A stretch of DNA of 64,000 nt from Candidatus Omnitrophota bacterium. GTDB lineage: Bacteria > Omnitrophota > Gorgyraeia > Zapsychrales > JAHFFX01. The notes below the pieces were generated by a model. That model had not been told where the DNA came from. It ran no database searches and saw nothing but the letters and a program-made list of their open reading frames with translations. The translations under genes and the position numbers were made by a program. The stretch lies in assembly GCA_023247725.1 (NCBI GenBank), contig JAHFFW010000002.1, positions 64,160 through 128,159 on the forward strand, given 5' to 3'. Below are positions 1-64,000 of this stretch, piece after piece (within the stretch, counting starts at the first letter, position 1; the number at the start of each line of letters is the position of its first letter).

Positions 1-2
1 TG

Positions 3-3000
3 AAACAGGGATCAGCTTCTGAATCTTCTCACCCCCCCGAAGAAGTTGATAAATACGACACCAACGTCAACCCCAATCCCATCACCTTTGGCGATGCCAA
101 TCGTCTGTGGATGTCGGCGCCGCGCCAGGATCGTCCGAAAGGAACCGTCTACGTGGATTTGTTGGGCCGGATTGTCGGCGGGGCGCAGACGACCGTTACC
201 CGGGTCATCGACGGCAAAGGTAAATTCAGACCGCAGCTTGACACCTTAAGCGAACGAGAGTTGGTCATGGGCCAGAGTCAGCAGCTCAAACGCAATCTTT
301 TGCAATACAAATTGAAACTTGCAGAAGTGGCCGCTATTGTGGGCGTTAGCAAGCCGGACCAAGCAACGCTCAATGGATTAGCCCAAACGGCAGTAGAGAC
401 CGCCACCCAAGTGGACAAAGATGGCCTGGCCGGCTATCTTGCCGGCGAACATGAGAATAATAATCCCCAGACTTATCGGGAAGAAGGCGAAAGTGCTTTG
501 ACGGATTCGGTGGTTGATTGGCTGGATAAGGTCAAAGGCGTAGGAGACCAGTCCGTCGACGATCACCTGAGCAAAGTCTTCACCCTGGCGAGTGCGGTCG
601 CGGGTTTGAATGAAACAAATCCCGCCGCTGCCTCCGGCCCGCAGAAAAAAGCGGAACCCTCTCCCGCCGACGCTTTTCTCAAAACGCTGCAAAATAATCC
701 CGCAGCCAAGGCAGATTTAATAAAGGCTTTAACCCAACAACTGGATAAAGAAGCCGAGGCCCTCGCCTTTGCCGTCAATGAAGCGCTTCTGGGCGACAAA
801 GTCAAGGGCAAGGGCCCGGACGGTCAAAAGATTGACCGGGCGATTTTATCGGAAGTGGCCTTCAACTATAAAGGGGATTATCTCTGGACGCCGGGCGGCG
901 ATTGGATGTCTTTTGCGAATTTTGGTAATCCGGGCCGCGTTTATGGAAAAGAGGAAGGCAGGCTGCCGGCCTTGCGGCAGACACTTTTTCGAGGAAACCT
1001 TGTGGACGGCAAAGGGGAGCTCCTCAATAAGAATCTCGGAAACCTCGACGAGAATTCCAAGATGATCGGCAGCGAGTTTATCCTCGCCCAGAAAAATTTC
1101 GACAACGCAGTCCAGGTCAACGTTCATCCGTTCTCCGCCAACCTTTATCCTTATAAGGCGACGTATTTTTTCTATCCAGGAATGGGTCAAGAGAGTGATG
1201 AAACGCCTCCAGAGAGAAGTCTCTATTTCAGATTATTCCCGGAACCATTCGGATTCACGACATATGATGCAAGTGCCACTCCCGCGTTGGCCGAACAGGT
1301 CGGGATCGATGTCGTCCAAGAGCGGGCTCGGGCAGCTGCGGATGTAAAACTCAATTATGGAGACAGTGCCGAGGTGTTGCCATCCAATCCCCGGTTAGAC
1401 TTGGATGCGGTCTATGCCAAGGCTGTCAAGACCTATTTGGATCTCCATAAAGACAAAGGGGACGAGAATCCGGAGGAAGCGGCAGCGACCGGCCGGGACG
1501 CGGCCATAATAGCCCTCACCGAGGCAGGTTTCAGTGACATTTATAATGAAGCGAAGAACAATTATCTCGCCGCGGGTGGACAGCAGTTTGAACTCGGTGA
1601 AGTGACCGGATTGAATAATGATGTGGACGAGCAGCAGTCCATCTCCAAGCTTTCGCTGCTGCACGCCATCGGACGATTTTATCTGGCGGGCGAAGATGGG
1701 GTGAGTTTTGGTAACCCTCAATTGGGGGCGATCACCAATACGGCGGGTCTTTTCACTTTGAAGAAAGGGGCGGCGATTATTTATGACATGGCCCGAGATA
1801 AAGATGGGAATCTCGCGAAAGACGAGGATACGGGAAAATTTGTGGGAGAAGTCCCGAAGTTCACCCGTGGCTCCCAGGTCATCCCCGCCTTTCAACAGTT
1901 AGGACTAAAAGAATTTCAGCGCAGTAGGGATCATTCGGAAAGCGGCCTGGCCCTGGTGCTTCAAGGAACCGACACGCTCTGGGAACAGAAGCCTGCGCCG
2001 TCAGTCCAAGATAGGCTTCTGCCGTCGGACGCTCAGCAGGATGACTCTCCCGAGGCCGTCGAAATTGCCAAACAAAAGGTCGGTGCCGAAACACTCGCCG
2101 ACAAAAAAGAAGCGTCCGCCGGGGATAAAGGCCAGTTGGCCGAAGAAGACTTTCTGCAGCCGGTTTTTGCCGAGGGCGCTCCGCATCGAGTGAAAGACCG
2201 CTTTTATAGCGCCCTGGCGCTTCGCGGTCAATCGGGCAGGCTCGAGTTGCTGCCGCCGCGTCAGGATTTTGTCTCCGATGGAACACCCTGGATCGACGGG
2301 CAGTTCGGCGATATCGCGGGCTTTACGCCGGAGTGGAAAGGTTTTGGAGCTACGGGAGAAACACAGAAAGTGGCAGGGTTCCTGCATCCGCAACCGCCCA
2401 AGGAAGACAAGGATAACAAGAACCAGGGGATCGATACGGTTCGGGATGCTGTGGCAGGTTTAAACATATTGACTGGCTACTCTTCTGCGGGAGACGCGAT
2501 TCCTTCCGACGCCGAGCAGGATGAGTCTCCCCAGGCGGTCAAAATCGCTAAGCAAAAAATGATGGGGGCCGCCAAAGCTGGAAGTTTGAATCAATTAACA
2601 CCTGGAGTCGTCGGCGGTTCGCTGCTTGCCTACACCACCAACGTTGTTACAAAAGACGCCGAGTTCAAATTAGGTTTGCAGAAAGAGGACAAAGTACCTT
2701 CCGACGCCGAGCAAGATGCCTCCCCCGAGGCGGCCGAAGTCGCCCTGCAAAAACTCGCCGAGGAAGCCATGGCCGAAGGGCCTCCCGATCATATAACCCG
2801 CCTGGCCAAAGTGGGCCGCCTCGCGGCGGTCGATGTGCCGCAATCGTGGCTGCTTATCCCCGGTGGCGATCTTTTGCCGACGGTGGGAGTGTTCGGAGGC
2901 GGCGTCACAATCACGAGTAAGGCCTGGGAAACCTTTTTTCCGGATAAAATAGCCAAGGCTGAGGCTATTAAAAAGGGATACGTCAAGTATACCAACGATG

Positions 3001-6000
3001 GCAAGATGGTGACCGGCACTTATGGAAATCCTGAGCAGGGACTATATCAAATCGGTTCGAATAACTTTTTTGGAGGCGCGTATCTATGGAACGGCAGCAA
3101 CTATCTTCTCCAGACGGGAACCTGGGTGGGTTTAAGGTCGGCCATGGACGTAAAGAAGGGGGATAAACCCATCCCCATCGGCGAATCTCCCGCCGGAAAA
3201 ACCAACCAGATTACGCGCATGATTATGGAACAAGTCGGTATCATCACAGAGAAGGTCGATGATACCGCGAGCAATATCGCCTGGGTGGCGATTTCGCCGG
3301 AAATCACCACCGAGACCACCCAGACGCGGTATAAACTTTCTCCGGAAGATAAGAAGAAAATTGCGGATTTGAGAAACGAGGACGTTAACGGAGAACTCAG
3401 ACAGCATTTTAATGAGGACGACGGGACCTGGACGATTTCTCTGGTCAGAAAGAAGATCGATTATAACCCCAGTCCTGTTTTGGGGGGAGTGAGGGCAATG
3501 TACAATCCATTCTTTAAGTTCATTGGCAGTTTGTCGTCGATATTGATAAGAGAAGAGACGGTTGATCAGGTGACTATAAAGCCGGAAAAACTTACCGAAA
3601 CCATCATCAATAACATCGACTACATCGCCGCGATGGGCAATCCGGATGGCTCAATTGGCATTGTTACGGAAGGCGATAAGGTCAGGGGTTATGTTGCCCG
3701 GGGTCAGGGAGTTTCGGCCAACGACATCGCCTTCAGCGGCAAGATCGATGGGCAAGTCTGGGATGCGGCCCTATTGGCCGCGGCGCAAAATCGCGCCGGC
3801 GATACGGCTGCCCGGCCAAACGGGCCGGCGCTCGCCAGTGCCACCGCCATTTCGCCGTATTTGATAACGGGAAAAGACGGCCTGCTTTATATGCATGTGA
3901 ATCGCGGTGAATACATGCCCTCCGTCGATCTCTTCGGCCATAATTTCAAGTACGATCAGAAACAAAGGGCGCAGGAATTAAGAGAGGCCTACGGAGGAGA
4001 AACAACGAACCGCAGCCGCCTGGAAGAACTGGTGCCGGAATCTTGGTTCTCCGTGACCAACCGAGGCGGAGCCGATATCGCCCAGTTGGGTGGCAAAAAT
4101 TATTTGAGATTGAATCTTTATGCGCCCTATGCCCCCAGCCTGGGTCTGGAGAGCAAGGTCTGGTTGGAAGACGGCAACTTCGCCAACTACGCTATTAATG
4201 AAGAAGACGTGACCAATGGCGGCACTGGCAACCGGTTTAGGCTGGCCGGACATTTATTGAATTTGAGCGGCAATGACATCGGCTTTGAGGTCAAGCGGGA
4301 TAATAAAACTGGAAATATCATCCCGGATTACTTTGGAAAGATTCCGCAAGAGATTTATTTGTTGGTATATGACTATTCGCTCGAAAATAAAAGCGGAGAT
4401 TTTGGGCGCGCTTATATTGTAGAAATACCCAAGCCCGGAGAAAAACAGTCGCAGCTTCTGCCGGCTGCCTTGAAAGCGTTTCAGATGCGCGGCCTGGCCC
4501 GCGGCATGGCGGATAAAACGGATCAAGCGGGAGAATGGGGCGGCGATTTTGATTACTACAATACGGATATTGTCGGCGGCACCCTGCGCATCTATCACGA
4601 CGACGCAACGGCCGCCAATCTCGGCCACGCCTTCCATGACTTTGCCATTGTGCCTTCCGACGAGAGTTTTTCCATCCTTGTCGGACCAGAAAAGTTGAAG
4701 GGATTTGCCGTGCGCGGTGGGGTCGAGAAGAAAGAAGAAGGGGCCGGAGAATCAGGAACGCTCGATGCCCTCGCCGAAAATCTTCAGGAAGGCCTGACCG
4801 TTTCGAACCTTGAATCCTTCTTAAAAAACAGAATGAATACCAGATTGAGAGGCGTGTTAACTCCGAATATGCAAAAGGAACTTGCGGCGAGGGCGTATGA
4901 CGGCCTGCCCCAGAAGTTATCGACACTACTGAGTCAATTGGAAAGGAACCCAAATAGGGAAATAGCTCCTTTCGAAGCCGCTGAGATTGGGGCCGAGTTG
5001 GCGAGCCGGGGATCCTCCTCCCAGGACAATAAGAAGAATTCCGATCAGTCTAGTGAATCTGCGCGTGAAATAGTTTATGGCACCAAAAATCCAGAACCGA
5101 GAGATCAACGTGAGCTAACCCAACAGTTGGAAAACGCCGATCCCCGGAACCGAGCCAAGAATGAAGCCAATTCCGGTATTCGCATTATAGGCCCGGACGG
5201 AAAAGAGAAAAATTTTACGGTCAGTTTTATGCCGGGACGAAATCGGGATGGGTCGGTTTATTATTCCGAGGATGAGGCGCTCACGGTCAACGGAAAAGGA
5301 CAGTCCTTGCCGTTCGGGTTTGACCCGAACCGGCCGATTGATTGGAATCCTTATGAGTCGTTGCAATACGGTGACGGGAGTCTTTATTTCGATGAAGAGG
5401 GAAAGACTGTTCCCGATTGGAACGCCCCTAATCCCCATTTTGGCGAGTTCCGTTTGACCTCCGCTTTATCGTCTCCCCAAATCAAAAATGTTGGTCTCGA
5501 CAATCTTTCCATATGGGACGTTCAGTTCAAGCTGGGAACAGTGATGGATCCACAATCCCCGCTGGCCTATTATGCTTTCCGCGGCACTTACGGCGGGGTC
5601 ACCTTTGGCGGCGCCGAACCTGACCGAAAAAAGATGGTTTTTGTCAGTACCGGCGAAGATCCGGTCACCCATAAAGCAATAGGAAGTTATATTACCAAGG
5701 ATCAATTTGATGACAACTCAGGGTGGTGGACCAGTCACATTTCTTCTTGGGAAGGTTTTGGGTTTCTGGGGAAAACCACCGTGGACCTTCAGTATGGCGA
5801 TACCGAAAACGGTGAGCTGACCAAAGGGACTTTAAATAAAGCTGGACTGCCTTATAGTCTGAATTCAGCCGGCGAGGATTTTACGCCGCCCAAACCCAAC
5901 AGTACGCCGGATGATCTGGATCTGGTGATTGGTCCCCAGGATAACATTTATATCGTGCCGGATGTCAAAGATGAGAATGGCAAAGAAGTCAACCTCTGGG

Positions 6001-9000
6001 CGTACACGAACGAGCAGCGGAAAAAGAATGGGAATCCGATAAGAATCGACGAGGCATTCAAAAGTAGAGTGGCGAGCCAGAGCGATTCTCAGGTCCAGAT
6101 CAAAATATGGAAAAATCGTAGCAAAGGCGAAACGGAATGGGTTTTCGTTGATCGCGGCAAAATGATGGTCAACCAACATGATAAAAAGAACGCCCAGCCG
6201 GATTCTTTCGGTGGCGCAGAAATACTGGATATTATGGGCGTGGATGCGGCGACCCAGAAGTACATGCGGGAAGAGATTGCGAAGCTGCCCGGGGACAGGA
6301 CGCTTGATTTTTCTATTGATCCATCGGAGGCACGTCATTACCGCTTCAACGCCACCAATCTCGCCGATATTGCTACGTCCGTTTTCACCGGTTCCTCCAC
6401 CGGTAGTAAATATGATACGCTTGTGGGTTACCGGTATATGAACCCCGACAGCATGGAGCGATTGGCCGATTATATGGTGAGTACGGGAGTGTTGCCCTTC
6501 GCCGACCTGGCTGAGCAAGCCCGCAATATGAAAGCAAATCAGCAATGGGAAAGGGCTATAGACAAGGGGTTTATAGTTTGGATCGTGGCGGATGCGGCGA
6601 CCATTCTATTTAAAGGTTTTGGGTGGTCACTGGTAGCTAGAGAGGCGGTCAAGGAGTCTTTAAAAGCAGGACAAAAAGTTGCATCCCGCCGTGCATCCAG
6701 CCTTATTTTTGAAAGAGTCCTGAAAGAAATGGGTGGGAACTATGCCAAACTAACCGCGAGACAGATTATTTCCAGAGCTTTGGCAACAGGCGCCGGTCGA
6801 TTAGCTGCAGAATGGGGATTGAATTCCATGTTATTGATGTCCTATATGGGCCTCACCGGTCAAAAGATGAGCATGGACGGTCTGGTCTACTTGCTCGGTT
6901 GGAGTTTTTTGGGCCGGTACGGGTTCTTTAGCAGCTCGGTTCGTGGAAAAATGTTGAACCCTCTGAAAAAGATGGGTTTAGCTCCGTTGGAACGAAGCGC
7001 CCTTACCAGAACTGGCGCGGTTGCGTCCGAAAGTTTCTTGAGCGGTATCACCAGCTGGAAGACTCGGTCTGTGATGGGCGGTTTTGGCATGGCCGCCTAC
7101 GGGATCGACCAGAAAGTATTAAGCGGGCTGGATGAGCAGAATTCTATCCGGTATTATTTCCGCAAAGGCGCCATTGCGGCAATTGCCATGATATTTTTTG
7201 GCCGCGCCCTTTTTGAGGGCGGCAAGGAGGGCGAGGCGGCCTTTAGCTTCTCTAAGGCGATGATTACTAAATCGTTCAAAGCCTTTGCGCCTTGGGCAAA
7301 CGAGGAAGAGGTCCAAGCAATAAGCAGGCGCCTTATGTACGACTACTTCGACAAGGGCGGCCTGTGGAACTATGGGAAAGGTACAGGATCTTTATTCTTG
7401 ACTCTAGCAAAAGAATCTGCGCTTTTGCCGACGGTGGGATTGGTCTATGGGGGAAAGAAAGCCGTCGACGCGTATGTTGATAAAAAAACTCGGGACCGGA
7501 TCCAGAACGTTTTATTAACCACCGCGACCATGGCCCTGGGCGCCGTAGTGGTGGGAGCAAAGAAAGGCGGAATACGGGAGTTCGCCAAAGCCTTCGGGGT
7601 AGGAAGCCGGGCGTCGGCGTATAACCTTGCCCGTAACATCGCGGTAGGAGCCCTGGCGGTTAAGACCGTGCATGAATTTTGGAAAAAGGGAGAAGACAGC
7701 AAGGCCGAGCTATGGGGAATGTTTTTATTGGCAGCCCTATTTGCCAAGCCATTATTGAACATCTGGAGCATTGAGCACATGGAGCTGGCGGATGACTTGG
7801 TGAAAGACGGGGCCGGGAAACTCGCGAGGCAAATGATAAAACCAACACCAATAGCAGGTGGTATACGCTTGACCGAAACTCAGATTAAGCAAATTGTTAG
7901 TGCCACCAAAACCCTTCGTACCACTGGAAATGTTATCGTTAATCTTGGGACCAAAGCCTTTTGGACGATCGCCGTCAACTCGGCCATGGGTAAGCCCATC
8001 CCCTTCCTCGGCTGGGCGACCCCAGACGACCGGATGACCGGCGTCAAAATGATGGCGGCTATGGTGATACTCCCTGGTATGGCAGAAGGGACCTTCAATG
8101 CCTACCGGTTGGGAGCGGGAAAAGGAATAGGCCTGGGAGGGAGTCGTTTGCTCGGCGCCGGGCTGGCCACCGCCACCGTTGCTTCGTCGGTGGGCCTGGC
8201 CTATGGCGGTTTTTCTATGGCCACCGCCACCGGTCGCAATGAAGATATCCTGGGCTTTGATCAAAAACTATTCGGTTACGGAGTGATGCTTCTTGGTCTT
8301 TCGACTCCGGGTGTCATGACCTCCCTTTATAGAGCCAAAAATATTGCCATGGGTCCTCGCCTTCTCGTCGCCATCTCAAACATTGTCAAGGATGCGGTGC
8401 ATATGGTGCCGCAGTTGATGGCATTTAATATGGTGATTCCCGTTGCTCAGCACCTGGCGGCGATCAAATCCCGGATTGACACTTATGGCGAGCAAGATGG
8501 CATTGATCGAAGTAATCCTCTTTATGGGACCGCGAAACTGGATGAGCAGGGCGATATTGCGCGAACTCCCGAGGCGGGAGGGTGGCGAGTGCTCGGCAAG
8601 ATCTTCGGTTATAACTCTTTTGAAGAATCAAGACAGCGCGAACGCTCCGAATTATTGGCCCAATATCAAGAAAAGGGTGATCAGCGATTATTGGATGCAT
8701 ATAAAGAATTGGGTACTAGTGAAGGTTACTGGATACGGGTTCTTTTCAATTCGGCTTATCAGGGCGCCAAGACGGCCCTGTACTTCGGCCCCTCGATGTA
8801 CGGGATGCGCTTTGTCCTGCATCCGGGGTTAATGACCATTCCGCTCATCGGGGAATCGATGTATTATCTGGGCGATGACGCTATAGGGATGGGAGACAGG
8901 GCGTTTAATTTCCGCAGTATTGAGTCCCTGAATGGCAACAAGTGGTTGCAAGGCTTCGCCAACTTTGCCAACAATTCGCAGAACTTCTTCTTCGAGGAGT

Positions 9001-12000
9001 TCTTCCGCGAGCCGATCATTTCCACGTTTTTCCGGATCGTTCTGGCGCCTTCCGGCTTGGGTCAGCCCCGTTCCGACAGCCCGTATTTCTCCATCTACAA
9101 CGGTTTCATGGAAATCGTTCAGGAGGCCGGCGACAAAACTCCGGAAACCACGTCGTTTGCCAAGGGTTCTATTTATCAAAAAGAGTGGAGCGGCAAAGTG
9201 AAAGACGCCGCCGGCCAGGCCTTAAGACAAGTGTCCTTGGAAGTGATCAAAGAGTTCATCGATAAACAAACACTTGAGGTAATACAAGACGGCAGTGGTT
9301 ATTTTAGTAGACTTGGCTTGGGGAAGTATTCAGATGCAGACGATATTATTGACTCTTTCACGGAGCAGATTAGAAGTATACGGATGGATAAAGATGCCAG
9401 GGATCAATTGCAGGAGGTTTTGGACCTATATTGGGGAGCCGGCGTTGTTGATGTGCACGACTTCTTAAATCAGTTGCAAAAAAATCCGATCTTGATTGCC
9501 CCGGAGGAATTGGCATACATCACGCGGGATGATCTTTTGGATGCGTTGGACCGAACTGATTCATCGCGCCTGAGTTCGAGCAAAAAACAACGTTATAAAG
9601 ACATCCTGCTGGAAGGTATGAATCCCGATGATATCGTTGTTCAACAAGGAACGTTTGTGCAACCCTGGGACGCCGCGGCCGCCGCTGGCCCCGCGATTGG
9701 ATTTGGATTCACTGTCCTGAGTCAGAGAACCTCTGGCGCCCTCAAAGGCGGGAGGCCTCGCGATGCCATTTTCATGTTGGCCAACACCGCCATTCACGAA
9801 GGCGGCGCGGGTTTTTCTTCCTATGGTCTAGGACGTCCCGGGTCATCATTCCCAAATAAACCTGTTTTATTCAAGGGCAGTAAGCTTCCTATGTATTCTC
9901 CAGACGAAGTTAATCACCTTTTGGACGAGCTTGCTGCGGATGAGAGGTTACCCCCCGGACGCAAAAAGGACAAGAGATTTGAGGAAGTCGAGGAGGCTAG
10001 GAATCATAATTTTGCTTTGGTCGGCGGTTTGACCGGGCGGTTTGCTTTGCGTTCGCAATTGCTGGCGCATGTGGAGAAGGCCCGTCGGGAAGGCCGCACG
10101 CAGAGCGTTGGCTTCCGCGGCGGCAATCCGAATCGTCAGGATCGCCATAATGATCCCCATGCCTATGAGATTATCCTGGTGGAAGGAATGGAAGCAGCTG
10201 GTTTAGGTCCGGCGGTCAATGATGGGAACAAGATTTATATCGATCAGGCGGCGTGGAATGGACAGAGCCAAGAAGCGAAAGAAAAGCTGGCGCAGGGCAT
10301 GACTCTGGAAGAAATCCGCAATGGAATCATCCAGCATGAATTCGAAGAAGTCGTGAAAGTCGCCCGCATCGGGCGTAAGTTGGGCAGACAATCCGGTAAA
10401 AAGATGTCGGCCAATCAGGCGGTCGCGCGCGTCAATCAGAGTCGGTACACCAGTTATCGGGCGTTTAAGTTCGGCCACGACAATGCCGCGGCTTCGCCGT
10501 TTGCTTCCACCTCCTCGTCGCCTGAAACCCGCAGCCAGAGTCAGATCGCCAATGATAATGCCAGGCGGGGTTTGGAAGTTCTTGAGCAGCTCGCCAGGGA
10601 AGCCATGGAAGGACCTCAGGCACCGACCACGGCTCAGCCAATGACCGCCGCTGGTTTGATCGAGGGTAAGAAACGAACGCCCTCCTATGCCTGCACCGAC
10701 GGGAATTGTAAGGAAGAAAATCAATTTGCCGCGGCGCCCTTTGCTCAGACGTCCGGTCCCTCCCGGCCGACGCTGCAGTTAGCCACGGTTGCTGCATTGC
10801 CTGACCAGAAGGAGCAGCGTCCGCAAGGATCGACCGACATCAGCAATCAGGGAACCATGACCGGAACTGGTTCGATGATCGTGGAAGATGATGGTTCTAC
10901 TTTCACGTATAAGGGGTTGGAGGGCTCGCTGGCTGTGACCCGAGGCCATTCTTACATGGACCCCACCCACATTAAAGTCGAGAATGCCGGCAGCATCGAG
11001 AGCAATGGTTCAACAAAAATTTATGACAGCAATATTGAAATAAAAAACGAAGGCACGATCAGCACACAGGGGTCAGGCGACATTCATAACGCCAATATTA
11101 AAATTCATGTTAAGCCGGGCGAAACAGTCGTGTTCGGCACAGGTTCGCAAAAGGCGCAAACGACCTTCTCCACCGGGAGTAATGCCTCAGGGAAAGCCCT
11201 GTCACCGGCAGCGACTGCTGTCAATTTCAGTTTACGGCCGAAGACATCGTTACAACGAAATTTCCATCTGGGTGGGGCCACGCCTCGCTTTAGTCCGGGG
11301 GTATCGGGAATGACGATTAAGGGACCGCCCGTATTGCCTCATTTCATCGGCCCACTTTCTTCCAACAACCCTTCCACCTCCTTCTCTAATAATAATACAG
11401 CAAATCCAGCTTCCCCAATTCAGATCGCCAAAGCGCAACCGGCCCAGCTAGCCACACCCAACGCTCAATCTGTGACCTTTACGGTTCCGAGTTCCGGCGC
11501 GATTCAGTTGGCCGGTACGGCAAAAACGCCTTCGACTCCGCTGGCCCTGGCAGCGCTCGCGGCTGTTATCGCCAATGAGCGAAATTCCGGCTCCGCCAGC
11601 CCCGCCGTTGACGGGGCCAACGTCACTGACCATCAACAAAAGATTGCCTTAAGTAGTACCCCCGACCACAATAAACCTGTCCGCCTGTCCTTGAATATGG
11701 GCGAGGGCAGTGTTGTGCTTCCGGCCACGCCGCAAGGGGTAAAATCCGTTGGCCATCCGATGTACGACGTGAGTGGAAGATACGATCATGTTGCTGAAGA
11801 CCAAAGAGGATATCTTGAAGGTCTCCACGGACAATTGGCCGATACGTTTGTAGGAGTGGAGGCAACCGCCAGAAAACTAGGTTTCGATAATTTGCCAACC
11901 ACAGCTCGCGTTGATCCCGACGATTCTTTTGCTGTCTATTATAATGAGCAGAAAGAGATCAAGGTTCAACCAGCCTTTCTCAAAATGGCACAGGCGTCGC

Positions 12001-15000
12001 GGGATGTCGTGATGGCCCATGAATTCGGCCATGCTGCTCGTCAACACAGGCAGCTAATGGAAAAGAATCCATTGGCTAATAAAGAAGAAGCAGAGTTAAC
12101 ACAATCTGAAGTCCATCAGTTGGAAAGAATTGTACAGGGAAATGAACTTCAAGCTGATCAAGATGCCGTAGACATTGCTGTAACAATGCATGGTCCGGAA
12201 GGCGTTGCTGAATCTTTGATGGAGGGGTTGTTTACGGCCCATCAAACTCAGGGCAGTAAAATAGAAGATGTTGTCAGTCAGCCAGCCGGCACAATCAAAG
12301 TGGGTTCTTTTGAATTGGCACCTTATTTCCACATCGTTACTCGAGTGGCTTATGCTTCTCAACGAGCCAATGATGCTGCTGGCAGAAAGTTGTCCCAACG
12401 ACAAAGAGAATCTCTGGCGCTGGCCAGGGAAGCATTGCAGACGACGAATACTCAGATTGAGGCTATTGTACAGAATGGTGGCAGCGTCGAAGGAACAAAT
12501 CTTTTGACCAGACAGCAGAATTTGCAGGCGCGGGTTGACAGTTTGGAAGAATCCCAGAGGCCGAAATTTGATGAACAAAGGACAGCGAACAAAGGATCGG
12601 CTGCGCCGACGGCGCCATCCGTGACCTTTACAGTTCCGGGCTCTGTCGCTATTCAGACGTCCGGCGCGAACGCAACCCATACCACGCAGCTCGCTTTGGC
12701 GGTGCTCGCGGCCGTTTCGTCCGACAAAGACCGCCATGATTCCGCCCAGGTGAATTCGTCCAATAATGCCGCCTCCGGCACCATCGCCGATGAGCGCAAG
12801 GTCGACTCCGCCAGCCCCGCCGTTGACGGGGCCAGCGTCACTGACCATCAACAAAAGATTGCCTTAAGCACGCCGGATCATAATCAAACCACCGGCGCCG
12901 CTCCGGCGAGCGCTTTAGAAAATTTTGATCGAGCCCTGGACCACGTTCTTAAAAACGGTGATCAGGATTTAAATGTACAGCAGCTTGCTTCGTTAACGCG
13001 ATCATTGATCCGTGATAATCCGTCTGGAGATAAATATGTAAGAGAGCAGGCGGCTATGCTGCAAAATCTTTCAGAGGCAAGTGACAACGTTAGGGGTGCC
13101 ATACATGCTCAGTTTCAGCATTTAGAATATTCTCCGGTGGCTATTAATGATGAGCAAAATCAGGCTCTGGCTCGGATGGGACAGCAAATGACGAACGGAA
13201 AGCCCGAGCATATTGCTGTGGCCGCATTTGGACTTAATGCCGGTTTGGGAAGGATAGCGATGCCGTTGGAACAGGAACCGACCGATTCCGATTTTGGTCG
13301 GGATTCGCGGGATTCTCAAACGGTCGATTTTTCCGTAGGTAACTCTAAACGACTGGGGCCATGGAAACGAATTGCCGTCGCGGCGCTGGCGGCGACGATT
13401 GGCTTAACCAATGCGCCGTCTGCTCCTTACAATGCCCCTCAGCAAAATCCGGCAGGAATTTATCAGACGGCGGCTCCGGCGGCTCAAATAGGGGGATTCG
13501 CGGGTATTAATGATGATGTTTATGGGAGCGAGAACGGTAATCACCGATCTTTATCCACACCACAATTAACATCAGAACAACCGCAAGCCAGAAGAAAGCA
13601 GGGATATTCGCCATCTCAATCATCTCCTTTGGGCAGTATTGAAAGCGCTCCGAATAATAATCCAACCAGGCCGACAACAATAAATGCCCAACCCATGGGC
13701 GGAATTTTAGCAAGAAAGTCCCCGACCATAAGGGTAATGCAACCGCCTTTAAATATATCTAGTAGCGCGGCTCCAAATTTTTCACGTCTCGATTTTGAGA
13801 AGAATTTTGCTTCGGATGCCATGACAGTAGGGACTATAGCACAGAGCGCGAGCTCTGTCAACGAGACGAAGGCCGACGCCGCCTCGGCAAAGTCTCAAGA
13901 TAATGCACCCGGAGTCAATACTGCCGACGAGCGCAAGCCCGGTCAATTCTCCCGAAGGTCTTTCTTAAAAGGGGCGATGGGTGCTGCCTTGACACCTCGC
14001 GCGACAGCGCAAAAGTTGATAACCGTTGCTTCTTCCACGAGATTGAATCCAGCGGATTATCAAAAAGTGGCTCAAGCTCTCTATGATACGCCTTATTTGA
14101 CTGGCGGTTTTATGGATGAAGATGGCAATGTATACTTAGAGGCCACAGATTTAAGGGGTGACTACCATTTTTTTTCCCAAAGTCCCTATACCTCGAGCCC
14201 CAACCAGGAGCAAGAAGAAAGAATAATATCATTAATATCATCTGAATTGCAAAAGGATCCGCAGGTTTCGAAATATCTCTCAAAAGCTTTGAAGGACAAA
14301 ACATTATCCGCCACCAGCCATGAGGAATTAAAAAGTTTACTTACGAATATTTTGACAACAAGAGAGTCAGAATTTTTGCCTAAACTTCTACCTAAAATGG
14401 AAAAAATTAGTGTCCAGCTAAAAGAAGTTGCAACGGCAGAGAAATTGGCAGCACAAGTGCTCTGGGAACAGCAAGAAGATCAGATTTGGCGGGCGCGACA
14501 AAATCGGCAAAATCAACAGCCGCAAGAAAAAATCCAAGGGACGACCCACGGTCTTAAGGATGGACTAGAAGACAGCCTCTTCCAGGCCCGGATTGAGTTA
14601 GACGCCACGGAAAAAACAATGGCTCTGATCAGCAGCAACGGTGGGTCGACGAAGGGGACAGATATGCAGACTCGTCGGGACAATTTAGCCGCTTTGGTGG
14701 CGAATTTGGAGAGCCGCTTAAAGCAGGATGGGGGAAATTCCGCCTCCCAAAGCCAAATCGCTTCAGCGCCGCCAACCCAAACTCTCACCCCGGGGGTGAG
14801 AGGCGGTCAAAATAACACCCATTTGATTTTGGCGGCGCTCGCGGCGGCCGTTGCGCCGGACCGCCATGATTCCGCGCAGGTCAATTCGCCCCAAGCCCAA
14901 GCCGTTGTCATCGCCGATGAGCGAAGGGCCGACGCTGCTCAGGTGAATTCGTCTCAAGCCAGTGATACAACAATTGCCGATGATCGGCAGGGTTTGAAGC

Positions 15001-18000
15001 TGGCTCGGACTCGAGAAAAAAGCGTCACCGCCGGCGACCCGGCCATGTATTCCACGAAGCCAACGCCGGAACCGGGCGAACAGCTTGTTGTCTTGGAGGT
15101 GGATGAAAAGACCGGCAAAACCCGGATTGAGAATTTTAATAATCCCGAGGGGATAAAAGTCAGCGGTTCCGATCGGGAAATCGGGCTGGGTCAAGCGGCC
15201 AGCTTCGACAGCGATGCGATCGAGATACAAGAAGATAAACAACTTTCTTTTGACCGGAAAACGGAACGCGAGGCAGTGGAAGAATTGTCCCGGCTTGGGC
15301 TGGGAGTGGAGCACAACGGTCAGCTCATCGTCAAGCAAAGCGAGCTGGAAAAGATCGGCTATGACGCCGACTGGCAACATAACATCACCCGAAAAATACA
15401 GAGTGAAGAGGCCGGTCTAGCCGAAGATCGGAGTTTGATTAAGCAAGCAACGGAGAAAGAACTCGGGGCCGACCATCCGGTCAACCAAGGTATTGAGGAG
15501 GCTCGCTCTGAGCTTTCCAACGGAGAGAAAAAGCAATTTGATCAGATGCGAGAGCAGGGCCGGATTGTTTCTATGGAACTGGGTGAAGATATCGAAAAAG
15601 CCGAAAGCCGGGAGGCAGACCTTAAGAAGGAAGCCCTAGCCTTAGCCCTAGCTTTGCTCCATCTATCTCCCTTGGAGGCGGCGGTTTATAAGAAAAGGAT
15701 GGAGGGGCTGGAGCCGTCCTCGATGATCATTGGCGAGGGCAATGAGGCGTATATGGTGATAACCCCCAAGTCCAGGCATCAAGCCCTCCTTCAAGAGAAG
15801 CCCTCGTATAAGGCGGCGGTGCTTAATGAATGGAATGTGATTAAGGATTCCAGCCTCACTCCGGAGGCCAACATTAAGAAACAACTGGAGAAACAGGGCA
15901 AGGCGGGCAGGCGCCTGATCAGCTTAAGCCAGTTGAGATTGCGGCCGGGGTCAGATGAGGTTCAAATTCAGGGACAAAACATTCCCCGCATTAAGTCTCC
16001 TGGAGCGCAAGCTGGCTCTCCGACGGATGTGAAGCAAAAGCAAAACCAAAGCCCTATGATTCCGCAGAAGATGTCCGGTCCGCGTCAAACGCTCGACTCG
16101 CAAAAGGCGGTGGTCATTCCTTTCGATGCAAACAAGCAATTAATGATCACTCTGAGTGGAGAATCCGTCTCGTTTTTCAAATTGAAAGACGGCGCCATCG
16201 ATTTCCAAAGAAATAATGGAAATCTGCGCACCGCAGAACCTGGCCAAGTCTATGGATACAGCTTACCCGGGCAATTGGAACTGGGAATAGCTTTGAGCCC
16301 CAAAGGAGAGCTCTTGCTGTTCAATGCGGCCCCTGCTCAATCATTGGAGGTTGAAGTTCAACCGATTAAGGAGCCTTTAATACATCCTAATGATTACGAG
16401 GTGACTCATTCGGACTTGGGCGAAGACCGGGATCAAGACGGGCTAAGGCGATACAGCCCCCGCCATGTTTCTTCCGGAGATCGCGGCGTTTATCCTTTTC
16501 ACGGGGATGCTGTTAAAGTGAAAATTGAAGGCGCTTTGGTTGAATTCAAAAAAGACAAAAACGGACTGCAATATCAACGTGAGGGGGGAAGTCTCCACAG
16601 AGGAAAATCCTATAAAGTGCGCGGGTCGGACGGCGAAGTGTTATTTGATTTACAGGTTGGGCTTAATGAGCGCGGCGAGCTGGAAATCAAGAACATCGGA
16701 AAAAATGAAATCGAGACCCGCCAGCTTGACTCCGCCAAGCTCGAAAAAGGCGAAGGCAATGATACGAATTTCGCCGATCCGACCGACGCCGCGCAGGCCG
16801 AGGCGCGGGATCAGATTTCCGTTAATACGAACGACGAACGACGAACGACGAAATCCGACTCCGCGCAGGCGGACAAATTCAAAGGCTCCCTGACGATTTC
16901 GCGCGATGATGAGTCCTCGGATCGTACGCCGACCGACGCGGCGAAGGCGGAGGATTTAAGAGTGGCCCAATTGAGTTCCGAAATGCCGACGGAAGAGGTT
17001 CAGTCGCCAAGATTTGAAAATTGGAAAGCGAGATTGACCGATTCTGCGCACTCCATAAAACTGGTTTTCAACTGGAAAAAAGAAGAAAGGGCTGTAGATG
17101 GATTATATCAGCAGGCCTTGGCCGCATCGGATACCAATGCCAGATCGCAGGCCGTCGAAGGTTTAGTTCAAGCCGCGCATCGTCGAGGCCTTTCGTGGAG
17201 AAGTAGTATACCGGCATATTCGGCAAATACTTATCTAACGATGTTGTTTAGAGATCGGAAGTACACCGCCCAGGTGGCTTCCAGAATGAGCAAGCAAGAA
17301 ATTGCGGATATGATTGTAGGAAATGCCGCCTATTCTTCAGCGGACCTTGCAGCAAGATTGTCAGATTTTTCGTTGATAAGAGGGGCCTCTCATTCTTTAG
17401 CCGACGTTGGAACAATGTTGTCCGATGTACAAGATCGAGAGGACTTCCCAGAAATTCTCGCGCAGGTTGAAAAGAAAATCCAAACCCGCGCCAATGATTC
17501 AGGGCTTTCCGAGTATTCTCAGAAAAAAGTTGCTAAAGCCGCTTTGGACTATGTCCAGTGGGTGTTGAATCAGACGTCTGGGGATTCGGGAAACAATCTT
17601 CGACTTCCCCCCGCCGCAGACCGGATCGTCAAGGCCCGAAGCGTTGTGGAAAAGAATTTGAATTTTTCAGATAGACTTGGATTCTCCGTCGGCGAAGATT
17701 CGCAAAACCAGGTGAATCCGGCAACGGTTGAAGAGAAGAAGCAGGCCATGGCCCTCACTATTTTCAGGATCGCCGCTTCCCCCGGGAAAATCAATTTAAC
17801 ACAGGATCTTAATTACGTGAACCGATTTGATTGGGATCGCGTGAAGCTGTATTCGCCGGAAATCCAAAAACGATTAACCCGCGACCGGATTAATCATGAG
17901 CATGGCAAAAAAGATAACCGCCGCAAGGCGATTGTGGTTTACACCAAGGCGGATAATAATGGGGTGTTTAATAATGAGGCGGTGATTAAAGGCCTGATGG

Positions 18001-21000
18001 CGGCCGATTTTAACATACTTTTTTATGAAGTTGACGGAAATACCGATGCTGAGGTCGAAGATAATATTGTGAAGGCCTTGAAAGCGGCCACCCGGGATTT
18101 TACTGAACCGGCTGACTTTATCGATTTCGGAGCGCACGGCCCGTACACCGCCGACAGCATGAACTATGGAAAAGGAGGAGCGCTTACCGTAGGCCGTTGG
18201 CAAGCGCTAAGGGGGAAAGTTTCCGGCGCTTTGGCGGAAAAAGGACGAGTGCTGCTTGAAAGTTGTTTTACGGGCAAGGGCGGTCTTGAGCAAAGTAATC
18301 CGGCGAATATGTGGGCCATGGTCTTCCCTCAGGCCGCGGAGATTTTGGCGCCGAACAAGGCTGCTGCCGTAAAAAGCTTTGCCATTGACCGCAACAATGA
18401 AGTGACGATTGAGCATTCTCACGGAGCTTCTGTTTATCGTGCTAATCATGATCAACTGAGCCGGTTTGAAGCGTCGGTTGAGTCATCGGATATTGGAAAA
18501 CCGGTTGTGAAGAAAGTCGACGACGCGGCCCAGGTCGGCACTCCGCCCCAGATGCAAATGCGCGCCGCCGATCCCCGCAGGGAATTGTTGCGCCGGCGTT
18601 TGACCGACGCGGTGGATGCGCTGGTCATGGTCACCGGCAAGCGGGAGAGAAAATCCGCCAAAATCGAGGTGCGGGCCGCGGCTAACGCTTTGGTGGCGCA
18701 GGGAGACCGGGATTTTGTGGGAGAGAAGTTGGATGCTTTAAGCGGCCTGATCGCCGCCGATGACCGGCTGCATCCGGTGGCCGGCGGGCTGGGCGTCATG
18801 ACCGCGAAATCAACGCCGTTGCAAAACCAACAAGCGGCGGCGGCGCAGAGTTTATCGTCTGAGGAATTAGGAAATGTCGCGCAATCGATCGATGTCTTGC
18901 AAAGCGCCTTGGGAACGGAAGGCTTCTCCCGTACCGATATCTTGGATCAAATCAAGCGGGGAATGCATCAAGAGGATTTCAACGCCCACCGGCAAGCCAT
19001 TGAGCAATTAAGCGATAATAATTTGGTACAAATTAAAAATTTTGTCGACGTGGCCGACCGGCAGCAAGTGCGGGAAGGAATGGCGAATTTGTTAGGCCTC
19101 GCCCAGCAAAGGGACAATGAAAACAACCCCAGAGAGCTCAACAATGATGACCTGATGCTGGTTTTAAATCGTCCGGACACCGACGCAACGCCGGTTCAAT
19201 CTCAATCCCCCATAAAGGTCAGTCCCTGGCGGGGCAGATTGGTCATGGTGCCCAAGCTCGTCGCTGCGGTGGTTGCGGTGGCGTTGATTGTGCCGGCGAT
19301 CGCGAGTGCCGCCGGGGCGGTAGGGGAGATCGGTCCATTGGCTCAGCACCCGAATCTTCCCCCGACGGGCGATCAGATGGGGGCCCAGCCTACTCAAGAC
19401 GTGCAGCCAGTCCTCAATGTTCCGACCCAAGCGGAGATCCCGAAGTCTCCGGACATTAAACCGGTTGAATTGAAAAACGCCACAGCAGAATCGGATCCGC
19501 AGGGTTCGCCCGAGGAAGTGCGGCCAACGCCGGTGGAACCCATCCATTCCCCGATCGGTACAGAGTTAACGGCGCCAACGGCACCTGACTCTTCCGAAGC
19601 GGTTATTCCTTTGGTGGAACCGATCCATTCCCCGATCGGCACAGAATTAGCAGCGCCAACGGCGCCTGATTCTTCCGACGAAGTGGTTGTTCCTTTGGTC
19701 GAACCCATTGTCTCGCCCATTGGCACACAATTGACGATGCCGACGCCGGTGACACCGGAGCCAGCTCAAGGCACGGCGGCCGGTCAGCTGACCGATCTGA
19801 CGATGGAATCACCGGCGAGTATTGAAGCTCCCATAGCCGAGTTTCCGCTCCATGAATTACCCATGGCAAAATTATCTCCGCTATTGACTTCACCGACCCT
19901 GGATGTGGAAGCGCCGTTGGCAGAAATTCCCGACCAGGCGCCGGTGACATCCTTGGCCGAGCCGCCGGCGAATCCGCACCCCGACGGCGTGCCGGTGGTG
20001 GTAGAACAACCCGGAAAGGGTAAAGGAATAATCCAACAGCCTCCCGCACCGTCGATTTCTCAAATTTCCAAAACGAAACCGTCACCGGTCGTGGCGCAGC
20101 CCGTTGTCAAACGACCGGCGCCGGAAAAAACAAGCACCAGCACGATAGAACGGCCGCCCGCTTCCCATTCTTCCGGGACTTCTCAAACGATCACCCTGCC
20201 TCCGCCGGAGCCGCATGCGCCGGCGGTTTCCCAAATAGCCTCCGCCGATACACATTCCCCGGTCCAGGTCGATACCACTCCGCCGACGCTGGAAGAGAAA
20301 AAAGCGGGGGATAGAGATTCTCAGCACGGCGGGGTTTCGGCTAAAGAGGCCAGAGATCAATATATGAAATCCTCTAAGGCGTTTGGGGATCAATATATAA
20401 GTTATTTCTTGGATACGGGCGATCAACACCTTAAAGATGGAAATAGGAAAGCAGCGAGAGAGGCCTATGCTAAGGCCTTGCAGGCGGGAAAGACTCTCAA
20501 CGACGGTGAACATGCCCGGCTTGCCCAAAGTAAATTGGACGACCTTGAAGGCGGCCAGCCTCCTTCTTCGGAATTTCCATTTAATGCGACTGGCGCCGCT
20601 ATCACAGGGATTGGGTTGCTTGCGACCGGCCTGGCAGGTTATGGCGTCTATCGTCAACGACGGCAGCGCTCCGCGCGGAATCGTCCTAACCCAGCAAAAG
20701 CGGCCTCGGTTGCGCCCCGCCTGTCTGCGGAAATACCGGTGGAGCGGCGTCAACAACCCTTGGTTGAATGGTCCTTTGACAAGCCCAATCTGGCGCATGC
20801 CGATCCCGACAAACGTCAGGTGATGCATATTGCGCCGGATGAGGACCCTCTGATTACTTCACCGGTTTCCGGTACCGTGCATATCGGTGTTCGGGATAAC
20901 CAAGGGAATTGGACGGAAGTAGAAGATCGGCCGCTTACTTTGAATCCGCAAACCGGCCGGTATGAACTTCGCGTGACCAATCCCCGCGCCAACGTCTTTA

Positions 21001-24000
21001 CCGTTCATTGGGGCAATGATGCGCAAGCTCCAGGCTGGGATCAGCGTCCGGCGTTTGAAATTACCCGTAATGCGCCGGCTACCCAACAACAGTCGGACGC
21101 GCAGGCAACCGACTCGCGACAGCATCAGGGTACGTCGCTGGATGATACTTTAGATGCCGTGGAACGAAATCGCTTGGCCAGAGAGGAAGCTAAAGATGAT
21201 TTTAATCGGCAACACCGGCCGGAAGTCGATATTAAGAATACAACCGGAGGAAAATTCGTCGTACAAGTCGCTTATCGAGGCCGCAGTTTGGACCACAGTA
21301 TAGTTATGGTCGTCAGGGTTGGCGACAGCCGGGAGTTTGCGACGCAGGAGGAAGCCGAAAGATTCGGCGCGTTCTTGGAGAAGAACCATGGGGATCATTA
21401 TGCGGAGCATGGGGACTTAAGGAAAGGGACTTCCTTAGACCCAACCTTGGATCCGGCCACTCGGCAGAGACTGGCGAGGGAAGAAGCCCGGACAGCAGCC
21501 GCGTACACCTACACCTTGAAGGTCTCTCCAACCGACGACGGGAACTATGAGGTCAGAGGCGTTTATTGTGGGGTGAGTTTGAATGGGCAGGAGTACTATG
21601 AGGAGGCGGCGGACTCCAGCAGCACACCACCGCTGCGTTTCCTATCGGAATCGGAAGCCGTTGACTATGCCAGCCGCGGCGGACAGGATTTTTATGTGAG
21701 AGGAAGCGCCAGTACGAAAGCTTCTGGGAAAGGTGGTGGGAGCGGTTCAGAAAAATCTTCCGGTCAAGAAGCCGGAACGAGGCAAAAAATTTCCATTGAG
21801 GCCAGGTTGAAGACCGCCCGTCGCGCCGCGCAAGGGGTATTGATGGAAAACGTTCAAGAGCAATTGGATGGGTTCGGAAATCGCCTAAGTTGGGCTTTAG
21901 GCTCCCCAGGGGAGAAATCGGATAGAGATCGAGGGCTGGAGTTGCTGAGGCGCATCAAAGATCAGATTGCCGAACAATTGAAGGAGGATGCCGCGCAGGT
22001 TATCGGCTTGCCGCAAATTCACGAGCTGATGGCGTTCCCGGAGGAACGAAGGAAAATATTGGAAAAGAGCATCGGGGAGTTAAATGACTTTTTAGCAACA
22101 CTGAAGGTTCCGGAGGCGATGGAAGCTAGCCTCAATGCGTCCACTAAGAACATAGAAAGGATCATTGCTTTTGGCAACGTGGTATCAAAGGCTAGGGATG
22201 CGGAAGTACTCAATCATCAATGGAAGGACATAACCAATTTTCTTGCTGAGATGATACCGGAGAAGGAGCGGACATCCCCCTCTCCGCGTCTTGAGTTAGC
22301 CAATGCGGCGATCCAGGAGGCAACTGAGGCCCAGGCGAATGTAAGACCCGCCCCAACGCAAACCCCAACCGACGGCAACGGCGCGGGTGAAAATGGTTCC
22401 GGCGCCCGGACGACGGGGACGGGTAGTTCCATAACACCTCAAGAAAGACTCCAGCAATTAGAAGAGGAGATAACCGCTAAAACAAATGAAAAGGAGGATT
22501 ATCTTCGTCAGTTAGATAAAATTGATCCGAATTCTTCCTTAAGGACTCAGGAAGATCCGCCCGCCCCGGTCAAAGATTTACAAGGTAGAAAATTGGAAAC
22601 ACAACTTTACCGTGAAAGTGATAAAGGTCGCAGTGATACCGACCTTTATCGGCGTGTTACTCAAGCGCGGTCAAAACTAATAAGGGGTAAAGAATCGGTC
22701 TCAGGGGATTTGGATAATATTTTTAAACAGATGGCGGACCACCAAAGAGGTGGAAATCCTTTTTCGGAAGATTTAATCAATCGAGCCAATGACGCATTAG
22801 CCCAACCGCACCCCGGGGGTGAGAGTGGTTCATCGACGTCGGTAGATTTCAAGGCAGGACAGGTTATCAAAACAGCCGATGGCCGAATTTTTGTTGTTCA
22901 AGAAATTGTCAGCAAAGATGCCCCGATCAACCGCGCCGGTGTTTCGAAGGTTCGCCTTATTGAAGTTGATCATACAGGAAAGGGCTTGAGGACTAACGGT
23001 AGGATTAATCAGCAATCTCATCCTATCGAGAATGTCTCCCCGGATTCGCCTTTGTCGGTTCTGCTGGCGGGCGCGGAAATTTTAACGCCCGGGGATGATT
23101 TTTCTGACGATAGTTTGCCTTATAATGAAGCCTTTACATATCTTTTTGAACATTTGGGTTTGGTGCAGGGGCTGAAAGATCTTCCTGAGGATCAAATTGT
23201 GATGAAGGCGCGGTTAGGGGATTCGAAGGCGAAAAGCCTTTTGAAAGAAAGATCTGTGGATTGGCGGCCGCGGAATTCGCAGGGAATAGTCACCGTCCAC
23301 GCGCAGGGAGAAGGTCACGGTGGTAATTTAAAGGTCGGGGATAGATATTTTGATCATTATAAATTTTTGGATGTCAAGACAGCACCCGAAGAAGTTCCAT
23401 TAAGCCAGGCGCCTGCCGGGTTGGCGGTGGGAAATAGATTTATTATAAATGTGTCCCACCATGAGTCCGGCGAGTTAGGACAGCCTGGACATTCTAAGGC
23501 GGTAGTTTCTCTGGGGCGGGTCGTTGCCGACTCCACCGGAGCTGAGAGCGGTTCACAGACATCCGCGCAAGAAGCACAAGTAAAACTACGGAGTGAGGCC
23601 GAAAACGCGGCATGGCATGGCGTTGAATTTGAAGATCTGGCCCAGGATAGCAGAACTCCCCAGGAGGGAGTTCACCATCAGCAGGCGGCGGTTGGGGAAT
23701 ATCGTGAGGCCAGAGATCTCGATCCGGACACATTTGAATATGCGGCCATGTTAGGCGAAGCTTATGTGCGGTTGGGAAAGCTTCGGGATTTGACGCCTGC
23801 GGAGGCCCAGGAAGCCATGGGTGCCTTGCAGGCCGCCCTGAAATTGGCGAGCTCCACCAGCCAGAGTTGCGCTTCTTGCAATGAAGCTTTGAATGAATTG
23901 GGGCAAATCGTCGCTCGCCAAAAAGAATCTTCCGATCAAAGAGAGCATGCAGCGTCGGGCGTTTCCCGCGAGCAGGCCGTGGCCTTTGCCCGCACGGCGC

Positions 24001-27000
24001 TTGGAAACTATAATCCTTTAGCCGACATTGACCGCCGCATAGAAGAGAATGAAGCTAATATTAAAAAATTGCGCGAGCGTTTGAATACAATTGACCCGGA
24101 CGGTTCTTTGCTGCAATTACCCGAAAAAGATCAACCCGAAGAAGTTAGAAACGTTGGGAAAGAATTAGACCATCTCGTGCATTTCATAGGAGAAGCCTCA
24201 TTTATTAAACGCAATCGCCTGCGCATAGAGATTCACCGAGCAAGTGAAAAGGGTCAGGCCGATGGGGATTTTTACGACCAATTCATGGATGTGAGAGGAC
24301 AACTTATAAGAATAAGAATGAAAGAAGATAGCAGCTATGAGGAAGATCTGTCTGAGGAAATGAAGGATATGTATCTTGATCTAGAGCACAATAGGGGATC
24401 CGGTACTCCATTTTCTGATGAAATGATTCAATCCGCTCAAGCTTTAATGGCTCGAGTTGAGTCGGCACTCGCGCAACGACCGAAACCCGCCTCGCACCCC
24501 GGGGGTGAGAAGGTTGCCCCAACCGACGGCAACGGCGCGGGTGAAAATGGTTCCGGCGCCCGGACGGCAGATGATATCATCGGGGGTATTCGGGATATTG
24601 CCGGCAGCATTATTCAGTCGTCGCAACGAACCGATGTTATAAATAACCCGGAAATGATCCAGCAAATGAAAGATGAGAGTGACGCCCTTCACCGGCAATT
24701 AGCGGAAGCAGGCCGCGGCAAACCCGTATCCGATGTCACTCTCAGTCAGCTCCGGGGAGGAGACGTTATTCAAGTCAATGGTGAGTTGTATATTGTTAAA
24801 GAAGTATCCGATGGATCGGATGGGGTAGCAAAGGGAGCGATGGTGATTGGCAGAACAAGAGGAGGTACATTGAAGGGCATTTTTGATGGGGGCCTGCATG
24901 TTGGGGGAGAAAGATTTAAGAGGGTAGAGGTGCGAGAGGCCGCGCCGGGGCCCGCCGCGCCGGAAAATGATTTAGAGTTAGCGAAAGATCTGCAGCAGTT
25001 GGACCATGACCGGCAACATTCTGCCGCAGTCCGCAAAGCCGCGCCCACGCCGGCGCAGGGCCTGGTTGAGGATTTTCTCTATCGAGGTACAGGTAGACGA
25101 AACTCGAGAAGCACCGCGATCGTTCGCCAGGCCAATGACGAATTCGCTGACGCCGATGCGGAAGTTGCCCGAAAAATTGTCGCGGAAATCCGATCCGGAA
25201 ACACGGAATTCGAGGAAGTTGACGCCTCCGTTCCTCTGGCGGTGGGTCAGGTCGTGATGGTCGGTAACATCGCCATTGTCGTCGCCGATTTAAATAATGG
25301 GAAGCCCCTGTACGTCAGTTCTCCTCTGCAAACGGAGGCAAGATCTGCCATAGCTATTCTATCCGAATTCTCTGCTGAAGTGATTGCGAGGGGAAAAAGA
25401 TACCAGGTGAAAAGTGGGACGGAAGTCAGTGCCGCACAGGCCGGACCCGCCTCGCACCCCGGGGGTGAGAAGGTTTTACCGGAACCCACCGCGCAGGAAG
25501 CGCAGGCGGAAACTTCCTTGCGAAGATCGCGAGCGCTTGAGCCCGTGTTGCAGAAACTTGAATCCTTTGCGGGTCAGGACGGGCATATTTCGAGCCTGGT
25601 GGAAGGATTAAAGGGAACAATGGCCGAGGGCACCGCAGGCACGGATGAGGAGTATGCCAAACAACTCATGGAGAGGTTGAATAGTTTATATCGGGCGAAG
25701 AAATCTTCGCCGGCCAAGGTTTACGGGGAAGCCTTTGCAATGCTTCAGTCAGTTATCTTGCAAAGCACCGGGGGAACAGTGATTGCTCCCAGCGTCGGTA
25801 CGAAAGCTTCAAGCGGATCAAGAGAAATGCATGCGCTTTATTCGACAACGGGGGAGTCGTCTCCCACCGGAAAATGGGTCGTCCATGAGACTGTGGACTT
25901 GGGGTTAAAAGTAGCGGGCGATAGGGTTTTAGTTCCGGCCAAAGTCATCATTGCTCCGGATGTGGAGCCCACTGCTAAAGCACCGGCTTCCCAAACGGAT
26001 GACGAGATCGAGGCAGAAGTGCGGAAAGAGCGTGCAGAGCAGAAAGCGCAGGAAGAACGGGAACAAAAAGCCGCGGACATGTTCTCTGCCGGCATGCACA
26101 AGATGGAAGGTCATCCTGAAATAGCCATCGAGGACTTTCGACAAGCCCTGAGCCTTACCAAGGATCCCAGAGATCAGCAAACCTACAAAGGAAGCATTGC
26201 TATGGCAGCCAGCAGGATTGGCCATAACAAAAATGAGGAAGGCCGCCTCCGGGAAGCGATAGAATATTTCCGGGAAGCGGTTGATTTGGATCCAGGAGAA
26301 AAGCATTATAGAGAACAGCTGGCCAATGCGGCGGTTGCAGCCGGACAGGTTTTCCTTGCGAGTGATCACGGTCGGGCTGCCAAATTTTTTGAGGAGGCCG
26401 TTCGGCACGCTCCAGATAATCAAGATTTTATGAAATTATTAGATTACGCTAGAAGCCAGCTGGAAAAAAACGACGAACCCGCCTCGCACCCCCGGGGTGA
26501 GAGTGAGAGTGGTGAGGAGGTTGCCGCTACTCCCGTCGATCAGCCCCCCGTTAATGACAATACCAAAGTTATCACCGAGACCGGCCCCGATGGGAAAAAG
26601 TATTATGTACGTGTCCGGGAACCAGCAGAAACTTCAACGGGTTCGGCTCCCGTTATAGAAGTAAAGACGCCGGAACCGGCCGGCAACGGTGCAGAAAAGT
26701 CCAAGGAAAGGCTATCCGGGGCGGACTCTACAATACCCGCTCCGGCGGCGCTGCCCCGTGCCCCGTCCTTCGCGACGATCCCAGGTGTAACGGAGCGGAT
26801 TATGGGCCTGCCGGTGGCGCATGACCATACCGCCTCGTTGGAGGCATTGCGAACTCATCTTGCGGCGGATGCCCGGGAAGCGCGTAATGCTTTGGCCTCT
26901 GCCGCTTCGCCGGCTTCCGCCGTCTCAGCTTCGGCCGGCAGTTCCGCCGACGTACGGCCGGCGAGCGTAGACTTAGAGGCTTTGCATCAGCAAAGAGCGG

Positions 27001-30000
27001 AACTTTTAGAAGAAATCAACAGGTTGAAAACAGAAGCTGACGGCGCCCAAATTGATAAGGATCAGCGAAAGGGAGCAATCGATGCCTGGCCGCCGACCGA
27101 TCACACCGAGATAGCCGCCCCCGGAAATAAACCGGAGACCCCGGCGGATGATCAGGTTGATTCCAAAGAAAAGCGCAAAGCGGAATTAGCGGAAAAGATC
27201 GCGGAAAAGCGCTCCGCGTTGCAAGCGCTCGAAGGGCAGATCCAGGTGCAGCAAAGAGAACTCCTGGCCGGCGCCGCCGACCTGGCGGTTCGCCTGCAGG
27301 GAAATTTATTTAGACCATCGACCGGCGGGGCTTCCGTTCCCGACCCGAACATTGCCTCTTCCAGCGCTTCCCTGGAGACCATGTTGCCCCGTTTGTTGGC
27401 TATCCTGGACCGGCAAAAAGCGGTGGTCGACGAAATCGTCGCCCTGGAGAAAGATTTAACGAGCCTGCAAAAAATTGCAGCAGAGTCGGATTTAAGGCGG
27501 TATGAGTTGGGTTTGCGCTGGGATGCGAAGCAGCTGGATGATTATTATATCGGCAATCAACGCGCCGAAACACGCAAAGTGGTGAGAGGGGCAATGATAA
27601 GGAATCTTCTTGGGCCTTTGTATAATTATTTGAGATCTCGAGAGGCGCAATTGTCAGAAGGAAGAAATAGCCCCGACCTTCATGCGCTCCAGCGTGCGCA
27701 AGATGTGGTTTCAGAATTGATCAGCACATTGAGAGAAAGCGACAAAACAGTGTTAGAGGATAAAGAAATAGAAAATTTAAGAGTTGCTTTAGAGACGATC
27801 GTTGCGCAGTCGGACCTGGGGGAGCATGGCACAGCGTTCCGAGAATACTTTATGCGCAATATTGAGACCTTGAACAAAATAGACCCGCAGAATCTTTTAG
27901 CTCAAGTGCCGGGGTTATTTGATGAAGACGGGCAGGAGATTCCGGATCATGAATTGTTGTTGGAACGGCAGGAATTTAAAAGTCCTTTGCAAGGCCAGCT
28001 TCCGGAGCTGCGTAAGTTAGCCCATAACATGGCTGGTCTAAACGCCAGCCTGCAAAAAGTTAAAGATCAAATAGCACAAGTAGAGAGGGTTAATAATGGC
28101 GGGATAAAAAAGGTAGAAGAACAATTATCCCAGCTTCGTCAAGGATCGCTCGCGCAGGCTGGGGAGCATGCGCCCTCCGAAGCGACGCCCAAGACCATCG
28201 GTGCTGAACAAAAAATCGCACCACCACCGCGAACGATTGCGACTCAGCAGATTGAACATAAAGGCATCAAGGCGTTTCGTATGGATCTGACAGAGCAGCC
28301 GAATCGCAACGTGCTGGTCATTACGGATAATCATTCCGGCAAACCGGTTTTGAAGTTACCCGGAGGCCGGCAAATCGAAGAAGGGACTTTTGCGGGAGAG
28401 CAGCAGGCAGAGGCAGCGGGATTTGTGGGCTTCCAACAGGGTGGGGTGACGGCGGCTTTTAAAGATTCCGGCGACGGGAACCAAAGACTCAATTGGGGGG
28501 TCCCTATTGGAGATGATCATGTAGGTCCGCCCGCTGCGCTCAAGATTTTATCGGGCGGAGAAGAGCATATCACCCTGGATGTGGAGCGGCGGGATCTGGC
28601 CCGATCGACGGAAGACGGCCGGCGGTTGAATCCCGCCTTAGATTCTAAAGAACAGCTGAATTTGGATAAGCTGAGCGATCAGATCGGCGGCGCGATTGTG
28701 GGGGTCTTGGATTCCGAGCCATTGGCGGACAACCGTCACAGGATCGTCGTCGAGCGGCAGAAGGACGGCAAACGCTTTGAGATTCATCTTCCCCATATTC
28801 ATGATCTGCCGGCAGCCCGGGAATTTGCCGAGGTTTTAAAAGACGAAAGTTCGAAATATGATCAGGCCGCTAAGGCTAACAGGACTTTCGCGTTTGGTCG
28901 GTTTCTAGGGATTCCCCTGTATATATGGAACCACCGGAGCCTCTCCAGAAGGGCAAACGCGGAAGTCCTGGCTAATAAGAAGAGTTACGCTATTTCCTCT
29001 GATAGCTTAAGAAGGTTTAACGATTTGAACAGCAAGCTGGCGGGAGAAATTGTCGCGGCGACCACGGTTCGTGAAGTCGACGCCGCCCAGGCGGAGCGTG
29101 ACAGAATCAAGGAAACCGATATCGCCGATCCCAATCGTCGGGGCCCGACCGACGGCGCGATGGCGAACCCCGTGGGCCCCGACGATAAGAATATCGCCGA
29201 TCCGACCCGAAAGACGAGGGGCGAGCGGCGAGGGACGAGGGACGAATCAGACGGTGCGCAGGTGGGCACGGCACGCGCGGTCGAGATCACGACCGCCGAA
29301 CCACAACGAAAACTTTCGGTCTTTCGACGCATAGGGATGAAGGCGCTTTTGGTGGGGGCGCTCATGGCGATTCCCGCCTTCGCGTCGGCTCATGGCACCA
29401 CCCCCTCGCCACAAAATTCGGCGGGTCTTCTTGGTGGGGAAATCAACCAGATCATTCAGATTGAGAAAGAAAAGCAGTCGCCGCTTAAGGGAGGGACGAT
29501 TAATGGTGATGGTGGCGCGAGGATCGGTATTGATCGATCAGGAACCATACAAAAATACCCAGAATCAGTAGAATCAAATAGAAAGCCGCAGGCAGGTTCA
29601 ACATTTCAATCTTCTCCTTTCCGGGGAAGCACATATAACCCAACAACAAGGCTCGATAATAAAAGTCCTACAACGGTGAGTTTTAATAGAAGTCCGAATT
29701 TGATGAGTGCGTCGCCGATAAATAATGCTAATACCCCATTTTTAAAGATGTCTAGTAATGCAGTACCAAGTACTTTACGTCGAAAAGAAGTGAAAATTTT
29801 GGGTTCAGATTTGTCTTCCATAGTCGGTAACAATTTAACATTGGATCGGACTGTTGTCAAGTCAGCTGCTGAATCCAGCCAGATATTTGAGCGCGACGCC
29901 GCGATGGCGGAGCGCCGGATTACGGATGCCGCCATGACCGAGCGGCCGGAGCCCGGGAAGCAATTGTTCGCCGATGAGCGTCAAAGGGCCGAGCCGCAGC

Positions 30001-33000
30001 TTAATGAAAGGGACGACAACCCCAGGCGCTCCGACAAACCGTTGCCGACGACCCTGGAAGGACTGCGATCCGAGATTATAGGACAGGCCGGGAGGAGCTC
30101 AAGAAGTGGAGGCAGAGGATACCTGGACATAATAGGAGAAGTCAACAACGAAATGGCCATGCGTTTCTTAGAGAAATCGGGCCTGGAAAGCGATCCGCAT
30201 TTAAAGCCGGTTGCCGATGATACTATTGCTTTGGTAGCGCGGGGTTTTGGATTTAAACCGGAAAGTATTTCCAAGCTCAAGGATGATGTGCGGATTATCC
30301 AGACCATCCCGCGCATGAGTCTGGGAGAAAAAATGCAGCTAAATTCCGCTCTGGTGTTGTCCAGGCTCATTCATGAATTGGAAACAAACGGACAAATAAA
30401 AGATCGGAAAACTACAGCAATGATAGCGCACCTTATTTTTAAGGTGCCGGGCGATCTTCCGAAGGCTGATTCCAGAGATTATGACGCACTCTTCCACCTT
30501 AAGTTGGTGGGAGGAATATTCGACAATCTTCGATCGATGACGGGCATTGCGATACCGGAATTGAGGTTTCCAGAAATGTATTTCTATCGTTTATCTCTAG
30601 CGCAGAAGATTGCCATTCTAAAAGAAGTGATGGACCATGCGACGGCAGGTATGGGGCCGGATGTTGAAGGTACCCTGGCGATGGATGCGATACGAGCTAA
30701 CTGGTCAGGCCATGCCGATCATTTCAGAGGAGATCTCGGAGTTGATCTCAAACCCGAGGAGCAGCGCAAGGGATTTATTTTGATTGATCCCAGTCATCAA
30801 AGCGAGGAGCAAAGAGCGGTTATAGCCGGCGAGGTGGGGCATTATCTATTTATGAAGATGCTGCCGCAGTCAGAAAAGGGATCTGGTCCATCCAATGGAG
30901 TCCATGAGATTTTTGATTCCCTGGCCACCAATTATATCCGGGCGAATAACAAGCCTGTATCTGAAGCGCAGCGGGGGCAAGTCGCGCTCCTGGACACAAA
31001 GAAATATAATGAAGAGAGCTTTCATGGTATTGAACATGCGATAGCAGATGTTACCGTGGAAAAGATGATTCAGAAAACGGGTTCCATCGTCGTCGCCATG
31101 CGGATTGCCGCGGACATCGCCCGGGACCCGAACAGTGCCAGCCGGCAGGATCACCGGGCGTTTCTCGAAGAATTTAATAAGCGTGCTGATAATCCCGAGT
31201 ATCTGAATTCAGTCAAGCAAGCTATCGACAGAACTGCGCAGGAACATCAGGTGGCGTTGGTGCCGGTGGCCAGGCAGATGTTTGGTTTGGAGGAACAAAG
31301 AGAGATTCCCTCCATAAATCCTGGACCTCGGGCCGACGGCGCCAGCGTCAAAAAAGAAGAAGGGCGCGCCGCCTCGGTCACTTCCGAAATGCCGACGGAC
31401 TTGTCCGGCGTAGCCCCGCTGCTTTCTGCGAAAGCAGGAAGCGGGGCGAAGTCGGACGCCGCGATGGCGGACCTAAAGGAGGGCGCGCCGCAGAGCCTTG
31501 CCGACCCCACCCGCATGGCGCAGGCGGATCGTTCCGCGCCCGATGAGTTTAAACAGATTCCAAAAGGTGTTCAACGACGCATTCATTTCACAGGGCCACG
31601 TGTTCTGGAAGAAAATAGGTTAACATCTATTTTTGAGAAGGGGCTAATGATAAAGAATCGAGGCCTCACAGGTACGACTTTGCCATTGTCCCAAGATAAT
31701 ACGCAAGCTGACCTCGATGGAATGATGACCTATCAACACAATAGAGGGGGAGAAGGCCTGGGCTATATTTTGGTTATAGATATTCCCCAGGAGTATTACA
31801 GGGATATAGAGAACGTTCGGAATACCGATCCGGACAGACCTAATTGGGATATTATGGATGACCAACGAGCGGCTTATGACGAAGAAACCAGCCAGAAGAT
31901 CATGGGAGATGAATACTTATCCAATCGTCGCCTCTTGAAGCCGGAGTTTATCATTGGAGCTGTGAATCAGAAGACCGGAGAGTGGATTGCGAATCCGTAT
32001 GCAATGAAGGAGAGCGAACAGCGTTCCGTGTCCAACACCCGGCCTCCAACCGACGCGGCGAGTGCGGATCGCGTCGGAACTCCGCGGTTGAGTCTACAGC
32101 AAAGAAAGGAGCTTCCTGAAACACCTGTTGTTAAAACTCTGAATACTTCGACTCGAGATACAATACAGAAGAAATTAAAGTTGTACCAGTTTCATACTGA
32201 TCCTTTCGAGAGCTCCATCGGCAACATTGTTCGAGAACTCGAAAAGACCCCGCAAACTGAACAAATCCCCGATTTTGGTGATAAAGAATTGTTATTCCAT
32301 GCTACTCCGTCCGTTATTAATCTGGGCCAGATGATCGTCGACCGTGAGATTGTGTCTGAGGCAGAATTGATCCGTCGAGGGCGAACGGTTAACTCGGGTG
32401 AAGTAGGTGCAAAGTACAAATCCCTTGAGGGTAAAGAAAAAATAGATAAGAAAAAACATTTTGAAAGTATCGACGAACATCCTTCTTCTGAATCTGAGTT
32501 GAAGGAAATTCAGGAGGGCGAAGAAATATTGGCTTCCCGTTTAAAGAGTGAAAACTTGGAAGATAAAAAGAAGCTCGATAATGAGGTGAGCTTCTCGGCG
32601 TTTAAATTCCGTGAAGAATATTCGAAAATAGATCTCCAGGCGGGCGTGATTGTTCCGGCCCGTGATTTCTTCCCGGGCGGTTTGAGACCGGAAGATATCA
32701 GTACAGCAGAAGACCGGGTGGGTATTCCGGAGACGGCTCCTTTGACCCGTGCGGTTTTTGTTGTGGATCATAAATTTAGGGGCTCTTTGCGGCAAGCTGT
32801 TATTAACAAGTTAAAGAAGGACGAGGGACTGAGTTCGGACGCTGCCAGGGAAAAAGCCACGCAACTGATGAAATCCGTTGTTTTCATCGACAACACGTTA
32901 AGCATGAATGATGCAGTTTCCCAGATGATCGACAGCAATGAAGGACGCTTATTATTAAGTCATTTATTCAATGAAAGCGTGGTCAATCCTGACGCGGCGC

Positions 33001-36000
33001 AGGTGAATGGAACGCCCGAAAAGAAAATCATTTCCGCCCAGACCGATTCCGCGCAGGTGTCTGCTGCACAGTCCCAGAAAGCGGCGTTCGATTTCTTCGA
33101 TAGATACCGTGGTTTACATAATGATAACGTTCAGAATTGGGCCATTGAGCGTCATGGCGCCAAGAGTATTTATGATAAAGAATTCTTAAGTCCGCTCCAA
33201 ATCAAGCGTGGCATCGAAACCGGTTTGATCGGGCTCAATGCCAAGGGCGACGATCTGCAATTCACCGCGCCGGGATTGACCGCCGAGAGCATACCCGCTT
33301 CGCAGGAAAAGACCTTGGAGTATGTGAAAAATATGAGTCTTGGCTTCTCCGGAACGATGATCCATCGTGATACCTATGATTCTCAGAGCAATCCTTACGA
33401 GATGGATCACTTCGATGCCCAGGAAAGAGTCGACATCGAAGCCGGTGTCCGGGCCAATGTCATTATTTTGTTCGACCGGGGACGTTATCCGAAGTTGCAA
33501 TTTGTTCCGGGATACAACAAGAATAATATTCCCGCCTTCAGTTTTATCGACGGGCTTAATAGAGAAGTGACGATCACCACGGCTCAGCTTGGCAAATACA
33601 ATCGTGCCCGGGAATTGGCCCAGCAGGGACGAACCGAAACGGCGAAGAAAGGGCAATCCGATAGGCTTTATGCGGAAGTCATCCAGGAAGCCTCCCCGAC
33701 CCAGGCGGGCGACCTGTTCGTCGATGGGGTCGGCCGGGTTTATCAAGTGAAAGCTGTTCAGCTGGAGAGTTCTTTGGGCGGCCGCCGCTTCACTTTTTCG
33801 CATACCCTGGAAGAAGTGGACAACCCTGCATTGGGACAGACGGTGCCGCGGGGCGTTGAGAAGCGCCGCGAATACGGATTAAAGAACCTTTCTCCAACCA
33901 CGGCCGCCGAGGTCAAGGAACTGAATTTCAACAATCTTCTGGCGCGCGCCGGACATCAGGCGGCGTCCGCCACGGCCAACAACGATAAAATTGTTGAGGC
34001 GAGGGCTTCTTTGGAAAACGCCCTTAAAATTTTTCCGGAAGACCAACGAGCGACCCAAATCAAACAACAGGTCGAACAGAAAGAACGCCAGATCGGCGAG
34101 GACAAGGCGGAACGCGCCTTCAAAAGTGATTTAAACAGACAATATGCCGATAAGCTTGCCTGGATTTGGAATGAGGATCTTTCAAATGCGACCAGTTCCG
34201 AATTGAATGGCCTTTCGGACCGACTCGGCCAATTTGAAACCAGCCTTAATACTCTTCAGAGACCGCAGAATCTTCCGCCGGAGCGATTCGACCGGGTGGT
34301 TGCGGAAGCCCGTGGCCAGCTTCAGAAACACCGTCAAGCCATCGAAACCCGGCAGAACGCATTAAAGAGCAGCGACGATCAAATCCAGAAACTCGAAGCC
34401 GTCAGGCAAACGGTGCTTTTGGAAAATTCAACTGAGGGGATCCTGAAGCCATTTGAAAATAATCCGCAGTTAAAAGATGAGGTCAAGGCGATCATCGATT
34501 CCGGTGCGGATCGCTGGGAAAAGGCCGCGCAGCTGGAAAAGAAGATCGACCAGTTAAGGGTCCAGGGCCGTCAGCCTTCCCAGCTCGGGAAAGCCCTGGA
34601 TGTTGAATTCACCCGGGAAACGGCCCGGGCGGTTATTGTGAAACAAAATGAGTTGGAAAATCGGTTGGGACACATGAGCACGCTGGCCCGTTTCCGCGAA
34701 CAGCTTGAGGATTATTCCACTTTAAAGGATGAGGAAGAAGCCACTGCCGAGATCATGCGGTTGGTGGTGGGCAATAAGGATTCTGAGGCCGCGTTGCAGC
34801 TACGCGGCGCTCTGGGACGTTATTTTAGCAACCACGAGACCGATGAGATCGTGAAGAATATCCTATGGGGACGAACCGACCCGCGCTATAGGGGTACAGC
34901 CTCCGATGACCACCAGAGGCAACGGATCATCCAAAGCATTTTTGATGCATTTATGTGGCGGCAAGATCCGAGTGGTAACAACCTCGTCAATTTTATCAGT
35001 GCCTTACGCGGTCCGGGTGGGGCACAGGAACAATTTTTCGGCCGGGCGTCGGGCTATACCGAGACGGTTTCGATGTCATTCGCCCAGGACACTGATGATT
35101 TTATCAACCAAGTTATCGAGGCTAAGGAGATCATAGAGGGACGTTCTCTCAGTGAGGCGGAAAAGGATGAGATCCGTAGCAATCACGGCATACAGGAGGA
35201 GCAATCTCAATTTCACACCCAGAAGAGACTGATAGGCGGAGTCACGTTCTCAGAACACCATATAAAGATGATGCAAAGTGGTTCTCTTTTGGGGATAAAG
35301 ATGGGGCAGAAGACCATTTCCCGGATCATCATGAATCTGGACGCCGGCGGATTCCGGAACCAAACGGCGGCGGCGGTGCATGAGCTGGGGCATCACGGAC
35401 TTGCGCAAATAACCAATGCCGATCTCAACAATAATAAGCCAGAGCCACAAAATGGCAAGTTGCGTGAGCAGCAAATGGTCGGCGAAGGGATAGCGGAGAC
35501 TTATGCCCGGGATGGTCTTGATACGCTGGGCGACTATTATACCGATGAGGCCGGAGGGGTGAATCCCATCAAGCAATTGGCAGTAGCGCATCAGGCCGCA
35601 ACCATTCAAGGCCAAAGCGGCGAAGTTTACAAGGCCAGCCTGGTGGCGGTGACCACGCTGCGCGAGCGGACCGGAGCGGTCAAGTTCCGCGAAGTGGCTG
35701 TTCCCGTTTTGGCGAACGGTGGTTCCTTCCTGGCTGCCGATCTGGCGATCGGCAGTTTGGGCGATTCCGTGAATCTCACCCAGCGTCGCGTGCAGGCGGT
35801 GCAGGCTAAGTTTAGTGAGGCCAGGGTGCAGCGGGACTTCACGAAAATCGGCCGGATGATCAAATTGATCATGGCGGTTGCGGAGAATAATCCTGGCTTG
35901 ATGAGAGAAGAGGGTTTGCCCAAGAATGTGCAGGATCGGTTCGAATCTGACAGCGGCCGGTTTGTCGGCAAGTTCATGGCGAACATCGCTGCGATGGACC

Positions 36001-39000
36001 GGATGATCCCCACTGACAGTCGCCGCTACGACTACAATAATATTGCGAAAGAATTGAAATCCATCCACGACGCCGCCCAGGTCAGTGGCGCCTTACCGAA
36101 TGAAAAAACTATTCTGGCCAAGCCCGATGAATTCAATTCGGCCCAGGCGGCTCGAGCTGCCGGGATCGCCGACTTGTCCGCCGTAGCCAAAGGCGAAAGC
36201 ACTTTGGCGAAGGGGGACGGCGCCAGTGTTGACCAGCGGCCCGCCGCCGCGGTCACTTCCGAAAAGCCAAGGGAAATGAAATGGGAGCGAGAGGCTAAGC
36301 CCACCGACGGCATGACGGCCCACACCGACTTCAATCGTTTAAAGAATCTGAATGACATGATCGGCAACGAGGGGATGGATTTTGTCATCAAGAATTCCTA
36401 TTCGAGTGCGGTGGAGGATGTTCAGGGAGGGCTGACATCCAGCGAATTTAGTTCCGAACGCATTGGTGGGGATGAACACAAACAGCTGATTTCTTCCAAA
36501 CTGGATGGCAGGGAAATTGTCAAAGAGATTCAACAAAAGACCGAAGCTCAGCGCTTTGGCGTGGTCTCTTTGGGGACACAAGCTCTGCCCGCGGAAGCGA
36601 AGGACTTTATGAAGGAGAAGGGCGCCGGCTTTTCCAAAGTCGGCAACGAACAGATTTTAATTGTGCCGCTGGCCGAGGGACAGACTGCTCAGGAAGGCAT
36701 CTACCAGGCAATCGATGATGTCAAAGGCGCTTATGGAGATAAGGTGGCCGGTCTCAAAGCTGATTTCCGAGCCTTGGACTTTTATAAGTTTGACAATGAA
36801 ATCAATCCGACGCTTTCGATCGGCACCGCCACCCAGCAAGCCGTGGAAAATCAGATCAAGAAAAACCAATTGGAGACCACCGATCCTGATCGAGGGGCTT
36901 ACCTCGTTGCTACTACTGGTGCGGACAAAGCCAAAGAGAGATTTCAAGGGAATGGAAAACTGGTCGCCGGCGCGAGTCCCGTTGAGGATGCCCGTTTTAT
37001 TGATCGTCATAAACAAAAGCCGGGAACCGATCAAGAGAAAGAGGAAATCGATCTTTTCAAACATTACCCACAATCCGCTAAGGCCGTTGAGCAATATAAA
37101 GAAATCCAGAAATCAGCCAAAACGGGGGAGGTCACGATTTCCGTGCAGGACCTGAAACAATCCGCTTCAACGGCGCAGTCCTCTGCCCCGTCCGCAGAAA
37201 AGTCAACGACCATCGTCCATCATTTTGTCGACAACGATCAGTTCAAGGCTAAAATGGCGGAACTCCAGAAAGAAGGACGGTTGCGGGGAGCGTTTCTGAT
37301 TCAAACGGAAATGGTCTATCTGGCTGAAGGCTCTTCGGATCCAGTTAAAGAGAAATTATTGCCGGTCATTCAAAAGTTTATCGATGCTCCTTTCAAGGAT
37401 CGCCGCGTTGATACCGCCGGTTCGACGGGTGGTATCAAATTACTCAACACCGCTTTAGGATATACTCCCGCCGACCAAGCGCTGGGATTGTATCGTCATG
37501 CTGCCATGGCCAATATGGGCACCTATGACGGGTTTGAAGTTTACATGCTCGAAGGTCCGCCGGCTGGTCCCAAAGTGCTGCTCGTTCCGGTACGGGAAGA
37601 TACCAAGAAGATGGTGCCCGATGACTTTGCCAGACAGGCGCATGAATTTGCGCAGCGGGTTAACACCGATTTCAACAATGGGAGTGAACTGAAAGGGAAG
37701 GTGGACCTGGTCGCCTGGAACAGATTTGAAACGGGCGAGGAAAATATTGGCGAAAAACTTGACAGCATCGATCAGATCCGCTATGTGCATGAATTTGACC
37801 GGCCAGAAGCGCTGGCAGAACGCCGGGATTTGTGGGTCACCGGCTATGATGATTATATCCAGCAGAGATTCCCGGAAGTTCAGGAAGAACTGGCCAGAGA
37901 GGTGGCGGATGCGTGGGGCCGAACGCGTAACGATGCCTCCGTCCCGGTGGCTGTTCAGGTTCGGGAAATAGGCGCTGGTAAGAACCAGAATTTTGAATGG
38001 GCCTCCGCAGTCAGTCTTCAAAGATTGTTAAAACAGAGAGGATACGATTCCTACGTTGGTGGAAGGCAGCAGGTCGTAATCGATGGCCGGATGGTGGAGA
38101 AAAAAGATTTTAGCCGGTTTATGCTGAAGCCAGGAATGAAGATTGAAATCACCGACGGCGCAATGGCGGAGCGCGCGCGCGGTGCCGAGGTCACTTCCGA
38201 AATGCCGACCGACGGCGCGCAAACAGTTCGCGTGGGCGGAATGTTCCGACGCTGGATGTCTCGTCTGGCCGTTCCGGTTTTGACCACCGTGCTTTCCGGT
38301 TCGGCGGATCTGGAGGCGCAGGTGATCGGAGAACCGCCGCAAATCAACTCTCGAGGACAAATCGTTGTAAAAGTATCGCCGCAAATCAACCTTCAGGGCC
38401 GGTCGATCAAAGTGGACTGGTACAAAAACGATTCGAAAGTTAAAGATAAGTTGAGCCAACAGGAGCGGAATCAGCTCGACTTGTTCTTGAATCGTCTGCC
38501 CCCCGACATGCTCGGCAAGTTCAGTCAAATTCAGGTGCGGAAAAATAAAACTTCCGCAGGTGAGAAATCAGTTTATTGGTTTGTCAGTCATGAAAAAAGC
38601 TGGATTTCAGTTCCCGAGCAGGTATTGAAAAATCAGACCAAACCCTCGGCTGCGGACTTTACCGTGACCAAGACGTTTGGGTTGAGCAGAATCATTCCGG
38701 AAAATTTTAATCACCAAGACTCCATAGAAGTTGGGGGCCGCCGGATCGAAGTCAAGGCTAACTTTTCCCAGGCTGCGACGCCGATCAATGATTTGAACAT
38801 CAGGATCCAGGAGTTGATCGAGAGGCTGCCCGCATCCGATCAGAGCGAAGTGGACCAAATTATGATCGATACTTCCGCGGAGGCTGCTGTCCAGAGAAAT
38901 CAGATCCTTTATTTAATGAAGGACGGCGAGCGGCGCACTCTCGTGGTGCCGCTTCGCTGGCTGACAGGAGATGAAAAAACGCAAGTTACCGGGATCATTG

Positions 39001-42000
39001 AAGTGATGAGAACCGCCGATCTCACGCCTTCGGGGCGCAGCGAAACGCAGTATGTTCCCGGTTCCAATGCCCGGGAAACCATCCGGTCTTTTGTCAGAGA
39101 AGAATTGTCCCGGTCGCAATACATCCAAGGCGCCGTCCGACGTCTTTCGGAATGGAATTCAAATCCCGAGTTGCGACGGGAGATTCCTTCGGCTATCGAA
39201 GATTTAATTCGACAGGATAACAAACCTGAGATTGTGATTCGCGGTGTCGAACTTTTGGGACGTCTTAATATTCAGCCGGCTAACCGCACGGAAGTAACCA
39301 CCCAATTGATTAAAGCGACTAAGGCTGTCGAGCAAAACCAGAGTTTGTTCTTGGAAGGATTGGAGCTTTTGGAGAAATCCGAAGCCCCACTCAACGCGGA
39401 GGTCCTGGATATCACTTTGACCGGGATAGGCAACGCGCAGCAAACGACCCAGGGTAGATTGATTTATTTGACCAGCGCCCAAATTCTGAGAGAGAAAATG
39501 CCGGTGGTGGCCAGCGATCCCAAGGTCATTGCCAGGCTGGTGGAAGCCGGCTTCAATGAAAATTCTAAGTCCGCTTCTGACGTTTTATTCGCAATGCATC
39601 AAAGGAACTTTTCCGAAGCGGCCCGGCAGGAATTAAGCCGGCAGATTCGCGAACGTGTTCAGAGGGAGCCGAAAGATCTGGGCAAGGGCCTGTCGGTTCT
39701 GGCCCAGTCCGATCCGCAAGCGATGCTGGGCATGCTGGATGAAAACGATTGGCAAGGCCGGCTTGAACCGAACCAAAAGCTGGGTGTGGTCCAGGAGCTG
39801 ATGCGAGTCGCTCCGCAGCGGGCGGTTCCCTTCGTGCGGGAAATGGGCGGGGAAGGACTTGAATTTTTGACGGATGTCATTTCTTCAGGCGTGATCGGCG
39901 GGGAGAAGACCGGAGAGCTCAATGAGAATTGGATGCCGCTTCAGGAAAAAGCGAAAAAATTCCTCGAGGCCCAGCAACAGGCAAGTCAATCCAAGCCCCG
40001 GGAATCTCAGCCTTGGCACAAAAACGTAGCTCAGGCCCCCCAGGAGAAAGCCACGCTGCACCTCACGCAGTATTTGTTCGCCTTGGCGTTGACGAATACT
40101 CAGATGAATGACCTTAAGGATTCTGAACTAGGCAGCCTATTCGAACAAATTTCAAGAGCGGTTGTTACCGCCAAATACGATAACGCTGACTCATCGTTGG
40201 AATTCGGTCAGAAGCTTATTACCCGGGAAAAGGATTTTAAGCAGTTTATGTCGATACTTGGACATGAGTTGGGGCACAACCAAGTTATTGCTTTGTACAA
40301 AAGGTTTGGTCCGGAGGATTACCGGGAAAAAGGGTGGGTTCCCGTTACCAAAGACTTTGGGGTTATCGAAGAATTCGGCGGCGACCTGTTCGCGGCCGAT
40401 TACATCGACAATGTGATGCAGGGCTGGACGAAACAAGACACAAAGAACTTGGTCAATAGACAAGGATCCTGGCTTTCCAGAATCGTCCGGGGAGAGGTCC
40501 TTCAGGCGATGAACCTTAAGCAGGAAACCGAGGAGCATCGTGTCGCCAGAGATTTCTTTGAGCAGATGGAGAAATCCGGACGGAGCAACAAGACCATCAT
40601 GAAGGGCGCTTTCAAACTCCTCATGCCGCGTATGGACGAGGAGATGACGGCCAATCAATTTAAAGCAGAAATGACTCAGCTTTATGATCGGCTAGTGAAG
40701 GATCCGCAGACGAATGTGGATGTCATCATTAATTATGACCAGACCGTAAAGCCGGATTCATCAAAAGACAAGAAAGAGGAGGAGTTTGATCAGGACAAAT
40801 TCAGATCGGAAATGAAATCCGGCGCCCCGGAAGGCTTCGCCCTATACGCTTCCCATCGGAAATATGGAACTGTTATAGGTTATCAAAACGGCGCAGCGGC
40901 AGCCGCAATCCACTTCTTTATATCACCCGCTAGACCAGACAACAGCAAGTTTTTACAACGCGCTAATCGTGAGGCCACGCGGGAATTCTTGGCCTCTCTG
41001 GCCGGAAGCACGAAGCAGGCCGTCAAGGATGCTCTGGCCCGTCGGGAAGTCGTAACGGCCCGGACAAATACATCTTCTCTCATGGGTATGAGAGCCAGCG
41101 CACCTTTCGACGGGGCTATGGTGGAGGAGCAGTCGAGTTCGAAAAGAAGTTCCTTCGATCCGAACGACAGGGAGAATACGTGGGACGTGGGACGTAACCT
41201 GCCCGCCAAACAGGGGACGTGGGACGTATCAGATGCGGCGAAGACGGAGCGCGGGCGCAGTGCCGAGGTCACTTACGAAATGCCTCAACAAACGGTCATC
41301 GAAATGGCGCGACAGGCTCCCGCTGATCGGTTGGCGATTATTGGTTTGGGTGAACTCAGTGAGTCACAGAAGAGCGATCTTAAAAATAAGCTGGAAGCCT
41401 TAGGTGTGGATCGGCCGATCATCGTGGTTAATGACCAGGAAGAGTTATTCAAGGTTGCTCAGCAATCCAAACAAACCGAAACCAACCCGCCGATTGTGCT
41501 GGTCGCTAATAATAGTGTCAACCCTCAGGATGGAAAGGTCCGAGATTTGGTCAGGACCACCAATGCCTGGTTGGGTGGCCACACGACCGATATCCCCCAG
41601 CCCGGCGACAATGAAGGCCGTGAAATTCATTCGATGACCATGCCTACGCGGACCTTGACTCTGCAAAGAAGAGAAACAGAAAAATTTGTCCAGCATAATT
41701 TCTCTTCGGATCAAGAAGCCATGAAGGTCCTTCGGGGCCTTCCTAATTCCCAATTCGAAGGCGTCGATTATGTATTGGTCGTATCCGATGAGGAGTTTAG
41801 CCGGCAAGCAAAAGACCATAACACCTCTGAAGCGGTGATTCTGCACGTCCAGGACCAAGACGGGATCTCATGGGGCGTCATGCTCGTGCCACAATCTGCC
41901 GTGAATGAAATCAAAACCAAACATGAAGAAAATCTTTTGAATACGGCGTCCCAGGATTTTGTCGAAAGCGCGACCAATGAGAACGCCTCCTTTGGGAAGG

Positions 42001-45000
42001 TCTTGGTGGCCGCAGGAGTTCAGGGTTTCAAAGATTTGATGAAGGCGATTCCGGAGGTTCGTTCAGATATTCCTCTGGAACAATTAAAGGAGGATTTAGG
42101 CATCGGGCAGCGTCCGCCAATTCGATCGACTCGTCGGGGACCACAGGAACTGGCCCGTCCGCCGACGGGGCCGACGTCCACGAACTTTTCTCAAGAACGT
42201 CGGCCCGGTCCCGAGCCGACCGAGTCCAGTTCAGTCGGCGAGGGACGAGCAACGGTTGCCGAACGTCCGACGCCTTCCTCTGTTTTAACCGAAGAATCGC
42301 CCGAATTCCAAAAATTTGAAAAGACGTTAATTCCTTTTAAATCCACTCCTCCCGTCGCTGATTTCAATCGCCGTTTGGCTCCCAATATCCTCAAACGACT
42401 CGTTCCTTTTAAGACAACATTTCCTTCCTCAGATAAATTCATTACTCCAAGATTCCGGGCCTTGCCTTCGCCAGCCGCGCTGCCGGCGGTGAGAAGTCTT
42501 TTGCTAAGCCGGCAAACGGGCGTTGCCGAAGGCCAAATGGCTGACGCTCAAGTCGACGACGCTCTAGTCAGCGCTCCGCCGATGACGGAGCGTATCTCCG
42601 ACCCGACCAATAACGCCGCCCGTCGATGGACGTATTGGGATCATGCCACAAAAACGCCATTCCTGGAATTAGTGCGGTATAAGGATCAACCGAAACCAAC
42701 CGCTGAGTTGATGAAGTCTTGGGATCCTGCGTTTCAACAGAGTCAGCTTGATTATGAGCCTAATCAGGCGGAAGTGAGAGGAGAATTCTTAAGTATTCTT
42801 GACGATATTGCTACCGGTAAGCTAAACGCGTCAGCCTTTCCCGCGCGCATGGAGGATTTAAACCGAACAGATTTAATGGGAGCGAAAAGACAGCGCTCCT
42901 ATATGCCATTCAGCTCTTCCTCAAGCCAAGGGCAGGATGTTAAATCGATAGCCGGGAGATACCGGACCTCGGCTCCGGACGCCGCCGAAGATATCCAGAA
43001 ACATTGGAATAACCTTTATGGTAATCTGCAGGAATTTGTTCGGATGTCGGGATCGGGAGATTATTCTAGAGAAGAAATTGTAAAACATATTGCCGAAACA
43101 TATTTGCAATCGATCAAGATTGAATTTTCTGGGGCTTCTTCCACTAAGATGGGTTCGGCACTTCCTTTTATCAGCGGTAATAATTCCATGTTTATGAATA
43201 TGGCCAATGGAATGTTGCGTTTGTCGGACGTAGAGTCTGGGATTTCGCATAAGAATCTCGACGACTATGCATTCCGTTCGGCCGGCAGAGAGTCCGGGAT
43301 TAATGAATTTTTGCAAGAGGTGAAACTCGCAAATCCCGGCTTGGATTTTGAAGAGAAAGTTAGGGTTTATGCAGATGCCGCCAGCGTAACTCCTCCCGAT
43401 AAAAATGCGCAAACAGTTTTCCAACGGCCGACGATAGAAAAAACAAGCACAAACAATTCAGCGAAGCCGGATGCCGCCAGCACGGACCGCGAGCGTGATA
43501 AACAACGGCGGATCATGCGCGAAGATCCGCAATTTTCGATATCGAATGCCCAAGCTCGTATCCAAGAGAAGCCCGGCGTTCAGATGAAGATTCCGGTGGG
43601 AGAATTCAGCGTGGAATATGTGAACACACCTCCTGCTCAAACATCTCCTTCCACGATTTACTTGTTGTCGCTTTATCTTAGTCTCTCCAAGGTGCCCACC
43701 CGGGACGGGGCTTTTCATATGATGGATGTATATGGAAAAGACTGGGCGACGGAAAATCCTCGCCAGGTAAAGACCGAGATTGTTTCTAAATCTGCAACGG
43801 AATGGGTTGGAAAGACCCAAGAAGAGGGATGGGAAGTCGGACTCCCTGGAGCTGTGGCTCAAGGGGTAGCGGATACGGATCTTACCGGAAAGACGGTCTT
43901 GATTGCTGGATTTGGCGACGGGATTCAAGCCATTTTAGCGAAGAAAAAAGGTGCGAAGCGGGTGATCGCTGTTGATAACAATGCGGCGGTTTTAGATTTG
44001 GCTCGTGAAAATACGCGCTTGAACGGCATGGGAGGCCAGATCGAATTTAAGACGGCCTGGGCCGAAGACTTGACGCCGGATGAGATCGGACCCATCGATG
44101 TTCTGGTGGCGAATCTGCCGGGAAGAGTAAGTCAGGAAGTTGTTCCCCCCATCCTAAAGAATTTTCCTGATCTGAAGCAATTGATTTTAGGAGGCGGCGC
44201 CGGGGATTTGGTGGCTGGCAAAACTTATACGGAAAAAGAACTTAACGACCAATGGAAACGCCACATTCCGGATGCGCTTCATCAAGCGATCATCAATCAA
44301 GGATTTTCCGAAGATCAGACGTATTCCTTTGAGCAAGAGGACGGAAACAGGCTCGCCCATCGGTATGAACGTCTTGCATCTGCGTCGGCGGATGCGGCCT
44401 CCGTGAATCCGAGCGACGAAGCGCGCCGGCTGTTGTCTGCCCGGGATCCGGATCGATTCCAACGGCAAACCCCCTCGGAAATGGTGGAAAGAATCGGTGT
44501 GGTTAATCGTTTTGAACTTCTTCCGCAAAGACTCTTCGATGAACCGACACGCATCCTTAGTTATCTGAATCGGCAAAGAACAGTGGAATTCCAGCGTTAT
44601 ACCGTCGAAGAGCTGGAATTGATGGCCCCGCAGCTTACTGAGGATCAGGATTGGCAGCAGCTTAAATCGGGACTTGACCGAGGGGAAATGATCCAAGTCA
44701 CCGGTGTCCTGGCCGAGAAGGTTGTCACTCATTTGGAGGCGAATCGGCTGAACAACTTGGCCATTGATGTGGTTCGAGAAGCAATCCGGAGAAATGGTGT
44801 GGTGGATTTAAAAATTTCTATCCCATTTTTGGAAACGGTGGGCGTCAGTAAAGATCCTCAGTTAAAGCAGACCGCCGATGAATTGATTGACGTGCAGGCG
44901 CGCGCCTTGGGCACTCCGACGGAACTCCGGGATCAAATTAAGGATACCGTCAAAATCATCCGGACCCCACCACTAGATTCCGAACAGGATTCCCGCAATC

Positions 45001-48000
45001 GGGCGTTTCTTACGTTATCCCGATTGATCAACGACCTTAAGGCCAATGCAAAACTGGAACCTGAAGAATATGCCTTGCTTGGAGATCATTTTTTCAATTT
45101 GGGGATTATGTTGAGTCCCAAAATGGATGAGATTCCAATTCGGGATAAGGCCCACTTTGACCACCTTATGATCGACGATGGAAATCTGCAATACCTCGTA
45201 GATTCGAAAATTGTAGATGGCCTTGCTTCCGTAAATGCGGCCCAGGTGACCAGTTTTGACGACATGGTCAACCACCCGCAGAAATTGCTGCCTGTCCTGG
45301 AAGAGGCCGCCGCGGCGGTGGCTCCAGAGAGTCTATATCAAATGGCTCACGATATCGTGAACACTCAGTTGTCCGGTCTGGCAGAGAAATTAAGAGCAGG
45401 TCTTGCCGGAGTTTTGGGCGAACTGCATATAAACCCCCTGGAAAGAACGGATATCATCCTAATTAGTTCGGAAATGCAAGGTGATGAGATTCGTCAACAT
45501 ATCTCTGCAGAAACCGCTCATATGCTGGCCCGAAGGCTCACGTCTCCTATGGAACAACCCCCGGCAGCTTTTCTGGAGGCCCTTGTTGAGAATCGGCCAA
45601 TGAAGGACACGGATCCTGGCGTAGATGAGGCCTATGAGGCGCTTTTGCAAGACTATCTTGGCTATAAGGAAATACTAAGCCCTGCCGAGCAGGAAATCAT
45701 ATCACATATTACCCGGTCTCTGGATCGCATGAGCGACGCCGAATTGAGCCAGGCGTTGGAGCATTACTCGATTAGTGAGGAGGAACAAAGATTTAGAGAG
45801 ACTTTCGGGTTTGCTCAGGATACGCATCCAGTGGATGCCCGGTATAGCCGGGTCACCAATGCTGCCCGCAACAGCGAAGTTGTGCTGACCGATGTTTTTG
45901 AGAAAATGGGTTATTCCGAGCCCCGCAAAATGGCCAGGGAATTTTTGGAGCAAGATCCGCGTTATATTTCCCATGCCGTAGGCAGGACAATGGGAAACCG
46001 AATGGAAGATAAGGTGGATAAGGTCGGCGGGGATATTAAGCTTGCCATTCGGATTGCCGGAGACATGGCGCGGGAGGCCCCGGAATCCTTGCTAGACCAT
46101 CGGGATTTTGAAAAAGAATTCAACCGCCGCGCGGACGATCAAGATTATGTGGCCCGCCTGATTAAAGAAATTGCAGCCAGCGATCGCGAAGTGGCGCTGG
46201 TTCCGGCGTTCACCGCCGACAAGGCCCAGATCGGCACCCCAAGCGACAAAGATCATAAAGTTTCCTGGGAGCAGGAACCCAATCGCGAAGCCGCTGTGGC
46301 GCGTTCCTCTCAACAGAGTGATGCCGCTCAGGTGAACCCCAGAGAAGAAAGTTCTCAATCGAATGAACGGACCCCGGAGAGGGATCAGGTGCTGAATGAA
46401 AATGGGGAAGACAGCGTTCATGTAGGGGGTCTTCTTGCTGCTCCGCACCGGGCGGTGAATTTGCGAAGTTCATTGATTAATCTGTCCAGGCAGGCTGATG
46501 CACAGCCAGACTTCTTCAGTTCGGTTCTGAACAATACGGAAAAAATGACCGTGCATCCGGAAACCGCTTATGAATTCGTGAAGTGGATTACGCAAACGAA
46601 ATACGATGTTAATAAATTGCCAAAGATCTCAACGGCGATTCAAAAGATAAGACGATCCAAAGAAACGATCAAGGATTTACTTTCCGGTGAAGATTCGATC
46701 GTGAAGGTGCGGATGGCAGCGGAGATCATGAAGTCGGCCCAGTCGGGCGCGAATCAGAAAAGTTTTAAGGACCTCCTTAAGTATTTTGGAGAATTAAAGC
46801 AATCGGGCGTTCTTAAATCCGAGGATATTGAGCGGGCCATTCGGCTCGTCGCAGGACACAATCCAGCTCAGTTGATCGCGGCGGAGGCCACCCGAACCTA
46901 TTCTCAGGAGGACAATATGCCGGCCCTGCGGGAGTTGGCCGCCAGACATAAGGGAGAAATCCAGACGATCCCGCAAGCGGATCTGGTTGCGGATGCGAAC
47001 CGTGAAAAAGGGACTTTGATCGTTGGAGGAGAAGGCAGTGGCAAATCCACGCTGACTTATGCCCTGGTGAAGAAAGGATTTAATTATGGCGGGCAAGGCA
47101 TGGATATGCTGCGGACCGGTTCTCATCTGATTGCCGGCGTGAGCCAAGAGACTAGGTCCTATCCTCTCGAGTTTCGTTCCGGTGAGGCGGAGCCTGGCGA
47201 TCTCACCCGGGATCGTCCGGTCGAGACCATTCCGACGGCGCCTCGATTCGTGCCGGTTAGAGTGATCGTTCAAATGTTGAAAGCGCCTCAATTAACGAAA
47301 CCGGAGACGACCATTCGTAAGGCGACGGATACCGAAATCGCCGGATCCAGGGTTGCTGAGACCTGGAATTCCCTGAATCGTCCGTCGGTCGATTATCTGG
47401 TGGAAGTCCGGATGCCAGAAAAAGTGACCGATGAACAGATGGCGGTGGTCGCCCGCGATATCATGCGCGCCGACGCCGCGATGGCGGTGAGATCGCACAA
47501 TGAGGATTCCAATCCTTCCTATAAGCCCACGAACCAGACGGCCCAGACTAGGCCCTTTGACCTTACCGAGTTGACCAACCAAAAGATGGCGCTGCGGGAT
47601 ATCGAGCTTCAGAATTTGAATTTCCGGCCGCGGCGGTACGATGACCGGCGCGACGGGATGGTTGATTTCAATTTAAGCAGCGCGATGAATGACCAAAATC
47701 TTTCTGAACCTGCCGATGAGATTCCGCTTGCCGAACATCCGACCCTAGGCCTGGTCGCGCTGGCGCAAGTGGATCATTTTGTTATGGTGGAAGCCAGTCC
47801 CAGTCAAACTATCGGAATTTACTCTCAGGAACATGTGATCTGCCTGCTGGGCGATATTCGTGCGGAAAAGGTCTATGCGGACGGCCATCGGGAGACGATC
47901 GTTATTGGACACGCGCACATCAATCCGAACTCTCCAGCGGACCGCAGCGGCCAGAAGGGGCCGGCCTTCGCCAAGTTTGAGAGAGTTCTGGACTACCTCG

Positions 48001-51000
48001 GACAAACGCATCGTGACGCCTCGGGCCAAGAGTTCAAATTCGAAAACATTCAGATGGCTCTGGATATGGATGGGGAGTTCCGCGGCCTCGGTTCCAGAGA
48101 AGCGATTCTCGAGGCGGTCCGCCAGCGGAACATCACGGTCGTGGCTGAACGTGTCCGTGACCGGAATAATCCCAAGCAGGAGGAAGCCGATTCCTTTGTC
48201 AGCGCGCGCTATGCGGTCGTCGGCCATCATCCGGAGAATGACCGGACTTACGATATCCATCCGGTTATTTGGCAAACTGCCGCTAACGATGCGGGGAGTA
48301 CCGAACGCAAGCAGTCTATGTCTTTGACTACATCGGCGGATCTGAGAAGGATTGCCGAAACGCGACAGGCCGAGAGGACCCACCTTGCTGGTTCAGTGAT
48401 AGCGGCCTCAAGCCAGCGCCCGCAAGAAATTATGGCGGCGTTCGACGCCGCCTCCGTCGGCGTGCCGCGCGAGGCCTGGAAAATCACCTCGGAAGTCGAA
48501 ATCTATAGAGAGCAGATCGAGCGTTATGCGAAGATAAGAGATTCAATCGCTTCCGGAGATCTGAAAGTTAACCAGCAATTAGTCGGGACGATTTTGGGCG
48601 CCTTCCAGAAAGCCAGGGCCGAGCAAGAACCCACCGTCAGTGAATTGACCGATCTGCTGCGATTGGCGGCGCAAAAGAATTCAGCTGCCGTCCCGGCGGC
48701 GGAGGCGAAACTTGTTATTGCTGAGGCCGAACGGCAGGCGAAAGTCCAACTGGTGTCCCCCATCGCGACGGCTAAACCCGCGGCCAGCGTGTCGGCGCCG
48801 GTCCAGCTTTCTTTGTGGAACGAGGAGCCACCACAACCAAAAGCCGAGCAGTTATCGCTGCTGGATTTCCGGGAGGGGATAGAGTTAATGAGGCTATTCT
48901 CTCGAAAAAGGGACGTGGATCGCCAAGAGATCTTGGACACCGCGCAACGGATCCTCAGTCGAGAGCAGTACCAAACTTTTGTCAGTAGGATTGTTCCAAG
49001 AGTCGACCAATGGGCTGCTGGGAATTTTAAAAGGGCAAATTATAAGCTCGTCTATGATGTCCTTACGGATATGGTCAATCGGAAGGAACCGCGGAGCGAA
49101 TATGAATATATCTCCGATGAAGACATCGCAAATACTCTCAAGATCCGCAGAGATTACAAGGAAAAATTGCCAGGAATTCTCCAAAGCACCTTGGAATCGG
49201 AGAGGACGAGATTAAAGAAACTGGGCGTGGTTGGCGTGGAATTGATTGGGACCGCTGCTCAAGATCTTGAGACATTGCAGGTAAATTTTTTCTCGGCTCT
49301 TCATGATGCGTTCGGGAAAGCGGGAGATATTAAAGAACTCATTCCTACCGTGCCCGCAATTCCTGGCGTTTCTCCTGTGGTCATGGTTTCTGATGCTCCG
49401 GTGGGTATCAGGTTCTTGTTGCCTGACGCCGCCTCCGTCGGCAGCCAGCGCGAGGAGAAGGAAACGACTTCCAAGACGGAAACCGACCGGCCGGATTCGG
49501 TCTCTGTCGGCGCGCCGCAGCGAGAAGCTAGTCATATTGCCGATCGGGATGAACTTCCGGGTTCACCCAAGATCCCTCGGAGATCATTTTTTACTGCGAT
49601 AGCGGCGCCTTTCGTTTTGGCATCATCGGGGATCAGGGACCGTGCCCAGGATACTCGGGAGCGGCTGCGAGAACAGGTGCAACGTTTGCGCCAGGCCATG
49701 GAGCGGTTTAACAACAACACTAGAGCGATAAACAGCGCCAATACCATGGCTTCGGCTCTTCAAAATCGAAGATTAGCGGACAGCTATTCCCAGGCGACCA
49801 GAGAAATAGGATCAAGCAAACTGCTGGATAACGATATGGTACGCACCAGCCGGGATGAACTCGTTATTTCCGTGGGTGATCATTTTACTGAGGTAGGGCC
49901 TAACGATCAGCTCCTGATCATCATCTCCGGGCCTGCGGCGCAGATTTGGAGTGTCGTTCCAGGACTGGAGAATGATCGGCAGGTCCGTTATGTGCCGCTG
50001 ACGGTCGACCAGGGCCTGAACAATGAACAGAATATGCGCGAGCTGATCGACATCACTCGCTATTGGGGATATTCGGGCCAAAGGCCATTGGAGGATTTTT
50101 ATCGGGATCGTCAGAGAGAAAGTACAGATCGACGGGTTTTGATGGTGGGTCTGGAAGAATTTGGTTCCGGGCCCCGGCAGGACCGTAAAGAGCAGGCCGT
50201 TAAGCAGTTGGATGAGCTGATTAAGGACTACAATCCGTCGAGCATCCTTTACCTCGTCAATCAGACCGATCCGAATGGGCTGGTGAATACGATCCGCGGG
50301 CAGCGACAAGCCCCCAATTCCATCGAGGCGTTTCTTGCCAGGCAGTACTTGAAAGGAATCAAAATCGGGGTCAACAATTTTAACCGGCCGTTGGGAGACC
50401 TTTATTTTGCGGAGCCGGGGGGAAGATTCAGGTTCGCCCCGGAGACGCCCTACCAAAAGCCGCGCTACATTCAAATACCGGCGTCACAAAGAAGGATTGC
50501 GAGAAGAGACGCGTTCAAACTAGCGATCCTCGATTTGGCAAATGTCGATCGACAAGAGCAAGCAAGGATCCGTTTCGCCGAACCGAATACTGCTACGCAG
50601 GCGACGGCTCGCTTTAGTGTTCCTTCCGACTCCGCGATGGCGGAGAAGGCGACAACGAACGGATTGCCAGAAGATGCGGATCTGAGGAGGCGTGCCGAAG
50701 AGCGCACGATTTCCGAAAGGCCGACGGTGGAACAAGCCGGCGCCCGGATGATTCAACCCACCGACCTGTCCGGCGTAGCCAAACGCGCCGTGCCTGCCGG
50801 CAGGCAGGAAAGCAATTCGGCGAAGCCGGACGCCGCGATGGCGGAGCGGCGTGATGGTGAGTCTCTGCCCATTTCCGAGAGACCGTCGATAGATCAGGAA
50901 ACCCCGACCAAATTCGACATTCACTTTGCCTTCGATAATTTTCGTAAGCTGCCTTCGCATGTGCGGGAAATCTCGGATCAAATTGGGCAATCCGATATTG

Positions 51001-54000
51001 TGGTCGTGCAAACTCCCGAAGTATTCGACGAAATTTTTAATGCGGTTTCTCACGGCCTGTCTCCTGCCGAGGGGATGACGGCCATTCAACAGAAGGCTCA
51101 AGAAGAAAGAATTCAACTCAATTTGGATTCACCCCTGAAGGCCTTACTCACGGCGATCCATGGGTCCGGGAAAACCATTGTAGGTAATCGTCTCCCCAGT
51201 GACCGGATTCGGTCCTCGAATGAGGAAGCGTTTACCGAAATTACCCAGGCGCTGAACCGGGGTATCACCAGAGGCGACATGAGAAGCGCGGTCAAGAGTT
51301 ATAAAATACTTACCGAAAAGATGGGTGCGGCGACGGCGGAGCATGGCAGAGACATGGTGGCCACCATTCAAAAGGTTCAGCAGCAATTTCCCGATAAGAA
51401 GAAGATTTTGGTCATCGACGGGCAATCCAATACCGCCCCCTACATGAATTTGACGCTCAACCAGGATCTATCCTCCCAGCAGGGTGTTGCTCAAATCACG
51501 CGGGAATTTTTGGATAATCCTACAACTCCGGTGGTGTTCTCTCTGGACGACGCCCTCAAGTGGGATATCGCATTTCAGGAATTGAAGATTAAGCCGGCAA
51601 AAGAGTTGAGCGATCAGGACGTCATTCCGGCGCTGGTTTCATTGATATTGGTGAATTCCATCCCCGAGTCTCAGAGAAGTGAAATCGATTTTGCTGGGAT
51701 CAACAAAATCGCCATAAGAATTGATTCGATGGATAAGCTTTCTGGACTGCAGCGGGAAATGCAGGCGCATCCGATAACGAGTCACGAAGATTTCCAGAGT
51801 AGAGTTTACTTCTGGCTGGTGAAGGGAGATTTTGCCAGACCAATGGAAATTAAGCGGGTTCTGGGTTTTGACGCCGCGATGGCGCAGCGGCGCAAAGAAG
51901 ATTCGACCATTTCTTATGAACCGACGCAGACAGAACAAACGGCCACGGCCCGGCACTCCGACGCCGCGATGGCGGCGCGATTGCAAAGCCGGGATTTAAC
52001 GACCGCCGATCCGACACAGGATCAGTCGGCAGTTATTGCGAGCCGCGCGATTCAAAACGACCTTGAGAAGGCTTTACGGGCCATTGGGCATATTTACAAG
52101 TCTAGTGATTCTGAGGCGCTTTCTAAGATGTCCTTGGATCTCGTCAAGAGCGCAGTTTTCAATGAAGTTTATGGGGCGTCGCCAGATCATTTTATTGCCG
52201 CACTTTCTCTCGCGGAGTCGCCGGCCCGCAACTGGGCTACCGCTTGGTTAAGGCAAAGATATAATGCTTACGGTCGGACTGAGATGTTCCGGTATCCTTC
52301 TCAAGACAGGGAATTCGAAGTCGCTTTAGGTACCCTGGAACAAAAGCCGGCGCCGTTTAAGGCTGTATTATTGGGTTCATCAAACGGAGATGACCCGGTG
52401 ACCAAGGCCTTGACTATGGGGGATCACCCGAACTTGCAAGGGCGGCGCATTGATGTGGTGGGTGTCGACATCAGTGCTCAGGCGATCGCGAAAGCAAAAG
52501 AAAATCTGCAGTCAGGCAAATTCCGGATCGATGCGGAATATATCCAATATCTTTTCGAGTACGAAGGTTTCAATGCGCTTCCGGAGGCCATCAAGAGCAG
52601 ATTGGCGCAGGGCGGAGATGTCTCCGAACAGATCAACAGCTGGATCGCTGAGCGGTTGCCCGCCTTGCAACAGGAAATCCGTTTCGTAGAAGCCAGTATT
52701 CTCGAGGAAGCGTCTTGGAAAGAAGTCCGAACTGCCGATGCGGTATTCATCAACTCAATTTTGTATGAAGTTCCTAAGTCGGCTCAAGCTGAGTTTTTCG
52801 AGGGTCTGAAGAGAAACATGAAACCCGGAGCTTTCTTATTCTTATCGACCGATTACTTTAGGGATGGCGAGTTTGAAAGTAGTTGGTTGGATAAAAAAGC
52901 TTATGGGGTCTATCAGGTCAAAGATGCCGCGATGGCGCAGCGGCGCAAAGAAGGTTCGACCACTTCTTATGAACCGACGCAGAGAGAACAATCGGCCACG
53001 GCCCGGCACTCCAACGCCGCGATGGCGGCACCGCGCGAGAAAGAATCGACAACTTCCTATAAACCGACGGAGAGCGAATCATCGGCCGTGTCCGCGAGTC
53101 GTTTGGTGAAATTGACACCATCTGGTATCCTGAAATTCGCGGCCAGAGTGGCGCCGACGAGGGACTTGCGCGAGCGCGTCATTCAGGGATTGGGCGCGAA
53201 GGCCTTAGCATCGTCCGCACCGGCGACTAGGGCGCTGCGCCGGCTGGCTCAATCGCAGCGGCCGCAGATAGCGCAACCGGCTTTTGACCAATTGCTGGCC
53301 AATGTCCGACAGGGCCATTACCGTTCAGTTGAAGAATTGGTGAACCTGGCGGAGCAATTTAGGGTCAGCGATTTAATGAAGGAATTTTCGCAAGCCACGA
53401 TTGGGCTTGGTGTGGCCGGGCTCGATCGACAGCAAACTATTTCCGACCGTCATTGGTCTCAAGTTCTGGGTACTGGAAGTTATGGCCACAGGGATCATAT
53501 TTTATGGCTCGCGGAAAATGTTACAAATGATCCTCGAAGACCGCAATTGGCCGAGGCCACGATGAAAGCCCTCGAAACGCTGGCCTTAAGAGGGCATCCC
53601 GATGCGATTTCGGCGTTGAGTCAAATGGTCAATTCATCTCATCCACAACAAGCCGAGCGGGCGCAAACCGTCCTCGCGATGGCGGCGATCAGCGGACACC
53701 AGTTGGCTCAATATGAAGTGGCTAATAAGGTTGAAGGCGACCCATTCATTTTAGAAAGAGAAGAATTCATGCGGGCTAATAGAGCTGTGGCCCAGATCGT
53801 GACAGAAATCGTTTCGGATCGCCGCAAATTGACTTATCAGGAGGATGAAGTGAATCGCCGGGGTGATTACACGGGCAGAAAGACGCCCCGGTTTGACCAA
53901 TCGGTCCATCGAGATCTCATGGAGCAGATTAAACGTGCCATTGTTCACGGAACGCCGCAGGGCCAGGCGCTCGCCATTCAAGCCTTGGAGCGCAGCGGCA

Positions 54001-57000
54001 TCCTGGAGGACCCCTCTGAATATTATTATTTTCATTTGGAGCCGGTCGTGTTGGCCGCTGCGGCAGGTTCGCAGCCGGCGATTGATTTGTTGGGGAAGGA
54101 ATTGGCGCGGCAGGGCGCGAGATTAGAACAGGATTACTACCGGAGTAGAGAAAATGATTTCCGTTTGAACAAACAATACGATCGACAGAATTGGGAAAAC
54201 ATTCTGGATTTATTTGCCGTGGGGATGCGATATCCGCAATTGCGGGGACAGGTCTTGCCAATTCTGGAGAGGGCGATTGCACGCGGCGATGAGAAGGCCT
54301 TTGCCCTGGTTCGTGACAGCATCCGGGCGTTATTGTCTGACTCCGCGAGTGTCGACCGGCAAAAGAATCTGCCCATTCCGCTGGCGGATGACCTAAGCAC
54401 GATATCCGGCAACCCGACGGAAGCGGTCGCCTGGGTGAAGGCAAATGAAGCAACCCTCAAATCCGACCGTGAGATTCCACCGGGCGCCATCCGGTCTCCT
54501 CCGACGGAACGACGCGAAGCCTACGCCATTGATAACACGATTCCCCAAGAATATATGGACTTACGCGATCGTGATGACGTTCTTCAAGCAATTCGTAACG
54601 CGGCCGATGTCGTACCCCAGCCCCAGCCTGCTGAAACCATTGCCCAATCAAGAAGTGTTCCGCGGATTGAGCTGCCACCATTTCGAGAAAATCCTCAACG
54701 GATAGAACTTCCGCCCTTCCGCGAAGACTATCAACCGCAAAGACCACCCACATTCCGTTCTGAAGAACCGAAATTTTCTCAATGGACCAAGTGGTTGGTC
54801 AGGGTTGCGGGCGTTGCTACGGCTCTTCTCGCGTTTCAATTGAATCAGGAAATACAACCGCCTCCGCAGTCCCCGCAGGGACAAGTTGTTCCGCCAACAC
54901 CAGCAGATATTGCCAAGAAACGGGAAGAACTCCGACTCTTCAGTAAAATTCCGCCAGCACCGTCGACAAAACCCGGTACGAGTACGAACGGTCCAACAAC
55001 ATCCGAAAACAAGACGAAGGAACCAGGCGCACCTTCTTCTACCCCAGCCGAACGTGGCCAGCCGTCTCCCGGGGTCATTACCCCGCGCTTACCGTTGCCG
55101 GATGGTGTCTTTCCAGAGGTCAGAAGGATGTTTCCACAAACTCCGGGACAAGAAGGGCGAGGACCAACTTCTCCTTCCCGGCCTCAAGAACCTTCTTCTC
55201 AAGAAAGGGAACAAACTTCTCCTTCCCAGCGCGGCGCGCCTTCTCAGGGAGCCGGCAATCAACAAGGGACACCGGCTACCGGTGACATCGTGATCCTGCC
55301 CGTTCGGCCTTTGACCCCACAAGAACAATTGTTCTTGAATTTATTCGGGCTTGAAAAGAAACAGCCCGAGAAACCTTCGGACAGCAGAACTCCAGGCGTT
55401 GGGGAGGGGCGGATCGTCATTGGATCGATGGAATTCAAGTTTCGCCTGCCCACGATCAGCCGCGGTGACCGCGGTCCGGCGGTGCGGACGCTTATGCGAA
55501 TTCTGAGAGTGGTGTTTGACGGCGAGGATGGCATTCGGTCTCTTGCGGGCAAGACGAATCCGCTCACTGGCCGACCTTATGATGAGGAGTTTGCCCGTCA
55601 AGCCTTACAGCTATGGCAAACAGCCCGTCGAGACAGCGAATCTATTGAGGAATATACCGCCAATGTGGAACGAGCGATTGTCGCCCTCCAAAACGCATTC
55701 GATATTAGAGAAGACGGTGATGTAGGGCCCGAAACCTGGAGTTTACTCGGTGAATTGCTGGAAGCATACCAGCGCCTCATAGAAGAGCGCCAGAAACCGC
55801 GGCAAGTCGCTTCTCTGGAAGGTTCGATCAATACGTTGTTGGAGTCCATGGGAAGTCCGTTTCGAGTGCCGTCCAATACGGATCAATCCACCGATGCTGC
55901 AAAGCTGGAGACCCGACAGGAACAAGATTCCACAGTTGCAAGACCCACGGAGCAATCCAAAGCCCAAATGATTCCGTCCTCTGATGCCGCGAGTGTTACT
56001 TCGAATGAAGCGGATCGCCAAGAGGATCGAATGGGTAAACCTGATCAGTTGAAACAGGGTATTTCTACACCCAAAGATGAAATAATTGAGCCAGAGTATA
56101 AAAAGTCGCCTTTAAGAGGGTTTGCCAAGATGTGGAATCAGTTCCGAAATAGAAGGCTGGTGCCTTCCAAATCTTCTACAATTGGACCTCATTTTCCGAC
56201 GATCTCCCCCACACTATTGCAAATATTCCATCTTAGTGCCTTACCTTCCTCTAATAATACGCCGGTTGGAACTGATGAACGCGATCGTGGTTCAAAGAAC
56301 GGCGCGTTGCCAGCACCCCCAACCCTTCCTGCCCCATCGGAAAGCACCTTGCCTGAGCCGCCAGGCAATAGTGGATCAAGTGGTGGTTTTGCGAAGGCAA
56401 CCAGCGCTATTGTTCAGTACGTAAAAAGCCTAGCCTCTAAGGATGAACATCTAAATTCTGAAATTATCAATAAAGAACAGGAAAAAGGTAGCCAATGGGA
56501 GCGTCTTGCCTCCCGTAAGGACCCAACGAGCAAATCAGGCGTTGGACCTTGGAACATTAGAATGCTGTCCGCCATTTCCGCAATGGCGCAGACAGCAGTT
56601 AGGAATGTAGGAGCGCGGATAACAAAAATTGGAAGCAGTGTTGTCAATGCAGTTAGCAGTTTCTTTGTAGCAGAAGCATACGCAGCAGAAGTAGCAGGTA
56701 GTGAAGTAACACGTAGCACTGTTCTGAATGCAGCAAAGCAAGTAGGTAATGGACTCAATTTGGCTGAAAATAGTTCCGGCAACGGGGCTGCTAAAGCTGA
56801 AGAGAGATCCTTATCGGTGGTTCCCGGAGTGCGGCGAACGACAGTTCGTGCAACCGGTAGTAGGGTAGTGAATGTAGAACCCTCTAATCGCAGTTTGGTT
56901 AGAGTTATCGTCAAGTTAGCACAGGCAGTAAAAGCAGTAGTCAGAAGCAGAAGTACGAATAAGCAGTATCGCTCTGTCTATGGCAATAAGGTTGCTGAAA

Positions 57001-60000
57001 CCGGATCTGCCATTGATGAAAGTGCAGTAGAAACACCGAAGTATCGTTCTCATCGCATCATCGGTAATGCGGTTAGTTTAGTTGAAGCCGGTGCCCGTTA
57101 CACGGTAGCGGCCATAGCTCAGATTATCCGCAATTCCAAGGTTCTTAGAGTGTCTGTTCGTAAGAATGGACAATTTAAGAATAAAGCCTTAGATTCCGAG
57201 ATCGATGGCAGTAGAAGTAAAGCTCAAGCCGTAACGTTAGGCTTTGAGCCGTATCGTTCTGGTAATAGAGAAGCAGGTAATAATCTCCGGTTCGCAATAG
57301 GTCTGGTCTTGGCGAAAGCCGTGACTGGAGCTAAAGCTGACTTGAGAGCGTTATTGAAGGTTCTTGGAGTTTATCTCGCCGAAAGGCTGGAAAAGGTCCG
57401 AGAAAAAATCTTTGGTTTTGCTGGTTCCCTCAAGGTCCGTATCAATCGAGTTGGGGCGAACGTCGGCCGGCAGGCCAGAGAGGGTTCTGACAAGCGTGTC
57501 AGCCATGGCACGGCTGCAGTCTTTACTGGCAAGTTCAGCAGTGTTGCAAGTAGGGTAATTGCCCTAGCAATAGCTAGGATCTTTACGTTACTTACAGTTC
57601 TTAGAGTCCGCCTGGCAGAAGTAATCAAGGTACAGGCTGAAGCTGAGAATAGCTTCTTGGAGTTTGCACTCTCTACCTTTGATAGTGGTAGAGTCGACGC
57701 ATTAGAGACTTCAAGAGACACTGTTACTAGTCGTAGAGAAGATGAACGTGGTTCTCAGCGTAATGTTCCAGTGGTGGAAGCAGTGGAAACTGCTGAAGCA
57801 CTGGCATCTGAAATTCTCGGAGTGCGTCAAGGTGCTGAAAAAGACCGAAATGCGACCGGGAATTCCGACGTTACCGGGAACGTAATTCTTGCTCAGCAGG
57901 ATCGTTCAGTTGGTGGAACTGGCAACGAAGTCAACCTTGCTGAAGCTGTTAACGTTAACGCCCTCATGGGTGATCGAACAACAGCCGCAGCAAGCAGTGC
58001 TTCCAAGCCTGAGAATTTCGGAGTGCGATTGGCCAAATGGCTCAACGTGATCCGAGAGTGGTTTTTGAAGACTGTCCCCTCGAGCCTAAACAGGATCGAG
58101 GTTAAAGCTTTAAGAACCAACCGCAAGACCACCAATAAAAATGTAGCTCCAATTGTCAACACTGAAACGAATACGTTCGTTTCAGTGGCTTTGCAAACTC
58201 TGTCTGTCAAAGTTCGCAATGCAAGAGAACTTTGGCAACGGAGAAAGTCTGTTTCTGCAGTCCAAGAGTTGATCTCTACTCAGATTTCCAACCTACGTCG
58301 TCTCATTCAAACCCTCAAAGAATTCGCTAACGTTCAATCAGTTCCTAACCAAGGAGGATTCCCATGGACAAGAATATTCGTTTTGACCATTTTGTTGAAT
58401 TCACTAAGAACGACTGCCTCTTTTGCGCAGGCCGTCAACCGGGCAGCAAACGTCGAAGTTTATACCTCATCGTTAACCACACCGGCCGGGTCTATGAACG
58501 ACATTTTAATAGCTGGCGCCTTGTCGATTCTGATGCTGAGTCTCATATTCGCCGCGAGGCCGAGAGCGCCAAGCTCGGAGGTGTCCCGTGTTACGTCACA
58601 CACAGCCACTTCAGCAATTAATCCTGCCGCAAGTATTCTTTCTGCCGCTTCATTAAGTAATCCTCATCGTGTAACGATTGATCAATCATCCATGTTTGAT
58701 TCTGCCCAAGTTGAATTGCTCCCCAACATTCAGGCCCAATTGGCCTACCTGGCCTTGAATGGTCAGAATGCAACCTCGCTGATCGATACCATCCTCACTT
58801 CAGAAACCGGAGACACCACCCAAGCCGAAAATCTCCTTCGGCAACTTCAACGTAATGCCCAAATGAGGCCTAGCGATGATGTGTTAAAGCCGTTTATTCT
58901 GTCGAGAGTCCACAGCATTAACCTAAAAAATCCGACCAGCAGCGACTTGAAATATATGATTTGGGCTTCCCGGAGAGGTTACCGTTTATCAAATGAGATG
59001 CAGAACTTAGTTGGCCGGGCCACAACCCTAATTGATGATGACGAAATGATGAAGGATTTGGCCGTGCAGATTTTGCCCTTTATGCGGGGTGCAGCGACCG
59101 AGCGCTTGGTCGATGTGCTCCGCCCCGAAGGTGTGGTTCGTTTCCTGGCTAGCGATACCATGCGTATCGTAGGCATCCAAAGGGGAGAGGTTTTGCCGGA
59201 ACGTGAAATTCTCGAAGTCATTGCGCTCAGAGTCAAGCGGGGTGTTTATGATCGAGATGCCTTAAAGGCGGAATTTGACCGGCTTTATTCCAGTGATTCT
59301 CAGCAGAATTTATTGGAAGGCATCTTTGACCGGAATATGGATCGTTTGGAAGCTCTGGCGAAGTTGCTCGAGGAAGATGAAGAAGATAAAGAACAGCAGC
59401 GCATCTTCTTCAAACCGGAAGATGACTTGGTCGGCTTGACGGTGCGTTTGCGCGAAGCGACGGTGGTGCAAGATGAGGACGCGCTTCAACCTGGTCACCA
59501 ATTCGACCAAGATTTATTGCATCGCCGCTTAAGGCGGGAAGGACAGCTGGAAATTCATGACCTGGAGCGGCAATACAGCGAATCCCTCAAAGAATTGGAC
59601 AAAAATTATGCCAATCGTCACACCAATGACAGCCAGAAGAAGGCCTACAATGACGATAAGAAAGATTTGGACAAGTGGCTGACCGAACAAAAGCGCCAGG
59701 CGAAAATCCGCCGTCAGTTGCAGGAACTGGGATTTGCCTTGCACACTCACAAGATCGTGCAAGGGGATCTGAGGCTGTTCCGCCGATCCTTGGGAACGAT
59801 GGTCTATGACGGTCTGTTTGTCGGTGAGAAGGACATCCTGGCGCTGTTGAAGAAAGACGTGGATGTTATGGACATGATGGCGCAATGGGATACCTTAGTC
59901 GATCCAGCGCAGCGGAAAGAATTTTACCGAGATTTCATGATCGCTCCGATGATGGCCAACCGCGGCCAATTTGATGTGAGCCAATTGATTCTCCGGTTGT

Positions 60001-63000
60001 CTCATCCGCAGCATATGACCTTGTATCTGGAAGATCATATCGAGCTGGTTATTCCGGCTCAGCAAGCGCAAGTTGAGAATGATGCCCAATTCATCCGCGA
60101 GCAGGCCCAAGTGGCGGTTGTGCCTGGCGAAACCAATGAAGACCTGGGGGACATTGCTTCCAGCCGGGGAGGACGAAAACTCATGCAGTCGCTGCCTCTG
60201 CCCAACGGGAATGTCTGCGTGGCCTCCATGCCCGAAGAAACCGCCCGCCGCGGGTTCAGGTCGGCCGGTGACCTCGAATGGGGCCTGAACCGATATCGCA
60301 TCATTAAAGATTGGTTGAAGCACACCTTCGGCCGGCCGCGGATCACGCAATTCATCAGCCCGCGGGGGCAGGAAGCCCTCGCGCATGCCGTGCGCTCCTC
60401 TAATCCTCAACGCACCCTGATGATGATCAGCGGCTTCGCCGGGGCAGTGACCAATGATATGCTGGACGAGTTACGATCGGTTAATTTCGCAAGTACCAAT
60501 AATGTGCGCACGATCCTGACGGTGGAGGCCATCTTCGACGCGATCCGCGCCGATCACGAAGAACCACGAGACCGGGCCAGGCTCGAAGAACTGCAAGAGC
60601 ACTATACAGAATATGTTCAATCCATTTCGGATCCGAGCTCAGATTATTTAAAGACTCAAACAGCCTTTGCCAACAGTTGCAGTGCGGCGGCAGATGCCAG
60701 CGATAAGGCTTATGTCGCTTACCGCCAACATGCGGATGGGGTGAAAACCCAGGGAAGAATCTTTCAGCTTTTGGCGATTGGGAACATGACGGTTAAGGAT
60801 GCGGTCGAACTGATGGAAGATACCGACAGCAAGGGTTATAAGGCCATCCAGGAAGAAGTTCAATACGATCTCGATAATCGCAAGACCCAACGTGGCGGCA
60901 AGCTGGTCAAATTCCGCGCCAGGGCCATGGCGGCCATCCGAGCTCAGAGAACGTTTGGATTCTATATCAAGAAATATGTCTTGGTCCCGCTGGCCGTTCA
61001 GATTGCGGCCATTGTGGTGCTTTATTTAGTGTTCCATGTCATCGCCGTCATGGCTGCAACATGGGGGGTTGTCCACCTTTCCTTACTGGGTTTTGAAATT
61101 GTCACCATCAATTTCGCTGAGGCTCTGACCTTCAGCCACGTTGTTGCATTCAATCCGATAGACAAAGCCCAAGCCATTCTACCGTTTATTCTCTCGGTCG
61201 TCTTGCTCATTGCCCGTCACGAATACGGCCATGATCTGCACGCCTTCATGGTGGGTGATCCTAATAAACAAGGAACAAATGAACCATCTCTTTGGAATTT
61301 ATTTAAGAATATTCCGCAGTATATAAAACCAATGAATCTTTTCGGGATGGTCTTCTTTGGCGGTCTGGGACAGGGCGGTTCGACGACCATTAATCCCAGA
61401 GTTATGAGGAACAAAGGATACCGGTTTGTCGCTTTAGGTGGACCGTTATTCAACATCCTGGGCGCCTTGAGCGGACTTATCCTTTGGGGAGCGATGAGTG
61501 TATTGGGTCACTTTGTGACCATCCCGGCCTTGATCATCTGGGGGACTAAGATCCTGATCCTGGTTGACCTTTACTTTGTTATCCCCAACCTCATTCTGGC
61601 CATCTCGGTCAAACTTCCGATGATGGGCGACTTGACGTCGGACGCGGCCCATATCTACTTCGGCAAAAAAGCCGTCATGAATGAAGACAAAACAAAGAAC
61701 CACATACCGTTCTGGTTTAAGATATTCAGCTGGGTTCTACTCGCCGGATTCTTCTATTTCCAATATGCTCATTTTTATCGTTGGGTTAGTGCCATTGGGG
61801 CCCGCATGGGATTGACGGCGATCAATCTGCCTGCCCTCCAAATCGCCGCAGCCGGCTTACCGTTGAAGGAAATCATGATCGTGATTGGCATTATTCTCTT
61901 GATCGCGATGGTGGTCAAGCTGAGGCACGGAGAACCCGGAAAAGCTACTGCGATATTTTCGTTGTTCGGATTGTGCGTCGGGATTTATCTCCTCATCGGT
62001 TCAAACCAGACGTTTACTGTCGGCGCGATGGTGACTGGCTTTATGAAAATTCTGGCAGCTGTTTCTACGACCTTCTTGACCATTGGAATCGTCCTCGCCT
62101 TGGCCGTCCTCATCGCTCAATGGGCCTCGAAGCACTCCTCACAAATTAAAGTGAAGGTCACCCGGGTGTTGCTGATCCTCGGGGTCGTGTCCGCGCTCTT
62201 AGGCGCTAGCGGAGTCCTCTATCGGCTTCATGCCGCCGGAGAGCCGGTACAGTCTTCACAGACAACGGTTGTTCAGCCTCGCGCCCCGCCGCCAGGGGGC
62301 ACCACCACGCCGACACCCGCGGCCGCCCAACCACCGGCTCCGGCGACGCAAACCACGCCGACCACGCCGGCGCCTGCCGCTCAATCGTCACCCGCGCCGG
62401 TCGCCGGGCAACCGGTCCAGCCGGCGGGAGCCGGGACTCAAGCTCCGCCGTCTCCGACGACACTACAAACCACCCAGCCGCCGGTTGCAAATCCGCCGCA
62501 GGCTCCGGATGCCGCGCAAGCGACTGCGAGTTCAGCTGCTGGCCAGGCCTCAGCCCCAGCTCCAGTGCCCCCGCCACCCGCATCCGGCCAGGCCTTTGCT
62601 TCTGCGGGGCCGCAAGGCTTGCCAGATCGCACTGATTTATTGATCGTTGCCGACACCGCGAAACTTTCGCAGGATCAAAAGGATGCTCAGTCTCTGCACA
62701 TTTATACATTGGATGAAATCATCTGGAAGTCAGTGGAGAATCTGAAACGCCGCGCGCAAGCCCCGGACGCCGCAACGAAGGATGCTGCCGCCGTCACCTT
62801 GGCCGGGGCTCTGGAGCCCCGCCAGCTGTTCTTTGGGAACGTGGAAAACGGCCGGGTCCTGATGCTCAAGGTTAGCGATGAGCCCAAAATGATCTTCTTC
62901 GACAATACTCTGGCGGCGGCCGGCGATAAAGCGGGGGTTGATCCTGCCAAGCGGGTCGATATCACCTATGTTAATCTAACCCGCGATAATAAGGTGTGGT

Positions 63001-63998
63001 TCAATCTTCCGGGCCACGGCGAATTTGTGGTGGACCAGGAAGGTGTGGCGCAGAAGCAGGTGAATACCCGAGCAAGTGCCGAAAGAAATCCGGCACAGCC
63101 GCAAAATAAACCTTCCCCCACCTCGGCCAAAGAAATCGTGTTGGCAATTATCTTGGGAATTGCGCTCATTCTCGCCTGGAATAGTTTCAAGAAAATAAAG
63201 CGGACGTACTGGATTAAGAGAATCAAAGAACTCCTGGCGCAAGCAAGAGGAGCGCTTACGGAGGGCAAATGGCCGGAAGCTGGAAAAGCCTTGAAAAAAT
63301 TGGAAGACAACAACGCGGTTCAGGATATGGAACCAGAGCAAAAGGAGGAAGTCCAATCCCTTCAAGAAGAATGGAATAGACAGAAAAAGGAAAAAGAGGA
63401 AGAGCAATTGGGTGCCCGAATACCTCCCGAAATTCTGGGCAGAATGTCGCCTGAGTTTCTGGCCCGGCATATCCGTGCCCGTTTCCATGAACGCATTAAG
63501 GCTAACGATGCCGATAAAAATCTAGACCCCGATGAAGCCAAGCATCAATTACGAGTAGTTCAAGAAGAATTGATTGAAGACTTAATGCATTCGGTCATGC
63601 TGGATGTCAGTTTGTTGGCCAAGGCGGCCGTCAAGATTTTGGAGGAATTTCTCAAGGCCGAGGAAGCCCAAAAAGACAATCGAGCCAACTCGTGGGCGGG
63701 CGAGACGATTTTTGAGGCTATTCGACGGAAGGCAGAGACCTTGATGGCCCAAGGCGAGATCGTAAGAGCACGGATGAATCCCGGCGAGAAATTAGCGGAC
63801 GGAGATTTGATTATCATTGATCGTCGTGACGGCATGAGGTTGATTTTCGGCGAGCATGCCTTTGGAGAAAACGACGTGCATCCCTATGCCTATGACCTCG
63901 GAGGAGGCGGACGGCAAACGATTAATCCACAGGATATTGACCATGGCCTGATTGATAAACTGGTCAAACCTAAGTCGGCGAAGAGTGAAAAGCCGGTG
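3..63998 (+). CDS. Internal fragment of a giant multidomain protein gene (at least 21,332 codons within the window; 5' and 3' ends lie outside the window)
   Basis: Seen in sequence: reading triplets from position 3 I found no TAA/TAG/TGA through 63996-63998. I re-checked the frame at both window ends, in AT-rich stretches (about 29700-29900 and 32400-32460) and near 41160. All + strand ORFs in the supplied track have start mod 3 = 1 or 2, none = 0. A stop-free frame cannot appear as a bounded ORF, which explains its absence from the track. The frame shows a strong GC-rich third-position bias (gcc/ggc/ccg/gtc/acc). The translation reads as bona fide protein with catalytic motifs. Inference: I translated by eye and cannot fully exclude one missed stop; the track's lack of any frame-3 ORF argues against that. 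Confidence 0.9.
2019..2750 (+). repeat. Three in-frame copies of a ~20-aa motif [LIV]PSDA[EQ]QD[DEA]SP[EQ]A[VA][EK][IV]A[KL]QK (copies at about 2019-2078, 2499-2558 and 2691-2750)
   Basis: Seen in sequence: ...ctgccgtcggacgctcagcaggatgactctcccgaggccgtcgaaattgccaaacaaaag / attccttccgacgccgagcaggatgagtctccccaggcggtcaaaatcgct / gtaccttccgacgccgagcaagatgcctcccccgaggcggccgaagtcgcc. The third copy is followed by LAEEAMAEGPPDH, which recurs as LAREAMEGPQAP near 10590-10640. Confidence 0.75.
6570..8470 (+). other. Hydrophobic, Gly/Ala-rich helix-rich region (at least 8 candidate membrane-spanning or amphipathic helices); possible polytopic membrane domain I
   Basis: Translation contains runs such as FIVWIVADAATILFKGFGWSLVA, MLLMSYMGLTGQKMSMDGLVYLLGWSF, IAAIAMIFFGRALF, VLLTTATMALGAVVVGA, LWGMFLLAALFAKPLL, MMAAMVILPGMAEG, LLGAGLATATVASSVGLAYGGFSMATA, GYGVMLLGLSTPGVM and LLVAISNIVKDAVHMVPQLMAFNMVIPVAQHLAAI. 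Hydrophobicity was judged by eye only. Confidence 0.4.
11440..12880 (+). repeat. Duplicated linker block (SVTFTVP[S/G]S..AIQ...LALA[A/V]LAAV...SASPAVDGA[N/S]VTDHQQKIAL) flanking an HEXXH module; 62-bp near-identical DNA at 11589-11650 and 12819-12880; a third degenerate copy at about 14760-14960
   Basis: Seen in sequence: ctccgccagccccgccgttgacggggcca[a/g]cgtcactgaccatcaacaaaagattgccttaag occurs twice, 1.23 kb apart. Both copies are preceded by SVTFTVP... and an Ala/Leu-rich LALAALAAV segment. The 14.8-kb copy shares LILAALAAAVAPDRHDSAQVNS. Confidence 0.8.
11950..12200 (+). other. HEXXH zinc-metallopeptidase-like module 1 (HEFGH at 12018-12032), possibly ImmA/IrrE-like
   Basis: Seen: ...RDVVMAHEFGHAARQHRQLMEKNPLANKEEAELTQSEVHQLERIVQGNELQADQDAVDIAV. 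This has HEXXH plus a downstream E-x-Q-A-D-x-x-A motif resembling the Glu third-ligand motif of ImmA/IrrE-type zincins (established family knowledge). The assignment is by motif only. Confidence 0.4.
13950..14012 (+). other. Internal twin-arginine (Tat) signal-like motif SRRSFLKGAMGAALTPRATAQ
   Basis: Seen: tcc cga agg tct ttc tta aaa ggg gcg atg ggt gct gcc ttg aca cct cgc gcg aca gcg caa. This matches the canonical [ST]RRxFLK followed by a short h-region and an A-x-A-like site. An in-frame Met (ATG about 13821) lies 43 codons upstream. It could be a vestige of gene fusion or chance. Confidence 0.3.
17927..18450 (+). other. Clan-CD cysteine peptidase-like module (caspase/legumain/clostripain-type His...Cys dyad): His codon 18135-18137 (FGAHGPY), Cys codon 18264-18266 (VLLESCFTGKG)
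   Basis: Seen: KAIVVYTKADNNG...IDFGAHGPYTADSMNYGKGGALTVGRWQALRGKVSGALAEKGRVLLESCFTGKGG. An H-G is followed about 43 residues later by hydrophobic-x-E-x-C. This is the spacing and context typical of clan CD peptidases (established family knowledge). Motif-level inference only. Confidence 0.45.
19215..19335 (+). other. Predicted transmembrane helix (LVMVPKLVAAVVAVALIVPAIASAAGAVG)
   Basis: A run of about 28 aliphatic residues preceded by WRGR. Seen in the translation. Confidence 0.6.
19340..20290 (+). repeat. Pro/Thr/Ala/Ser-rich low-complexity segment containing a 78-bp (26-aa) tandem repeat x ~2.9 at about 19535-19760 (VEPIHSPIGTEL[TA]APTAPDSS..V.PL)
   Basis: Seen: ccggtggaacccatccattccccgatcggtacagagttaacggcgccaacggcacctgactcttcc... 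is repeated with a few substitutions, then decays into a generic P/T/A-rich sequence up to about 20290. Confidence 0.8.
20585..20700 (+). other. Predicted transmembrane helix with a basic stop-transfer tail (ATGAAITGIGLLATGLAGYGVY-RQRRQRSARNR)
   Basis: Seen in the translation. With the helix at 19215-19335 it would bracket the P/T-rich segment on one side of a membrane. Confidence 0.55.
23660..23880 (+). other. TPR-like helical repeat(s) (EYREARDLDPDTFEYAAMLGEAYVRLGK...)
   Basis: The motif pattern A..Y..A..DP with small/large residue alternation is typical of TPR (established knowledge). Assignment by eye. Confidence 0.4.
26080..26460 (+). other. TPR-like repeats (IEDFRQALSLTKDPRD...AIEYFREAVDLDPGEKHYREQLANA...FFEEAVRHAPDNQDF)
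   Basis: About three consecutive 34-aa-like units with A/F/Y positions and [DN]P turns. Assignment by eye. Confidence 0.45.
26980..28150 (+). other. Long coiled-coil-like region (heptad-like E/K/Q/L-rich: ...QQRAELLEEINRLKTEADGAQIDKDQRKG...AELAEKIAEKRSALQALEGQIQVQQRELLAG...)
   Basis: Seen in the translation. No heptad scoring was computed. Confidence 0.4.
29337..29399 (+). other. Internal Sec-signal-peptide-like sequence MKALLVGALMAIPAFASA|HG with in-frame ATG (29337-29339) and upstream aggg purine tract
   Basis: Seen: cgacgcatagggATGaaggcgcttttggtgggggcgctcatggcgattcccgccttcgcgtcggctcatggc. This has an n-region (RRIGMK), a hydrophobic h-region and an A-S-A cleavage-like site. It may be a fusion vestige, an internal start or a TM helix. 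Confidence 0.35.
30100..31270 (+). repeat. Module with a paralogue at about 45300-46210 (shared ~65-aa segment: A[MI]RIA[AG]D[IM]AR[DE].....[QD]HR[AD]F[LE][EK]EFN[KR]RAD[ND][PQ][ED]Y...REVALVP)
   Basis: Seen: IVVAMRIAADIARDPNSASRQDHRAFLEEFNKRADNPEYLNSVKQAIDRTAQEHQVALVPVARQ (about 31090-31280) versus IKLAIRIAGDMAREAPESLLDHRDFEKEFNRRADDQDYVARLIKEIAASDREVALVPAFTAD (about 46030-46215). Confidence 0.6.
35280..35520 (+). other. HEXXH zinc-metallopeptidase-like module 2 (HELGH at 35379-35393), ImmA/IrrE-like pattern
   Basis: Seen: ISRIIMNLDAGGFRNQTAAAVHELGHHGLAQITNADLNNNKPEPQNGKLREQQMVGEGIAETYARDGL. This has HEXXH plus a downstream E-G-I-A-E-T-Y-A motif. Confidence 0.4.
40200..40420 (+). other. HEXXH zinc-metallopeptidase-like module 3 (HELGH at 40263-40277), ImmA/IrrE-like pattern
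   Basis: Seen: FMSILGHELGHNQVIALYKRFGPEDYREKGWVPVTKDFGVIEEFGGDLFAADYIDN. This has HEXXH plus a downstream E-E-F-G-G-D-L-F-A-A-D-Y motif. Confidence 0.45.
43800..44260 (+). other. Class I (Rossmann-fold) SAM-dependent methyltransferase-like module (PrmA/HemK-like motif I and post-II)
   Basis: Seen: DLTGKTVLIAGFGDGIQAILAKKKGAKRVIAVDNNAAVLDLARENTRLNGMGGQIEFKTAWAEDLTPDEIGPIDVLVANLPG. Motif I is a degenerate G-x-G-x-G-like glycine-rich loop (LIAGFGDG), followed by an acidic loop (AVDNN) and a DVLVAN[IL]P motif characteristic of PrmA-type methyltransferases (established knowledge). Confidence 0.55.
46990..47110 (+). other. P-loop NTP-binding (Walker A) motif GGEGSGKST (about 47029-47055)
   Basis: Seen: REKGTLIVGGEGSGKSTLTYALVKKGFNYGGQGMDML. 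The motif GxxGxGK[ST] is preceded by a hydrophobic beta-strand. No Walker B was assigned. Confidence 0.5.
51870..53034 (+). repeat. Pair of ~110-bp direct repeats (about 90% identical) at 51870-51981 and 52923-53034, encoding linker DAAMAQRRKE[DG]ST[IT]SYEPTQ.EQ.ATARHS[DN]AAMAA; they flank the CheR-like module
   Basis: Seen: gacgccgcgatggcgcagcggcgcaaagaagattcgaccatttcttatgaaccgacgcagacagaacaaacggccacggcccggcactccgacgccgcgatggcggcg versus gatgccgcgatggcgcagcggcgcaaagaaggttcgaccacttcttatgaaccgacgcagagagaacaatcggccacggcccggcactccaacgccgcgatggcggca. Confidence 0.85.
52300..52900 (+). other. CheR-like (protein-glutamate O-methyltransferase-type) SAM-methyltransferase-like module
   Basis: Seen: FKAVLLGSSNGDDPVTKALTM...RRIDVVGVDISAQAIAKAKENLQSGKFRIDAEYIQ...ADAVFINSILYEVPKSAQAEFFEGLKRNMKPGAFLFLS. 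This parallels CheR motifs (IWSAGCSTGEEPYS.A..., I.ATDIS..AL.KA..G.Y, FD.IFCRNVLIYF...Q..V...F...L.PGG.L). Established family knowledge, by-eye alignment. Confidence 0.45.
54880..55290 (+). other. Pro/Ser/Thr/Gln-rich low-complexity linker with short TSPS/QEP repeats, preceded by a weakly hydrophobic helix (about 54790-54850, WLVRVAGVATALLAF)
   Basis: Seen in the translation: ...QPPPQSPQGQVVPPTPAD...GPTSPSRPQEPSSQEREQTSPSQRGAPSQGAGNQQGTPATGD. Confidence 0.6.
55450..55770 (+). other. Peptidoglycan-binding domain-like module (PG_binding_1-type signature)
   Basis: Seen: GDRGPAVRTLMRILRVVFDGEDG...YDEEFARQALQLWQ...NVERAIVALQNAFDIREDGDVGPETWSLLGEL. This matches the G..V..LQ..L......DG.[FV]G..T..A[VL]..[FW]Q...L..DG.VG..T...L pattern of PG_binding_1 (established family knowledge, by-eye). 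Confidence 0.5.
56100..58900 (+). other. Compositionally distinct segment of the giant ORF (visibly lower GC; Ala/Val/Ser use gca/gta/agt instead of gcc/gtc/tcc). It encodes a Val/Ala/Ser/Arg/Asn-rich region plus two predicted TM helices (about 58363-58440 and 58490-58565).
   Basis: Seen by eye: e.g. gcagttaggaatgtaggagcgcggataacaaaaattggaagcagtgttgtcaatgcagttagcagtttctttgtagcagaagcatacgcagcagaagtagcaggtagtgaa. GC not computed. Frame +3 remains open throughout. Confidence 0.5.
60980..62235 (+). other. Polytopic membrane region (at least 8 predicted TM helices) carrying HEYGH (61218-61232); reminiscent of M50/site-2-protease-type intramembrane metalloproteases
   Basis: Seen: VLVPLAVQIAAIVVLYLVFHVIAVMAATWGVVHLSLLGFEIVTINF...ILPFILSVVLLIARHEYGHDLHAFMVGD...FVALGGPLFNILGALSGLILWGAMSVLGHFVTIPALIIWGTKILILVDLYFVIPNLILAISVKLPMMGD...IMIVIGIILLIAMVV...LFGLCVGIYLLIG...FLTIGIVLALAVLIAQW...VLLILGVVSALLGASGVLY. 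HEXXH next to TM helices plus a later N-x-x-P-x-x-G-D-like segment loosely parallels the M50 HExxH...LDG pattern (established knowledge). Weak, motif-level inference only. Confidence 0.35.
62240..62610 (+). other. Pro/Thr/Ala/Gln-rich low-complexity linker (PRAPPPGGTTTPTPAAAQPPAPATQTTPTTPAPAAQSSPAPVAGQPVQP...)
   Basis: Seen in the translation. It generates the Arg/Pro-rich artefact ORFs 62230..62643(+) and 62438..62656(-) in the track. Confidence 0.7.
63120..63190 (+). other. Predicted transmembrane helix (IVLAIILGIALILAW) followed by a basic stretch (NSFKKIKRTYWIKRIK)
   Basis: Seen in the translation. Confidence 0.5.
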
Positions 63999-64000
63999 AA

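Follow-up and report, generated by a model that had tools for sequence, protein, structure and literature searches.

Results

A single stop-free frame spans the window

The window, that is, the whole 64,000-nucleotide stretch of DNA analyzed here, is occupied from end to end by one stop-free frame (frame +3, nt 3–63998 of the + strand, 21,332 codons), apparently part of the interior of a giant gene whose start and stop lie outside the window. All of the features described below are on the + strand, and the amino acid (aa) numbers count the codons of this visible frame. A per-frame stop count found no TAA, TAG, or TGA among the 21,332 codons of frame +3, confirming the uninterrupted frame reported in the first-pass annotation of this DNA. 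The remaining five frames contain 928, 1,203, 727, 929, and 470 stops, and the longest open run among them is 280 codons. From the base composition, one stop per ~21 codons is expected, in agreement with the 20–25 codons estimated earlier, and the probability of finding no stop in frame +3 is ~1e-443. The ORF track indeed holds no + strand ORF in this frame, as had been remarked, but only because ORFs open at both ends are left out of it.

The frame is coding-like throughout. GC1 exceeds GC2 in every 3-kb slice, and the purine fraction at codon position 1 is 0.59–0.68 per slice, while the two alternative + frames contain 30–75 stops per 3-kb slice. The codon usage of the four quarters of the window is closely correlated (r = 0.89–0.94), as is the tetranucleotide usage of its two halves (r = 0.94), and the composition of the frame fits a single origin. 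The correlation of tetranucleotide usage between the window and the assembly GCA_041643055.1 (L001) is only moderate (r = 0.73). The GC-rich third codon position claimed in the first-pass annotation holds in part: GC3 (0.551) is slightly above the overall GC (0.521) but below GC1 (0.588). No Rfam family or tRNA was found in the 64-kb window, and it contains no gene besides the giant frame and no marker or flanking gene. The open and coding-like frame, together with in-frame domains that lie thousands of codons apart, supports the earlier description of an internal giant-gene fragment with both ends missing.

Assemblers are known to mis-join or split giant genes (bioRxiv 10.1101/2023.11.21.568195), and the window carries short exact duplications of 50 nt (at 22363 and 24517) and 31 nt (at 24485 and 25445), so that an assembly or polishing artefact, in which shorter genes or reads of related strains were joined and fell in frame by luck, has to be weighed. 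However, the chance of an open frame of this length is the ~1e-443 given above, the composition and codon usage are uniform, the longest DNA repeat in the window is 107 nt at 94% identity, and the gene-specific junction motif described below recurs from nt 12732 to nt 58748. Nothing in the sequence suggests mis-assembly, and we regard an artefact as very improbable.

The product is non-repetitive and carries an excess of hydrophobic segments

The encoded product is not repetitive, as shown by only seven weak local pairs in self-BLAST, only three small tandem arrays in TRF, and a low-complexity content of 1.2%. Its residue composition is ordinary, except that cysteine is nearly absent, and ~97% of it has no match in Pfam (scanned in overlapping 1,000-aa tiles, with matches considered to E <= 0.5), NCBIfam, or PDB.

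As judged from a hydropathy (KD) heuristic, on which all of the transmembrane (TM) calls are based, 12 segments reach KD >= 1.9, compared to 2.4 in shuffles, and 10 reach KD >= 2.1, compared to 1.0 expected. Candidate TM helices lie at aa 8410–8428 (nt 25230–25286; KD 2.11) and at aa 19181–19199 and 19500–19518 (nt 57543–58556), and a predicted cluster of ~8–9 TM helices occupies aa 20334–20740 (nt 61002–62222). After a further predicted TM helix at aa 21044–21062 (nt 63132–63188) comes a strongly basic stretch (8 K/R in 20 aa), which would be cytoplasmic.

The first part of the frame, aa 1–4243 (nt 3–12731), contains neither the junction motif nor a significant family match; within it are three copies of the motif PSDAEQD..SP(E/Q)A..IAKQK (nt ~2022–2753) and a Gly/Ala-rich, weakly hydrophobic stretch at aa 2185–2800 (nt 6555–8402). 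Farther downstream, the module at aa 9984–10441 (nt 29952–31325) is a diverged duplicate, at 29–37% identity, of that at aa 14817–15436 (nt 44451–46310), and a Pro/Ala/Thr/Gln-rich linker follows the TM cluster at aa 20743–20878 (nt 62229–62636).

The classical very large bacterial genes encode repeat-type adhesins or toxins (RTX/MARTX, Bap-like, dockerin/TSP3-type, or Ig/FN3-type) or NRPS/PKS megasynthases, and modules separated by linkers do recall MARTX effector arrays. In the window, however, almost no internal repeats were detected (self-BLAST, TRF), the 1,000-aa Pfam tiles gave no RTX, cadherin, Ig, FN3, dockerin, TSP3, EF-hand, or C80 match at E <= 0.5, and the Pfam and NCBIfam scans gave no condensation, adenylation, thiolation, ketosynthase, or acyltransferase domain. 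These results refute such a gene as far as the window goes, and domains of these kinds could be present only in the unseen ends; we consider this explanation barely credible.

Recognizable domains are few

Tetratricopeptide (TPR) repeats at aa 8732–8825 (nt 26196–26477) score above the Pfam threshold. A class I SAM-dependent methyltransferase of the PrmA/PRMT-like type was detected at aa 14625–14721 (nt 43875–44165), with 36–37 bits for PF06325 PrmA (cut-off 22) and 51.4 bits for PF13649 (cut-off 27), and its PDB matches are PrmA and PRMTs. Since the full-length PrmA equivalog scores only 41, far under the cut-off of 188, this is a PrmA-like domain and not PrmA. The best matches of this short-domain methyltransferase are ordinary PrmA proteins from metagenomes. 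A second SAM-dependent methyltransferase, at aa 17426–17614 (nt 52278–52844), was found by Pfam, with 27.0 bits for PF01739 (cut-off 27) and 31.2 bits for PF13649 (cut-off 27); the NCBIfam CheR equivalog reaches 13 (cut-off 435). It appears to be a generic class I methyltransferase, for which the label CheR-like is tentative.

A P-loop domain with the Walker A sequence GEGSGKST and an HprK-like motif pattern lies at aa 15622–15821 (nt 46866–47465), and its 3' limit coincides exactly with a junction motif. By BLASTP, it is 31–32% identical to a domain found in proteins of 5,028 and 1,328 aa, one of which is from Omnitrophota. The homologous P-loop domain of P0003 has a faint Hpr_kinase_C match on record. 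An HprK fold was not supported for the domain in the window: PF07475 (Hpr_kinase_C) reached only 14.1 bits where 33.3 are required, an AF2 model built on three aligned sequences had a pLDDT of 56, and Foldseek against PDB returned nothing at E <= 0.001. The domain thus seems only to resemble HprK, in the Walker A and the surrounding motif pattern.

Four HEXXH motifs occur in the frame, near aa 4006, 11793, 13421, and 20406. One of them, HEFGH (aa 4006–4010), lies in a weak, sub-threshold M48-like zincin region (nt 11859–12050; 19.7 bits against 20.3, E 8e-4). Another, HEYGH (aa 20406–20410, nt 61218–61232), is found at the terminus of a hydrophobic helix in the aa 20334–20740 cluster, a possible intramembrane metalloprotease. 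The assignment of this cluster to Peptidase M50 (site-2 protease) was not supported, as the searches with PF02163/Pfam and against PDB sequences were blank at E <= 10 and the AF2 model was unusable (pLDDT 54, pTM 0.23). No protease domain in the window scores above its family threshold. A HEAT match is likewise sub-threshold (E 0.011). The 1,000-aa tiles gave no Pfam match to SecA_DEAD at E <= 0.5, the frame contains no DEAD/DExH motif, and Pfam detected no C39 domain in the window; both SecA_DEAD and C39, described as characteristic of complete Omnitrophota giants, may sit outside it. The scans of the 21,332 aa detected no S8 peptidase, glycosyl transferase, glycoside hydrolase, or NUDIX domain. 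The coherent catalytic motifs noted in the first-pass annotation are therefore real but few: two protein-type SAM-methyltransferase domains, one Walker A P-loop domain, and the four HEXXH motifs.

Detected homologs are limited to single domains

None of the collections searched contained a relative longer than a single domain. Exact 47–54-mers taken from the two ends and the middle of the window matched nothing among the genome, metagenome, and viral contigs, and no extension of the contig was obtained. Word-indexed searches with aa 1–1500, 14001–19000, and 20320–20760 gave no matches, and an exhaustive phmmer search with aa 14601–15800 against 1.84 billion representatives gave single-domain matches only. 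Four of the phmmer matches are at least 1,300 aa long, three of them from Candidatus Omnitrophota. A profile search for related loci, built from the P-loop alignment, gave only three weak P-loop matches in unrelated phyla, and aa 14601–15830 had no match in metagenomes. Neither megablast nor tblastn found a match among plasmids and phages. The absence of a multi-module homolog from the collections searched, which may be masked around the source, fits the reported singleton nature of such proteins and is not proof of an orphan gene.

A junction motif divides the frame into protein-sized modules

A bipartite junction motif with the core D-A-A-(Q/M/S)-(V/A)…(I/T)-(S/A)-(D/E)-P-T recurs along the frame. 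The pattern D-[AGS]-A-[QSM]-[VA]-x(8-10)-[IVT]-[TSA]-[AS]-[DE]-[PEM]-[TRP] matches 37 times in frame, compared to 0.84 in shuffles, and an HMM finds ~40 copies; the array as a whole, of ~36–40 copies, extends from nt 12732 to nt 58748 (aa 4244–19582) and spans 46 kb. The copies form 25 clusters that delimit about 26 protein-sized modules, 10 of which are 290–380 aa long. The junctions are hydrophilic and low in order-promoting residues (0.20 vs 0.27), and domains end at them. Between aa 4244 and aa 19582, the layout is thus that of beads on a string, with the modules separated by conserved hydrophilic junctions.

At the DNA level, the junctions share the consensus GAC GCC GCG (ATG/CAG) G(C/T)G GA, which is conserved at synonymous sites. 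When this consensus was used as a probe against viral contigs, only three single chance matches were obtained, in GC-rich contigs. The recurrence of this gene-specific motif from nt 12732 to nt 58748 indicates that most of the window is one evolutionary unit. Together with the non-repetitive product and the excess of hydrophobic helices, it also bears out the preference of the first-pass annotation for a giant gene of the Omnitrophota kind over an RTX protein or adhesin.

Signal-like segments occur inside the frame

Six internal signal-like segments were found, compared to 0.84 in shuffles, and two of them, the Tat-like segment at aa 4648 and the Sec-like segment at aa 9770, begin 6 aa past a junction. 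In the following, a slash marks the putative cleavage site. For the Tat-like segment (aa 4648–4676, nt 13944–14030; SRRSFLK, GAMGAAL, TPRATA/QK), the exact SRRSFLK, the moderately hydrophobic h-region, and the A-x-A site all agree with the sequence criteria for a Tat signal. Pfam TAT_signal scores 17.1 bits, below its cut-off of 22.7 (E 0.005), and the chance of an SRRxFLK in the frame, calculated from the amino acid frequencies, is ~1e-3. This segment is not N-terminal: 4,647 codons of the visible frame precede it, and neither a start codon nor a Shine-Dalgarno (SD) sequence is present just upstream; it could work only after a cut at the preceding junction, or it could be a fossil.

For the segment at aa 9770–9797 (nt 29310–29393; RKLSVFRRIG-M-KALLVGALMAIPAFASA/HGTTPSP), the preceding junction is a triple one. 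Should translocation begin with the segment at aa 9775, the SAM- and ATP-dependent domains would be extracellular, which makes the predicted topology tentative. Two further Sec-signal-like segments lie at aa 4450–4472 (nt 13350–13418; KRLGPWKRIAVAALAATIGLTNA/PSAP) and at aa 6412–6440 (nt 19236–19322; RGRLV-M-VPKLVAAVVAVALIVPAIASA/AG), and the latter is the strongest isolated hydrophobic peak in the frame (KD 2.61). Neither the junction motif nor such internal signals were found in five other long proteins (P0003, P0007, P0019, P0107, and P0155), of which those with a name come from Omnitrophota.

These observations bear on an alternative in which formerly separate genes were fused in frame and are mostly expressed as separate products from internal starts, in which case the functional unit would not be a 21,000-residue polypeptide. 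A Met heads two of the signal-like segments at the expected place (M6415-VPK and M9779-K), and a Tat signal normally functions only at an N-terminus; however, M6415, M9779, and the Tat-like segment all lack an SD-like sequence upstream, and only 8 of the 419 in-frame ATGs have one. Similarly, an in-frame ATG is present at 11 of the 37 junctions, with the DNA consensus kept at synonymous sites, but the other 26 have CAG, AGC, or another codon in its place. The module sizes are like those of ordinary proteins, as shown by the 10 of 26 that fall between 290 and 380 aa, whereas the complete loss of stops over 64 kb with the frame kept implies selection for read-through translation. We consider expression as separate products unlikely.

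Discussion

From the sequence, we judge it likely that the window is an authentic internal piece of one giant bacterial protein-coding gene, of the non-repetitive, sparsely annotated, and membrane-threaded kind known from Omnitrophota. The rarity attributed to such a gene in the first-pass annotation is outdated: giant ORFs of 39,678, 85,804, and 147,155 aa have been described and thousands of proteins of at least 10,000 aa are on record (PMC10066038; bioRxiv 10.1101/2023.11.21.568195; bioRxiv 10.64898/2026.06.07.730766), so that 21,332 or more codons are not near the record. About 80% of the proteins of at least 10,000 aa are sequence singletons, and methyltransferases are among their commonest domains; the giant ORFs of Omnitrophota have few annotated domains, poor conservation, and many TM helices (bioRxiv 10.64898/2026.06.07.730766; PMC10066038; bioRxiv 10.1101/2023.11.21.568195). 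Proteins of at least 10,000 aa also occur in Verrucomicrobiota, Planctomycetota, Elusimicrobiota, Actinobacteriota, and others (bioRxiv 10.1101/2023.11.21.568195), and sparse-domain proteins over 20,000–30,000 aa are concentrated in Omnitrophota (bioRxiv 10.1101/2023.11.21.568195; bioRxiv 10.64898/2026.06.07.730766). The gene is probably from Omnitrophota or a related phylum, and its placement in Omnitrophota is a hint given by the named long proteins with shared domains. A genuine giant gene of a different lineage, such as another PVC phylum, Actinobacteriota, a candidate-phylum episymbiont, or a mobile element, is less likely though plausible; the plasmid and phage collections gave no match.

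The giant ORF of 'Candidatus Velamenicoccus archaeovorus' LiM comprises 39,678 aa with 42 predicted TM helices (bioRxiv 10.1101/2023.11.21.568195; PMC10066038), and the Archaeovorin type is characterized by a length of at least 30,000 aa and numerous TM regions (West-Roberts 2023, bioRxiv 10.1101/2023.11.21.568195). Most full-length Archaeovorins carry a divergent SecA_DEAD/SecA preprotein-binding domain; their other domains include glycosyl transferases, glycoside hydrolases, methyltransferases, peptidases, NUDIX, and HEAT/TPR, and their genes, in Omnitrophota genomes, lie downstream of a T2SS/Tad-like locus and upstream of PilZ and solute-binding genes (bioRxiv 10.1101/2023.11.21.568195). 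The window shares with the Archaeovorins and the V. archaeovorus ORF a single, non-repetitive ORF of tens of kb with few and divergent annotated domains, methyltransferase together with TPR, scattered TM helices with very long spacers, and poor conservation. The trait of numerous TM regions is matched, by hydropathy only, by the 12 segments of KD >= 1.9 and the cluster at aa 20334–20740. The 21,332 aa of the window gave no match to SecA_DEAD, C39/S8 peptidase, glycosyl transferase, glycoside hydrolase, or NUDIX and no significant one to HEAT, and SecA_DEAD could lie in the missing parts of the gene. Archaeovorins are not described as having the junction motif or internal Tat/Sec-like signals, and the likeness is drawn from descriptions rather than from sequence similarity.

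The window also resembles the 'multi-enzyme' class of Omnitrophota (Gorgyraeia), which includes Pfam-dark members, in having many different small domains in place of a single repeated one (bioRxiv 10.64898/2026.06.07.730766). In that class, methyltransferase is the commonest module-1 domain, TM helices account for ~1–2% of the residues, and 80% of the members are singletons (Nielsen & Lui 2026, bioRxiv 10.64898/2026.06.07.730766); the window likewise has methyltransferases, a TM share of ~1–2% of residues, and an apparent singleton status. The significant Pfam families number 3–4 in the 21 kAA of the window, compared to 21–50 in 'multi-enzyme' giants of at least 80 kAA (bioRxiv 10.64898/2026.06.07.730766). 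Internal signal-peptide calls were treated by Nielsen & Lui 2026 as chunking artefacts and suppressed; those in the window, by contrast, look genuine and stand at the beginnings of modules. The junction motif and the internal Tat/Sec-like signals are two new features found here. The window does not fit the dockerin-type giants of Omnitrophota, as it has almost no internal repeats and no dockerin, TSP3, or EF-hand.

Two better-known kinds of large protein offer further comparisons. In the MARTX toxins of Vibrio and its relatives, unrelated effector-sized modules lie in one polypeptide, with short linkers serving as processing sites; these toxins are 3,500–5,300 aa long, have glycine-rich RTX repeats at both ends, and contain a C80 cysteine protease that cuts after Leu. 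The module-linker layout is alike, but neither RTX repeats nor C80 were detected in the window, and its junction sequence is unrelated. Viral polyproteins, such as those of flaviviruses, are processed at conserved junctions and at internal signals by the host signal peptidase, and the longest of them is about one-sixth of the length of the gene in the window. The two share a recurrent short junction motif, protein-sized units, and internal hydrophobic signals with A-x-A-type sites. In contrast to viral polyproteins, the window represents a cellular and probably bacterial gene that lacks viral hallmark domains and is unmatched in the phage and viral collections, and cleavage is here predicted only.

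The protein is predicted to be embedded in the cell membrane, from which very long segments would extend to both sides, and it may act as a scaffold or precursor that bears many separate activities toward a host or prey cell. The junctions would be exposed linkers and, most likely, the cutting points into module-sized pieces, and the two modules headed by a Tat/Sec-type signal right after a junction could be exported on their own. Processing of the giant protein into pieces is plausible, and we infer cleavage at the junctions purely from their features. Taken to its full extent, the gene would encode a bacterial polyprotein, in which ~25 junctions are cut at D-A-A-(Q/M/S)/(V/A), the modules are released, and some of them are exported via their own Tat/Sec signals; we put forward this polyprotein reading tentatively, as possible but doubtful. 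One of the HEXXH modules of the gene itself might supply the cutting protease. As an alternative, the junctions may serve as sites of modification.

Genes of tens of kb in ultra-small, host-dependent bacteria are known, with their function unexplained, and the present fragment adds one more, which is by itself unremarkable. Its internal grammar, comprising the modules, the hydrophilic junction motif, and the export signals after junctions, leads to specific predictions that are testable by proteomics. The junctions provide rational boundaries for per-module structure prediction, and the model of the junction motif is usable across the thousands of catalogued giant ORFs. If true, the synonymous-site bias at the motif would point to a nucleotide-level role, recombination or gene conversion, and the assembly of the gene module by module, and the polyprotein reading, if true, would for the first time provide a concrete map of the cleavage of a giant prokaryotic protein.

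A single coding frame open across the window

The first-pass annotation had described one stop-free frame through the window, and a six-frame stop count bore this out: frame +3 (nt 3-63998) contains 0 stops in 21,332 codons. The remaining five carry 470-1,203 stops each, with a longest open run of 280 codons, and the two alternative + frames carry 30-75 stops per 3-kb slice. Because base composition predicts a stop about every 21 codons, the chance of a 21,332-codon stop-free run is ~1e-443. The frame is missing from the mechanical ORF list because that list leaves out ORFs open at both ends.

In all 3-kb slices of frame +3, GC1 exceeded GC2, and the purine fraction at codon position 1 was 0.59-0.68. 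The GC-rich third position also claimed for the frame was present (GC3 0.551, overall GC 0.521), but the effect was weak. Codon usage correlated among the four quarters of the ORF (r = 0.89-0.94), as did tetranucleotide usage between the two halves of the window (r = 0.94). No tRNA or Rfam family was found in the window. DNA repeats reached at most 107 nt (94% identity), or 50 nt where exact; the window sequence showed no signs of a chimeric join, the exclusion of which requires reads. We consider it very improbable that the frame is an assembly artefact.

Composition, domains and hydrophobic helices

The translation is ordinary and complex in composition, with low complexity in only 1.2%. Self-BLAST returned seven local similarities, all weak, and TRF found three arrays in the window, all small. 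The product is not a repeat protein, and a repeat adhesin, an RTX toxin and an NRPS are refuted for the window. Cysteine is exceptional in its extreme depletion, with 10 in 21,332 residues (0.05%; aa 3564, 3569, 6088, 7189, 7956, 7959, 15947, 20072, 20226 and 20658). The closely spaced residues of CTDGNC and of CASC could bind metal or form disulfides. The contents of Trp (0.8%) and Tyr (2.1%) are likewise low.

Family searches against Pfam (5,000-aa chunks and overlapping 1,000-aa tiles), NCBIfam and PDB sequences were nearly silent, yielding three significant in-frame matches: TPR repeats (aa 8732-8825), a PrmA/PRMT-like class I SAM methyltransferase (aa 14625-14721) and a second, CheR-like methyltransferase (aa 17426-17614). 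At the sub-threshold or motif level were an M48-like HEFGH (aa 4006), three further HEXXH motifs (aa 11793, 13421 and 20406) and a Walker-A P-loop domain (aa 15622-15821). The HprK-like label of the P-loop domain is based on the motif pattern and faint profile matches, and a fold search with its AF2 model (pLDDT 56) produced nothing significant.

Hydropathy analysis with shuffle controls identified 12 strong hydrophobic segments (2.4 expected), one of which doubles as a signal-like segment. About 8-9 of these helices cluster at aa 20334-20740, followed by a Pro/Ala/Thr-rich linker and a helix with a strongly basic C-terminal flank. The HEYGH transmembrane cluster is like a site-2 protease in motif only, with no support from Pfam, PDB or a low-confidence AF2 model. 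Separately, a Gly/Ala-rich region (nt 6555-8402, aa 2185-2800), in which 42% of residues per 1,000 aa are hydrophobic and five hydropathy peaks (KD 1.4-1.6) stay below threshold, may be membrane-associated but does not exceed the shuffle expectation.

A junction motif bounds dissimilar modules

Short DNA repeat families led to a recurring junction peptide. The pattern D-[AGS]-A-[QSM]-[VA] occurs 37 times, all within aa 4246-20836, as compared with 0.84 times (maximum 4) in shuffles. Alignment gave a bipartite consensus of ~22 aa, in which a second box, (I/V/T)-(T/S/A)-(A/S)-(D/E)-(P/E/M)-(T/R/P), lies ~10 residues downstream of the first. A junction HMM detected ~40 copies, 36 of them within a per-copy E-value of 0.01; these form 25 clusters of 1-3 copies and delimit ~26 modules, 10 of which are 290-380 aa long.

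The modules are mutually dissimilar, with just two pairs at E < 0.01. The only clear duplication, aa 9984-10441 (nt 29952-31325) and aa 14817-15436 (nt 44451-46310), shows 29-37% identity in two collinear segments; each member has a terminal junction, and neither has a family match. The recognised domains lie inside modules and end at junctions, and the P-loop domain is homologous to two other long proteins, P0003 and P0007, exactly as far as RADAAMA. The junctions are hydrophilic and contain fewer order-promoting residues (0.20 versus 0.27), as expected of exposed linkers. The motif is thus tied to module boundaries by the dissimilarity of the modules, the domains ending at junctions and the linker-like composition. 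None of five other long proteins that were examined contains it. In the N-terminal region, which lacks the main motif, a 19-aa motif, PSDA(E/Q)QD(D/E/A)SP(E/Q)A(V/A)(E/K)(I/V)A(K/L)QK, occurs three times (nt 2022-2753, aa ~674-920) and may represent another kind of junction.

At the DNA level, junctions prefer GAC GCC GCG (ATG/CAG) G(C/T)G, a synonymous bias far above ORF codon usage (motif copies nt 12732-58748): GAC accounts for 70% versus 38% in the ORF, GCC at the first Ala for 78% versus 38%, and CAG for 87% versus 52%. Although their flanking modules are unrelated, 16-18 nt are identical among several D-A-A-M-A copies. The bias points to recent spread, gene conversion or a constraint acting at the nucleotide level.

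An extended palindrome, (CT)CACCCCGGGGGTGAG(AG), is present in five + strand copies (nt 14786, 22809, 24495, 25455 and 26487). Four are in frame and code for (A)SHPGGE; the nt 14786 copy is in another register, suggesting a nucleotide-level element inside coding sequence. Exact duplications of 50 nt (nt 22363-22412 and 24517-24566) and 31 nt (nt 24485-24515 and 25445-25475), adjoining palindrome copies within the largest module (aa 7348-9690), suggest that the gene recently underwent internal recombination or gene conversion.

Putative export signals inside the frame

A simple n-h-c pattern identified six signal-peptide-like segments, compared with 0.84 in shuffles. Three resemble classical Sec signals with A-x-A sites (aa 4450, 6412 and 9775), the n-region being headed by Met in two. 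An exact Tat consensus, SRRSFLK (aa 4650-4656), precedes a mildly hydrophobic segment that leads into A-T-A, and gave a sub-threshold match to Pfam TAT_signal (E = 0.005). An 81-nt (27-aa) tandem repeat (nt 19532-19732, aa ~6511-6577; 2.4 copies, 81-85% identity, TRF) lies ~70 aa downstream of the Sec-like segment at aa 6412-6440.

The Tat-like and aa 9775 segments each begin six residues past a junction. A Tat signal normally functions at the N-terminus only, and its post-junction position therefore fits one of three explanations: the junction is cleaved, the signal is a relic of a once-separate gene, or translation starts internally. Separate products made from internal starts would accord with the Met-headed n-regions, but no Shine-Dalgarno-like sequence lies upstream of the Tat-like or aa 9775 segments, and we regard this explanation as improbable. 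Cleavage would make the giant protein a processed polyprotein, which we hold to be unlikely, although with an appreciable chance. A simple topology is disfavoured, as the SAM- and ATP-dependent modules would be extracellular should translocation begin at the aa 9775 segment; an equivalent puzzle has been remarked for other giants (West-Roberts et al., bioRxiv 10.1101/2023.11.21.568195).

Relatives

Exact DNA searches of genome, metagenome and viral collections came back empty, as did searches of plasmid and phage collections and word-indexed protein searches with 6,940 aa of the ORF (three queries). Exhaustive HMMER with aa 14601-15800 against 1.84 billion representatives gave 273 matches, all domain-level, the majority being ordinary PrmA-type methyltransferases aligned over ~110 aa. 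The matches to P0003 (5,028 aa) and P0007 (1,328 aa, annotated Candidatus Omnitrophota) are confined to the P-loop domain. Candidatus Omnitrophota is likewise the named source of two other long matches: P0107 (2,400 aa) and P0019 (2,480 aa), whose cluster contains a 3,694-aa member encoded on a 2.0-Mb contig. This naming is a taxonomic hint, not proof; a source outside Omnitrophota, compatible with the core claim, is doubtful but a serious possibility. Since the collections may be masked around the source of this DNA, their silence does not prove an orphan gene, yet it matches published descriptions of giants: at a 30% identity level, 80% of proteins of at least 10,000 aa form singletons (bioRxiv 10.64898/2026.06.07.730766).

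P0003 combines the P-loop domain with HATPase_c and an intein. At its locus (GCA_041643055.1, JBGGHI010000035.1, 10001-30156), where almost all genes share one strand, the neighbouring gene encodes an intein-interrupted SMC protein, and an AbiEi/AbiEii pair lies directly upstream.

Discussion

The open coding frame, in-frame domains, hydrophobic helices and modular grammar uphold the earlier identification of an internal fragment of a giant gene. The evidence best supports a genuine piece from the interior of a gene for a giant, membrane-threaded, modular protein of the Omnitrophota type. The near-record size once ascribed to it is out of date, since thousands of such ORFs are catalogued, reaching 147,155 aa (bioRxiv 10.64898/2026.06.07.730766). 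The protein would be inserted in the membrane, its junctions would be linkers at which processing is likely, and it may have a host-interaction role; from the example of V. archaeovorus, such genes have been proposed to serve in attaching to and attacking host or prey cells (PMC10066038; bioRxiv 10.1101/2023.11.21.568195).

What stands above the routine is the junction grammar together with the adjacent export signals. Such a grammar is not described in the two Omnitrophota giant-gene preprints searched (bioRxiv 10.1101/2023.11.21.568195; bioRxiv 10.64898/2026.06.07.730766), and internal signal-peptide calls were suppressed as artefacts in the latter. The junction grammar offers a direct route to testing whether giant proteins undergo processing.

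Follow-up and report, generated by a model that had tools for sequence, protein, structure and literature searches.

We report that the window, the whole stretch of 64,000 nucleotides analysed here, is occupied by a single open reading frame (ORF). Frame 3 of the + strand contains no stop in 21,332 codons (nt 3–63998) and is open at both window ends, whereas the other five frames carry 470–1203 stops each; codon-position GC (about 0.59/0.42/0.55) is uniform along the window. The original prediction of one continuous ORF is thereby borne out. We read the window, with a probability of about 0.7, as an internal 21,332-residue piece of one gene longer than 64 kb, bacterial in character and encoding a membrane-threaded multidomain protein of the Omnitrophota giant-ORF kind. 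Cysteine is nearly absent from the frame (10 in 21,332 residues), which is more typical of exported proteins.

3..63998, + strand: internal fragment of a giant ORF, 21,332 codons (stop-free frame, uniform codon-position GC)

Hydrophobic segments along the chain

Transmembrane (TM) segments were called from three hydropathy scales (KD, Hessa and Eisenberg) together with flanking charges, a strong segment being one with KD19 ≥ 2.1 and a Hessa additive dG of at most about 1; the strong helices are recovered by all three scales. At KD19 ≥ 2.1 the ORF holds 10 segments where a composition-matched shuffle control predicts about 1, and 6 windows reach a Hessa dG ≤ 0.5 where shuffles predict 0.23. At KD19 ≥ 1.6 the count is 15 against 10 expected, and the weak segments are therefore at chance level. 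The Wimley–White octanol scale with a threshold of 0 was dropped as too permissive (63 matches against about 78 in shuffles); it was retained solely as support for clustering at 6.6–9.0 kb. The segments and their neighbouring regions are:

6570..8492, + strand: G/A/M/F/W-rich hydrophobic region, aa 2190–2830 (GRAVY +0.18 against a median of -0.54)
19257..19313, + strand: T1, TM helix, aa 6419–6437 (KD19 2.61, Hessa dG 0.1, Eisenberg 0.78; predicted N-in/C-out)
19314..20597, + strand: loop between T1 and T2, 428 aa, predicted outside (15.4% Pro; opposite charge bias of the flanking helices)
20598..20654, + strand: T2, probable TM helix, aa 6866–6884 (KD mean 1.03, Eisenberg 0.62; predicted N-out/C-in)
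29331..29387, + strand: T3, weak hydrophobic segment, aa 9777–9795 (KD19 1.74, chance level in shuffles)
58365..58412, + strand: T4, short hydrophobic segment, aa 19455–19470 (only about 13 hydrophobic residues, Eisenberg 0.42; followed by SFAQA)
58503..58559, + strand: T5, TM helix, aa 19501–19519 (KD19 2.23–2.28, Hessa dG -0.13; predicted N-out/C-in)
60978..62222, + strand: polytopic cluster of about 10–11 TM helices, aa 20326–20740 (KD19 1.9–2.7, Hessa dG down to -1.8)
62223..62642, + strand: Pro/Thr/Ala-rich linker, aa 20741–20880, predicted outside, after the last cluster helix (preceding helix with 4 K/R N-terminally and 1 C-terminally)
63132..63188, + strand: TL, TM helix, aa 21044–21062 (KD19 2.16, Hessa dG 1.1; predicted N-out/C-in; followed by KKIKRTYWIKRIK)

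Among the six isolated helices originally predicted, those at 19.26, 58.50 and 63.13 kb are strong and the one at 20.6 kb is plausible by context, whereas the segments at 29.33 and 58.4 kb sit at chance level in hydropathy and are not established as TM. T1 resembles a signal peptide, with MVPK, a hydrophobic core and then AIASAA. T2, a Gly-zipper-like stretch followed by RQRRQRSARNR, is probably a TM helix, a call of moderate confidence made from context and not from hydropathy. The helices at 19.2 and 20.6 kb do bracket a repeat region, as had been proposed: within the Pro-rich loop between them, an 81-bp unit recurs in tandem about 2.4 times (nt 19532–19732). T3 is also signal-peptide-like (RR-IG-MKALLVGALMAIPAFASA); it has no partner helix within 1,000 aa, and no other window in aa 9000–11000 reaches KD19 ≥ 1.2. 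T4, which also resembles a signal peptide, may be the in→out partner of T5.

Two multi-helix clusters had also been predicted. The one at 60.98–62.22 kb stands, with 10–11 helices, and no other 600-aa window along the ORF is as hydrophobic; at 6.6–8.5 kb, by contrast, no segment exceeds the TM threshold. The latter region comprises about 11 moderately hydrophobic, weakly amphipathic segments with a low hydrophobic moment, KD19 peaks of 1.1–1.58 and Eisenberg <H> of 0.42–0.66. It gave no Pfam match at E ≤ 10, and a word-indexed search with aa 2180–2830 found no homologue. The region is a genuine compositional outlier, for which membrane insertion is not established. Along the ORF as a whole, the presence of several genuine TM segments far from either terminus is supported. 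The strong hydrophobic helices and their charge asymmetry are features of the chain itself, from which we infer actual membrane insertion.

Domains and motifs

Pfam over the window returned only TPR repeats and two methyltransferases, and four HExGH motifs occur in the frame where 0.03 would be expected.

11850..12212, + strand: soluble zincin-like module, HEFGH at aa 4006–4010 with NELQAD downstream (sub-cut-off Pfam matches to Peptidase_M48, E 0.0027, M91 and M78)
26196..26411, + strand: TPR repeats, aa ~8732–8803 (Pfam TPR_12, TPR_2 and TPR_8, E 4e-6 to 1e-5, near the cut-offs)
35379..35393, + strand: HELGH zincin motif, aa 11793–11797, with GEGIAE 34 residues downstream (motif; no Pfam peptidase family)
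40263..40277, + strand: HELGH zincin motif, aa 13421–13425 (motif; no Pfam family)
43896..44117, + strand: SAM-dependent methyltransferase, aa 14632–14705 (Pfam Methyltransf_25, E 1.8e-13; PrmA, E 2.6e-9)
52278..52844, + strand: second methyltransferase-like domain, aa 17426–17614 (Pfam Methyltransf_31, E 1.9e-8; CheR, E 8.5e-5)
61173..61517, + strand: M50/site-2-protease-like core, aa 20391–20505 (HEYGH, GDP, NPR, GGPLFN)

A PDB sequence search with the whole frame matched only designed TPR proteins (at the TPR region, E 7.5e-5) and PrmA and PRMT methyltransferase chains (at the first methyltransferase domain, E 2e-5). NCBIfam gave nothing for the two chunks searched (aa 1–4900 and 18401–21332), nor did PHROGs for aa 1–18700, and tRNA and Rfam searches on both strands of the window were without match. 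The 21,332 residues of the window, beyond both ends of which the ORF continues, contain no SecA-DEAD or C39 domain detectable by Pfam.

An M50-like module in the polytopic cluster

The HEYGH motif (aa 20406–20410, nt 61218–61232) lies directly behind the hydrophobic helix AQAILPFILSVVLLIAR. An exhaustive phmmer search of 1.84e9 proteins gave only four matches (E 1.5e-4 to 9e-4), all of them Peptidase_M50 (PF02163) and three of the four above the gathering score. An hhalign comparison gave a probability of 97.8% (E 8.6e-13) over 109 columns spanning HExxH-GDP-NPR-GPxxN, and VALGGPLFNIL aligns with VALAGPxxNxL, in which G, P and N are invariant. An HMM of the four matches, which the query itself had selected, gives the window region 53 bits, whereas none of 2000 shuffles exceeds 12.9. 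These alignments show homology between the stretch around HEYGH and the N-terminal half of M50/site-2 proteases.

Membership of the M50 family is incomplete because the third-ligand motif is absent and the Pfam M50 model gives no score. Pfam Peptidase_M50 and M50B did not match aa 20300–20800 even at E ≤ 10, and neither appeared in the whole-chunk scan. The third zinc ligand motif, NxxPxxxxDG, was sought in aa 20290–20760, where there is no LDG, DG or N..P....D; the profile alignments end before this motif, and BLASTP gaps LDGG and places D20522 opposite the motif's Asn. The helices of the cluster contain a single Asp, D20522 (nt 61566–61568), in 'DLYFVIPN', and in the third-ligand helix Asp and Asn are apparently swapped (D-x5-P-N against the canonical N-x2-P-x4-D-G). 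The prediction of an M50/S2P protease around HEYGH is largely upheld, in its four family matches and profile alignment, and falls short on LDG and the Pfam model. A CPBP/Rce1-like protease, the other family named for comparison, was rejected: the cluster lacks EExxxR (no EE...R) and HxxxN/D (no H...[ND]), has one F...H only, and has no Pfam match at E ≤ 10.

AlphaFold models of the cluster were of low confidence (pLDDT 53.8 from the single sequence and 54.6 from a 5-sequence alignment), and a Foldseek search against the PDB was uninformative for that reason: nothing reached E ≤ 0.001, and MjS2P (3b4r) ranked seventh at E 3.3.

We propose an M50/site-2 intramembrane metalloprotease as the ancestor of the polytopic domain's first half. 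The module would have kept HExxH at the helix end facing the cytoplasm, together with GDP, NPR and GPxxN, and lost the LDG zinc ligand, for which the buried D20522 in the D-x5-P-N helix is a possible substitute. The protease-like module may be active.

Membrane topology

The K/R counts in the 15 residues before and after a segment are 4/0 for T1, 0/6 for T2, 0/2 for T5, 4/1 for H10 and 2/7 for TL. Applying the positive-inside rule across the helices, as had been suggested, gave a consistent result: K/R flanks and crossing parity agree with hairpins, each running in→out and back out→in, whose exposed parts amount to only about 430, 30 and 300 residues. The K/R-rich loops of the polytopic cluster alternate in a parity-consistent topology that brings HEYGH, at its helix end, to the cytoplasmic side, which is where the active site lies in M50 structures. 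Immediately after each of the two best in→out helices comes a Pro-rich stalk. Modules alternating between the two sides of the membrane, as originally envisaged, are not the best reading, as flanking charges and parity favour hairpins with most of the mass in the cytoplasm.

In our preferred reading, in which the sides of the membrane are assigned presumptively, the chain would make about 15 membrane crossings. The hairpin formed at 19.26/20.60 kb would display the 428-residue Pro-rich loop with its repeats, and a tight hairpin would lie at 58.4/58.5 kb. The 10–11-helix polytopic domain at 60.98–62.22 kb would be followed by a last single span at 63.13 kb, preceded by a stalk rich in Pro/Thr and a domain about 160 residues long. 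The positive-inside rule and parity would place the stretches between anchors, with the TPR repeats, two SAM methyltransferases and three soluble zincin-like modules, on the cytoplasmic face, a placement we also favour because SAM-dependent methyltransferase domains lie in the long stretches. With those stretches in the cytoplasm, the TM segments would act as spaced anchors that hold a mostly cytoplasmic scaffold at the membrane and leave a few short surface loops exposed.

A largely extracellular topology, as proposed for archaeovorin-type 'coat' proteins, would require T3 to be a true signal-anchor and T5 the next return span; if T3 truly spans the membrane but T4 does not, about 9,700 residues (aa 9796–19500) come to lie outside. 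We regard this arrangement as unlikely. The K/R bias of T3 (4 before, 0 after) and T5 is parity-consistent with it too if T4 is no span, the extreme depletion of Cys suits it, and a weak PG_binding_1 match (aa ~18551–18582, E 0.004–0.007, below the cut-off) is a further point for it; however, the hydropathy of T3 is at chance level (KD 1.74), and two SAM-dependent methyltransferase domains would be stranded outside, apart from their cofactor. West-Roberts et al. predict that most giant-protein domains are extracellular, but call such localisations unreliable (bioRxiv 10.1101/2023.11.21.568195).

Possible self-processing

The chain might also be a polyprotein. Signal peptidase I would cut the in→out segments at AxA (T1 'MVPK...AIA|SA', T3 'MK...AFA|SA', T4 '...SFA|QA'), the built-in M50-like module would then cut the type-II stubs within the membrane, perhaps with a contribution from the soluble zincins, and separate cytoplasmic and exported products would result. 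T1, T3 and T4 all have a positive N side, a short Pro-containing hydrophobic core and AxA, and two of them start with Met-(x)-Lys. M50/S2P enzymes such as RseP cleave type-II (N-in) spans and remnant signal peptides, and here an M50-like module sits in the same chain, as do the HExGH motifs in their excess over expectation. Cleavage of giant proteins by their own C39 or S8 domains has been raised by West-Roberts et al. (bioRxiv 10.1101/2023.11.21.568195). We nevertheless consider such processing doubtful: T3 and T4 are at chance level in hydropathy, the M50-like module is without the canonical Asp ligand, AxA is common in a protein with 10.3% Ala, and the signal-like segments may be fossils of once-separate genes fused in frame. 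Translation beginning internally, at the Met codon of T1 or of T3, was also considered; it is not supported, because no Shine–Dalgarno-like sequence lies upstream.

The most elaborate form of this idea, drawn by analogy, is that of a self-maturing bacterial membrane polyprotein, with flavivirus-like logic in a cellular gene from a lineage without sequenced relatives. Signal peptidase would cut the AxA signal peptides T1, T3 and T4, the atypical M50-like protease would clip the type-II stubs and, with the three soluble zincin modules, defined products would arise on both membrane sides; we think this distinctly improbable.

Solubility, relatives and the integrity of the frame

Were most of the putative TM segments the buried cores of globular or amphipathic domains, the protein would be soluble or secreted. 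The number of segments at KD19 ≥ 1.6 is indeed not above shuffles, and those at 15.6, 25.2, 49.9 and 57.5 kb (KD19 1.64–2.11) fall on the wrong side of the Hessa dG ≤ 2.0 cut-off. The excess over shuffles at KD19 ≥ 2.1 and at Hessa dG ≤ 0.5, the consistent charge asymmetry and the homology with an integral-membrane protease make this very unlikely, and the membrane-threaded reading is kept.

Among about 15 billion public proteins, none could be recognised as a relative of the giant ORF. Word-indexed protein searches with aa 20300–20800, 14500–15500 and 2180–2830 were empty, and an exact 36-mer of the window was absent from the viral, GTDB-genome and metagenome contig collections. Combined pattern and tblastn searches found nothing for the M50 cluster in genomes, for the internal paralogue alignment A3 in metagenomes and viral contigs, or for a 3000-aa piece in viral contigs, and neither did tblastn of aa 18401–21332 against plasmids and phages. 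This lack of relatives and the absence of the source contig from the collections speak for an assembly chimera or other artefact, a reading that scarcely merits consideration given that a 21,332-codon stop-free frame is effectively impossible by chance or chimera, that the coding signature is uniform, and that internal repeats prone to mis-assembly are very few. Self-BLAST of the frame shows just seven internal similarities, all weak, and a Chlorobium- or RTX-type repeat-array adhesin was ruled out for that reason.

Comparison with known systems

The nearest relatives of the M50-like module are small stand-alone Peptidase M50 proteins (PF02163; about 200 aa, for example the matches P0002–P0004), in which HE[YF][GA]H likewise ends the first helix and GDP, a G-x-G-x-G ... 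NPR loop and an (A/G)GPxxN helix follow in matching order and at matching distances; 17 alignment columns do not vary among the window module and its four matches. Unlike these proteins, the module is part of a giant chain, about 20,000 residues in, and has two to three extra helices before it and five after, and GWGKPVP of the stand-alone proteins is replaced by GQGGSTT.

Flavivirus-type viral and eukaryotic polyproteins offer a likeness by analogy only: in both, signal-like segments (in→out, AxA) alternate with stop-transfer-like ones (out→in, K/R-flanked), and proteases are encoded within the same chain, whereas the window has no homology to them, a bacterial context and a chain about 10 times larger.

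Giant proteins of this kind have already been described in Omnitrophota, and the ORF of the window is an orphan example. It is placed with them by analogy only, as the window showed neither a flanking gene nor a taxonomic marker. A single N-terminal anchor, which the original prediction took as the rule for giant proteins, is an outdated expectation, as dozens of scattered TM helices are reported in those of Omnitrophota (PMC10066038; bioRxiv 10.1101/2023.11.21.568195; bioRxiv 10.64898/2026.06.07.730766). The giant ORF of Velamenicoccus archaeovorus encodes 39,678 aa with 42 predicted TM helices, and the authors describe giant ORFs as showing little conservation and few annotated domains (PMC10066038). 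Among Omnitrophota proteins that reach 10,000 aa or more, the median number of TM helices is 16, making up about 2% of residues (bioRxiv 10.64898/2026.06.07.730766), and 46% of these proteins are 'TM-only', with the bulk cytoplasmic (Nielsen & Lui 2026; bioRxiv 10.64898/2026.06.07.730766). The window protein has about 15 helices (1.4% of residues), a somewhat lower density of one per about 1,400 aa. It also differs from those giants in that its 21,332 residues are without SecA-DEAD, C39, dockerin or glycosyl-transferase domains, SecA-DEAD and/or C39 being common in the group but not universal, and in its M50-like module, which is mentioned in neither of two giant-gene papers.

Bacterial genes of giant size whose products span the membrane dozens of times form a class of unexplained function that has been recognised only recently, and how these products are inserted, and whether they are cut, is an open question. 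The parity-consistent hairpin anchors supply a concrete, testable topology, and the M50-like module and three zincin-like motifs in one chain make H20406, E20407 and D20522 mutable candidates for testing self-processing. If the protease is inactive, a stand-alone intramembrane protease would have been taken over to anchor a giant scaffold in the membrane. In its main features the window resembles the 39,678-aa V. archaeovorus protein and the archaeovorin-type, TM-only and SP+TM giants of Omnitrophota: a gene of tens of kilobases with mostly unique sequence and no repeat array, little conservation and few domains (TPR, methyltransferases, peptidase-like), TM helices that are spread along the chain and make up about 1–2% of residues, and, by prediction, both large stretches in the cytoplasm and loops that are exposed.

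A single coding region of more than 64 kb

The third forward frame of the window is free of stop codons from nt 3 to 63998 (21,332 codons, open at both ends), with 470–1203 stops in each of the remaining five frames. GC content at codon positions 1, 2 and 3 (about 0.59, 0.42 and 0.55) is steady in every 6-kb bin. Because the frame is both uninterrupted over 21,332 codons and even in its codon-position GC, it represents a single coding region rather than a frame left open by chance, as the original prediction held. Searches for tRNAs and Rfam families returned no match on either strand of the window; together with the frame being open at both ends, this means that the window lies wholly inside a gene of more than 64 kb and holds no flanking genes. 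A repeat-array protein is ruled out, as self-BLAST of the open reading frame (ORF) gives only seven weak internal similarities.

Identifiable domains are sparse along the 21,332 residues. The largest internal similarity is between two modules of roughly 400 residues (33% identity), which match no Pfam family and have no relative in metagenome or viral contig collections.

Domains and modules in the ORF
aa ~8732–8803, + strand: TPR repeats (Pfam, PDB sequence search)
aa 14632–14705, + strand: Methyltransf_25/PrmA-like domain (Pfam, PDB sequence search)
aa 17426–17614, + strand: second methyltransferase-like domain (Pfam)
30135–31265 (aa 10045–10421) and 44796–46205 (aa 14932–15401), + strand: paralogous modules of ~400 aa (self-BLAST)

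The Methyltransf_25 domain is closely followed by the second ~400-aa module. A PG_binding_1 match fell under the Pfam threshold, and SecA-DEAD and C39 domains are absent from the window. NCBIfam added nothing on aa 1–4900 and 18401–21332 (two of five chunks), nor did PHROGs on aa 1–18700. The ORF parts tested had no relatives in three word-indexed protein searches or when genomes, metagenomes, viruses, plasmids and phages were scanned, and the exact sequence (a 36-mer) is missing from the viral, GTDB-genome and metagenome contig collections. On the evidence of these resources, the gene appears to be an orphan. Cysteine is nearly missing from the ORF (10 of 21,332 residues, 0.047%), a scarcity unusual for a mostly cytoplasmic protein, as is predicted here.

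Hydrophobic segments

Hydrophobicity was scored on the Kyte–Doolittle, additive Hessa 2005 and Eisenberg consensus scales, alongside composition-preserving shuffles and flanking-charge counts. Segments were called strong at a 19-residue Kyte–Doolittle mean (KD19) of at least 2.1, a Hessa insertion energy (dG) of at most about 1 kcal/mol and, where scored, an Eisenberg <H> of at least 0.68.

Strong segments on three hydropathy scales
aa 6419–6437 (19.26 kb), + strand: T1
aa 19501–19519 (58.50 kb), + strand: T5
aa 21044–21062 (63.13 kb), + strand: TL
aa 20326–20740 (60.98–62.22 kb), + strand: polytopic cluster of about ten strong helices

Ten segments of the ORF reach KD19 ≥ 2.1, compared with about one in shuffled sequences, and six reach Hessa dG ≤ 0.5, compared with 0.23. 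At KD19 ≥ 1.6 the counts converge (15 versus 10), so the weaker peaks carry no weight on their own. Of the six isolated transmembrane helices originally proposed, those at 19.2, 58.5 and 63.1 kb are therefore well founded, whereas two sit at chance level: T3 (aa 9777–9795, 29.33 kb; KD 1.74) and T4 (aa 19455–19470, 58.4 kb), whose hydrophobic residues number only about 13. The sixth, T2 (aa 6866–6884, 20.6 kb; AAITGIGLLATGLAGYGVY), is moderately hydrophobic and Gly-zipper-like, and is followed by RQRRQRSARNR. Further weak peaks, absent from the original list, lie at 15.6, 25.2, 49.9 and 57.5 kb. The last of these (57543–57608, aa 19181–19202; RVIALAIARIFTLLTVLRVRL), about 270 residues upstream of the T4/T5 pair, is hydrophobic but Arg-punctuated (KD19 1.91), lies above a Hessa dG cut-off of 2.0 and may be an amphipathic or interfacial helix.

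Two multi-helix clusters had also been proposed. The one at 61.0–62.2 kb is borne out by its ten or so strong helices; the 6.6–8.5 kb region is a genuine compositional outlier (GRAVY +0.18, where the median is −0.54; enriched in G, A, M, F and W), but none of its approximately 11 moderately hydrophobic, weakly amphipathic segments reaches a transmembrane threshold. It has no family match or homologue, and may be a polytopic or membrane-interacting domain.

A predicted hairpin topology

Lysine and arginine (K/R) are distributed very unevenly between the 15 residues before and the 15 residues after each of these segments.

Flanking charge and predicted orientation
T1 (19.26 kb): K/R 4 before, 0 after; N-in/C-out
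T2 (20.6 kb): K/R 0 before, 6 after; N-out/C-in
T5 (58.5 kb): K/R 0 before, 2 after; N-out/C-in
H10 (last cluster helix): K/R 4 before, 1 after; N-in/C-out
TL (63.13 kb): K/R 2 before, 7 after; N-out/C-in

Within the cluster, K/R-rich loops (NPRVMRNKGYR, KKAVMNEDKTKNH, KLRHGEPGK and SKHSSQIKVKVTR) alternate with uncharged ones. The simplest parity-consistent topology would have four parts. T1 and T2 would form a hairpin displaying a 428-aa loop outside; this loop is 15.4% proline and contains an 81-bp tandem repeat (19532–19732, + strand; ~2.4 copies, 81–85% identity; 27-aa unit VEPIHSPIGTELTAPTAPDSSEAVIPL). T4 and T5 would form the next, tight hairpin. The polytopic cluster would then terminate outside, and the chain would run through a Pro/Thr/Ala stalk and a domain of some 160 residues to TL, which would return it to the cytoplasm. 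Pro-rich stalks directly follow both of the best in-to-out helices, which fits this arrangement. The SAM-dependent methyltransferases would be cytoplasmic, on the same side of the membrane as their cofactor.

Pairing T3, as a real signal-anchor, with T5 would also satisfy parity and would place about 9,700 residues outside, but it depends on a chance-level segment and we consider it unlikely. Judged from charge and hydropathy, the protein most likely crosses the membrane many times, in hairpins that tether a largely cytoplasmic scaffold. The many crossings first suggested are thus retained; the proposed alternation of modules between the two sides is not, because charge asymmetry and parity fit hairpins instead.

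An M50-like module in the cluster

The cluster carries HEYGH (aa 20406–20410), for which M50/site-2 protease and CPBP relationships had been raised. Pfam gave no M50, M50B or CPBP match to aa 20300–20800 even at E ≤ 10, and a PDB sequence search with the HEYGH region was empty. CPBP, whose motifs the cluster also lacks, is rejected. In an exhaustive phmmer search of 1.84 billion representative proteins, aa 20290–20760 had exactly four matches (E 1.5e-4 to 9e-4), all aligning to the HEYGH-bearing segment and all assigned to Peptidase_M50, three of them above the Pfam gathering score. Aligned by hhalign, a four-sequence M50 profile matched aa 20391–20505 with 97.8% probability (E 8.6e-13). An HMM built from the four matches, which had been picked by the same query, scored 53 bits on the region. 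Its best score on any of 2000 shuffles of that region was 12.9 bits, and it matched no other part of the giant protein. Seventeen columns are invariant between the window sequence and the four matches, including the H, E and H of HExxH, GDP, a Gly-rich loop, the P and R of the NPR loop and GPxxN.

The third zinc ligand of M50 proteases is supplied by an NxxPxxxxDG motif. All alignments end short of this motif or place a gap in it, and BLASTP pairs 'FNLLPLPPLDGG' with 'VDLYFVIP----N' there. The sole Asp within any cluster helix, D20522 (context D-x5-P-N), could mark a rearranged ligand helix. Two AlphaFold models of the cluster had a pLDDT of about 54, and Foldseek searches with these low-confidence models were uninformative. 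The homology indicates that the HEYGH region derives from an M50 protease, with the HExxH site retained at the expected spot, the predicted cytoplasmic end of a helix. The M50 proposal thus stands as to ancestry but not as to the third-ligand motif or a Pfam M50 match; full membership is not established, and protease activity is putative.

HExGH occurs four times in the ORF (aa 4006, 11793, 13421 and 20406), against 0.03 in shuffles, with no detectable paralogy among the three motifs in soluble parts.

HE[FL]GH zincin-type motifs in soluble parts (motif scan)
12018–12032 (aa 4006), + strand: weak Pfam M48, M91 and M78 matches; NELQAD downstream, in which ELQAD resembles the M48 third-ligand motif
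35379–35393 (aa 11793), + strand: GEGIAE 34 residues downstream
40263–40277 (aa 13421), + strand

Signal-peptide-like segments

All three in-to-out candidates, T1, T3 and T4, resemble Sec signal peptides and carry AxA sites; two of them begin Met-(x)-Lys.

Signal-peptide-like segments
19245–19313, + strand: T1, 'MVPKLVAAVVAVALIVPAIASAA'
29337–29393, + strand: T3, 'MKALLVGALMAIPAFASA'
58374–58430, + strand: T4, 'RIFVLTILLNSLRTTASFAQA'

No Shine–Dalgarno-like sequence precedes the Met codons of these two. In-frame gene fusion may have left the three segments as fossil N-termini, or they may be sites for signal peptidase within the chain. The latter would make the protein a processed polyprotein, the alternative offered in the original prediction, whose type-II stubs would be natural substrates for the M50-like module; RseP acts on such stubs. 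We regard this as rather improbable.

Comparison with known giant proteins

Scattered transmembrane helices in giant ORFs are already documented. Those of Omnitrophota show little conservation, have few annotated domains and contain many transmembrane helices, and the V. archaeovorus protein has 42 predicted helices in 39,678 aa (Seymour et al., PMC10066038). Among those with 10,000 aa or more, the median is 16 helices, about 2% of residues are transmembrane and 46% are 'TM-only', with the bulk cytoplasmic (Nielsen & Lui, bioRxiv 10.64898/2026.06.07.730766). With about 15 helices covering 1.4% of residues, the window fragment fits the published description of Omnitrophota giants. The giant-gene papers compared make no mention of an M50 or site-2-protease domain, whereas this ORF contains an M50-like module. 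New here is an orphan example that has a clean predicted hairpin topology, an atypical M50-like module embedded in the chain and a number of zincin-like motifs, a combination that makes self-processing directly testable.

Follow-up and report, generated by a model that had tools for sequence, protein, structure and literature searches.

Enzyme modules, a recurrent junction peptide and internal signal-peptide-like segments in a giant open reading frame of Omnitrophota

The window analysed here, meaning the whole stretch of 64,000 nucleotides, is covered by a single open reading frame which, at slightly better than even chances in our assessment, encodes a membrane-associated giant of more than 21,332 codons with a beads-on-a-string arrangement, in which modules alternate with junctions in a pattern that suggests a polyprotein. 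The firm domains, as recognised by sequence comparison, are predicted PrmA-type and CheR-type SAM methyltransferases, a TPR array and a C-terminal polytopic intramembrane metalloprotease of the M50/site-2-protease type. The mosaic is organised by a repeated junction motif and by internal signal-peptide-like segments, both of which are new and were missed by the first-pass annotation.

The open reading frame and its recognisable domains

Frame +3 is free of stop codons from nt 3 to 63998, with 470-1203 stops in each of the remaining five frames (amino acid i corresponds to nt 3i to 3i+2), and its GC content by codon position, 0.59/0.42/0.55, is typical of coding sequence. No tRNA or Rfam matches were obtained in the 64-kb window. 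The first-pass annotation had described one polypeptide extending from 11950 to 62235; the single chain stands, but not its extent, since the frame continues without a stop across the whole window and past both of its ends, and the flagged interval is therefore an internal piece of a larger open reading frame. All motifs listed in that annotation were found again at their positions when the sequence was checked, and its proposal of unrelated enzymatic modules within one giant polypeptide is supported by the open frame together with the following domain matches.

3..63998, + strand: giant open reading frame, 21,332 codons, running past both ends of the window
26010..26474, + strand: TPR array, aa ~8670-8824, recognised by Pfam
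43875..44165, + strand: PrmA-type class I SAM methyltransferase, aa 14625-14721 (GFGDG, AVDNN, DVLVANLP)
47004..47174, + strand: probable P-loop, Walker A GGEGSGKS at aa 15675 starting at nt 47025, sub-threshold profiles
52278..52844, + strand: CheR-type SAM methyltransferase, aa 17426-17614 (motifs LLGSSNGDDPVTKA and DAVFINSILYEV)
55455..55748, + strand: probable PG_binding_1-like helical motif, aa 18485-18582, with an insertion of ~45 aa
60960..62228, + strand: polytopic membrane region, aa 20320-20742, housing the following domain
61179-61799, + strand: M50/site-2-protease-type domain, aa 20393-20599 (HEYGH, GDP, NP, GGPLFN, LPMMGD)
62235..62702, + strand: Pro/Thr/Ala/Gln-rich low-complexity linker after the membrane region

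Both methyltransferase calls of the first-pass annotation exceed Pfam cut-offs. The PrmA-type domain matches Pfam PrmA (E 3.7e-9, 36.9 bits, cut-off 22), Methyltransf_25 (28.5 bits, cut-off 27), NCBIfam PrmA models (E 4e-12, far under the equivalog cut-offs) and, among PDB sequences, 3grz (E 2e-5) as well as PRMT chains, while the CheR-type domain reaches 27.1 bits (cut-off 27) for Pfam CheR, 31.2 bits (cut-off 27) for Methyltransf_25, and E 2e-3 for NCBIfam CheR. The TPR array is recognised by TPR_2 (E 7e-9), with TPR_1, TPR_12 and TPR_8 also above their cut-offs, and by designed TPR proteins in the PDB (E 8e-5). For two further modules the earlier call is plausible, but the profile scores lie under the curated thresholds. 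The Walker A motif belongs to a probable, borderline P-loop module (AAA_29, E 4e-4, 20.4 bits, cut-off 27), which is possibly HprK-like (Hpr_kinase_C, E 0.011; three more HprK-type NCBIfam models, E 0.015-0.19; all sub-threshold). The helical motif resembling PG_binding_1, likewise probable and borderline, scores 19.0-22.2 bits (cut-off 23; best E 1.7e-4) in a half-domain match to model positions 25-57, the second half of the model; the score rises to 24.8 bits with the insertion excised, and three endolysin PHROGs match at E 0.06-0.3.

The proposal of a membrane-embedded, S2P-like HEYGH was borne out by its location within a cluster of transmembrane helices and by transitive homology. A direct Pfam M50 scan of this module gave no match, and an exhaustive phmmer search of 1.84 billion proteins returned only four significant matches (E 1.7e-4 to 9.2e-4), all to small M50 proteins, three of which pass the Pfam Peptidase_M50 cut-off and one of which is named "site-2 protease family protein". 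The M50 motifs are invariant in the alignment with these proteins (HExxH, GPxxN and the Asp-containing LP..GD being kept), and an HMM built from the four M50 sequences matches this site alone, with 44.4 bits. The assignment to an M50/site-2-protease-type domain is thus confirmed at the level of sequence homology, through bona fide M50 intermediates. The linker that follows is composed to 93% of P/T/A/Q/S/G (aa 20761-20860). In total, the 21,332 aa contain ~20 hydrophobic segments; a crude positive-inside reading of these assigns both methyltransferases and the P-loop to the outer side of the membrane, which is an implausible result.

Outside these domains little is recognisable: ~98% of residues are without a Pfam or other profile match (21,332 aa scanned), no relatives of any part besides the M50 core were found in any collection searched, and profile scans of the 21,332 residues detected no glycoside hydrolase, amidase or lytic transglycosylase domains.

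Soluble zincin-like modules and an unsupported peptidase dyad

The protein contains four HExxH motifs as compared to 0.41 expected, a number reached by 0.05% of shuffles, and all four are of the HE[FLY]GH form, namely HEFGH (nt 12018-12032), HELGH (35379-35393), HELGH (40263-40277) and the membrane-embedded HEYGH (61218-61232).

11694..12737, + strand: HEFGH module, aa 3898-4245, with NELQADQDA at nt 12141-12167
17919..18422, + strand: segment with His6045-Gly (nt 18135) and Cys6088 (nt 18264), unsupported as a peptidase
30093..31322, + strand: duplicated module, copy 1, aa 10031-10440, degenerate zincin-like GEVGH...GVHEIFDSLATNY
35379..35507, + strand: first HELGH (aa 11793) and EGIAETYA (aa 11828), motif level
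40263..40394, + strand: second HELGH (aa 13421) and EFGGDLFA (aa 13457), motif level
44763..46262, + strand: duplicated module, copy 2, aa 14921-15420, AETAH...GVDEAYEALLQDY, found by alignment and self-BLAST

The downstream E-x-x-A-like motif that had been noted after the three soluble HExxH is indeed present after each, 35-42 residues on (ELQADQDA, EGIAETYA and EFGGDLFA); the loose Glu pattern has only these three matches in the protein, but was itself written from the same three sites. The family assignment fared less well, since the label "ImmA/IrrE-like" is, as judged from the profile scores, too specific for these modules. The near-threshold matches of the HEFGH module are limited to Peptidase_M48 (E 1.6e-3, 18.8 bits, within 1.5 bits of the cut-off of 20.3), M91 (E 4.5e-3) and M78 (E 0.098), such that it is probably a borderline, M48-like gluzincin, and its AF2 single-sequence model (pLDDT 47) is so weak that a fold search with it is uninformative. 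No profile match was obtained for the two HELGH modules in Pfam, NCBIfam, PHROGs, PADLOC or PDB sequences, and both appear gluzincin-like at the motif level only. The same grading applies to the putative zincin likeness of the duplicated module, whose copies are 34% identical and both terminate at their junction: the first His of HExxH is missing from each (leaving a degenerate xExxH), and the sole Pfam match of copy 1 is Peptidase_M78 (E 7e-3, 16.6 bits, cut-off 22).

A clan-CD Cys-peptidase dyad had also been proposed. Its residues are present, but 9% of shuffled sequences yield a comparable His-Gly/Cys dyad, and the protein itself has another at residues 7129/7189; the segment gave no profile match in the profile scans and no fold support in low-confidence structure models (AF2 pLDDT 47), and this reading is not supported.

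Junction peptides and the segments that follow them

Unbiased counting of 5-mers revealed the junction (DAAMA seven times, DAAQV six times and DAASV five times, where the shuffle maximum is usually three).

11613..62588, + strand: ~40 junction motifs, x-D-[AGS]-A-[QMS]-[VA]-x(8-12)-[ST][ILVT][AS][DE][PDEM]x[RK], with heads at the following residues
Heads (1): aa 3871, 4246, 4275, 4625, 4956, 4977, 5595, 5619, 5645, 6174
Heads (2): aa 7329, 9693, 9717, 9750, 9965, 10445, 10485, 10684, 10997, 11015
Heads (3): aa 12023, 12072, 12718, 13703, 14458, 14797, 15440, 15824, 16148, 16475
Heads (4): aa 16876, 16943, 17290, 17320, 17641, 17675, 18113, 18661, 19566, 20836
13950..14018, + strand: twin-arginine signal-peptide-like SRRSFLKGAMGAALTPRATAQ, aa 4650-4672, ~25 aa after a junction head
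19230..19340, + strand: hydrophobic signal-anchor-like segment WRGRLVMVPKLVAAVVAVALIVPAIASAAGA, aa 6410-6446
29316..29399, + strand: RR and hydrophobic segment FRRIGMKALLVGALMAIPAFASAHG, aa 9772-9799, 28 aa after a junction head
38241..38312, + strand: RR and hydrophobic segment MFRRWMSRLAVPVLTTVLSGSA, aa 12747-12770, 33 aa after the head at aa 12718
49572..49637, + strand: RR and hydrophobic segment PRRSFFTAIAAPFVLASSG, aa 16524-16545, 52 aa after a junction head

The motif comprises ~27 hydrophilic residues with the head D-[AGS]-A-[QMS]-[VA] and lies between hydrophilic, S/T/R/P-rich flanks; a regular expression for the head pentapeptide has 37 matches as compared to 0.7 +/- 0.9 in shuffles, and an HMM finds ~40 copies. 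These copies use mixed codons and share a mean nucleotide identity of 36%, from which it follows that the junction is conserved at the peptide level. The codon of the junction Asp is biased (GAC in 26/37, against 38% overall; p 1e-4), and a nucleotide-level constraint could instead be acting here. The copies form 28 clusters (residues ~3871 to ~20836), which bound 27 modules of 172-2337 aa (median 411 aa), and every recognisable domain occupies a separate module. Extrapolated to their C-termini, the Pfam models end 4-30 aa short of the next junction head (projected end/head: PrmA 14767/14797; CheR 17636/17641; Hpr_kinase_C 15820/15824).

Four modules begin with a twin arginine followed by a hydrophobic segment, 25-52 aa past the junction head, one of them (MFRRWMSRLAVPVLTTVLSGSA) opening the module that bears the second HELGH. 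Six of the ten such segments lie within 80 aa after a junction, a zone representing 12% of the sequence (binomial p 4e-4). Pfam TAT_signal is passed by one of the four junction-associated segments, SRRSFLKGAMGAALTPRATAQ (24.0 bits when scanned alone, cut-off 22.7; E 5e-3 in 1000-aa chunks); FRRIGMKALLVGALMAIPAFASAHG, for instance, gave no match to this model. Neither a start codon nor a Shine-Dalgarno sequence recurs consistently ahead of the RR segments, which argues against internal initiation. The strongest hydrophobic anchor of the chain, WRGRLVMVPKLVAAVVAVALIVPAIASAAGA (Kyte-Doolittle 19-residue mean 2.61), is off-pattern, being located ~215 aa downstream of its junction.

Competing readings and comparison with giant Omnitrophota proteins

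The junction pattern may denote a polyprotein or pro-protein, with cleavage taking place at the junction peptides or close to them, a reading to which we assign somewhat less than even chances. Rather unlikely, in our judgement, is an unprocessed scaffold, i.e. an intact, membrane-anchored multi-enzyme "coat" protein whose junctions are flexible linkers or interaction motifs and whose RR segments are transmembrane anchors. The number of hydrophobic segments agrees with the transmembrane density of giant Omnitrophota proteins, the junction flanks are linker-like in composition and three of the four RR segments go unrecognised by TAT_signal; a plain linker, however, needs no five-residue head held in ~40 copies with mixed codons, the exact Tat consensus SRRSFLK is useful only at a free N-terminus, and the module sizes and Pfam model registers fit whole stand-alone proteins. 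A chimeric assembly, or a long frame that is never translated, could be argued from the absence of the sequence and of homologues from every collection searched, yet such an artefact is hardly credible in view of 64 kb without a stop in one frame, the codon-position GC content, genuine domain matches, transmembrane clusters and diverged internal paralogues.

In the first-pass annotation, the peptidases (three zincins of ImmA/IrrE type, one peptidase of clan CD and an S2P), both methyltransferases, the P-loop and the PG-binding module were read together as a chain of the kind proposed to attack the envelope of another cell, and a role in prey cell-wall degradation has been proposed in the literature for giant Omnitrophota proteins. 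This reading, which we consider improbable, can draw on the confirmed methyltransferases and S2P-like domain, on the near-threshold PG_binding_1-like motif with its weak endolysin matches, and on the weak M78 matches of the HEFGH module and of copy 1 of the duplicated module. It is opposed by the unsupported clan-CD dyad, by two HELGH modules matching no family, by an HEFGH module whose best weak match is M48 and not M78, by the lack of glycoside hydrolase, amidase and transglycosylase among 21,332 scanned residues, and by the location of the PG-binding-like motif in the same TM-helix-free stretch as the SAM- and ATP-dependent modules. More doubtful still is the view that, beyond the methyltransferases and the M50 core, the catalytic-looking motifs arose by chance or are relics, the protein being fast-evolving and for the most part structural or disordered. 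The profile-less 98% of the chain, the loss of the first His in both copies of the duplicated module, the non-significant His/Cys dyad and the scarcity of homologues (M50 core excepted) in the collections searched would all fit such pseudo-enzymes, but the excess of HE[FLY]GH motifs, three of them with a correctly spaced Glu helix, the HEFGH score close to the M48 cut-off and the retained M50 motifs would not.

If the chain is a polyprotein, cleavage in or around the junctions would set free individual enzymes, four or more of which would carry an exposed twin-arginine or Sec-like signal peptide at the N-terminus and be directed to export, while the SAM- and ATP-dependent modules would remain cytoplasmic. 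Candidates for the processing step would be the metalloproteases within the chain itself or a peptidase whose gene lies beyond the window; no link connects any protease with the junction sequence. Whether and where giant Omnitrophota proteins are cleaved has been stated to be unknown (10.1101/2023.11.21.568195). Methyltransferases, peptidases and TPR occur in giant Omnitrophota open reading frames alongside numerous transmembrane helices (10.1101/2023.11.21.568195; 10.64898/2026.06.07.730766). Conservation among these frames is low and annotated domains are few (PMC10066038), and sequence clustering leaves 80% of them as singletons (10.64898/2026.06.07.730766). The ~20 hydrophobic segments of the present chain fit the density in Omnitrophota proteins of at least 10 kAA, with a mean of 22 transmembrane helices (10.64898/2026.06.07.730766), and by its architecture the chain groups with the poorly conserved, transmembrane-rich, multi-enzyme giant open reading frames of this phylum.

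A single giant reading frame with a repeated junction peptide

The window encodes a single giant ORF. Its product is built of modules joined by conserved junctions and includes two methyltransferases, a TPR array and an M50 domain. Six-frame translation finds frame +3 to be free of stop codons from nt 3 to nt 63998 (21,332 codons), with 470-1203 stops in each of the remaining five frames, and the ORF is open at both window ends. The GC content by codon position (0.59/0.42/0.55) and the steady purine skews fit a real coding sequence, and no tRNA or Rfam matches were found in the window. The first-pass annotation had placed a mosaic of unrelated enzymatic modules in one polypeptide at 11950-62235. 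Its motif coordinates are all correct and the single polypeptide stands, but not its limits: because frame +3 is open across the window, this interval is an internal piece of a gene of more than 64 kb, and nt 62235 is the end of a transmembrane-helix cluster, not of the frame, which runs on.

Features of the giant chain (forward strand, frame +3; aa, residue of the frame +3 product)
Window 11613-62588 (aa 3871-20862): junction series
aa 4006: HEFGH, soluble HExxH site
Window 13950-14018 (aa 4650): twin-arginine segment SRRSFLKGAMGAAL, exact SRRSFLK Tat consensus
aa ~8670-8824: TPR array, recognised by Pfam
Window 29316-29399 (aa 9775): twin-arginine segment FRRIGMKALLVGALMAIPAFASA
Window 30093-31322 (aa 10031-10440): duplicated module of ~400-500 aa, copy 1
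aa 11793: HELGH, soluble HExxH site
Window 38241-38312 (aa 12749): twin-arginine segment MFRRWMSRLAVPVLTTVLSGSA
aa 13421: HELGH, soluble HExxH site
aa 14625-14721: PrmA-type methyltransferase, Pfam E 3.7e-9
Window 44763-46262 (aa 14921-15420): duplicated module, copy 2, 34% identity to copy 1
Window 49572-49637 (aa 16526): twin-arginine segment PRRSFFTAIAAPFVLASSG
aa 17426-17614: CheR-type methyltransferase, PF01739 27.1 bits against a cut-off of 27
aa 20406: HEYGH, membrane-embedded HExxH site

An unbiased count of 5-mers in the chain is headed by DAAMA (seven occurrences), DAAQV (six) and DAASV (five), the maximum in shuffled sequence being usually three and never above five. The pattern D-[AGS]-A-[QMS]-[VA] is found at 37 places in the chain, where 0.7 +/- 0.9 would be expected, and forms the head of a motif of ~27 residues, here termed the junction, which has the tail [ST][ILVT][AS][DE][PDEM]x[RK]. 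A junction HMM retrieves ~40 copies at aa 4243-19589 plus one at aa 20833, and a paralogous variant, DGANV, lies at aa 3871. Junctions often come two or three in tandem at spacings of 20-35 aa, their flanks are hydrophilic and S/T/R/P-rich, and their tails fall into the subtypes ...ADER[KR], ...ADPxR and ...SEMPT. Considering that mixed codons are used at invariant positions and that the mean nucleotide identity between copies is 36%, the conserved entity is the peptide. Recent DNA duplication was rejected as the source of the copies on account of this mean identity, only one pair reaching 85%.

The CheR-type module is flanked by a 45-aa repeat, DAAMAQRRKE.ST.SYEPTQ.EQ.ATARHS.AAMAA (window 51870-52020 and 52923-53080), which shows 85% nucleotide identity in 84-nt head-centred windows and represents the only recent-looking junction duplicate. 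The codons of the head are biased, the Asp being GAC in 26 of 37 cases (38% overall, p 1e-4) and the second Ala GCG in 20 of 37 (32% overall, p 0.007), as in the heads at nt 12738, 29079 and 51870; a constraint acting on the nucleotide sequence may lie behind this bias.

Between the 28 junction clusters lie 27 modules, whose lengths range from 172 to 2337 aa (median 411), and each recognised domain stands alone in one of them. When three of the Pfam models are projected to their C-terminal ends, these ends lie 4-30 residues ahead of the next junction head.

Projected ends of Pfam models and the junction heads that follow them
PrmA model: projected end aa 14767; next junction head aa 14797
Hpr_kinase_C model: projected end aa 15820; next junction head aa 15824
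CheR model: projected end aa 17636; next junction head aa 17641

Several further features of the chain were recorded. Residues 1-3870 (window 3-11612), without a junction motif, Pfam match or strong transmembrane helix, hold only short internal repeats of ~28 aa (aa 673-700, 831-859 and 896-925), an architecture unlike that of the remainder. Cys is extremely depleted in frame +3 (10 of 21,332 residues, 0.05%). An 81-nt tandem repeat of ~2.4 copies (81-85% matches; window 19532-19732, aa 6510-6577), shortly after a hydrophobic anchor at aa 6410-6446, encodes the Pro-rich 27-aa unit VEPIHSPIGTELTAPTAPDSSEAVIPL. A Pro/Thr/Ala/Gln-rich low-complexity linker (window 62235-62702) follows the M50 membrane region, and beyond it (window 63114-63998) lie a transmembrane helix at aa 21038-21065, with positive residues C-terminal of the helix, and a Lys/Glu-rich helical tail which continues past the window end. 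On the minus strand, frame 3 opposite the giant ORF contains stop-free runs of up to 280 codons (e.g. 27909-28748, 43143-43916 and 51138-51902), which are probably shadow ORFs arising from the codon pattern of the giant ORF.

Profile tests of the enzymatic modules

The entire chain was scanned against Pfam in 1000-aa pieces and in offset pieces, and selected short segments were rescanned at E <= 10. The scan of 1000-aa and offset pieces recognises only ~2% of the chain. The PrmA-like methyltransferase of the first-pass annotation was confirmed, since the domain scores above the gathering score of PF06325 (36.9 bits against 22) and of Methyltransf_25 (28.5 against 27), and is also matched by NCBIfam and by PDB sequences (3grz, PRMT chains); it shows the SAM motifs GFGDG, AVDNN and DVLVANLP. 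Its NCBIfam PrmA score of 45.8 bits is far below the equivalog cut-offs (183-269), and the domain is therefore a PrmA-type methyltransferase and not a PrmA orthologue. The proposed CheR-like methyltransferase was likewise recovered, by a marginal PF01739 match which covers model positions 3-173 of 195 and by Methyltransf_25 (31.2 bits against 27); the NCBIfam CheR equivalog is not reached (17.2 bits against 435). SAM-binding motifs are legible in both domains, and where CheR motifs usually have GCS, this chain has SSN. A PDB sequence search with the whole protein returned matches only to the PrmA-type domain and the TPR array, and searches with short segments at E <= 10 were empty or gave noise.

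Two further modules remained below threshold. The P-loop module, with the Walker A sequence GGEGSGKS, is probable as judged from its motif and from sub-threshold matches to AAA_29 (E 4e-4, 20.4 bits against 27, short-segment Pfam) and, on the HprK side, to Hpr_kinase_C (E 0.011) and HprK-related NCBIfam models (E 0.015-0.19). A PG_binding_1-like motif is also probable: PF01471 scores 19.0-22.2 bits against 23 (best E 1.7e-4) and aligns through the second half of the model only (25-57), the score reaches 24.8 bits once a 41-aa insertion is removed in silico, the first helix is recognisable by eye (GDRGPAVRTLMRILRVV), and PHROGs gives three weak endolysin matches on the motif.

The membrane-embedded HEYGH had been called S2P-like, and this call was accepted by an indirect route, a direct scan of the module with Pfam M50 (PF02163) giving no match even at E <= 10. 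A hydropathy scan places the site in a dense cluster of transmembrane helices (aa 20320-20742), where it closes the helix ILPFILSVVLLIARHEYGH (Kyte-Doolittle mean 1.92). When aa 20300-20745 were compared exhaustively by phmmer with 1.84 billion representatives, exactly four proteins came up at E <= 1e-3 (E 1.7e-4 to 9.2e-4), all of them small COG1994-type M50 proteins (Pfam E 8e-15, 2e-13, 8e-8 and 8e-4), three of which exceed the Pfam Peptidase_M50 cut-off and one of which is named 'site-2 protease family protein'. In the alignment with these four, HExxH, GDP, NP and GPxxN are invariant, and an HMM built from them finds a sole site in the giant chain, at aa 20393-20599 (44.4 bits). Compared with such proteins (e.g. 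HPO05931.1, Candidatus Gracilibacteria), the domain has 25-30% identity over ~160 aa and the same order of HExxH at a transmembrane-helix end, GDP, NP, GPxxN and a later LP...D, but is located within a giant chain near the C-terminal end of the window and has extra transmembrane helices. It also differs in that the third-ligand motif NxxPxxxLDG is degenerate, NLILAISVKLPMMGDLTSD (LPMMGDLTSD) being aligned to NLLPLPPLDG with Asp20543 or Asp20548 as candidate third zinc ligand, and in that Pfam M50 misses it directly.

The HExxH pattern occurs four times in the chain, against 0.41 predicted by composition, and four are reached in 0.05% of shuffles. The three soluble sites had been assigned to ImmA/IrrE-like zincins, of which the HExxH motifs stood and the M78 assignment was not supported, since no module attains the M78 (PF06114) gathering score of 22 bits. 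ELQADQDA, EGIAETYA and EFGGDLFA lie 35-42 residues downstream of the three sites, respectively; this downstream Glu pattern was fitted on these same sites and so does not constitute independent evidence, and its likeness to M78 (E-x-x-A-[ND]-x-F-A) extends no further than the motif, which M48 and M56 have in common with it. In short-segment Pfam scans the HEFGH module matches best Peptidase_M48 (PF01435; E 1.6e-3, 18.8 bits against a cut-off of 20.3), with further weak matches to M91 (E 4.5e-3) and M78 (E 0.098, 12.9 bits), and on this profile evidence it is probably an M48-like zincin. The two HELGH modules have no Pfam match at E <= 10. No similarity among the three modules is detectable, and their MAFFT alignment is unreliable. 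At motif level they resemble the M48 (HtpX/Ste24/BepA), M56 and M78 gluzincins in having a beta-strand-rich lead-in, a helical HExGH and, 35-42 residues further on, a helix with Glu-x-x-A-[DE], but no score reaches its family cut-off, and for two of the three modules none of the family models gives a match.

Both copies of the duplicated module terminate at a junction. They contain the degenerate zincin-like sequences GEVGH and AETAH, in which the first His is lost, and keep a conserved helix, GVxE..[DE][SA]L..[ND]Y. The sole Pfam match of copy 1 is a weak Peptidase_M78 (E 7e-3, 16.6 bits against 22), and no match was found with a profile of the module.

The clan-CD peptidase proposed at His6045/Cys6088 is unsupported. 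The dyad is present and locally right by eye (FIDFGAHG ... RVLLESCFTG), but a similarly defined dyad arises in 9% of shuffles and another occurs at residues 7129/7189, and the segment has no match in Pfam (E <= 10), NCBIfam, PDB sequences, PHROGs or PADLOC. Single-sequence AlphaFold2 models of this segment and of the HEFGH module are of low confidence (pLDDT 47 each). The three fold searches gave only generic folds, none significant, a result which counts neither for nor against the proposed folds, and in view of the poor model a clan-CD peptidase is still conceivable. PHROGs and PADLOC returned no zincin or peptidase match, PADLOC giving nothing useful, and a tblastn search of plasmids with the zincin and dyad modules was negative.

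Internal signal-like segments and possible processing of the chain

Four internal segments combine a twin arginine with a hydrophobic stretch, each 25-52 residues past a junction head. The first of these, SRRSFLKGAMGAAL, exceeds Pfam TAT_signal (PF10518) in a scan of the segment by itself (24.0 bits against 22.7); the other three fail. Six of the ten segments of this kind in the chain lie within 80 aa after a junction, a zone which makes up 12% of the chain (binomial p 4e-4). Internal translation starts ahead of the segments were considered and rejected, an ATG being found in only one of the four and the Shine-Dalgarno sequence not being consistent. A Tat signal is functional only at a free N-terminus, a position which SRRSFLKGAMGAAL does not have in the intact chain, and this requirement is the main reason for inferring cleavage near the junctions.

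It is quite possible, although we lean slightly against it, that the chain is processed into separate proteins, some of them exported. More doubtful is the narrower proposal of a bacterial polyprotein in which the junction peptide, D-[AGS]-A-[QMS]-[VA]...[AS]-[DE]-P-x-R, acts as a dedicated processing signal. Cutting at the junctions, by an embedded metalloprotease or by a peptidase from another part of the gene, would break a single translation product longer than 21,000 residues into ~27 individual proteins. In some of these a Tat or Sec signal peptide would come to lie at the N-terminus, and they would then be exported. Against processing, the strongest anchor (aa 6410-6446) is not beside a junction, the junction Asp codon is biased, no protease has been linked to any junction site, and no relatives were found that would show conservation of the junctions across genomes. 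Attack on another cell's envelope, which the first-pass annotation had read from the combination of proteases, methyltransferases and a cell-wall-binding module, is speculative: cell-wall hydrolase domains were not found in the chain, and the PG-binding-like motif lies in the same transmembrane-free stretch as cofactor-dependent enzymes. A positive-inside topology assignment was dropped as it placed SAM- and ATP-dependent modules outside the cell.

The processing of the chain would have parallels in toxins and viruses. MARTX and large clostridial toxins are modular effector arrays freed by an embedded clan-CD cysteine protease domain, and share with this chain its great length, unrelated enzymatic modules, linkers and embedded protease(s). 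They differ in that here the clan-CD domain is unsupported, the junction is a conserved 27-mer and not a simple Leu site, RTX repeats are lacking, and there are membrane-embedded modules and modules with their own signal peptides. Viral polyproteins, too, are encoded as one ORF of protein-sized modules in which a short junction sequence recurs, proteases are embedded and internal signal sequences take effect once cleavage has occurred; the present chain is 10-fold larger and its domains are bacterial (Tat motif, PrmA, CheR, M50), with cleavage only predicted.

Relation to known giant proteins

ORFs of more than 20,000 codons have already been documented, mainly in Omnitrophota, and their function is obscure. 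They have few annotated domains and poor conservation (PMC10066038); one preprint reports many transmembrane helices and 80% singletons in sequence clustering (10.64898/2026.06.07.730766), and another reports methyltransferase, peptidase and TPR domains and states that it is unknown whether giant proteins act whole or are cut, and where (10.1101/2023.11.21.568195). The closest kind are the 'Archaeovorins' (West-Roberts et al. 2023, 10.1101/2023.11.21.568195) and the 'multi-enzyme' class (Nielsen & Lui 2026, 10.64898/2026.06.07.730766), which likewise exceed 20,000 aa in one ORF, have ~1 transmembrane helix per 1000 aa, and scatter methyltransferase, peptidase and TPR domains through largely unannotatable, poorly conserved sequence. 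The Archaeovorin domain set differs in its GT, GH, NUDIX and SecA domains, the Pfam scan of this window finding no glycosyltransferase, glycoside hydrolase, NUDIX, SecA-DEAD, C39 or convincing HEAT; the gene extends beyond the window.

A word-indexed search of 5.8 billion proteins at E <= 10 found no relatives of aa 16333-21332, 11601-14800 or 3800-6400, and 12,800 of the 21,332 residues are without a relative in this index; related loci were also not found in genome, metagenome and viral collections. An exact 50-mer of the sequence is likewise missing from the genome and metagenome collections, and the window contains no marker gene. The lack of close relatives agrees with the proportion of singletons reported for such proteins, and the mosaic is a new orphan example of a known giant-ORF kind. 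Full-text term searches of the two giant-gene preprints retrieved no passage describing a junction peptide that recurs or Tat-like signals inside the chain, and a full-text literature search found no paper bringing such ideas together. In one of the two preprints, internal signal-peptide calls are suppressed as chunking artefacts (10.64898/2026.06.07.730766).

What is new here is that the domain calls made at motif level can be separated by profile tests into real, borderline and unsupported ones, and that a conserved junction peptide partitions the chain into modules of protein size, some starting with twin-arginine signal-like segments; the window also adds an M50 intramembrane protease embedded in a giant chain. 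If the junctions are processing sites, they would yield exact proteomics predictions and a rational basis for dividing further giant proteins before their structures are predicted. If the polyprotein reading is true, the gene would act as a stop-codon-free operon, and the question of whether giant proteins are cleaved, and where, would gain concrete testable sites.

Follow-up and report, generated by a model that had tools for sequence, protein, structure and literature searches.

Recurrent junction motifs at module ends of a giant Omnitrophota protein as possible processing sites of a polyprotein-like precursor

Giant proteins of the Omnitrophota are suspected of being cleaved, and their cleavage points are said to be unknown (10.1101/2023.11.21.568195). 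A likeness to the case described below is offered by P0012, an unrelated multi-enzyme protein of 2,949 aa with an inter-domain motif of its own, LASN[EQ], in four copies against 0.05 expected; three of the four stand just before or between Pfam domains, and the fourth is immediately followed by a Tat-like signal (RRTFLK). The Omnitrophota DNA analysed here, a 64-kb stretch hereafter called the window, is filled from end to end by a single open reading frame (ORF) in frame +3, which runs through 21,332 codons with no stop and extends past both window ends (Table 1). Its product contains only 10 Cys and is nearly devoid of Pfam matches. Twenty-seven clusters of a junction motif separate modules that range in length from 177 to 2,342 aa, with a good number at 285-450 aa; these are the sizes of ordinary bacterial proteins. 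A search for an orthologue of the giant gene or a second carrier of the motif found none.

The core of the junction motif, D[AGS]A[QMS][VAT], occurs 40 times in the giant ORF, against a mean of 0.98 in shuffled sequences (maximum 5 in whole-sequence shuffles and 4 in 60-residue block shuffles, 300 of each). An unbiased k-mer count over the whole protein returned DAAQ, AAMA, DAAMA, DAAQV, DAASV and DSAQV as the only enriched 4- to 6-mers. When one position is freed at a time the core proves tight, with A, G or S at position 2 in 40 of 41 matches, Q, M or S at position 4 in 40 of 46, and V, A or T at position 5 in 40 of 42; Asp and Ala are invariant, and weaker preferences appear at -1, +5 and +6. 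Five restricted positions with weaker flanks match in size what protease subsites would contact, or a short linear motif. A second element, box 2, reads AD[EPD][RTNQ][RKQ] or, in an alternative form, [ST]E[MKR]P[TSR]. The first form is present in 10 copies in the ORF against 1 expected; none of them is more than 16 residues away from a core, and six are exactly 15 residues downstream, with a gap of 10 residues. Together they form a unit of ~21-24 residues (core, ~10 variable polar residues, box 2), sometimes repeated two to three times in tandem ahead of the next module, in linkers rich in Arg, Glu and Gln.

An earlier sequence-only reading had described five separate linker motifs recurring about 15-20 times within nt 16780-53100. 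The recurrence is real, and nearly all of its positions were recovered: DAAMA/DGAMA/DSAMA at nt 29895, 29925, 31455, 38154, 47472, 50628, 50829, 51870, 51960 and 52923; D[AS]AQV at 12738, 14868, 14931, 32991, 33045, 36069 and 46320; VTSEMPT-like boxes at 16974, 31377, 36252, 38190 and 41268; DLSGVA-like motifs at 31398, 36171 and 50763; and ADP[TN]R at 29124, 29196 and 31500. The five are parts of one composite unit, however, and its range is wider (nt 12738-62508) and its cores more numerous than had been thought. Two listed sites deviate, the D[AS]AQV at 45240 reading only NAAQV and the DAAMA at 53008 (here 53016) being degenerate (NAAMA). Cores are missing from the first 12.7 kb and from nt 22052-29079, where other repeated linkers are used, and the two at nt 58698 and 62508 have poor context.

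That the motifs lie between otherwise unrelated modules is supported by several results. Wherever homology or a model defines a domain, the domain ends 0-2 residues ahead of a core. In a search of 1.84 billion proteins, distant homologues matched whole inter-motif modules, and their alignments stop at ..RVLGF/DAAMA and ..GVYQVK/DAAMA. For the EreA/ChaN/TIKI-like module, two conserved His of which are replaced in the giant-ORF copy, a confident AlphaFold model (aa 16960-17289, pLDDT 76.7) places the end of the last helix two residues before the core; a single-sequence prediction for a stretch of 1,020 aa gave a pLDDT of 36, too low to be informative. Both methyltransferase domains sit between consecutive junctions. 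Up to the core the hydrophobic fraction is at background (0.27-0.28), and over the ~25 aa that follow it is 0.18; motif sites also have a lower FoldIndex (p = 0.003).

Four twin-arginine signal-peptide-like segments (FSRRSFLK.., FRRIGMK.., MFRRWMSR.. and PRRSFFT..) lie 12-51 residues downstream of a core, whereas the 60-aa stretches that follow cores make up only 9.4% of the protein; from the composition of the giant ORF, [ST]RRxF[LI]K should match by chance ~0.003 times. As read from the sequence, all four have a positive N-side, a small-x-small end as in cleavable signals and the same N-in orientation. Between one segment and the next, no membrane helix that would return the chain is predicted, an arrangement that a single uncut polypeptide does not easily explain. 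These segments lend indirect support to polyprotein-like processing, one of three options raised by the sequence-only reading. The embedded proteases that it had invoked are hinted at only by four HExGH motifs and by a match of the HEFGH module to Peptidase_M48/M91/M78 at E = 0.0024, below the Pfam cut-off; no protease domain in the window exceeds a curated threshold.

Table 1. Features of the giant ORF, in window coordinates
Feature	Position (nt)	Strand	Remark
Giant gene carrying all junctions	3..63998	+	Stop-free frame, truncated at both ends
HEFGH zinc-site-like motif	12018..12032	+	Module weakly resembles Peptidase_M48/M91/M78; candidate protease
Cluster 1	12738..12890	+	DSAQV (12738), DGASV (12825), box 2 IADERK between
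Cluster 2	13875..13940	+	DAASA, 10 residues, TADERK
Twin-arginine (Tat-consensus) signal-like segment FSRRSFLKGAMGAALTPRATA	13947..14009	+	RR 27 aa after core 13875
Cluster 3	14868..14996	+	Two tandem 21-aa units, DSAQV..IADERR and DAAQV..IADDRQ
Cluster 4	16785..16995	+	DAAQA, DSAQA, degenerate PTDAAKA, SSEMPTEE
Cluster 5	18522..18587	+	DAAQV..AADPRR
Cluster 6	21987..22052	+	DAAQV
Cluster 7	29079..29315	+	Three tandem units, DAAQA..IADPNRR, DGAMA..IADPTRK, DGAQV..TAEPQRK
Signal-peptide-like segment FRRIGMKALLVGALMAIPAFASA	29322..29390	+	Directly after cluster 7
Cluster 8	29895..29990	+	DAAMAERRIT, then DAAMT..FADERQR
Cluster 9	31335..31520	+	DGASV..VTSEMPTDLSGVA..DAAMA..LADPTR
Cluster 10	32052..32117	+	PPTDAASA
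Cluster 11	32991..33110	+	DAAQV, DSAQV
HELGH	35379..35393	+	Second HExGH
Cluster 12	36069..36281	+	DAAQV..ADLSAVAK..DGASV..VTSEKPR
Cluster 13	38154..38240	+	DGAMA..VTSEMPT-DGAQT
Signal-peptide-like segment MFRRWMSRLAVPVLTTVLSGSA	38241..38306	+	RR 12 aa after core 38211
HELGH	40263..40277	+	Third HExGH; in module opening with signal-like segment at 38241
Cluster 14	41109..41290	+	DGAMV..FDPNDR; VTYEMPQ 54 aa downstream
Cluster 15	43374..43535	+	DAASV, DAAST; upstream of PrmA/PRMT-like methyltransferase module
PrmA/PRMT-like methyltransferase	~43880-44170 (Pfam match)	+	Between clusters 15 and 16
Cluster 16	44391..44456	+	DAASV; downstream of PrmA/PRMT-like methyltransferase
Cluster 17	46320..46385	+	DAAQV
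Cluster 18	47472..47537	+	DAAMA
Cluster 19	48444..48509	+	DAASV
Cluster 20	49425..49490	+	DAASV
Twin-arginine signal-like segment PRRSFFTAIAAPFVLASSG	49575..49631	+	RR 51 aa after core 49425
Cluster 21	50628..50894	+	DSAMA..ISERPT..PTDLSGVAK..DAAMAERR..ISERPS
EreA/ChaN/TIKI-like fold module, aa ~16966-17287	50895..51869	+	Ends 2 residues before next core
Cluster 22	51870..52025	+	DAAMAQRR..SYEPT..DAAMA..TADPTQ
CheR-like SAM methyltransferase module, aa ~17373-17639	52122..52922	+	Ends ..GVYQVK directly before core
Cluster 23	52923..53119	+	DAAMAQRR..SYEPT..(N)AAMA..SYKPT
Cluster 24	54339..54404	+	DSASV
Cluster 25	55983..56048	+	DAASV
Cluster 26	58698..58763	+	DSAQV, within membrane-segment region; weakest context
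HEYGH	61218..61232	+	Beside hydrophobic helices of C-terminal membrane cluster
Cluster 27	62508..62573	+	DAAQA, in Pro/Ala-rich low-complexity stretch; weak context

When the DNA of paired junctions is compared, their identity sets in with the first base of the core. The pair 51870 and 52923 is 27% identical upstream and then 94% identical over a 107-nt repeat, and the pairs 48444/49425 and 29895/50829 have the same breakpoint. Core codons are biased position by position (GAC 68% vs 38% gene-wide, GCC at position 2 80% vs 38%, GCG at position 5 in 14 of 16), with a GC3 of 0.83 vs 0.55. Along the gene, like variants at position 4 (Q, M or S) tend to lie together (p = 0.024), and a second linker family, built on a near-palindromic DNA element that another frame reads as well, includes copies of 31 nt and 50 nt with 100% identity. 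With such bias and such exact breakpoints, the similarity could be mostly recent descent or gene conversion, not site selection. All of this would suit an account in which the junctions are recombination or duplication joints only, that is, boundaries of DNA cassettes at which modules are added or shuffled through short shared sequences while gene conversion homogenises the linkers, the conserved peptide being a by-product that serves as a flexible spacer. We regard this account as a serious but somewhat unlikely one. Most junction pairs share only the core and box 2, yet all five core positions are restricted, and 15 nt of common sequence is little for homologous recombination to work on. The A/G/S changes at position 2 are first- or second-base changes (GCC, TCC, GGC) that keep a small residue, synonymous variation is frequent, and the DNA core occurs in frame 0 of the + strand only, with no out-of-frame copy and with GACGCCGCG absent from the other strand; taken together, these features indicate that selection acts on the peptide. 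Nor would a neutral scar be expected 0-2 residues after each domain end or repeatedly ahead of signal peptides. The earlier statement that the motifs often share the same DNA is upheld by the codon bias and qualified by the synonymous variation, and the recombination joint, likewise among its options, gains direct DNA support from the breakpoints and biased codons.

Were selection on the peptide to reflect binding, the unit could be an uncleaved, bipartite linear motif in disordered linkers of a protein that stays in one piece, docking a common partner (a chaperone, translocon component or scaffold) or packing against the preceding domain. The fixed 10-residue spacing would suit a two-pocket partner or a small structural element, the polar, hydrophobic-poor setting is compatible with docking, and tandem units would add avidity. 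No partner is known, however, the core abuts the domain end rather than lying mid-linker, and four same-orientation signal-like segments right after junctions, deep in the chain, are left unexplained; we consider docking distinctly unlikely. Post-translational modification, for instance by the embedded PrmA/PRMT-like and CheR-like enzymes, has in its favour the presence of two protein-methyltransferase-like modules in the same ORF and the abundance of Arg, Glu and Gln in the linkers. It is nonetheless improbable, and the weakest of the three options of the sequence-only reading because Q, M and S at the variable position share no modifiable chemistry; the positions that do not vary hold Asp and Ala, and nothing links the methyltransferases to the motif. 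To our knowledge the motif does not match the CheR target consensus, which also counts against modification. Signals acting on RNA or translation (internal starts, mRNA processing or pause sites read as peptide) might account for the GC3 and codon bias, for the 12 cores that contain ATG and the 8 that contain GTG, and for the Met that begins three of five signal-like segments. Such signals appear very improbable: a 64-kb stop-free frame implies read-through translation, no Shine-Dalgarno-like sequence precedes the signal-segment Met codons, core Met and Val occupy different positions and just 8 of the 21 Val codons are GTG, and the first- and second-base substitutions keep small residues.

We tentatively favour, as a reading that is quite possible rather than established, the view that the giant ORF encodes a polyprotein-like precursor which is processed or recognised at the junction motifs, their likeness being maintained by DNA exchange from one junction to another. 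The core that starts at the end of each folded module, probably together with box 2 beyond the variable polar residues, would be the most likely site of recognition and cleavage; from the motif's placement we infer the cleavage itself, its scissile bond and the protease. A simple cleavage site would not require the fixed core-box 2 spacing, which counts against the processing reading; so do the failure of any protease domain to exceed a curated threshold, the replaced His of the EreA/ChaN/TIKI-like module, the failure of the search to find an orthologue or second carrier, the stretches that lack cores and the cores in poor context. Duplication or gene conversion, with a left breakpoint at the core's first base, would keep the junction DNA alike. 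Cutting at the junctions would release separate proteins, some of which, bearing a twin-arginine or Sec-type signal peptide near the new N-terminus, could be exported, while others, such as the SAM methyltransferases, would remain cytoplasmic. Forty tags at module ends, four of them just ahead of export signals, suggest that this giant protein may be cut into many separate proteins.

Counted blindly across the whole protein, the only enriched 4- to 6-mers are DAAQ, AAMA, DAAMA, DAAQV, DAASV and DSAQV, which merge into a single core, D-[AGS]-A-[QMS]-[VAT]. From nt 12738 to nt 62508 there are 40 such cores, against a mean of 0.98 and a maximum of 5 in 300 whole-sequence shuffles. Shuffling in 60-residue blocks returned the same mean, and chance or low complexity is thereby ruled out as the source of the core; when the positions were freed singly, every one of them proved truly restricted. 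The sequence-only reading had listed several recurring peptides as distinct linker motifs. The peptides are present where it placed them or a few bases off, and nearly all of its sites hold, the minor exceptions being NAAQV at 45240 and NAAMA at 53016. They are not separate items: AD[EP][RT][RK] and [ST]E[MKR]P[TSR] (the two forms of what we term box 2), [ST][SY]E[MKR]P, PTD[AGS]A and DLS[GA]VA are all tied to cores. Thus AD[EPD][RTNQ][RKQ], with 10 copies where one is expected, is found within 16 residues of a core in all 10 cases and exactly 15 residues downstream in six. The composite, hereafter the junction unit, runs from the core through about 10 variable polar residues to box 2 and often directly into the next core (e.g., ..EMPT-DGAQT or ..ADPT-DAAQA), with tandem units at nt 14868-14996 and 29079-29315. 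Its conservation is one-sided, being at noise level upstream save for position -1 and detectable downstream at +5/+6 and at +14 to +17. No curated repeat or domain model matches the unit in Pfam (whole ORF) or in NCBIfam (nt 3-27902 scanned).

Frame +3 is open over nt 3-63998 (21,332 codons, no stops), compared with 470-1,203 stops in each of the other frames, so the window covers an inner part of a single giant gene. With at least 21,332 aa within the window and with membrane helices, the ORF lies above the 10,000-aa mark of Omnitrophota giant proteins. Only 10 cysteines occur in all 21,332 residues, and Pfam is nearly blank over the whole ORF, the recognizable domains being those collected in the table. 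A PDB sequence search of nt 40503-54902 matched PrmA/PRMT-like methyltransferases alone, the same kind of search of nt 27003-41402 gave no match, and NCBIfam added nothing to the Pfam matches over nt 3-27902. SecA-DEAD, C39, S8 peptidase and dockerin domains were not found by Pfam within the window, past which the gene continues. Some 10-12 hydrophobic helices grouped at aa 19189-21052 (nt 57570-63200) form the sole membrane-embedded region of the window and include a Pro/Ala/Thr-rich low-complexity stretch at ~nt 62280-62650.

Features of the window's open reading frame, with positions in window nucleotides and residues of the reading frame
Feature	Sequence or motif	Position	Strand	Basis
Tat-like segment	FSRRSFLKGAMGAALTPRATA	nt 13947 (aa 4648)	+	full Tat consensus S/T-R-R-x-F-L-K, mildly hydrophobic h-region, A-x-A end
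Tat-like segment	FRRIGMKALLVGALMAIPAFASA	nt 29322 (aa 9773)	+	partial Tat: RR, h-region, small-x-small end
Tat-like segment	MFRRWMSRLAVPVLTTVLSGSA	nt 38241 (aa 12746)	+	partial Tat: RR, h-region, small-x-small end
Tat-like segment	PRRSFFTAIAAPFVLASSG	nt 49575 (aa 16524)	+	partial Tat: RR, h-region, small-x-small end
HExGH module	HEFGH	nt 12018		sub-threshold Peptidase_M48/M91/M78 match, E = 0.0024
HExGH module	HELGH	nt 35379		HExGH motif
HExGH module	HELGH	nt 40263		HExGH motif
HExGH module	HEYGH	nt 61218		HExGH motif among membrane helices
TPR stretch		near nt 26,200	+	Pfam
PrmA/PRMT-like SAM methyltransferase		~nt 43,880-44,170	+	Pfam; PDB sequence search
CheR-like methyltransferase		~nt 52,280-52,850	+	Pfam
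PG_binding_1				faint Pfam match

The 40 cores fall into 27 clusters, with gaps of 177-2,342 residues, many of them 285-450 residues long. A profile-free HMMER search of 1.84 billion proteins, queried with aa 16800-18000, returned 12 matches, all distant, which cover exactly two inter-junction segments (query 166-458 and 573-817); in the alignments, homology breaks off between ..RVLGF and DAAMA and between ..GVYQVK and DAAMA. At both of these homology-definable junctions the domain ends 0-2 residues ahead of the core, and one is confirmed by an AlphaFold2 model of aa 16960-17289 (6-sequence alignment; pLDDT 76.7, pTM 0.72), in which the final helix stops 2 residues before the core. For aa 14440-15460, AlphaFold on the single sequence reached a pLDDT of 36, too low for domain boundaries. 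Up to a cluster's first core, the hydrophobic fraction stays at its background of 0.27-0.28; past the last core it is down to 0.18 over about 25 residues, and then it recovers. FoldIndex is also lower at motif sites than at random ones (p = 0.003). Taken together, alignments, AlphaFold2 model, hydrophobicity and FoldIndex are four independent indications that a folded module has its C-terminal edge at the core. Both methyltransferase domains also fall between successive junctions. Two different inter-junction modules hold the copies of a paralogous domain pair, nt 30135-31265 (aa 10045-10421) and nt 44796-46205 (aa 14932-15401), which are 36-37% identical over two blocks; each copy ends 23-38 residues ahead of a core. 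Short hydrophobic tails stand 5-15 residues ahead of some cores, namely LALAALAAV (11535-11570), LALAVLAAV (12684-12720) and LILAALAAAV (14817-14850), the third of them preceded by TPGVRGG at 14786. These tails resemble what might remain of anchor or sorting signals at the C-termini of formerly separate proteins.

Four signal-like segments lie 12-51 residues past a core (see table). Judged by sequence pattern, each combines a twin arginine with a hydrophobic core and ends in small-x-small. A fifth signal-like segment, Sec-like and without a nearby core, occupies nt 19245-19310; it is followed shortly by a tandem 81-nt repeat (19532-19678) whose two DNA copies are 89% identical and encode VEPIHSPIGTEL..., with a weaker third peptide copy near 19680. 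The zone up to 60 residues downstream of cores makes up 9.4% of the protein, and the chance that four of five signal-like segments would fall inside it is ~4e-4 (binomial). Each of the five is oriented N-in, as cleavable signals are, and no helix is predicted to lead the chain back between them, so that one uncut chain could hardly satisfy all. The segment at nt 13947 resembles Tat signal peptides in consensus, h-region and A-x-A end but differs from them in not standing at a protein N-terminus. Indeed, all four Tat-like segments lie deep in the ORF, 4,600-16,500 residues from its start in the window, and could therefore function as signals only if the chain were cut or translation began internally; it is this internal location that motivates a cleavage model. 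Met opens three of the five signal-like segments, and no Shine-Dalgarno-like sequence precedes these three Met codons, which argues against separate translation. For this reason, and because Met/Val positions are inconsistent, start-codon relics or internal initiation were rejected as the main explanation.

HExGH, a zinc-site-like motif, occurs in four modules where ~0.03 copies are expected from protein composition. Pfam returned nothing on these four modules beyond one sub-threshold match (see table). No protease family exceeded its curated Pfam cut-off in the window, past which the gene runs on, and classical serine-protease signatures are absent from the window's protein. The HExGH modules are possible embedded zinc proteases, and weak candidates for the junction-cutting enzyme.

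At the DNA level, core codons vary synonymously, and position 2 alternates GCC, TCC and GGC, so that a small residue is kept even where the codon change is non-synonymous. In its strict DNA forms (GACGCCGCG, GACGCCGCGATGGCG and GC[CG]GC[CG]CAGGT), the core occurs in frame 0 of the + strand only; a looser pattern has 33 + strand matches, each of them in frame 0, plus 4 reverse-strand ones. The core therefore does not behave as a frame- and strand-independent DNA repeat, whether REP/MITE-like or a recombination site, and the preserved small residues together with the in-frame restriction of the strict forms point to selection on the peptide. Codon choice within the core is also biased by position (overall test p = 0.0016): GAC encodes the Asp in 68% of cores vs 38% gene-wide, GCC position 2 in 80% vs 38%, and GCG 14 of 16 Ala codons at position 5, while GC3 is 0.83 in the core, ~0.6 in the flanks and 0.55 overall. 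In several junction pairs, named here by the first nucleotide of each core, DNA identity is random upstream and begins at the first base of the core. The pair 51870/52923 is 27% identical upstream and 94% identical across a 107-nt repeat, and the pairs 48444/49425 and 29895/50829 have the same onset. The Q, M and S variants are, moreover, grouped along the gene (p = 0.024). Identity onset and variant clustering together indicate that the junctions also evolve in concert, through duplication or gene conversion with the core as the left edge.

Other repeats accompany these units. Within nt 22799-26507, a stretch without the D-A-A core, a second linker family carries the peptide [P]ASHPGGE[KS] at nt 22809, 24495, 25455 and 26487. 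Underlying it is a near-palindrome in the DNA, CACCCCGGGGGTGAGA, which has five + strand copies against 0.04 expected. A copy at 14786 (14776-14806) lies in another frame and reads TLTPGVRGG; being read in two frames, the sequence behaves as a DNA-level element, unlike the D-A-A core. Two 31-nt copies, at 24485 and 25445, agree at every base. Elsewhere, 50 nt recur exactly as a direct repeat (22363-22412 and 24517-24566) that encodes PTDGNGAGENGSGART in two linker regions that are otherwise different, which suggests recent gene conversion or duplication. Finally, a 57-nt unit present three times at nt 2022-2753 (79-81% identical) encodes P-S-D-A-[EQ]-Q-D-x-S-P-[EQ]-A-V and may represent a third linker type in the N-terminal 12.7 kb, where the D-A-A core is absent.

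Relatives of the protein are few. Neither aa 9600-11100 nor aa 14300-15500 had a match in a 5.8-billion-protein index, in which nothing scored against the aligned 40 junctions either; the genome, metagenome and viral contig collections contained neither a locus encoding a relative of aa 14300-15500 nor the source contig itself. A degenerate DNA scan of GTDB genomes for DAAMA[EQ]RR gave 119 scattered single matches, apparently random, none at a locus that had a long ORF or cores in excess of 3. Domain homologues are few and distant, and all are without the core; the best two, P0001 and P0002, come from Candidatus Omnitrophota MAGs, are 26-31% identical over one module and give the sole hint of where the window originates. 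One match, P0012, combines CheR, GGDEF, HATPase, Metallophos and PrmA domains in a multi-enzyme protein of 2,949 aa, encoded at 10001-18850 of locus L001 on the JGI metagenome contig Ga0315293_10000074. It has a private motif, LASN[EQ], with 4 copies vs 0.05 expected and confined to this protein in the 28.8-kb locus; three copies lie just ahead of a Pfam domain or between two, and a Tat-like signal, SMPRRTFLKAAAGAVVAAAAG (RRTFLK), comes straight after the fourth. P0012 thus shares with the window CheR-like and PrmA-like methyltransferase modules, a private short motif and a Tat-like signal after one copy, but differs in motif sequence, in having 4 copies only and in its ordinary "large" size, and the two proteins have no sequence similarity beyond the methyltransferase module. 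It is a small, independent case of a junction grammar like that of the window.

Several better-known systems invite comparison. In MARTX toxins, inter-effector linkers are cut at simple Leu-X sites by an internal cysteine protease domain, freeing the modules. Like the window's protein, these toxins are very large bacterial proteins with unrelated modules and unstructured linkers; unlike them, the window has no Peptidase_C80/CPD and no RTX/GD-rich repeats by Pfam, only the few cysteines noted, a D-A-A-x-x pentapeptide in place of Leu-X, and some modules with Tat or Sec-like signals of their own. Viral polyproteins of picorna-like viruses, cut at 3C/3C-like sites, share with it one long ORF and a tight consensus of ~5-7 positions at the boundaries of functionally unrelated products, small-residue-rich and with Gln favoured at one position. 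The window differs from them in being a cellular DNA gene more than 10 times longer, in that its cleavage is putative, in the lack of a detected chymotrypsin-like or cysteine protease, and in a bipartite unit with a fixed spacer and possible tandem repeats. Both systems are the nearest functional analogues, although their defining proteases were not found in the window. Glycosylation sequons, sortase-type and PEP-CTERM-type signals and 2A-like skipping motifs were rejected because, by inspection, their residue patterns differ from the core. With Omnitrophota giant proteins the window has in common a huge ORF (>21,000 codons), mostly Pfam-dark sequence, methyltransferase and TPR content and a membrane-helix cluster; the SecA-DEAD, C39 and S8 domains typical of many of them may lie outside it. 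Cleavage of these mostly sequence-unique proteins into several products has been suspected, and possible cleavage by C39 or S8 domains discussed, with the cleavage points called unknown (10.1101/2023.11.21.568195; 10.64898/2026.06.07.730766). According to West-Roberts et al. (2023), the missing cleavage points block even computational dissection (10.1101/2023.11.21.568195). The word "linker" appears in neither of these reports; "motif" appears once in the former, perhaps as a brief motif mention, and never in the latter (10.1101/2023.11.21.568195; 10.64898/2026.06.07.730766).

What, then, are the junctions? As in polyproteins, a short consensus lies at the boundaries of independently folding products (40 cores in 27 clusters). 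We rank first, at somewhat less than an even chance and from one orphan sequence, that the junctions are processing or recognition sites of a polyprotein-like protein; this ranking follows from protein-sized, mostly unrelated modules, a tight consensus at module ends, and N-terminal-type signals after some junctions. The core would mark where the giant precursor is processed or recognised, and concerted DNA evolution would maintain the likeness of the sites; we infer that the chain is cut, and likewise the scissile bond and the enzyme. The main rival, that the units are nothing other than joints of recombination or duplication, fits the DNA breakpoints at the core and yet leaves unexplained the restricted residues, the in-frame-only occurrence and the tie to domain ends and signals, and we consider it unlikely. 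Still less probable is an uncleaved docking motif, with which the fixed core-to-box-2 spacing agrees and the internal signals do not. Modification sites fit the observations poorly and are very improbable, and RNA-level signals, an equally poor fit, have only the slightest chance of being correct.

A bolder version of the processing reading, possible though on the doubtful side, sees in the ORF a true polyprotein of the cell, comparable to an operon written in a single frame. Cuts at the D-A-A-x-x junctions, made perhaps by HExGH modules of the ORF itself, would yield at least 27 proteins, some of them exported via Tat or Sec by signals that cleavage alone would bring to the N-terminus. Private junction codes, such as LASN[EQ] in P0012, would then be in use in further giant or large multi-enzyme proteins.

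The finding bears on whether giant bacterial proteins, 10,000 to 147,000 aa long, work as single chains or as cut pieces. A computable junction code at module ends, together with export signals, offers concrete sites to seek in metaproteomes, peptides for cleavage assays, and a rule to split giant ORFs into units for structure prediction. If the code is a recombination joint only, it would show the growth of giant genes by cassette addition. Internal signal-peptide calls in giant proteins, now removed as chunking artefacts (10.64898/2026.06.07.730766), may be real.

Follow-up and report, generated by a model that had tools for sequence, protein, structure and literature searches.

Near-identical linker repeats around a CheR-like module of a giant Omnitrophota gene suggest recent copying between linkers

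A predicted methyltransferase module within a giant gene of a Candidatus Omnitrophota bacterium is flanked by two near-identical segments, which are copies of one unit from a family of low-complexity inter-module linkers. Their similarity probably reflects a recent non-reciprocal copy of one linker unit between neighbouring linkers, by gene conversion or template switching, a reading to which we give a probability of roughly 0.6 from the sequence. The linkers lie between the folded modules that make up the soluble part of a predicted giant, membrane-anchored multi-module protein. The main features of the window, by which we mean the whole 64-kb stretch of DNA that was analysed, are as follows.

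3-63998, + strand: single reading frame (frame 3), 0 stop codons, 21,332 codons, open at both window ends
51870-51976, + strand: repeat copy 1, the 90-nt linker unit a1 (DAAMAQRRKEDSTISYEPTQTEQTATARHS) followed by the opening 17 nt (DAAMAA core) of the unit after it; GC 64.5%
52020-52922, + strand: predicted CheR-like two-domain SAM-dependent methyltransferase module, N-terminal helical domain plus Rossmann domain (Pfam, AF2, Foldseek)
52923-53029, + strand: repeat copy 2, linker unit b1 (DAAMAQRRKEGSTTSYEPTQREQSATARHS) followed by the 17-nt core of the unit after it

The remaining five frames contain 470-1203 stop codons each; because frame 3 runs through 21,332 codons with none, the window is a fragment of one giant gene, which contains all of the features described below. 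Pfam domains in this open reading frame (ORF) are sparse, comprising two methyltransferase modules, TPR and weak HEAT matches, and 15 TM-like segments were found, with TM clusters setting long soluble stretches apart. Methyltransferase, HEAT and TPR domains are common in giant Omnitrophota-type ORFs, according to the reports describing them (West-Roberts et al. 2023, 10.1101/2023.11.21.568195; 10.64898/2026.06.07.730766). Our ORF is like the “Archaeovorin”-type giant ORFs in its size (>21,000 codons), its sparse domains (methyltransferases, TPR, weak HEAT) and its TM clusters between soluble stretches, but it carries far fewer Pfam domains than the published examples. It may belong to that family; no sequence homolog of 50829-54500 or 60000-63998 was found among 5.8e9 protein clusters, and a tblastn search of the whole giant protein against 239 retrieved loci returned nothing meaningful.

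The two repeat copies agree at 101 of 107 positions (94.4%; 51870-51976 against 52923-53029) and form the top self-BLASTN match of the window (E 1.9e-41). The repeats that the initial annotation had placed at 51870-51981 and 52923-53034 are real, with 102/112 identical positions (91%) over those longer spans, and the segments are significantly similar at the nucleotide level. Their longest perfect block is 28 nt, and a 28-nt piece of the repeat occurs exactly twice in the window, where shuffles expect 0 occurrences. The copies start 1053 nt apart, that is, 351 codons in frame. Both are read in one common frame as DAAMAQRRKE[DG]ST[IT]SYEPTQ[TR]EQ[TS]ATARHS[DN]AAMA, in agreement with the DAAMAQRRKE...ATARHS[DN]AAMAA linker that had been proposed for them. 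The left edge of identity is very sharp, with flanks at the random identity level, and the right edge is the end of the next DAAMA core; a right breakpoint would meet a core by chance about 1 time in 5. One of the differences between the copies is synonymous and five are non-synonymous (pS 0.039, pN 0.063, pN/pS ~1.6, a weak estimate from 6 substitutions). Since five of six differences are non-synonymous, the 94% identity points to recency rather than to selection on the peptide. The substitutions look neutral.

Near-identity of this kind could also come from assembly or polishing, if mixed reads from similar linkers had homogenised the two regions. The source is evidently an assembly from an uncultured organism, and elsewhere in the gene some repeats match at 100%. 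However, the copies differ at 6 scattered positions with the frame kept, and the ORF is unbroken over 64 kb. Polishing can homogenise two sequences only if they closely resemble each other to begin with, in which case the repeat would exist anyway, and we regard an artefact as highly improbable.

Each repeat corresponds to one 30-codon unit, from DAAMA to the next DAAMA. The window holds at least 11 such units, which form a family of inter-module linkers and carry a second motif, S-[EY]-x-P-T. Beyond a1 and b1, the family includes the following.

51873-51884, + strand: invariant 12-nt core GCCGCGATGGCG (AAMA), one of 8 intact sites
51960-52049, + strand: linker unit a2 (DAAMAARLQSRDLTTADPTQDQSAVIASRA), a diverged family member with 59-60% nt identity to a1, b1 and b2; pLDDT 43-58
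53013-53102, + strand: linker unit b2 (NAAMAAPREKESTTSYKPTESESSAVSASR), in tandem with b1; an older copy with 69-70% nt identity to a1 and b1
50829-50921, + strand: upstream linker unit (DAAMAERRDGESLPISERPSIDQETPT), with a partial unit at 50685-50747; marks the start of a 347-aa module before repeat copy 1
47472-47564, + strand: further DAAMA-family unit, from HMM iteration, codon listing and repeat families D2, D5 and D7
Starts at 16935, 29895, 31455, 38154 and 41232: other family members, from the same HMM iteration, codon listing and repeat families

The core GCCGCGATGGCG is identical at 8 of 8 intact sites (29898, 31458, 47475, 50832, 51873, 51963, 52926 and 53016), all on the + strand and in the same frame, and AAMA is always encoded by GCC GCG ATG GCG. 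From codon usage, a uniform core at eight AAMA sites has a P of about 2e-7, and the codon-pair expectation is 0.046 per site. The codons of the second conserved motif, “PT,” vary, unlike those of the core. Conservation of DAAMA and S[EY]xPT across the linker family, and of the 12-nt core even at synonymous sites, would fit a functional constraint, with the linker having a sequence-specific peptide or RNA role on both sides, for example as a docking element, an A-x-A-like “AMA” protease site or an RNA element. Proteolytic processing of giant Omnitrophota proteins is suspected, with the cleavage points unknown, in one report (10.1101/2023.11.21.568195). However, with five of the 6 substitutions altering the amino acid and a pN/pS of at least 1, if weakly estimated from so few changes, the body of the unit does not appear to be under peptide constraint, and such constraint would not keep synonymous sites over 107 nt. 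There was also no RNA structure signal on either strand (z about 0) and no protease domain detected by Pfam within the window. Constraint may account for the core, but not for the 94% block, and as an explanation of the repeat pair we find it very unlikely. An RNA element was not supported in its own right (no Rfam match; folding z-scores of -0.15 to +0.46). Internal translation initiation at the conserved ATG was also considered, but reading of the sequence upstream of the 8 cores revealed no consistent Shine-Dalgarno-like sequence. Searches for a core-N60-90-core pattern in metagenomes and for an extended core in genomes gave only chance matches in GC-rich genomes.

The pairwise DNA identities of the units reach 94% for a1/b1 and 69-70% for a1 or b1 against b2, with all other pairs at 49-61% and random sequence at 45±3%. 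This matrix gives the nested relationship ((a1,b1),b2); a1 and b1 differ from b2 by a pS of ~0.3 and a pN of ~0.33. The b1/b2 tandem pair has diverged too far for Tandem Repeats Finder, which reported nothing in 50.5-54 kb. In the history that we favour, the unit downstream of the methyltransferase would have duplicated in tandem to give b1 and b2, which are now ~30% diverged. Much later, the stretch of b1 from its core to the following one would have been copied to the linker on the upstream side of the methyltransferase, giving rise to a1, which is now 5.6% diverged. The copy could have been made through short-patch gene conversion of an older unit or through two template switches at identical 12-17-nt cores, and the 12-nt core may have served as a microhomology anchor. 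The methyltransferase would be merely the module that lies between two neighbouring linkers, and its own movement would not be required. Both the direction from b1 to a1 and the copying mechanism are inferred, the direction from the position of b2 as the tandem neighbour of b1. Other junctions of the giant gene likewise hold one or two linker units, which makes a pre-existing unit at the recipient site plausible. Gene conversion normally requires flanking homology, and a point against linker copying by conversion is that on the left such homology is limited to the 15-nt core.

The same gene offers further examples of short, sharp-edged similarity. Four more repeat pairs, 92-100% identical, were found in linker-like segments of the ORF, and intragenic recombination or copying between linkers looks to be ongoing. 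Short perfect (100%) repeats of 50 nt and 31 nt in the gene have unrelated flanks on both sides. In an unrelated multi-module ORF of 6,383 aa, too, a linker motif recurs, with 81-84% nt identity. The initial annotation had proposed recent or ongoing intragenic recombination, with high DNA identity in linkers set against diverged modules. A recent event at the DNA level is upheld by the substitution pattern of the pair (1 synonymous, 5 non-synonymous) and by the 49-61% identity of other unit pairs, but the flanking modules are unrelated to each other and are not diverged paralogs. The modules before, within and after the repeats share no relationship with one another. Nothing at this site therefore points to module duplication, and a segmental duplication of modules was rejected on the same ground.

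What lies between the repeats is predicted to be one folded unit, a divergent two-domain CheR-like SAM methyltransferase. The Pfam CheR/Methyltransf_25 core falls at 52278-52844, and when the 351-aa cassette was scored alone, the CheR SAM-binding domain (PF01739) reached 30.9 bits against a gathering cutoff of 27, falling to 22.2 bits inside a 4,999-aa chunk; Methyltransf_25 reached 35.7 bits (cutoff 27). The AF2 model is confident over residues ~51-351 (nt 52020-52922), with pLDDT 78-97 over residues ~51-330, and has low confidence in both linkers. The description of the repeats as bracketing exactly this module holds, as they abut the ends of the predicted fold, which closes with the strand YGVYQVK directly before the second repeat. 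Foldseek ranks 1-8 in the PDB are all CheR, aligned across both domains (320-335 aligned columns, TM (target) 0.47-0.60, E 1e-7 to 5e-6), with 5y4r, 5xly, 1bc5, 1af7 and 5ftw among the top matches. Besides the two-domain fold common to CheR (PF01739; 1AF7, 1BC5, 5XLY, 5FTW), the module has an F-R motif, a G-x-x-x-G SAM loop, an acidic residue after strand 2 and D-x-x-F-x-N. The invariant R141, G173, A209 and F272 of alignment A2 and its near-invariant T137, G169, G198, D290, F293 and G320 are all present, and position 175 of the cassette is D where the consensus is E. However, identity to CheR is only 13-17% in the structural alignment and at most 31% to any protein. Typical CheR is a stand-alone enzyme of ~280 aa that acts on chemoreceptor glutamates and is encoded with che/MCP genes, whereas this module is internal to a frame of more than 21,332 codons, and Pfam found no MCP or Che domains within the 64 kb.

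The position of the module raises the alternative that the module itself is the mobile part. The methyltransferase module plus one linker unit would have been recently inserted into a pre-existing linker, creating the flanking duplication, with loss or duplication by the reverse reaction. Recombination at linker or core homology could occur through Campbell-type integration of an excised circle or through unequal crossing-over with another copy of the gene. Gain, loss or duplication of the module, as the initial annotation had suggested, is possible, and integration of a module carrying one linker copy would leave the same final structure as linker copying. In-frame direct repeats, 351 codons apart, surround exactly one autonomous fold. 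Homologs of the module, which span query aa 64-360 only, also point this way. The best match among 1.84e9 proteins is 28% identical, and the closest relatives sit in different multi-module giant ORFs of other lineages, among them the 6,383-aa ORF and a protein from an Elusimicrobia MAG in which three copies lie in tandem. Over evolutionary time, then, the module does undergo shuffling. The 50-nt and 31-nt perfect repeats with unrelated flanks would likewise be easier to produce through insertion than through conversion. However, there is no paralog or donor of the module in the 64-kb window, no relative exceeds 31% identity among 1.84e9 representative proteins, and the segment is without terminal inverted repeats or a recombinase. 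The composition of the cassette is ordinary for the gene, and the cassette opens with unit a2, a long-diverged unit of the resident family of linkers, which suggests that the module has been in place for a long time. Recent insertion of the module consequently seems unlikely to us. When the cassette was searched against collections of genomes, metagenomes and viruses, no related locus came up. A foreign origin of the cassette was not supported, since its GC of 48.9% and GC3 of 53.6% (14th and 36th percentiles) fall within the distribution of the gene. A transposable element with a target-site duplication (TSD) was not supported either, with no inverted repeats at the ends and only methyltransferase profiles matching the segment; typical TSDs are also far shorter than 107 nt.

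Size-variable proteins of the bacterial surface provide one point of comparison for linker copying. In streptococcal alpha C/Rib and staphylococcal SD-repeat proteins, in-frame intragenic repeats form long tandem arrays of identical units, and the in-frame direct repeats in such genes are substrates for RecA-dependent or slippage-mediated deletion or duplication. The gene studied here likewise holds in-frame direct DNA repeats, but these are two short dispersed repeats around a unique enzymatic domain. Lying in frame and 1053 nt apart, they could from now on allow the module to be lost precisely or duplicated in tandem. A second comparison is offered by gene conversion and concerted evolution in assembly-line polyketide synthases (PKS), including GRINS, which are defined by a length of >500 bp, >80% identity and |GC skew| and |TA skew| >0.15 (Nivina et al. 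2021, PMC8256042). Both cases involve a very large modular gene in which paralogous positions are unusually alike at the DNA level. The likeness is put down to non-reciprocal copying, not to conservation of the protein, and is proposed to speed remodelling (PMC8256042). In contrast to GRINS, the block here is 107 nt with random-level identity outside it, GC skew is -0.04 and -0.01 in the two copies (TA skew is -0.42 and -0.37), and the copied segment is a disordered linker rather than catalytic domains, between non-homologous modules and with no PKS domains. On length and GC skew, membership in the GRINS class was rejected.

It is an open question how bacterial genes that run to tens of thousands of codons come to be built and reshaped, and whether their products are processed. 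The giant-gene reports call domain incorporation and cleavage open questions. Term searches of the two reports turned up analyses of tandem nucleotide repeats and repeated Pfam domains, but no mention of linkers, gene conversion or recombination, and nothing on dispersed repeats of a linker that share an invariant DNA core (10.1101/2023.11.21.568195; 10.64898/2026.06.07.730766). The repeat pair, known from one sequence, is a modest example of homogenised repeats within a gene, though a well-documented one. It would provide a concrete, datable case of non-reciprocal copying confined to an inter-module linker, in a family of linkers that keeps its 12-nt core even at synonymous sites as the rest appears to drift neutrally. 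A more speculative and rather doubtful idea is that GCCGCGATGGCG is a dedicated junction signal, either a hotspot for DNA recombination or template switching or an A-x-A-like protein processing site. If it were a hotspot, linkers and modules could be copied, swapped, lost or gained in frame, a built-in module-shuffling grammar for gene growth; if it were a processing site, the giant polyprotein would be cut at the cores into module-sized enzymes. Either role, if true, would address the domain incorporation and cleavage sites left open by the giant-gene literature. Should the pattern generalise, giant genes would have their recombination joints in the linkers, and structural and proteomic studies could take DAAMA as a candidate mark of module boundaries or cleavage points.

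The window covers an interior part of a giant gene, as frame 3 of the + strand is free of stops from nt 3 to 63998 (21,332 codons) and open at both window ends; the remaining five frames have 470–1203 stops. Pfam matches across the 64 kb are sparse, and the CheR-like region sits in a long soluble stretch between TM-like segments.

Domain matches and predicted segments along the reading frame (+ strand)
About 19.3 kb (19257) and 25.2 kb: TM-like segments
Near 26.2 kb: TPR stretch (Pfam)
About 43,875–44,165: PrmA-like methyltransferase (Pfam, 34.3 bits; cutoff 22)
52278–52844: CheR domain (Pfam), aa 137–325 of the segment scored
57543–63132: cluster of 13 TM-like hydrophobic segments, no Pfam match
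HEAT and PG-binding matches: sub-threshold (Pfam)

The cluster at 57543–63132 may be a membrane anchor of the giant protein. The PrmA-like module (43875–44165) is a second methyltransferase of the same ORF, unrelated to the CheR-like one. Directly after the TM-like segment at 19257 lies a tandem 81-nt (27-codon) repeat, VEPIHSPIGTEL.APTAPDSS.., with about 2.5 copies at ~82–89% identity (19532–19732). Since two tested regions (50829–54500 and 60000–63998) have zero detectable homologs among 5.8e9 protein clusters, the giant gene appears to be an orphan. The giant ORFs published from Omnitrophota and comparable uncultured bacteria, of which this gene would be a candidate member, have a broadly similar appearance (methyltransferase, HEAT and TPR domains, TM anchors).

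The initial annotation placed ~110-bp, ~90%-identical direct repeats around the methyltransferase, and self-alignment bears this out: its 112-nt spans share 102 positions, and the best block, 51870–51976 against 52923–53029, shares 101 of 107 and is the top self-BLASTN match within the window (E 1.9e-41). The copies start 1053 nt (351 codons) apart, and both encode in frame the DAAMA linker peptide previously read from them, DAAMAQRRKE[DG]ST[IT]SYEPTQ[TR]EQ[TS]ATARHS[DN]AAMA. In-register identity per 30 nt is 29, 28, 28 and 19 within the block, at the random level (4–11) 5' of it, and down to random within about 60 nt 3' of it; the longest stretch free of mismatches is 28 nt.

On its own, the 351-aa segment scores above the gathering thresholds of Pfam CheR (30.9 bits, threshold 27) and Methyltransf_25. 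Among 1.84e9 representatives, searched exhaustively with HMMER, there are only 13 matches at E ≤ 1e-3, the best at 28–31% identity, and all of them span query residues of about 64–360, which is the module, and never cover the linkers. Half are classical CheR proteins; the remainder belong to a subfamily marked by the motifs SLGASTGxEA...FLNxVLYQ and located within other large multi-module proteins, among them one from an Elusimicrobia MAG that has three copies in tandem and a 6,383-aa ORF filling a 19-kb contig. An AlphaFold model, built on an alignment of the cassette with its homologues, is confident for residues of about 51–351 and poor in both linkers, and all of the model's top eight PDB matches are CheR structures, with alignments that extend over both CheR domains. 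The fold closes with the strand YGVYQVK, whose end coincides exactly with the start of the second repeat. Given this ending and the two-domain model, the repeats flank a single, complete CheR-like module that is probably functional, in agreement with the original claim that they enclose exactly this module.

The repeats belong to a larger family of linkers. [DN]AAMA is present as a peptide motif at eight sites, and an HMM iterated on linker units from these sites recovered 11 units (starts 16935, 29895, 31455, 38154, 47472, 50685, 50829, 51870, 51960, 52923 and 53013) with the consensus DAAMA-x-R-...-S-[EY]-x-P-T; an additional unit begins at 41232. Each junction beside the methyltransferase holds two tandem units 90 nt apart, a1 and a2 on the 5' side (51870, 51960) and b1 and b2 on the 3' side (52923, 53013), and the 107-nt block is exactly the first unit plus a 17-nt core of the second. 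Pairwise DNA identity of the 90-nt units is 49–61% (random 45±3%), except that a1 and b1 are 94% identical and each is 69–70% identical to b2. These identities give the nesting ((a1,b1),b2), with all other units outside it.

Between a1 and b1 there are six differences, one of them synonymous and five non-synonymous (pS 0.039, pN 0.063), and against b2 the values are about 0.30 and 0.33, a pattern indicating that the body of the unit evolves about neutrally. Only a recent common origin can then account for 94% identity that includes about 25 synonymous sites. Neither an Rfam family matching the linker repeat nor an RNA-structure signal within it was found. Segmental duplication of modules as the source of the pair was ruled out because neither flanking module is related to the cassette or to the other; the copied piece appears to be the linker only. 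Consequently, the earlier proposal of recent intragenic recombination via linkers stands as to recent copying, given the identity and the near-neutral changes, and fails as to "diverged modules".

The most economical account has two steps. A tandem duplication would have produced b1 and b2, and b1 would later have been copied core-to-core into the upstream junction to give a1; an older unit there would have been converted by short-patch gene conversion, or two template switches at the cores would have inserted a net 90 nt. The direction from b1 to a1 is suggested by b2, which is the nearest relative of both copies and the tandem neighbour of b1. This history accounts for the abrupt left edge and for a right breakpoint that falls at a core, as well as for the 90-nt spacing being identical and the modules unrelated. 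Under it the methyltransferase can have stayed in place, and we found no sign of movement: the cassette has no paralog or donor within the 64-kb window, its composition is ordinary for the gene, no inverted repeats or recombinase were found in it, and the unit that heads it, a2, is an old member of the family. The same final structure would arise if a module with one linker copy had integrated at linker homology, which we consider unlikely. Recent intragenic copying between linkers is well supported.

The most intriguing element is the 12-nt junction core, GCCGCGATGGCG. It encodes AAMA at 8/8 intact sites (29898, 31458, 47475, 50832, 51873, 51963, 52926 and 53016) and is absent from the rest of both strands of the window. 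With codon-pair usage taken from the gene itself, its chance per site is about 0.046, and that of five further independent copies about 2e-7. Codons of the second conserved motif (P-T) and of the conserved arginines vary freely, those of three units with a decayed peptide motif (DAAKA, DGAMA, DAAKT) differ too, and around the core the units have diverged almost to random identity. This comparison indicates that what is maintained is the nucleotide sequence of the core, whether through recurrent homogenisation or through selection acting on DNA or RNA. At each end of the copied block, the core supplies 12–17 nt of perfect identity.

Low-complexity GC-rich segments of the same ORF contain further direct repeats that are short, sharp-edged and of high identity, and the unrelated 6,383-aa multi-module ORF (L121, JGI sample 3300009444), with the closest type of CheR-like module, carries a recurrent junction motif of its own at 81–84% nt identity at successive module boundaries.

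Further direct repeats in the ORF and in L121
11568–11653 / 12783–12868: 86 nt, 92%
22363–22412 / 24517–24566: 50 nt, 100%
24485–24515 / 25445–25475: 31 nt, 100%
38167–38206 / 41245–41284: 40 nt, 92.5%, DAAMA-family units
L121, 5643–5693, 6282–6332, 6942–6992: AAGLPA..QAGM, spacing about 650 nt

The 86-nt repeat encodes IA[ND]ER..SASPAVDGA.VTDHQQKIALS, with a third, weaker copy about 2 kb further on (14828–14933), and is another sharp-edged, linker-like family. The middle copies of the 50-nt and 31-nt repeats abut at 24485–24566 (…PASHPGGEKV / APTDGNGAGENGSGART…), with flanks unrelated on all sides; the abutting perfect patches make this linker a mosaic of two others. Two module duplications in L121 are at 71–73% nt identity. 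Within the window, 30135–31265 and 44796–46205 are an old module duplication (29% identity over 301 aa, 37% over 93 aa), each copy followed by a DAAMA linker (31455, 47472; now only 54% identical in DNA), and illustrate, in contrast to a1/b1, the appearance of module and linker duplicated together long ago.

From these repeats and the L121 motif, copying between linkers looks like a recurring process in such giant genes. Among described processes, gene conversion in modular PKS genes, GRINS included, comes closest; the 107-nt repeat departs from the GRINS definition (PMC8256042) in length and GC skew. Term searches of two giant-gene papers (10.1101/2023.11.21.568195, 10.64898/2026.06.07.730766) turned up analyses of tandem nucleotide repeats and repeated domains; they gave no match for "linker", "recombination" or "gene conversion", and neither dispersed linker repeats nor a conserved core at junctions came up in them. 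According to these papers, how domains become incorporated and where cleavage takes place is not yet known. We regard the event as a variant of a known process, intragenic repeat homogenisation in a modular mega-gene. Gain, loss or duplication of the cassette is a plausible hypothesis; whatever their origin, the repeats are a present-day in-frame substrate for module deletion or duplication.
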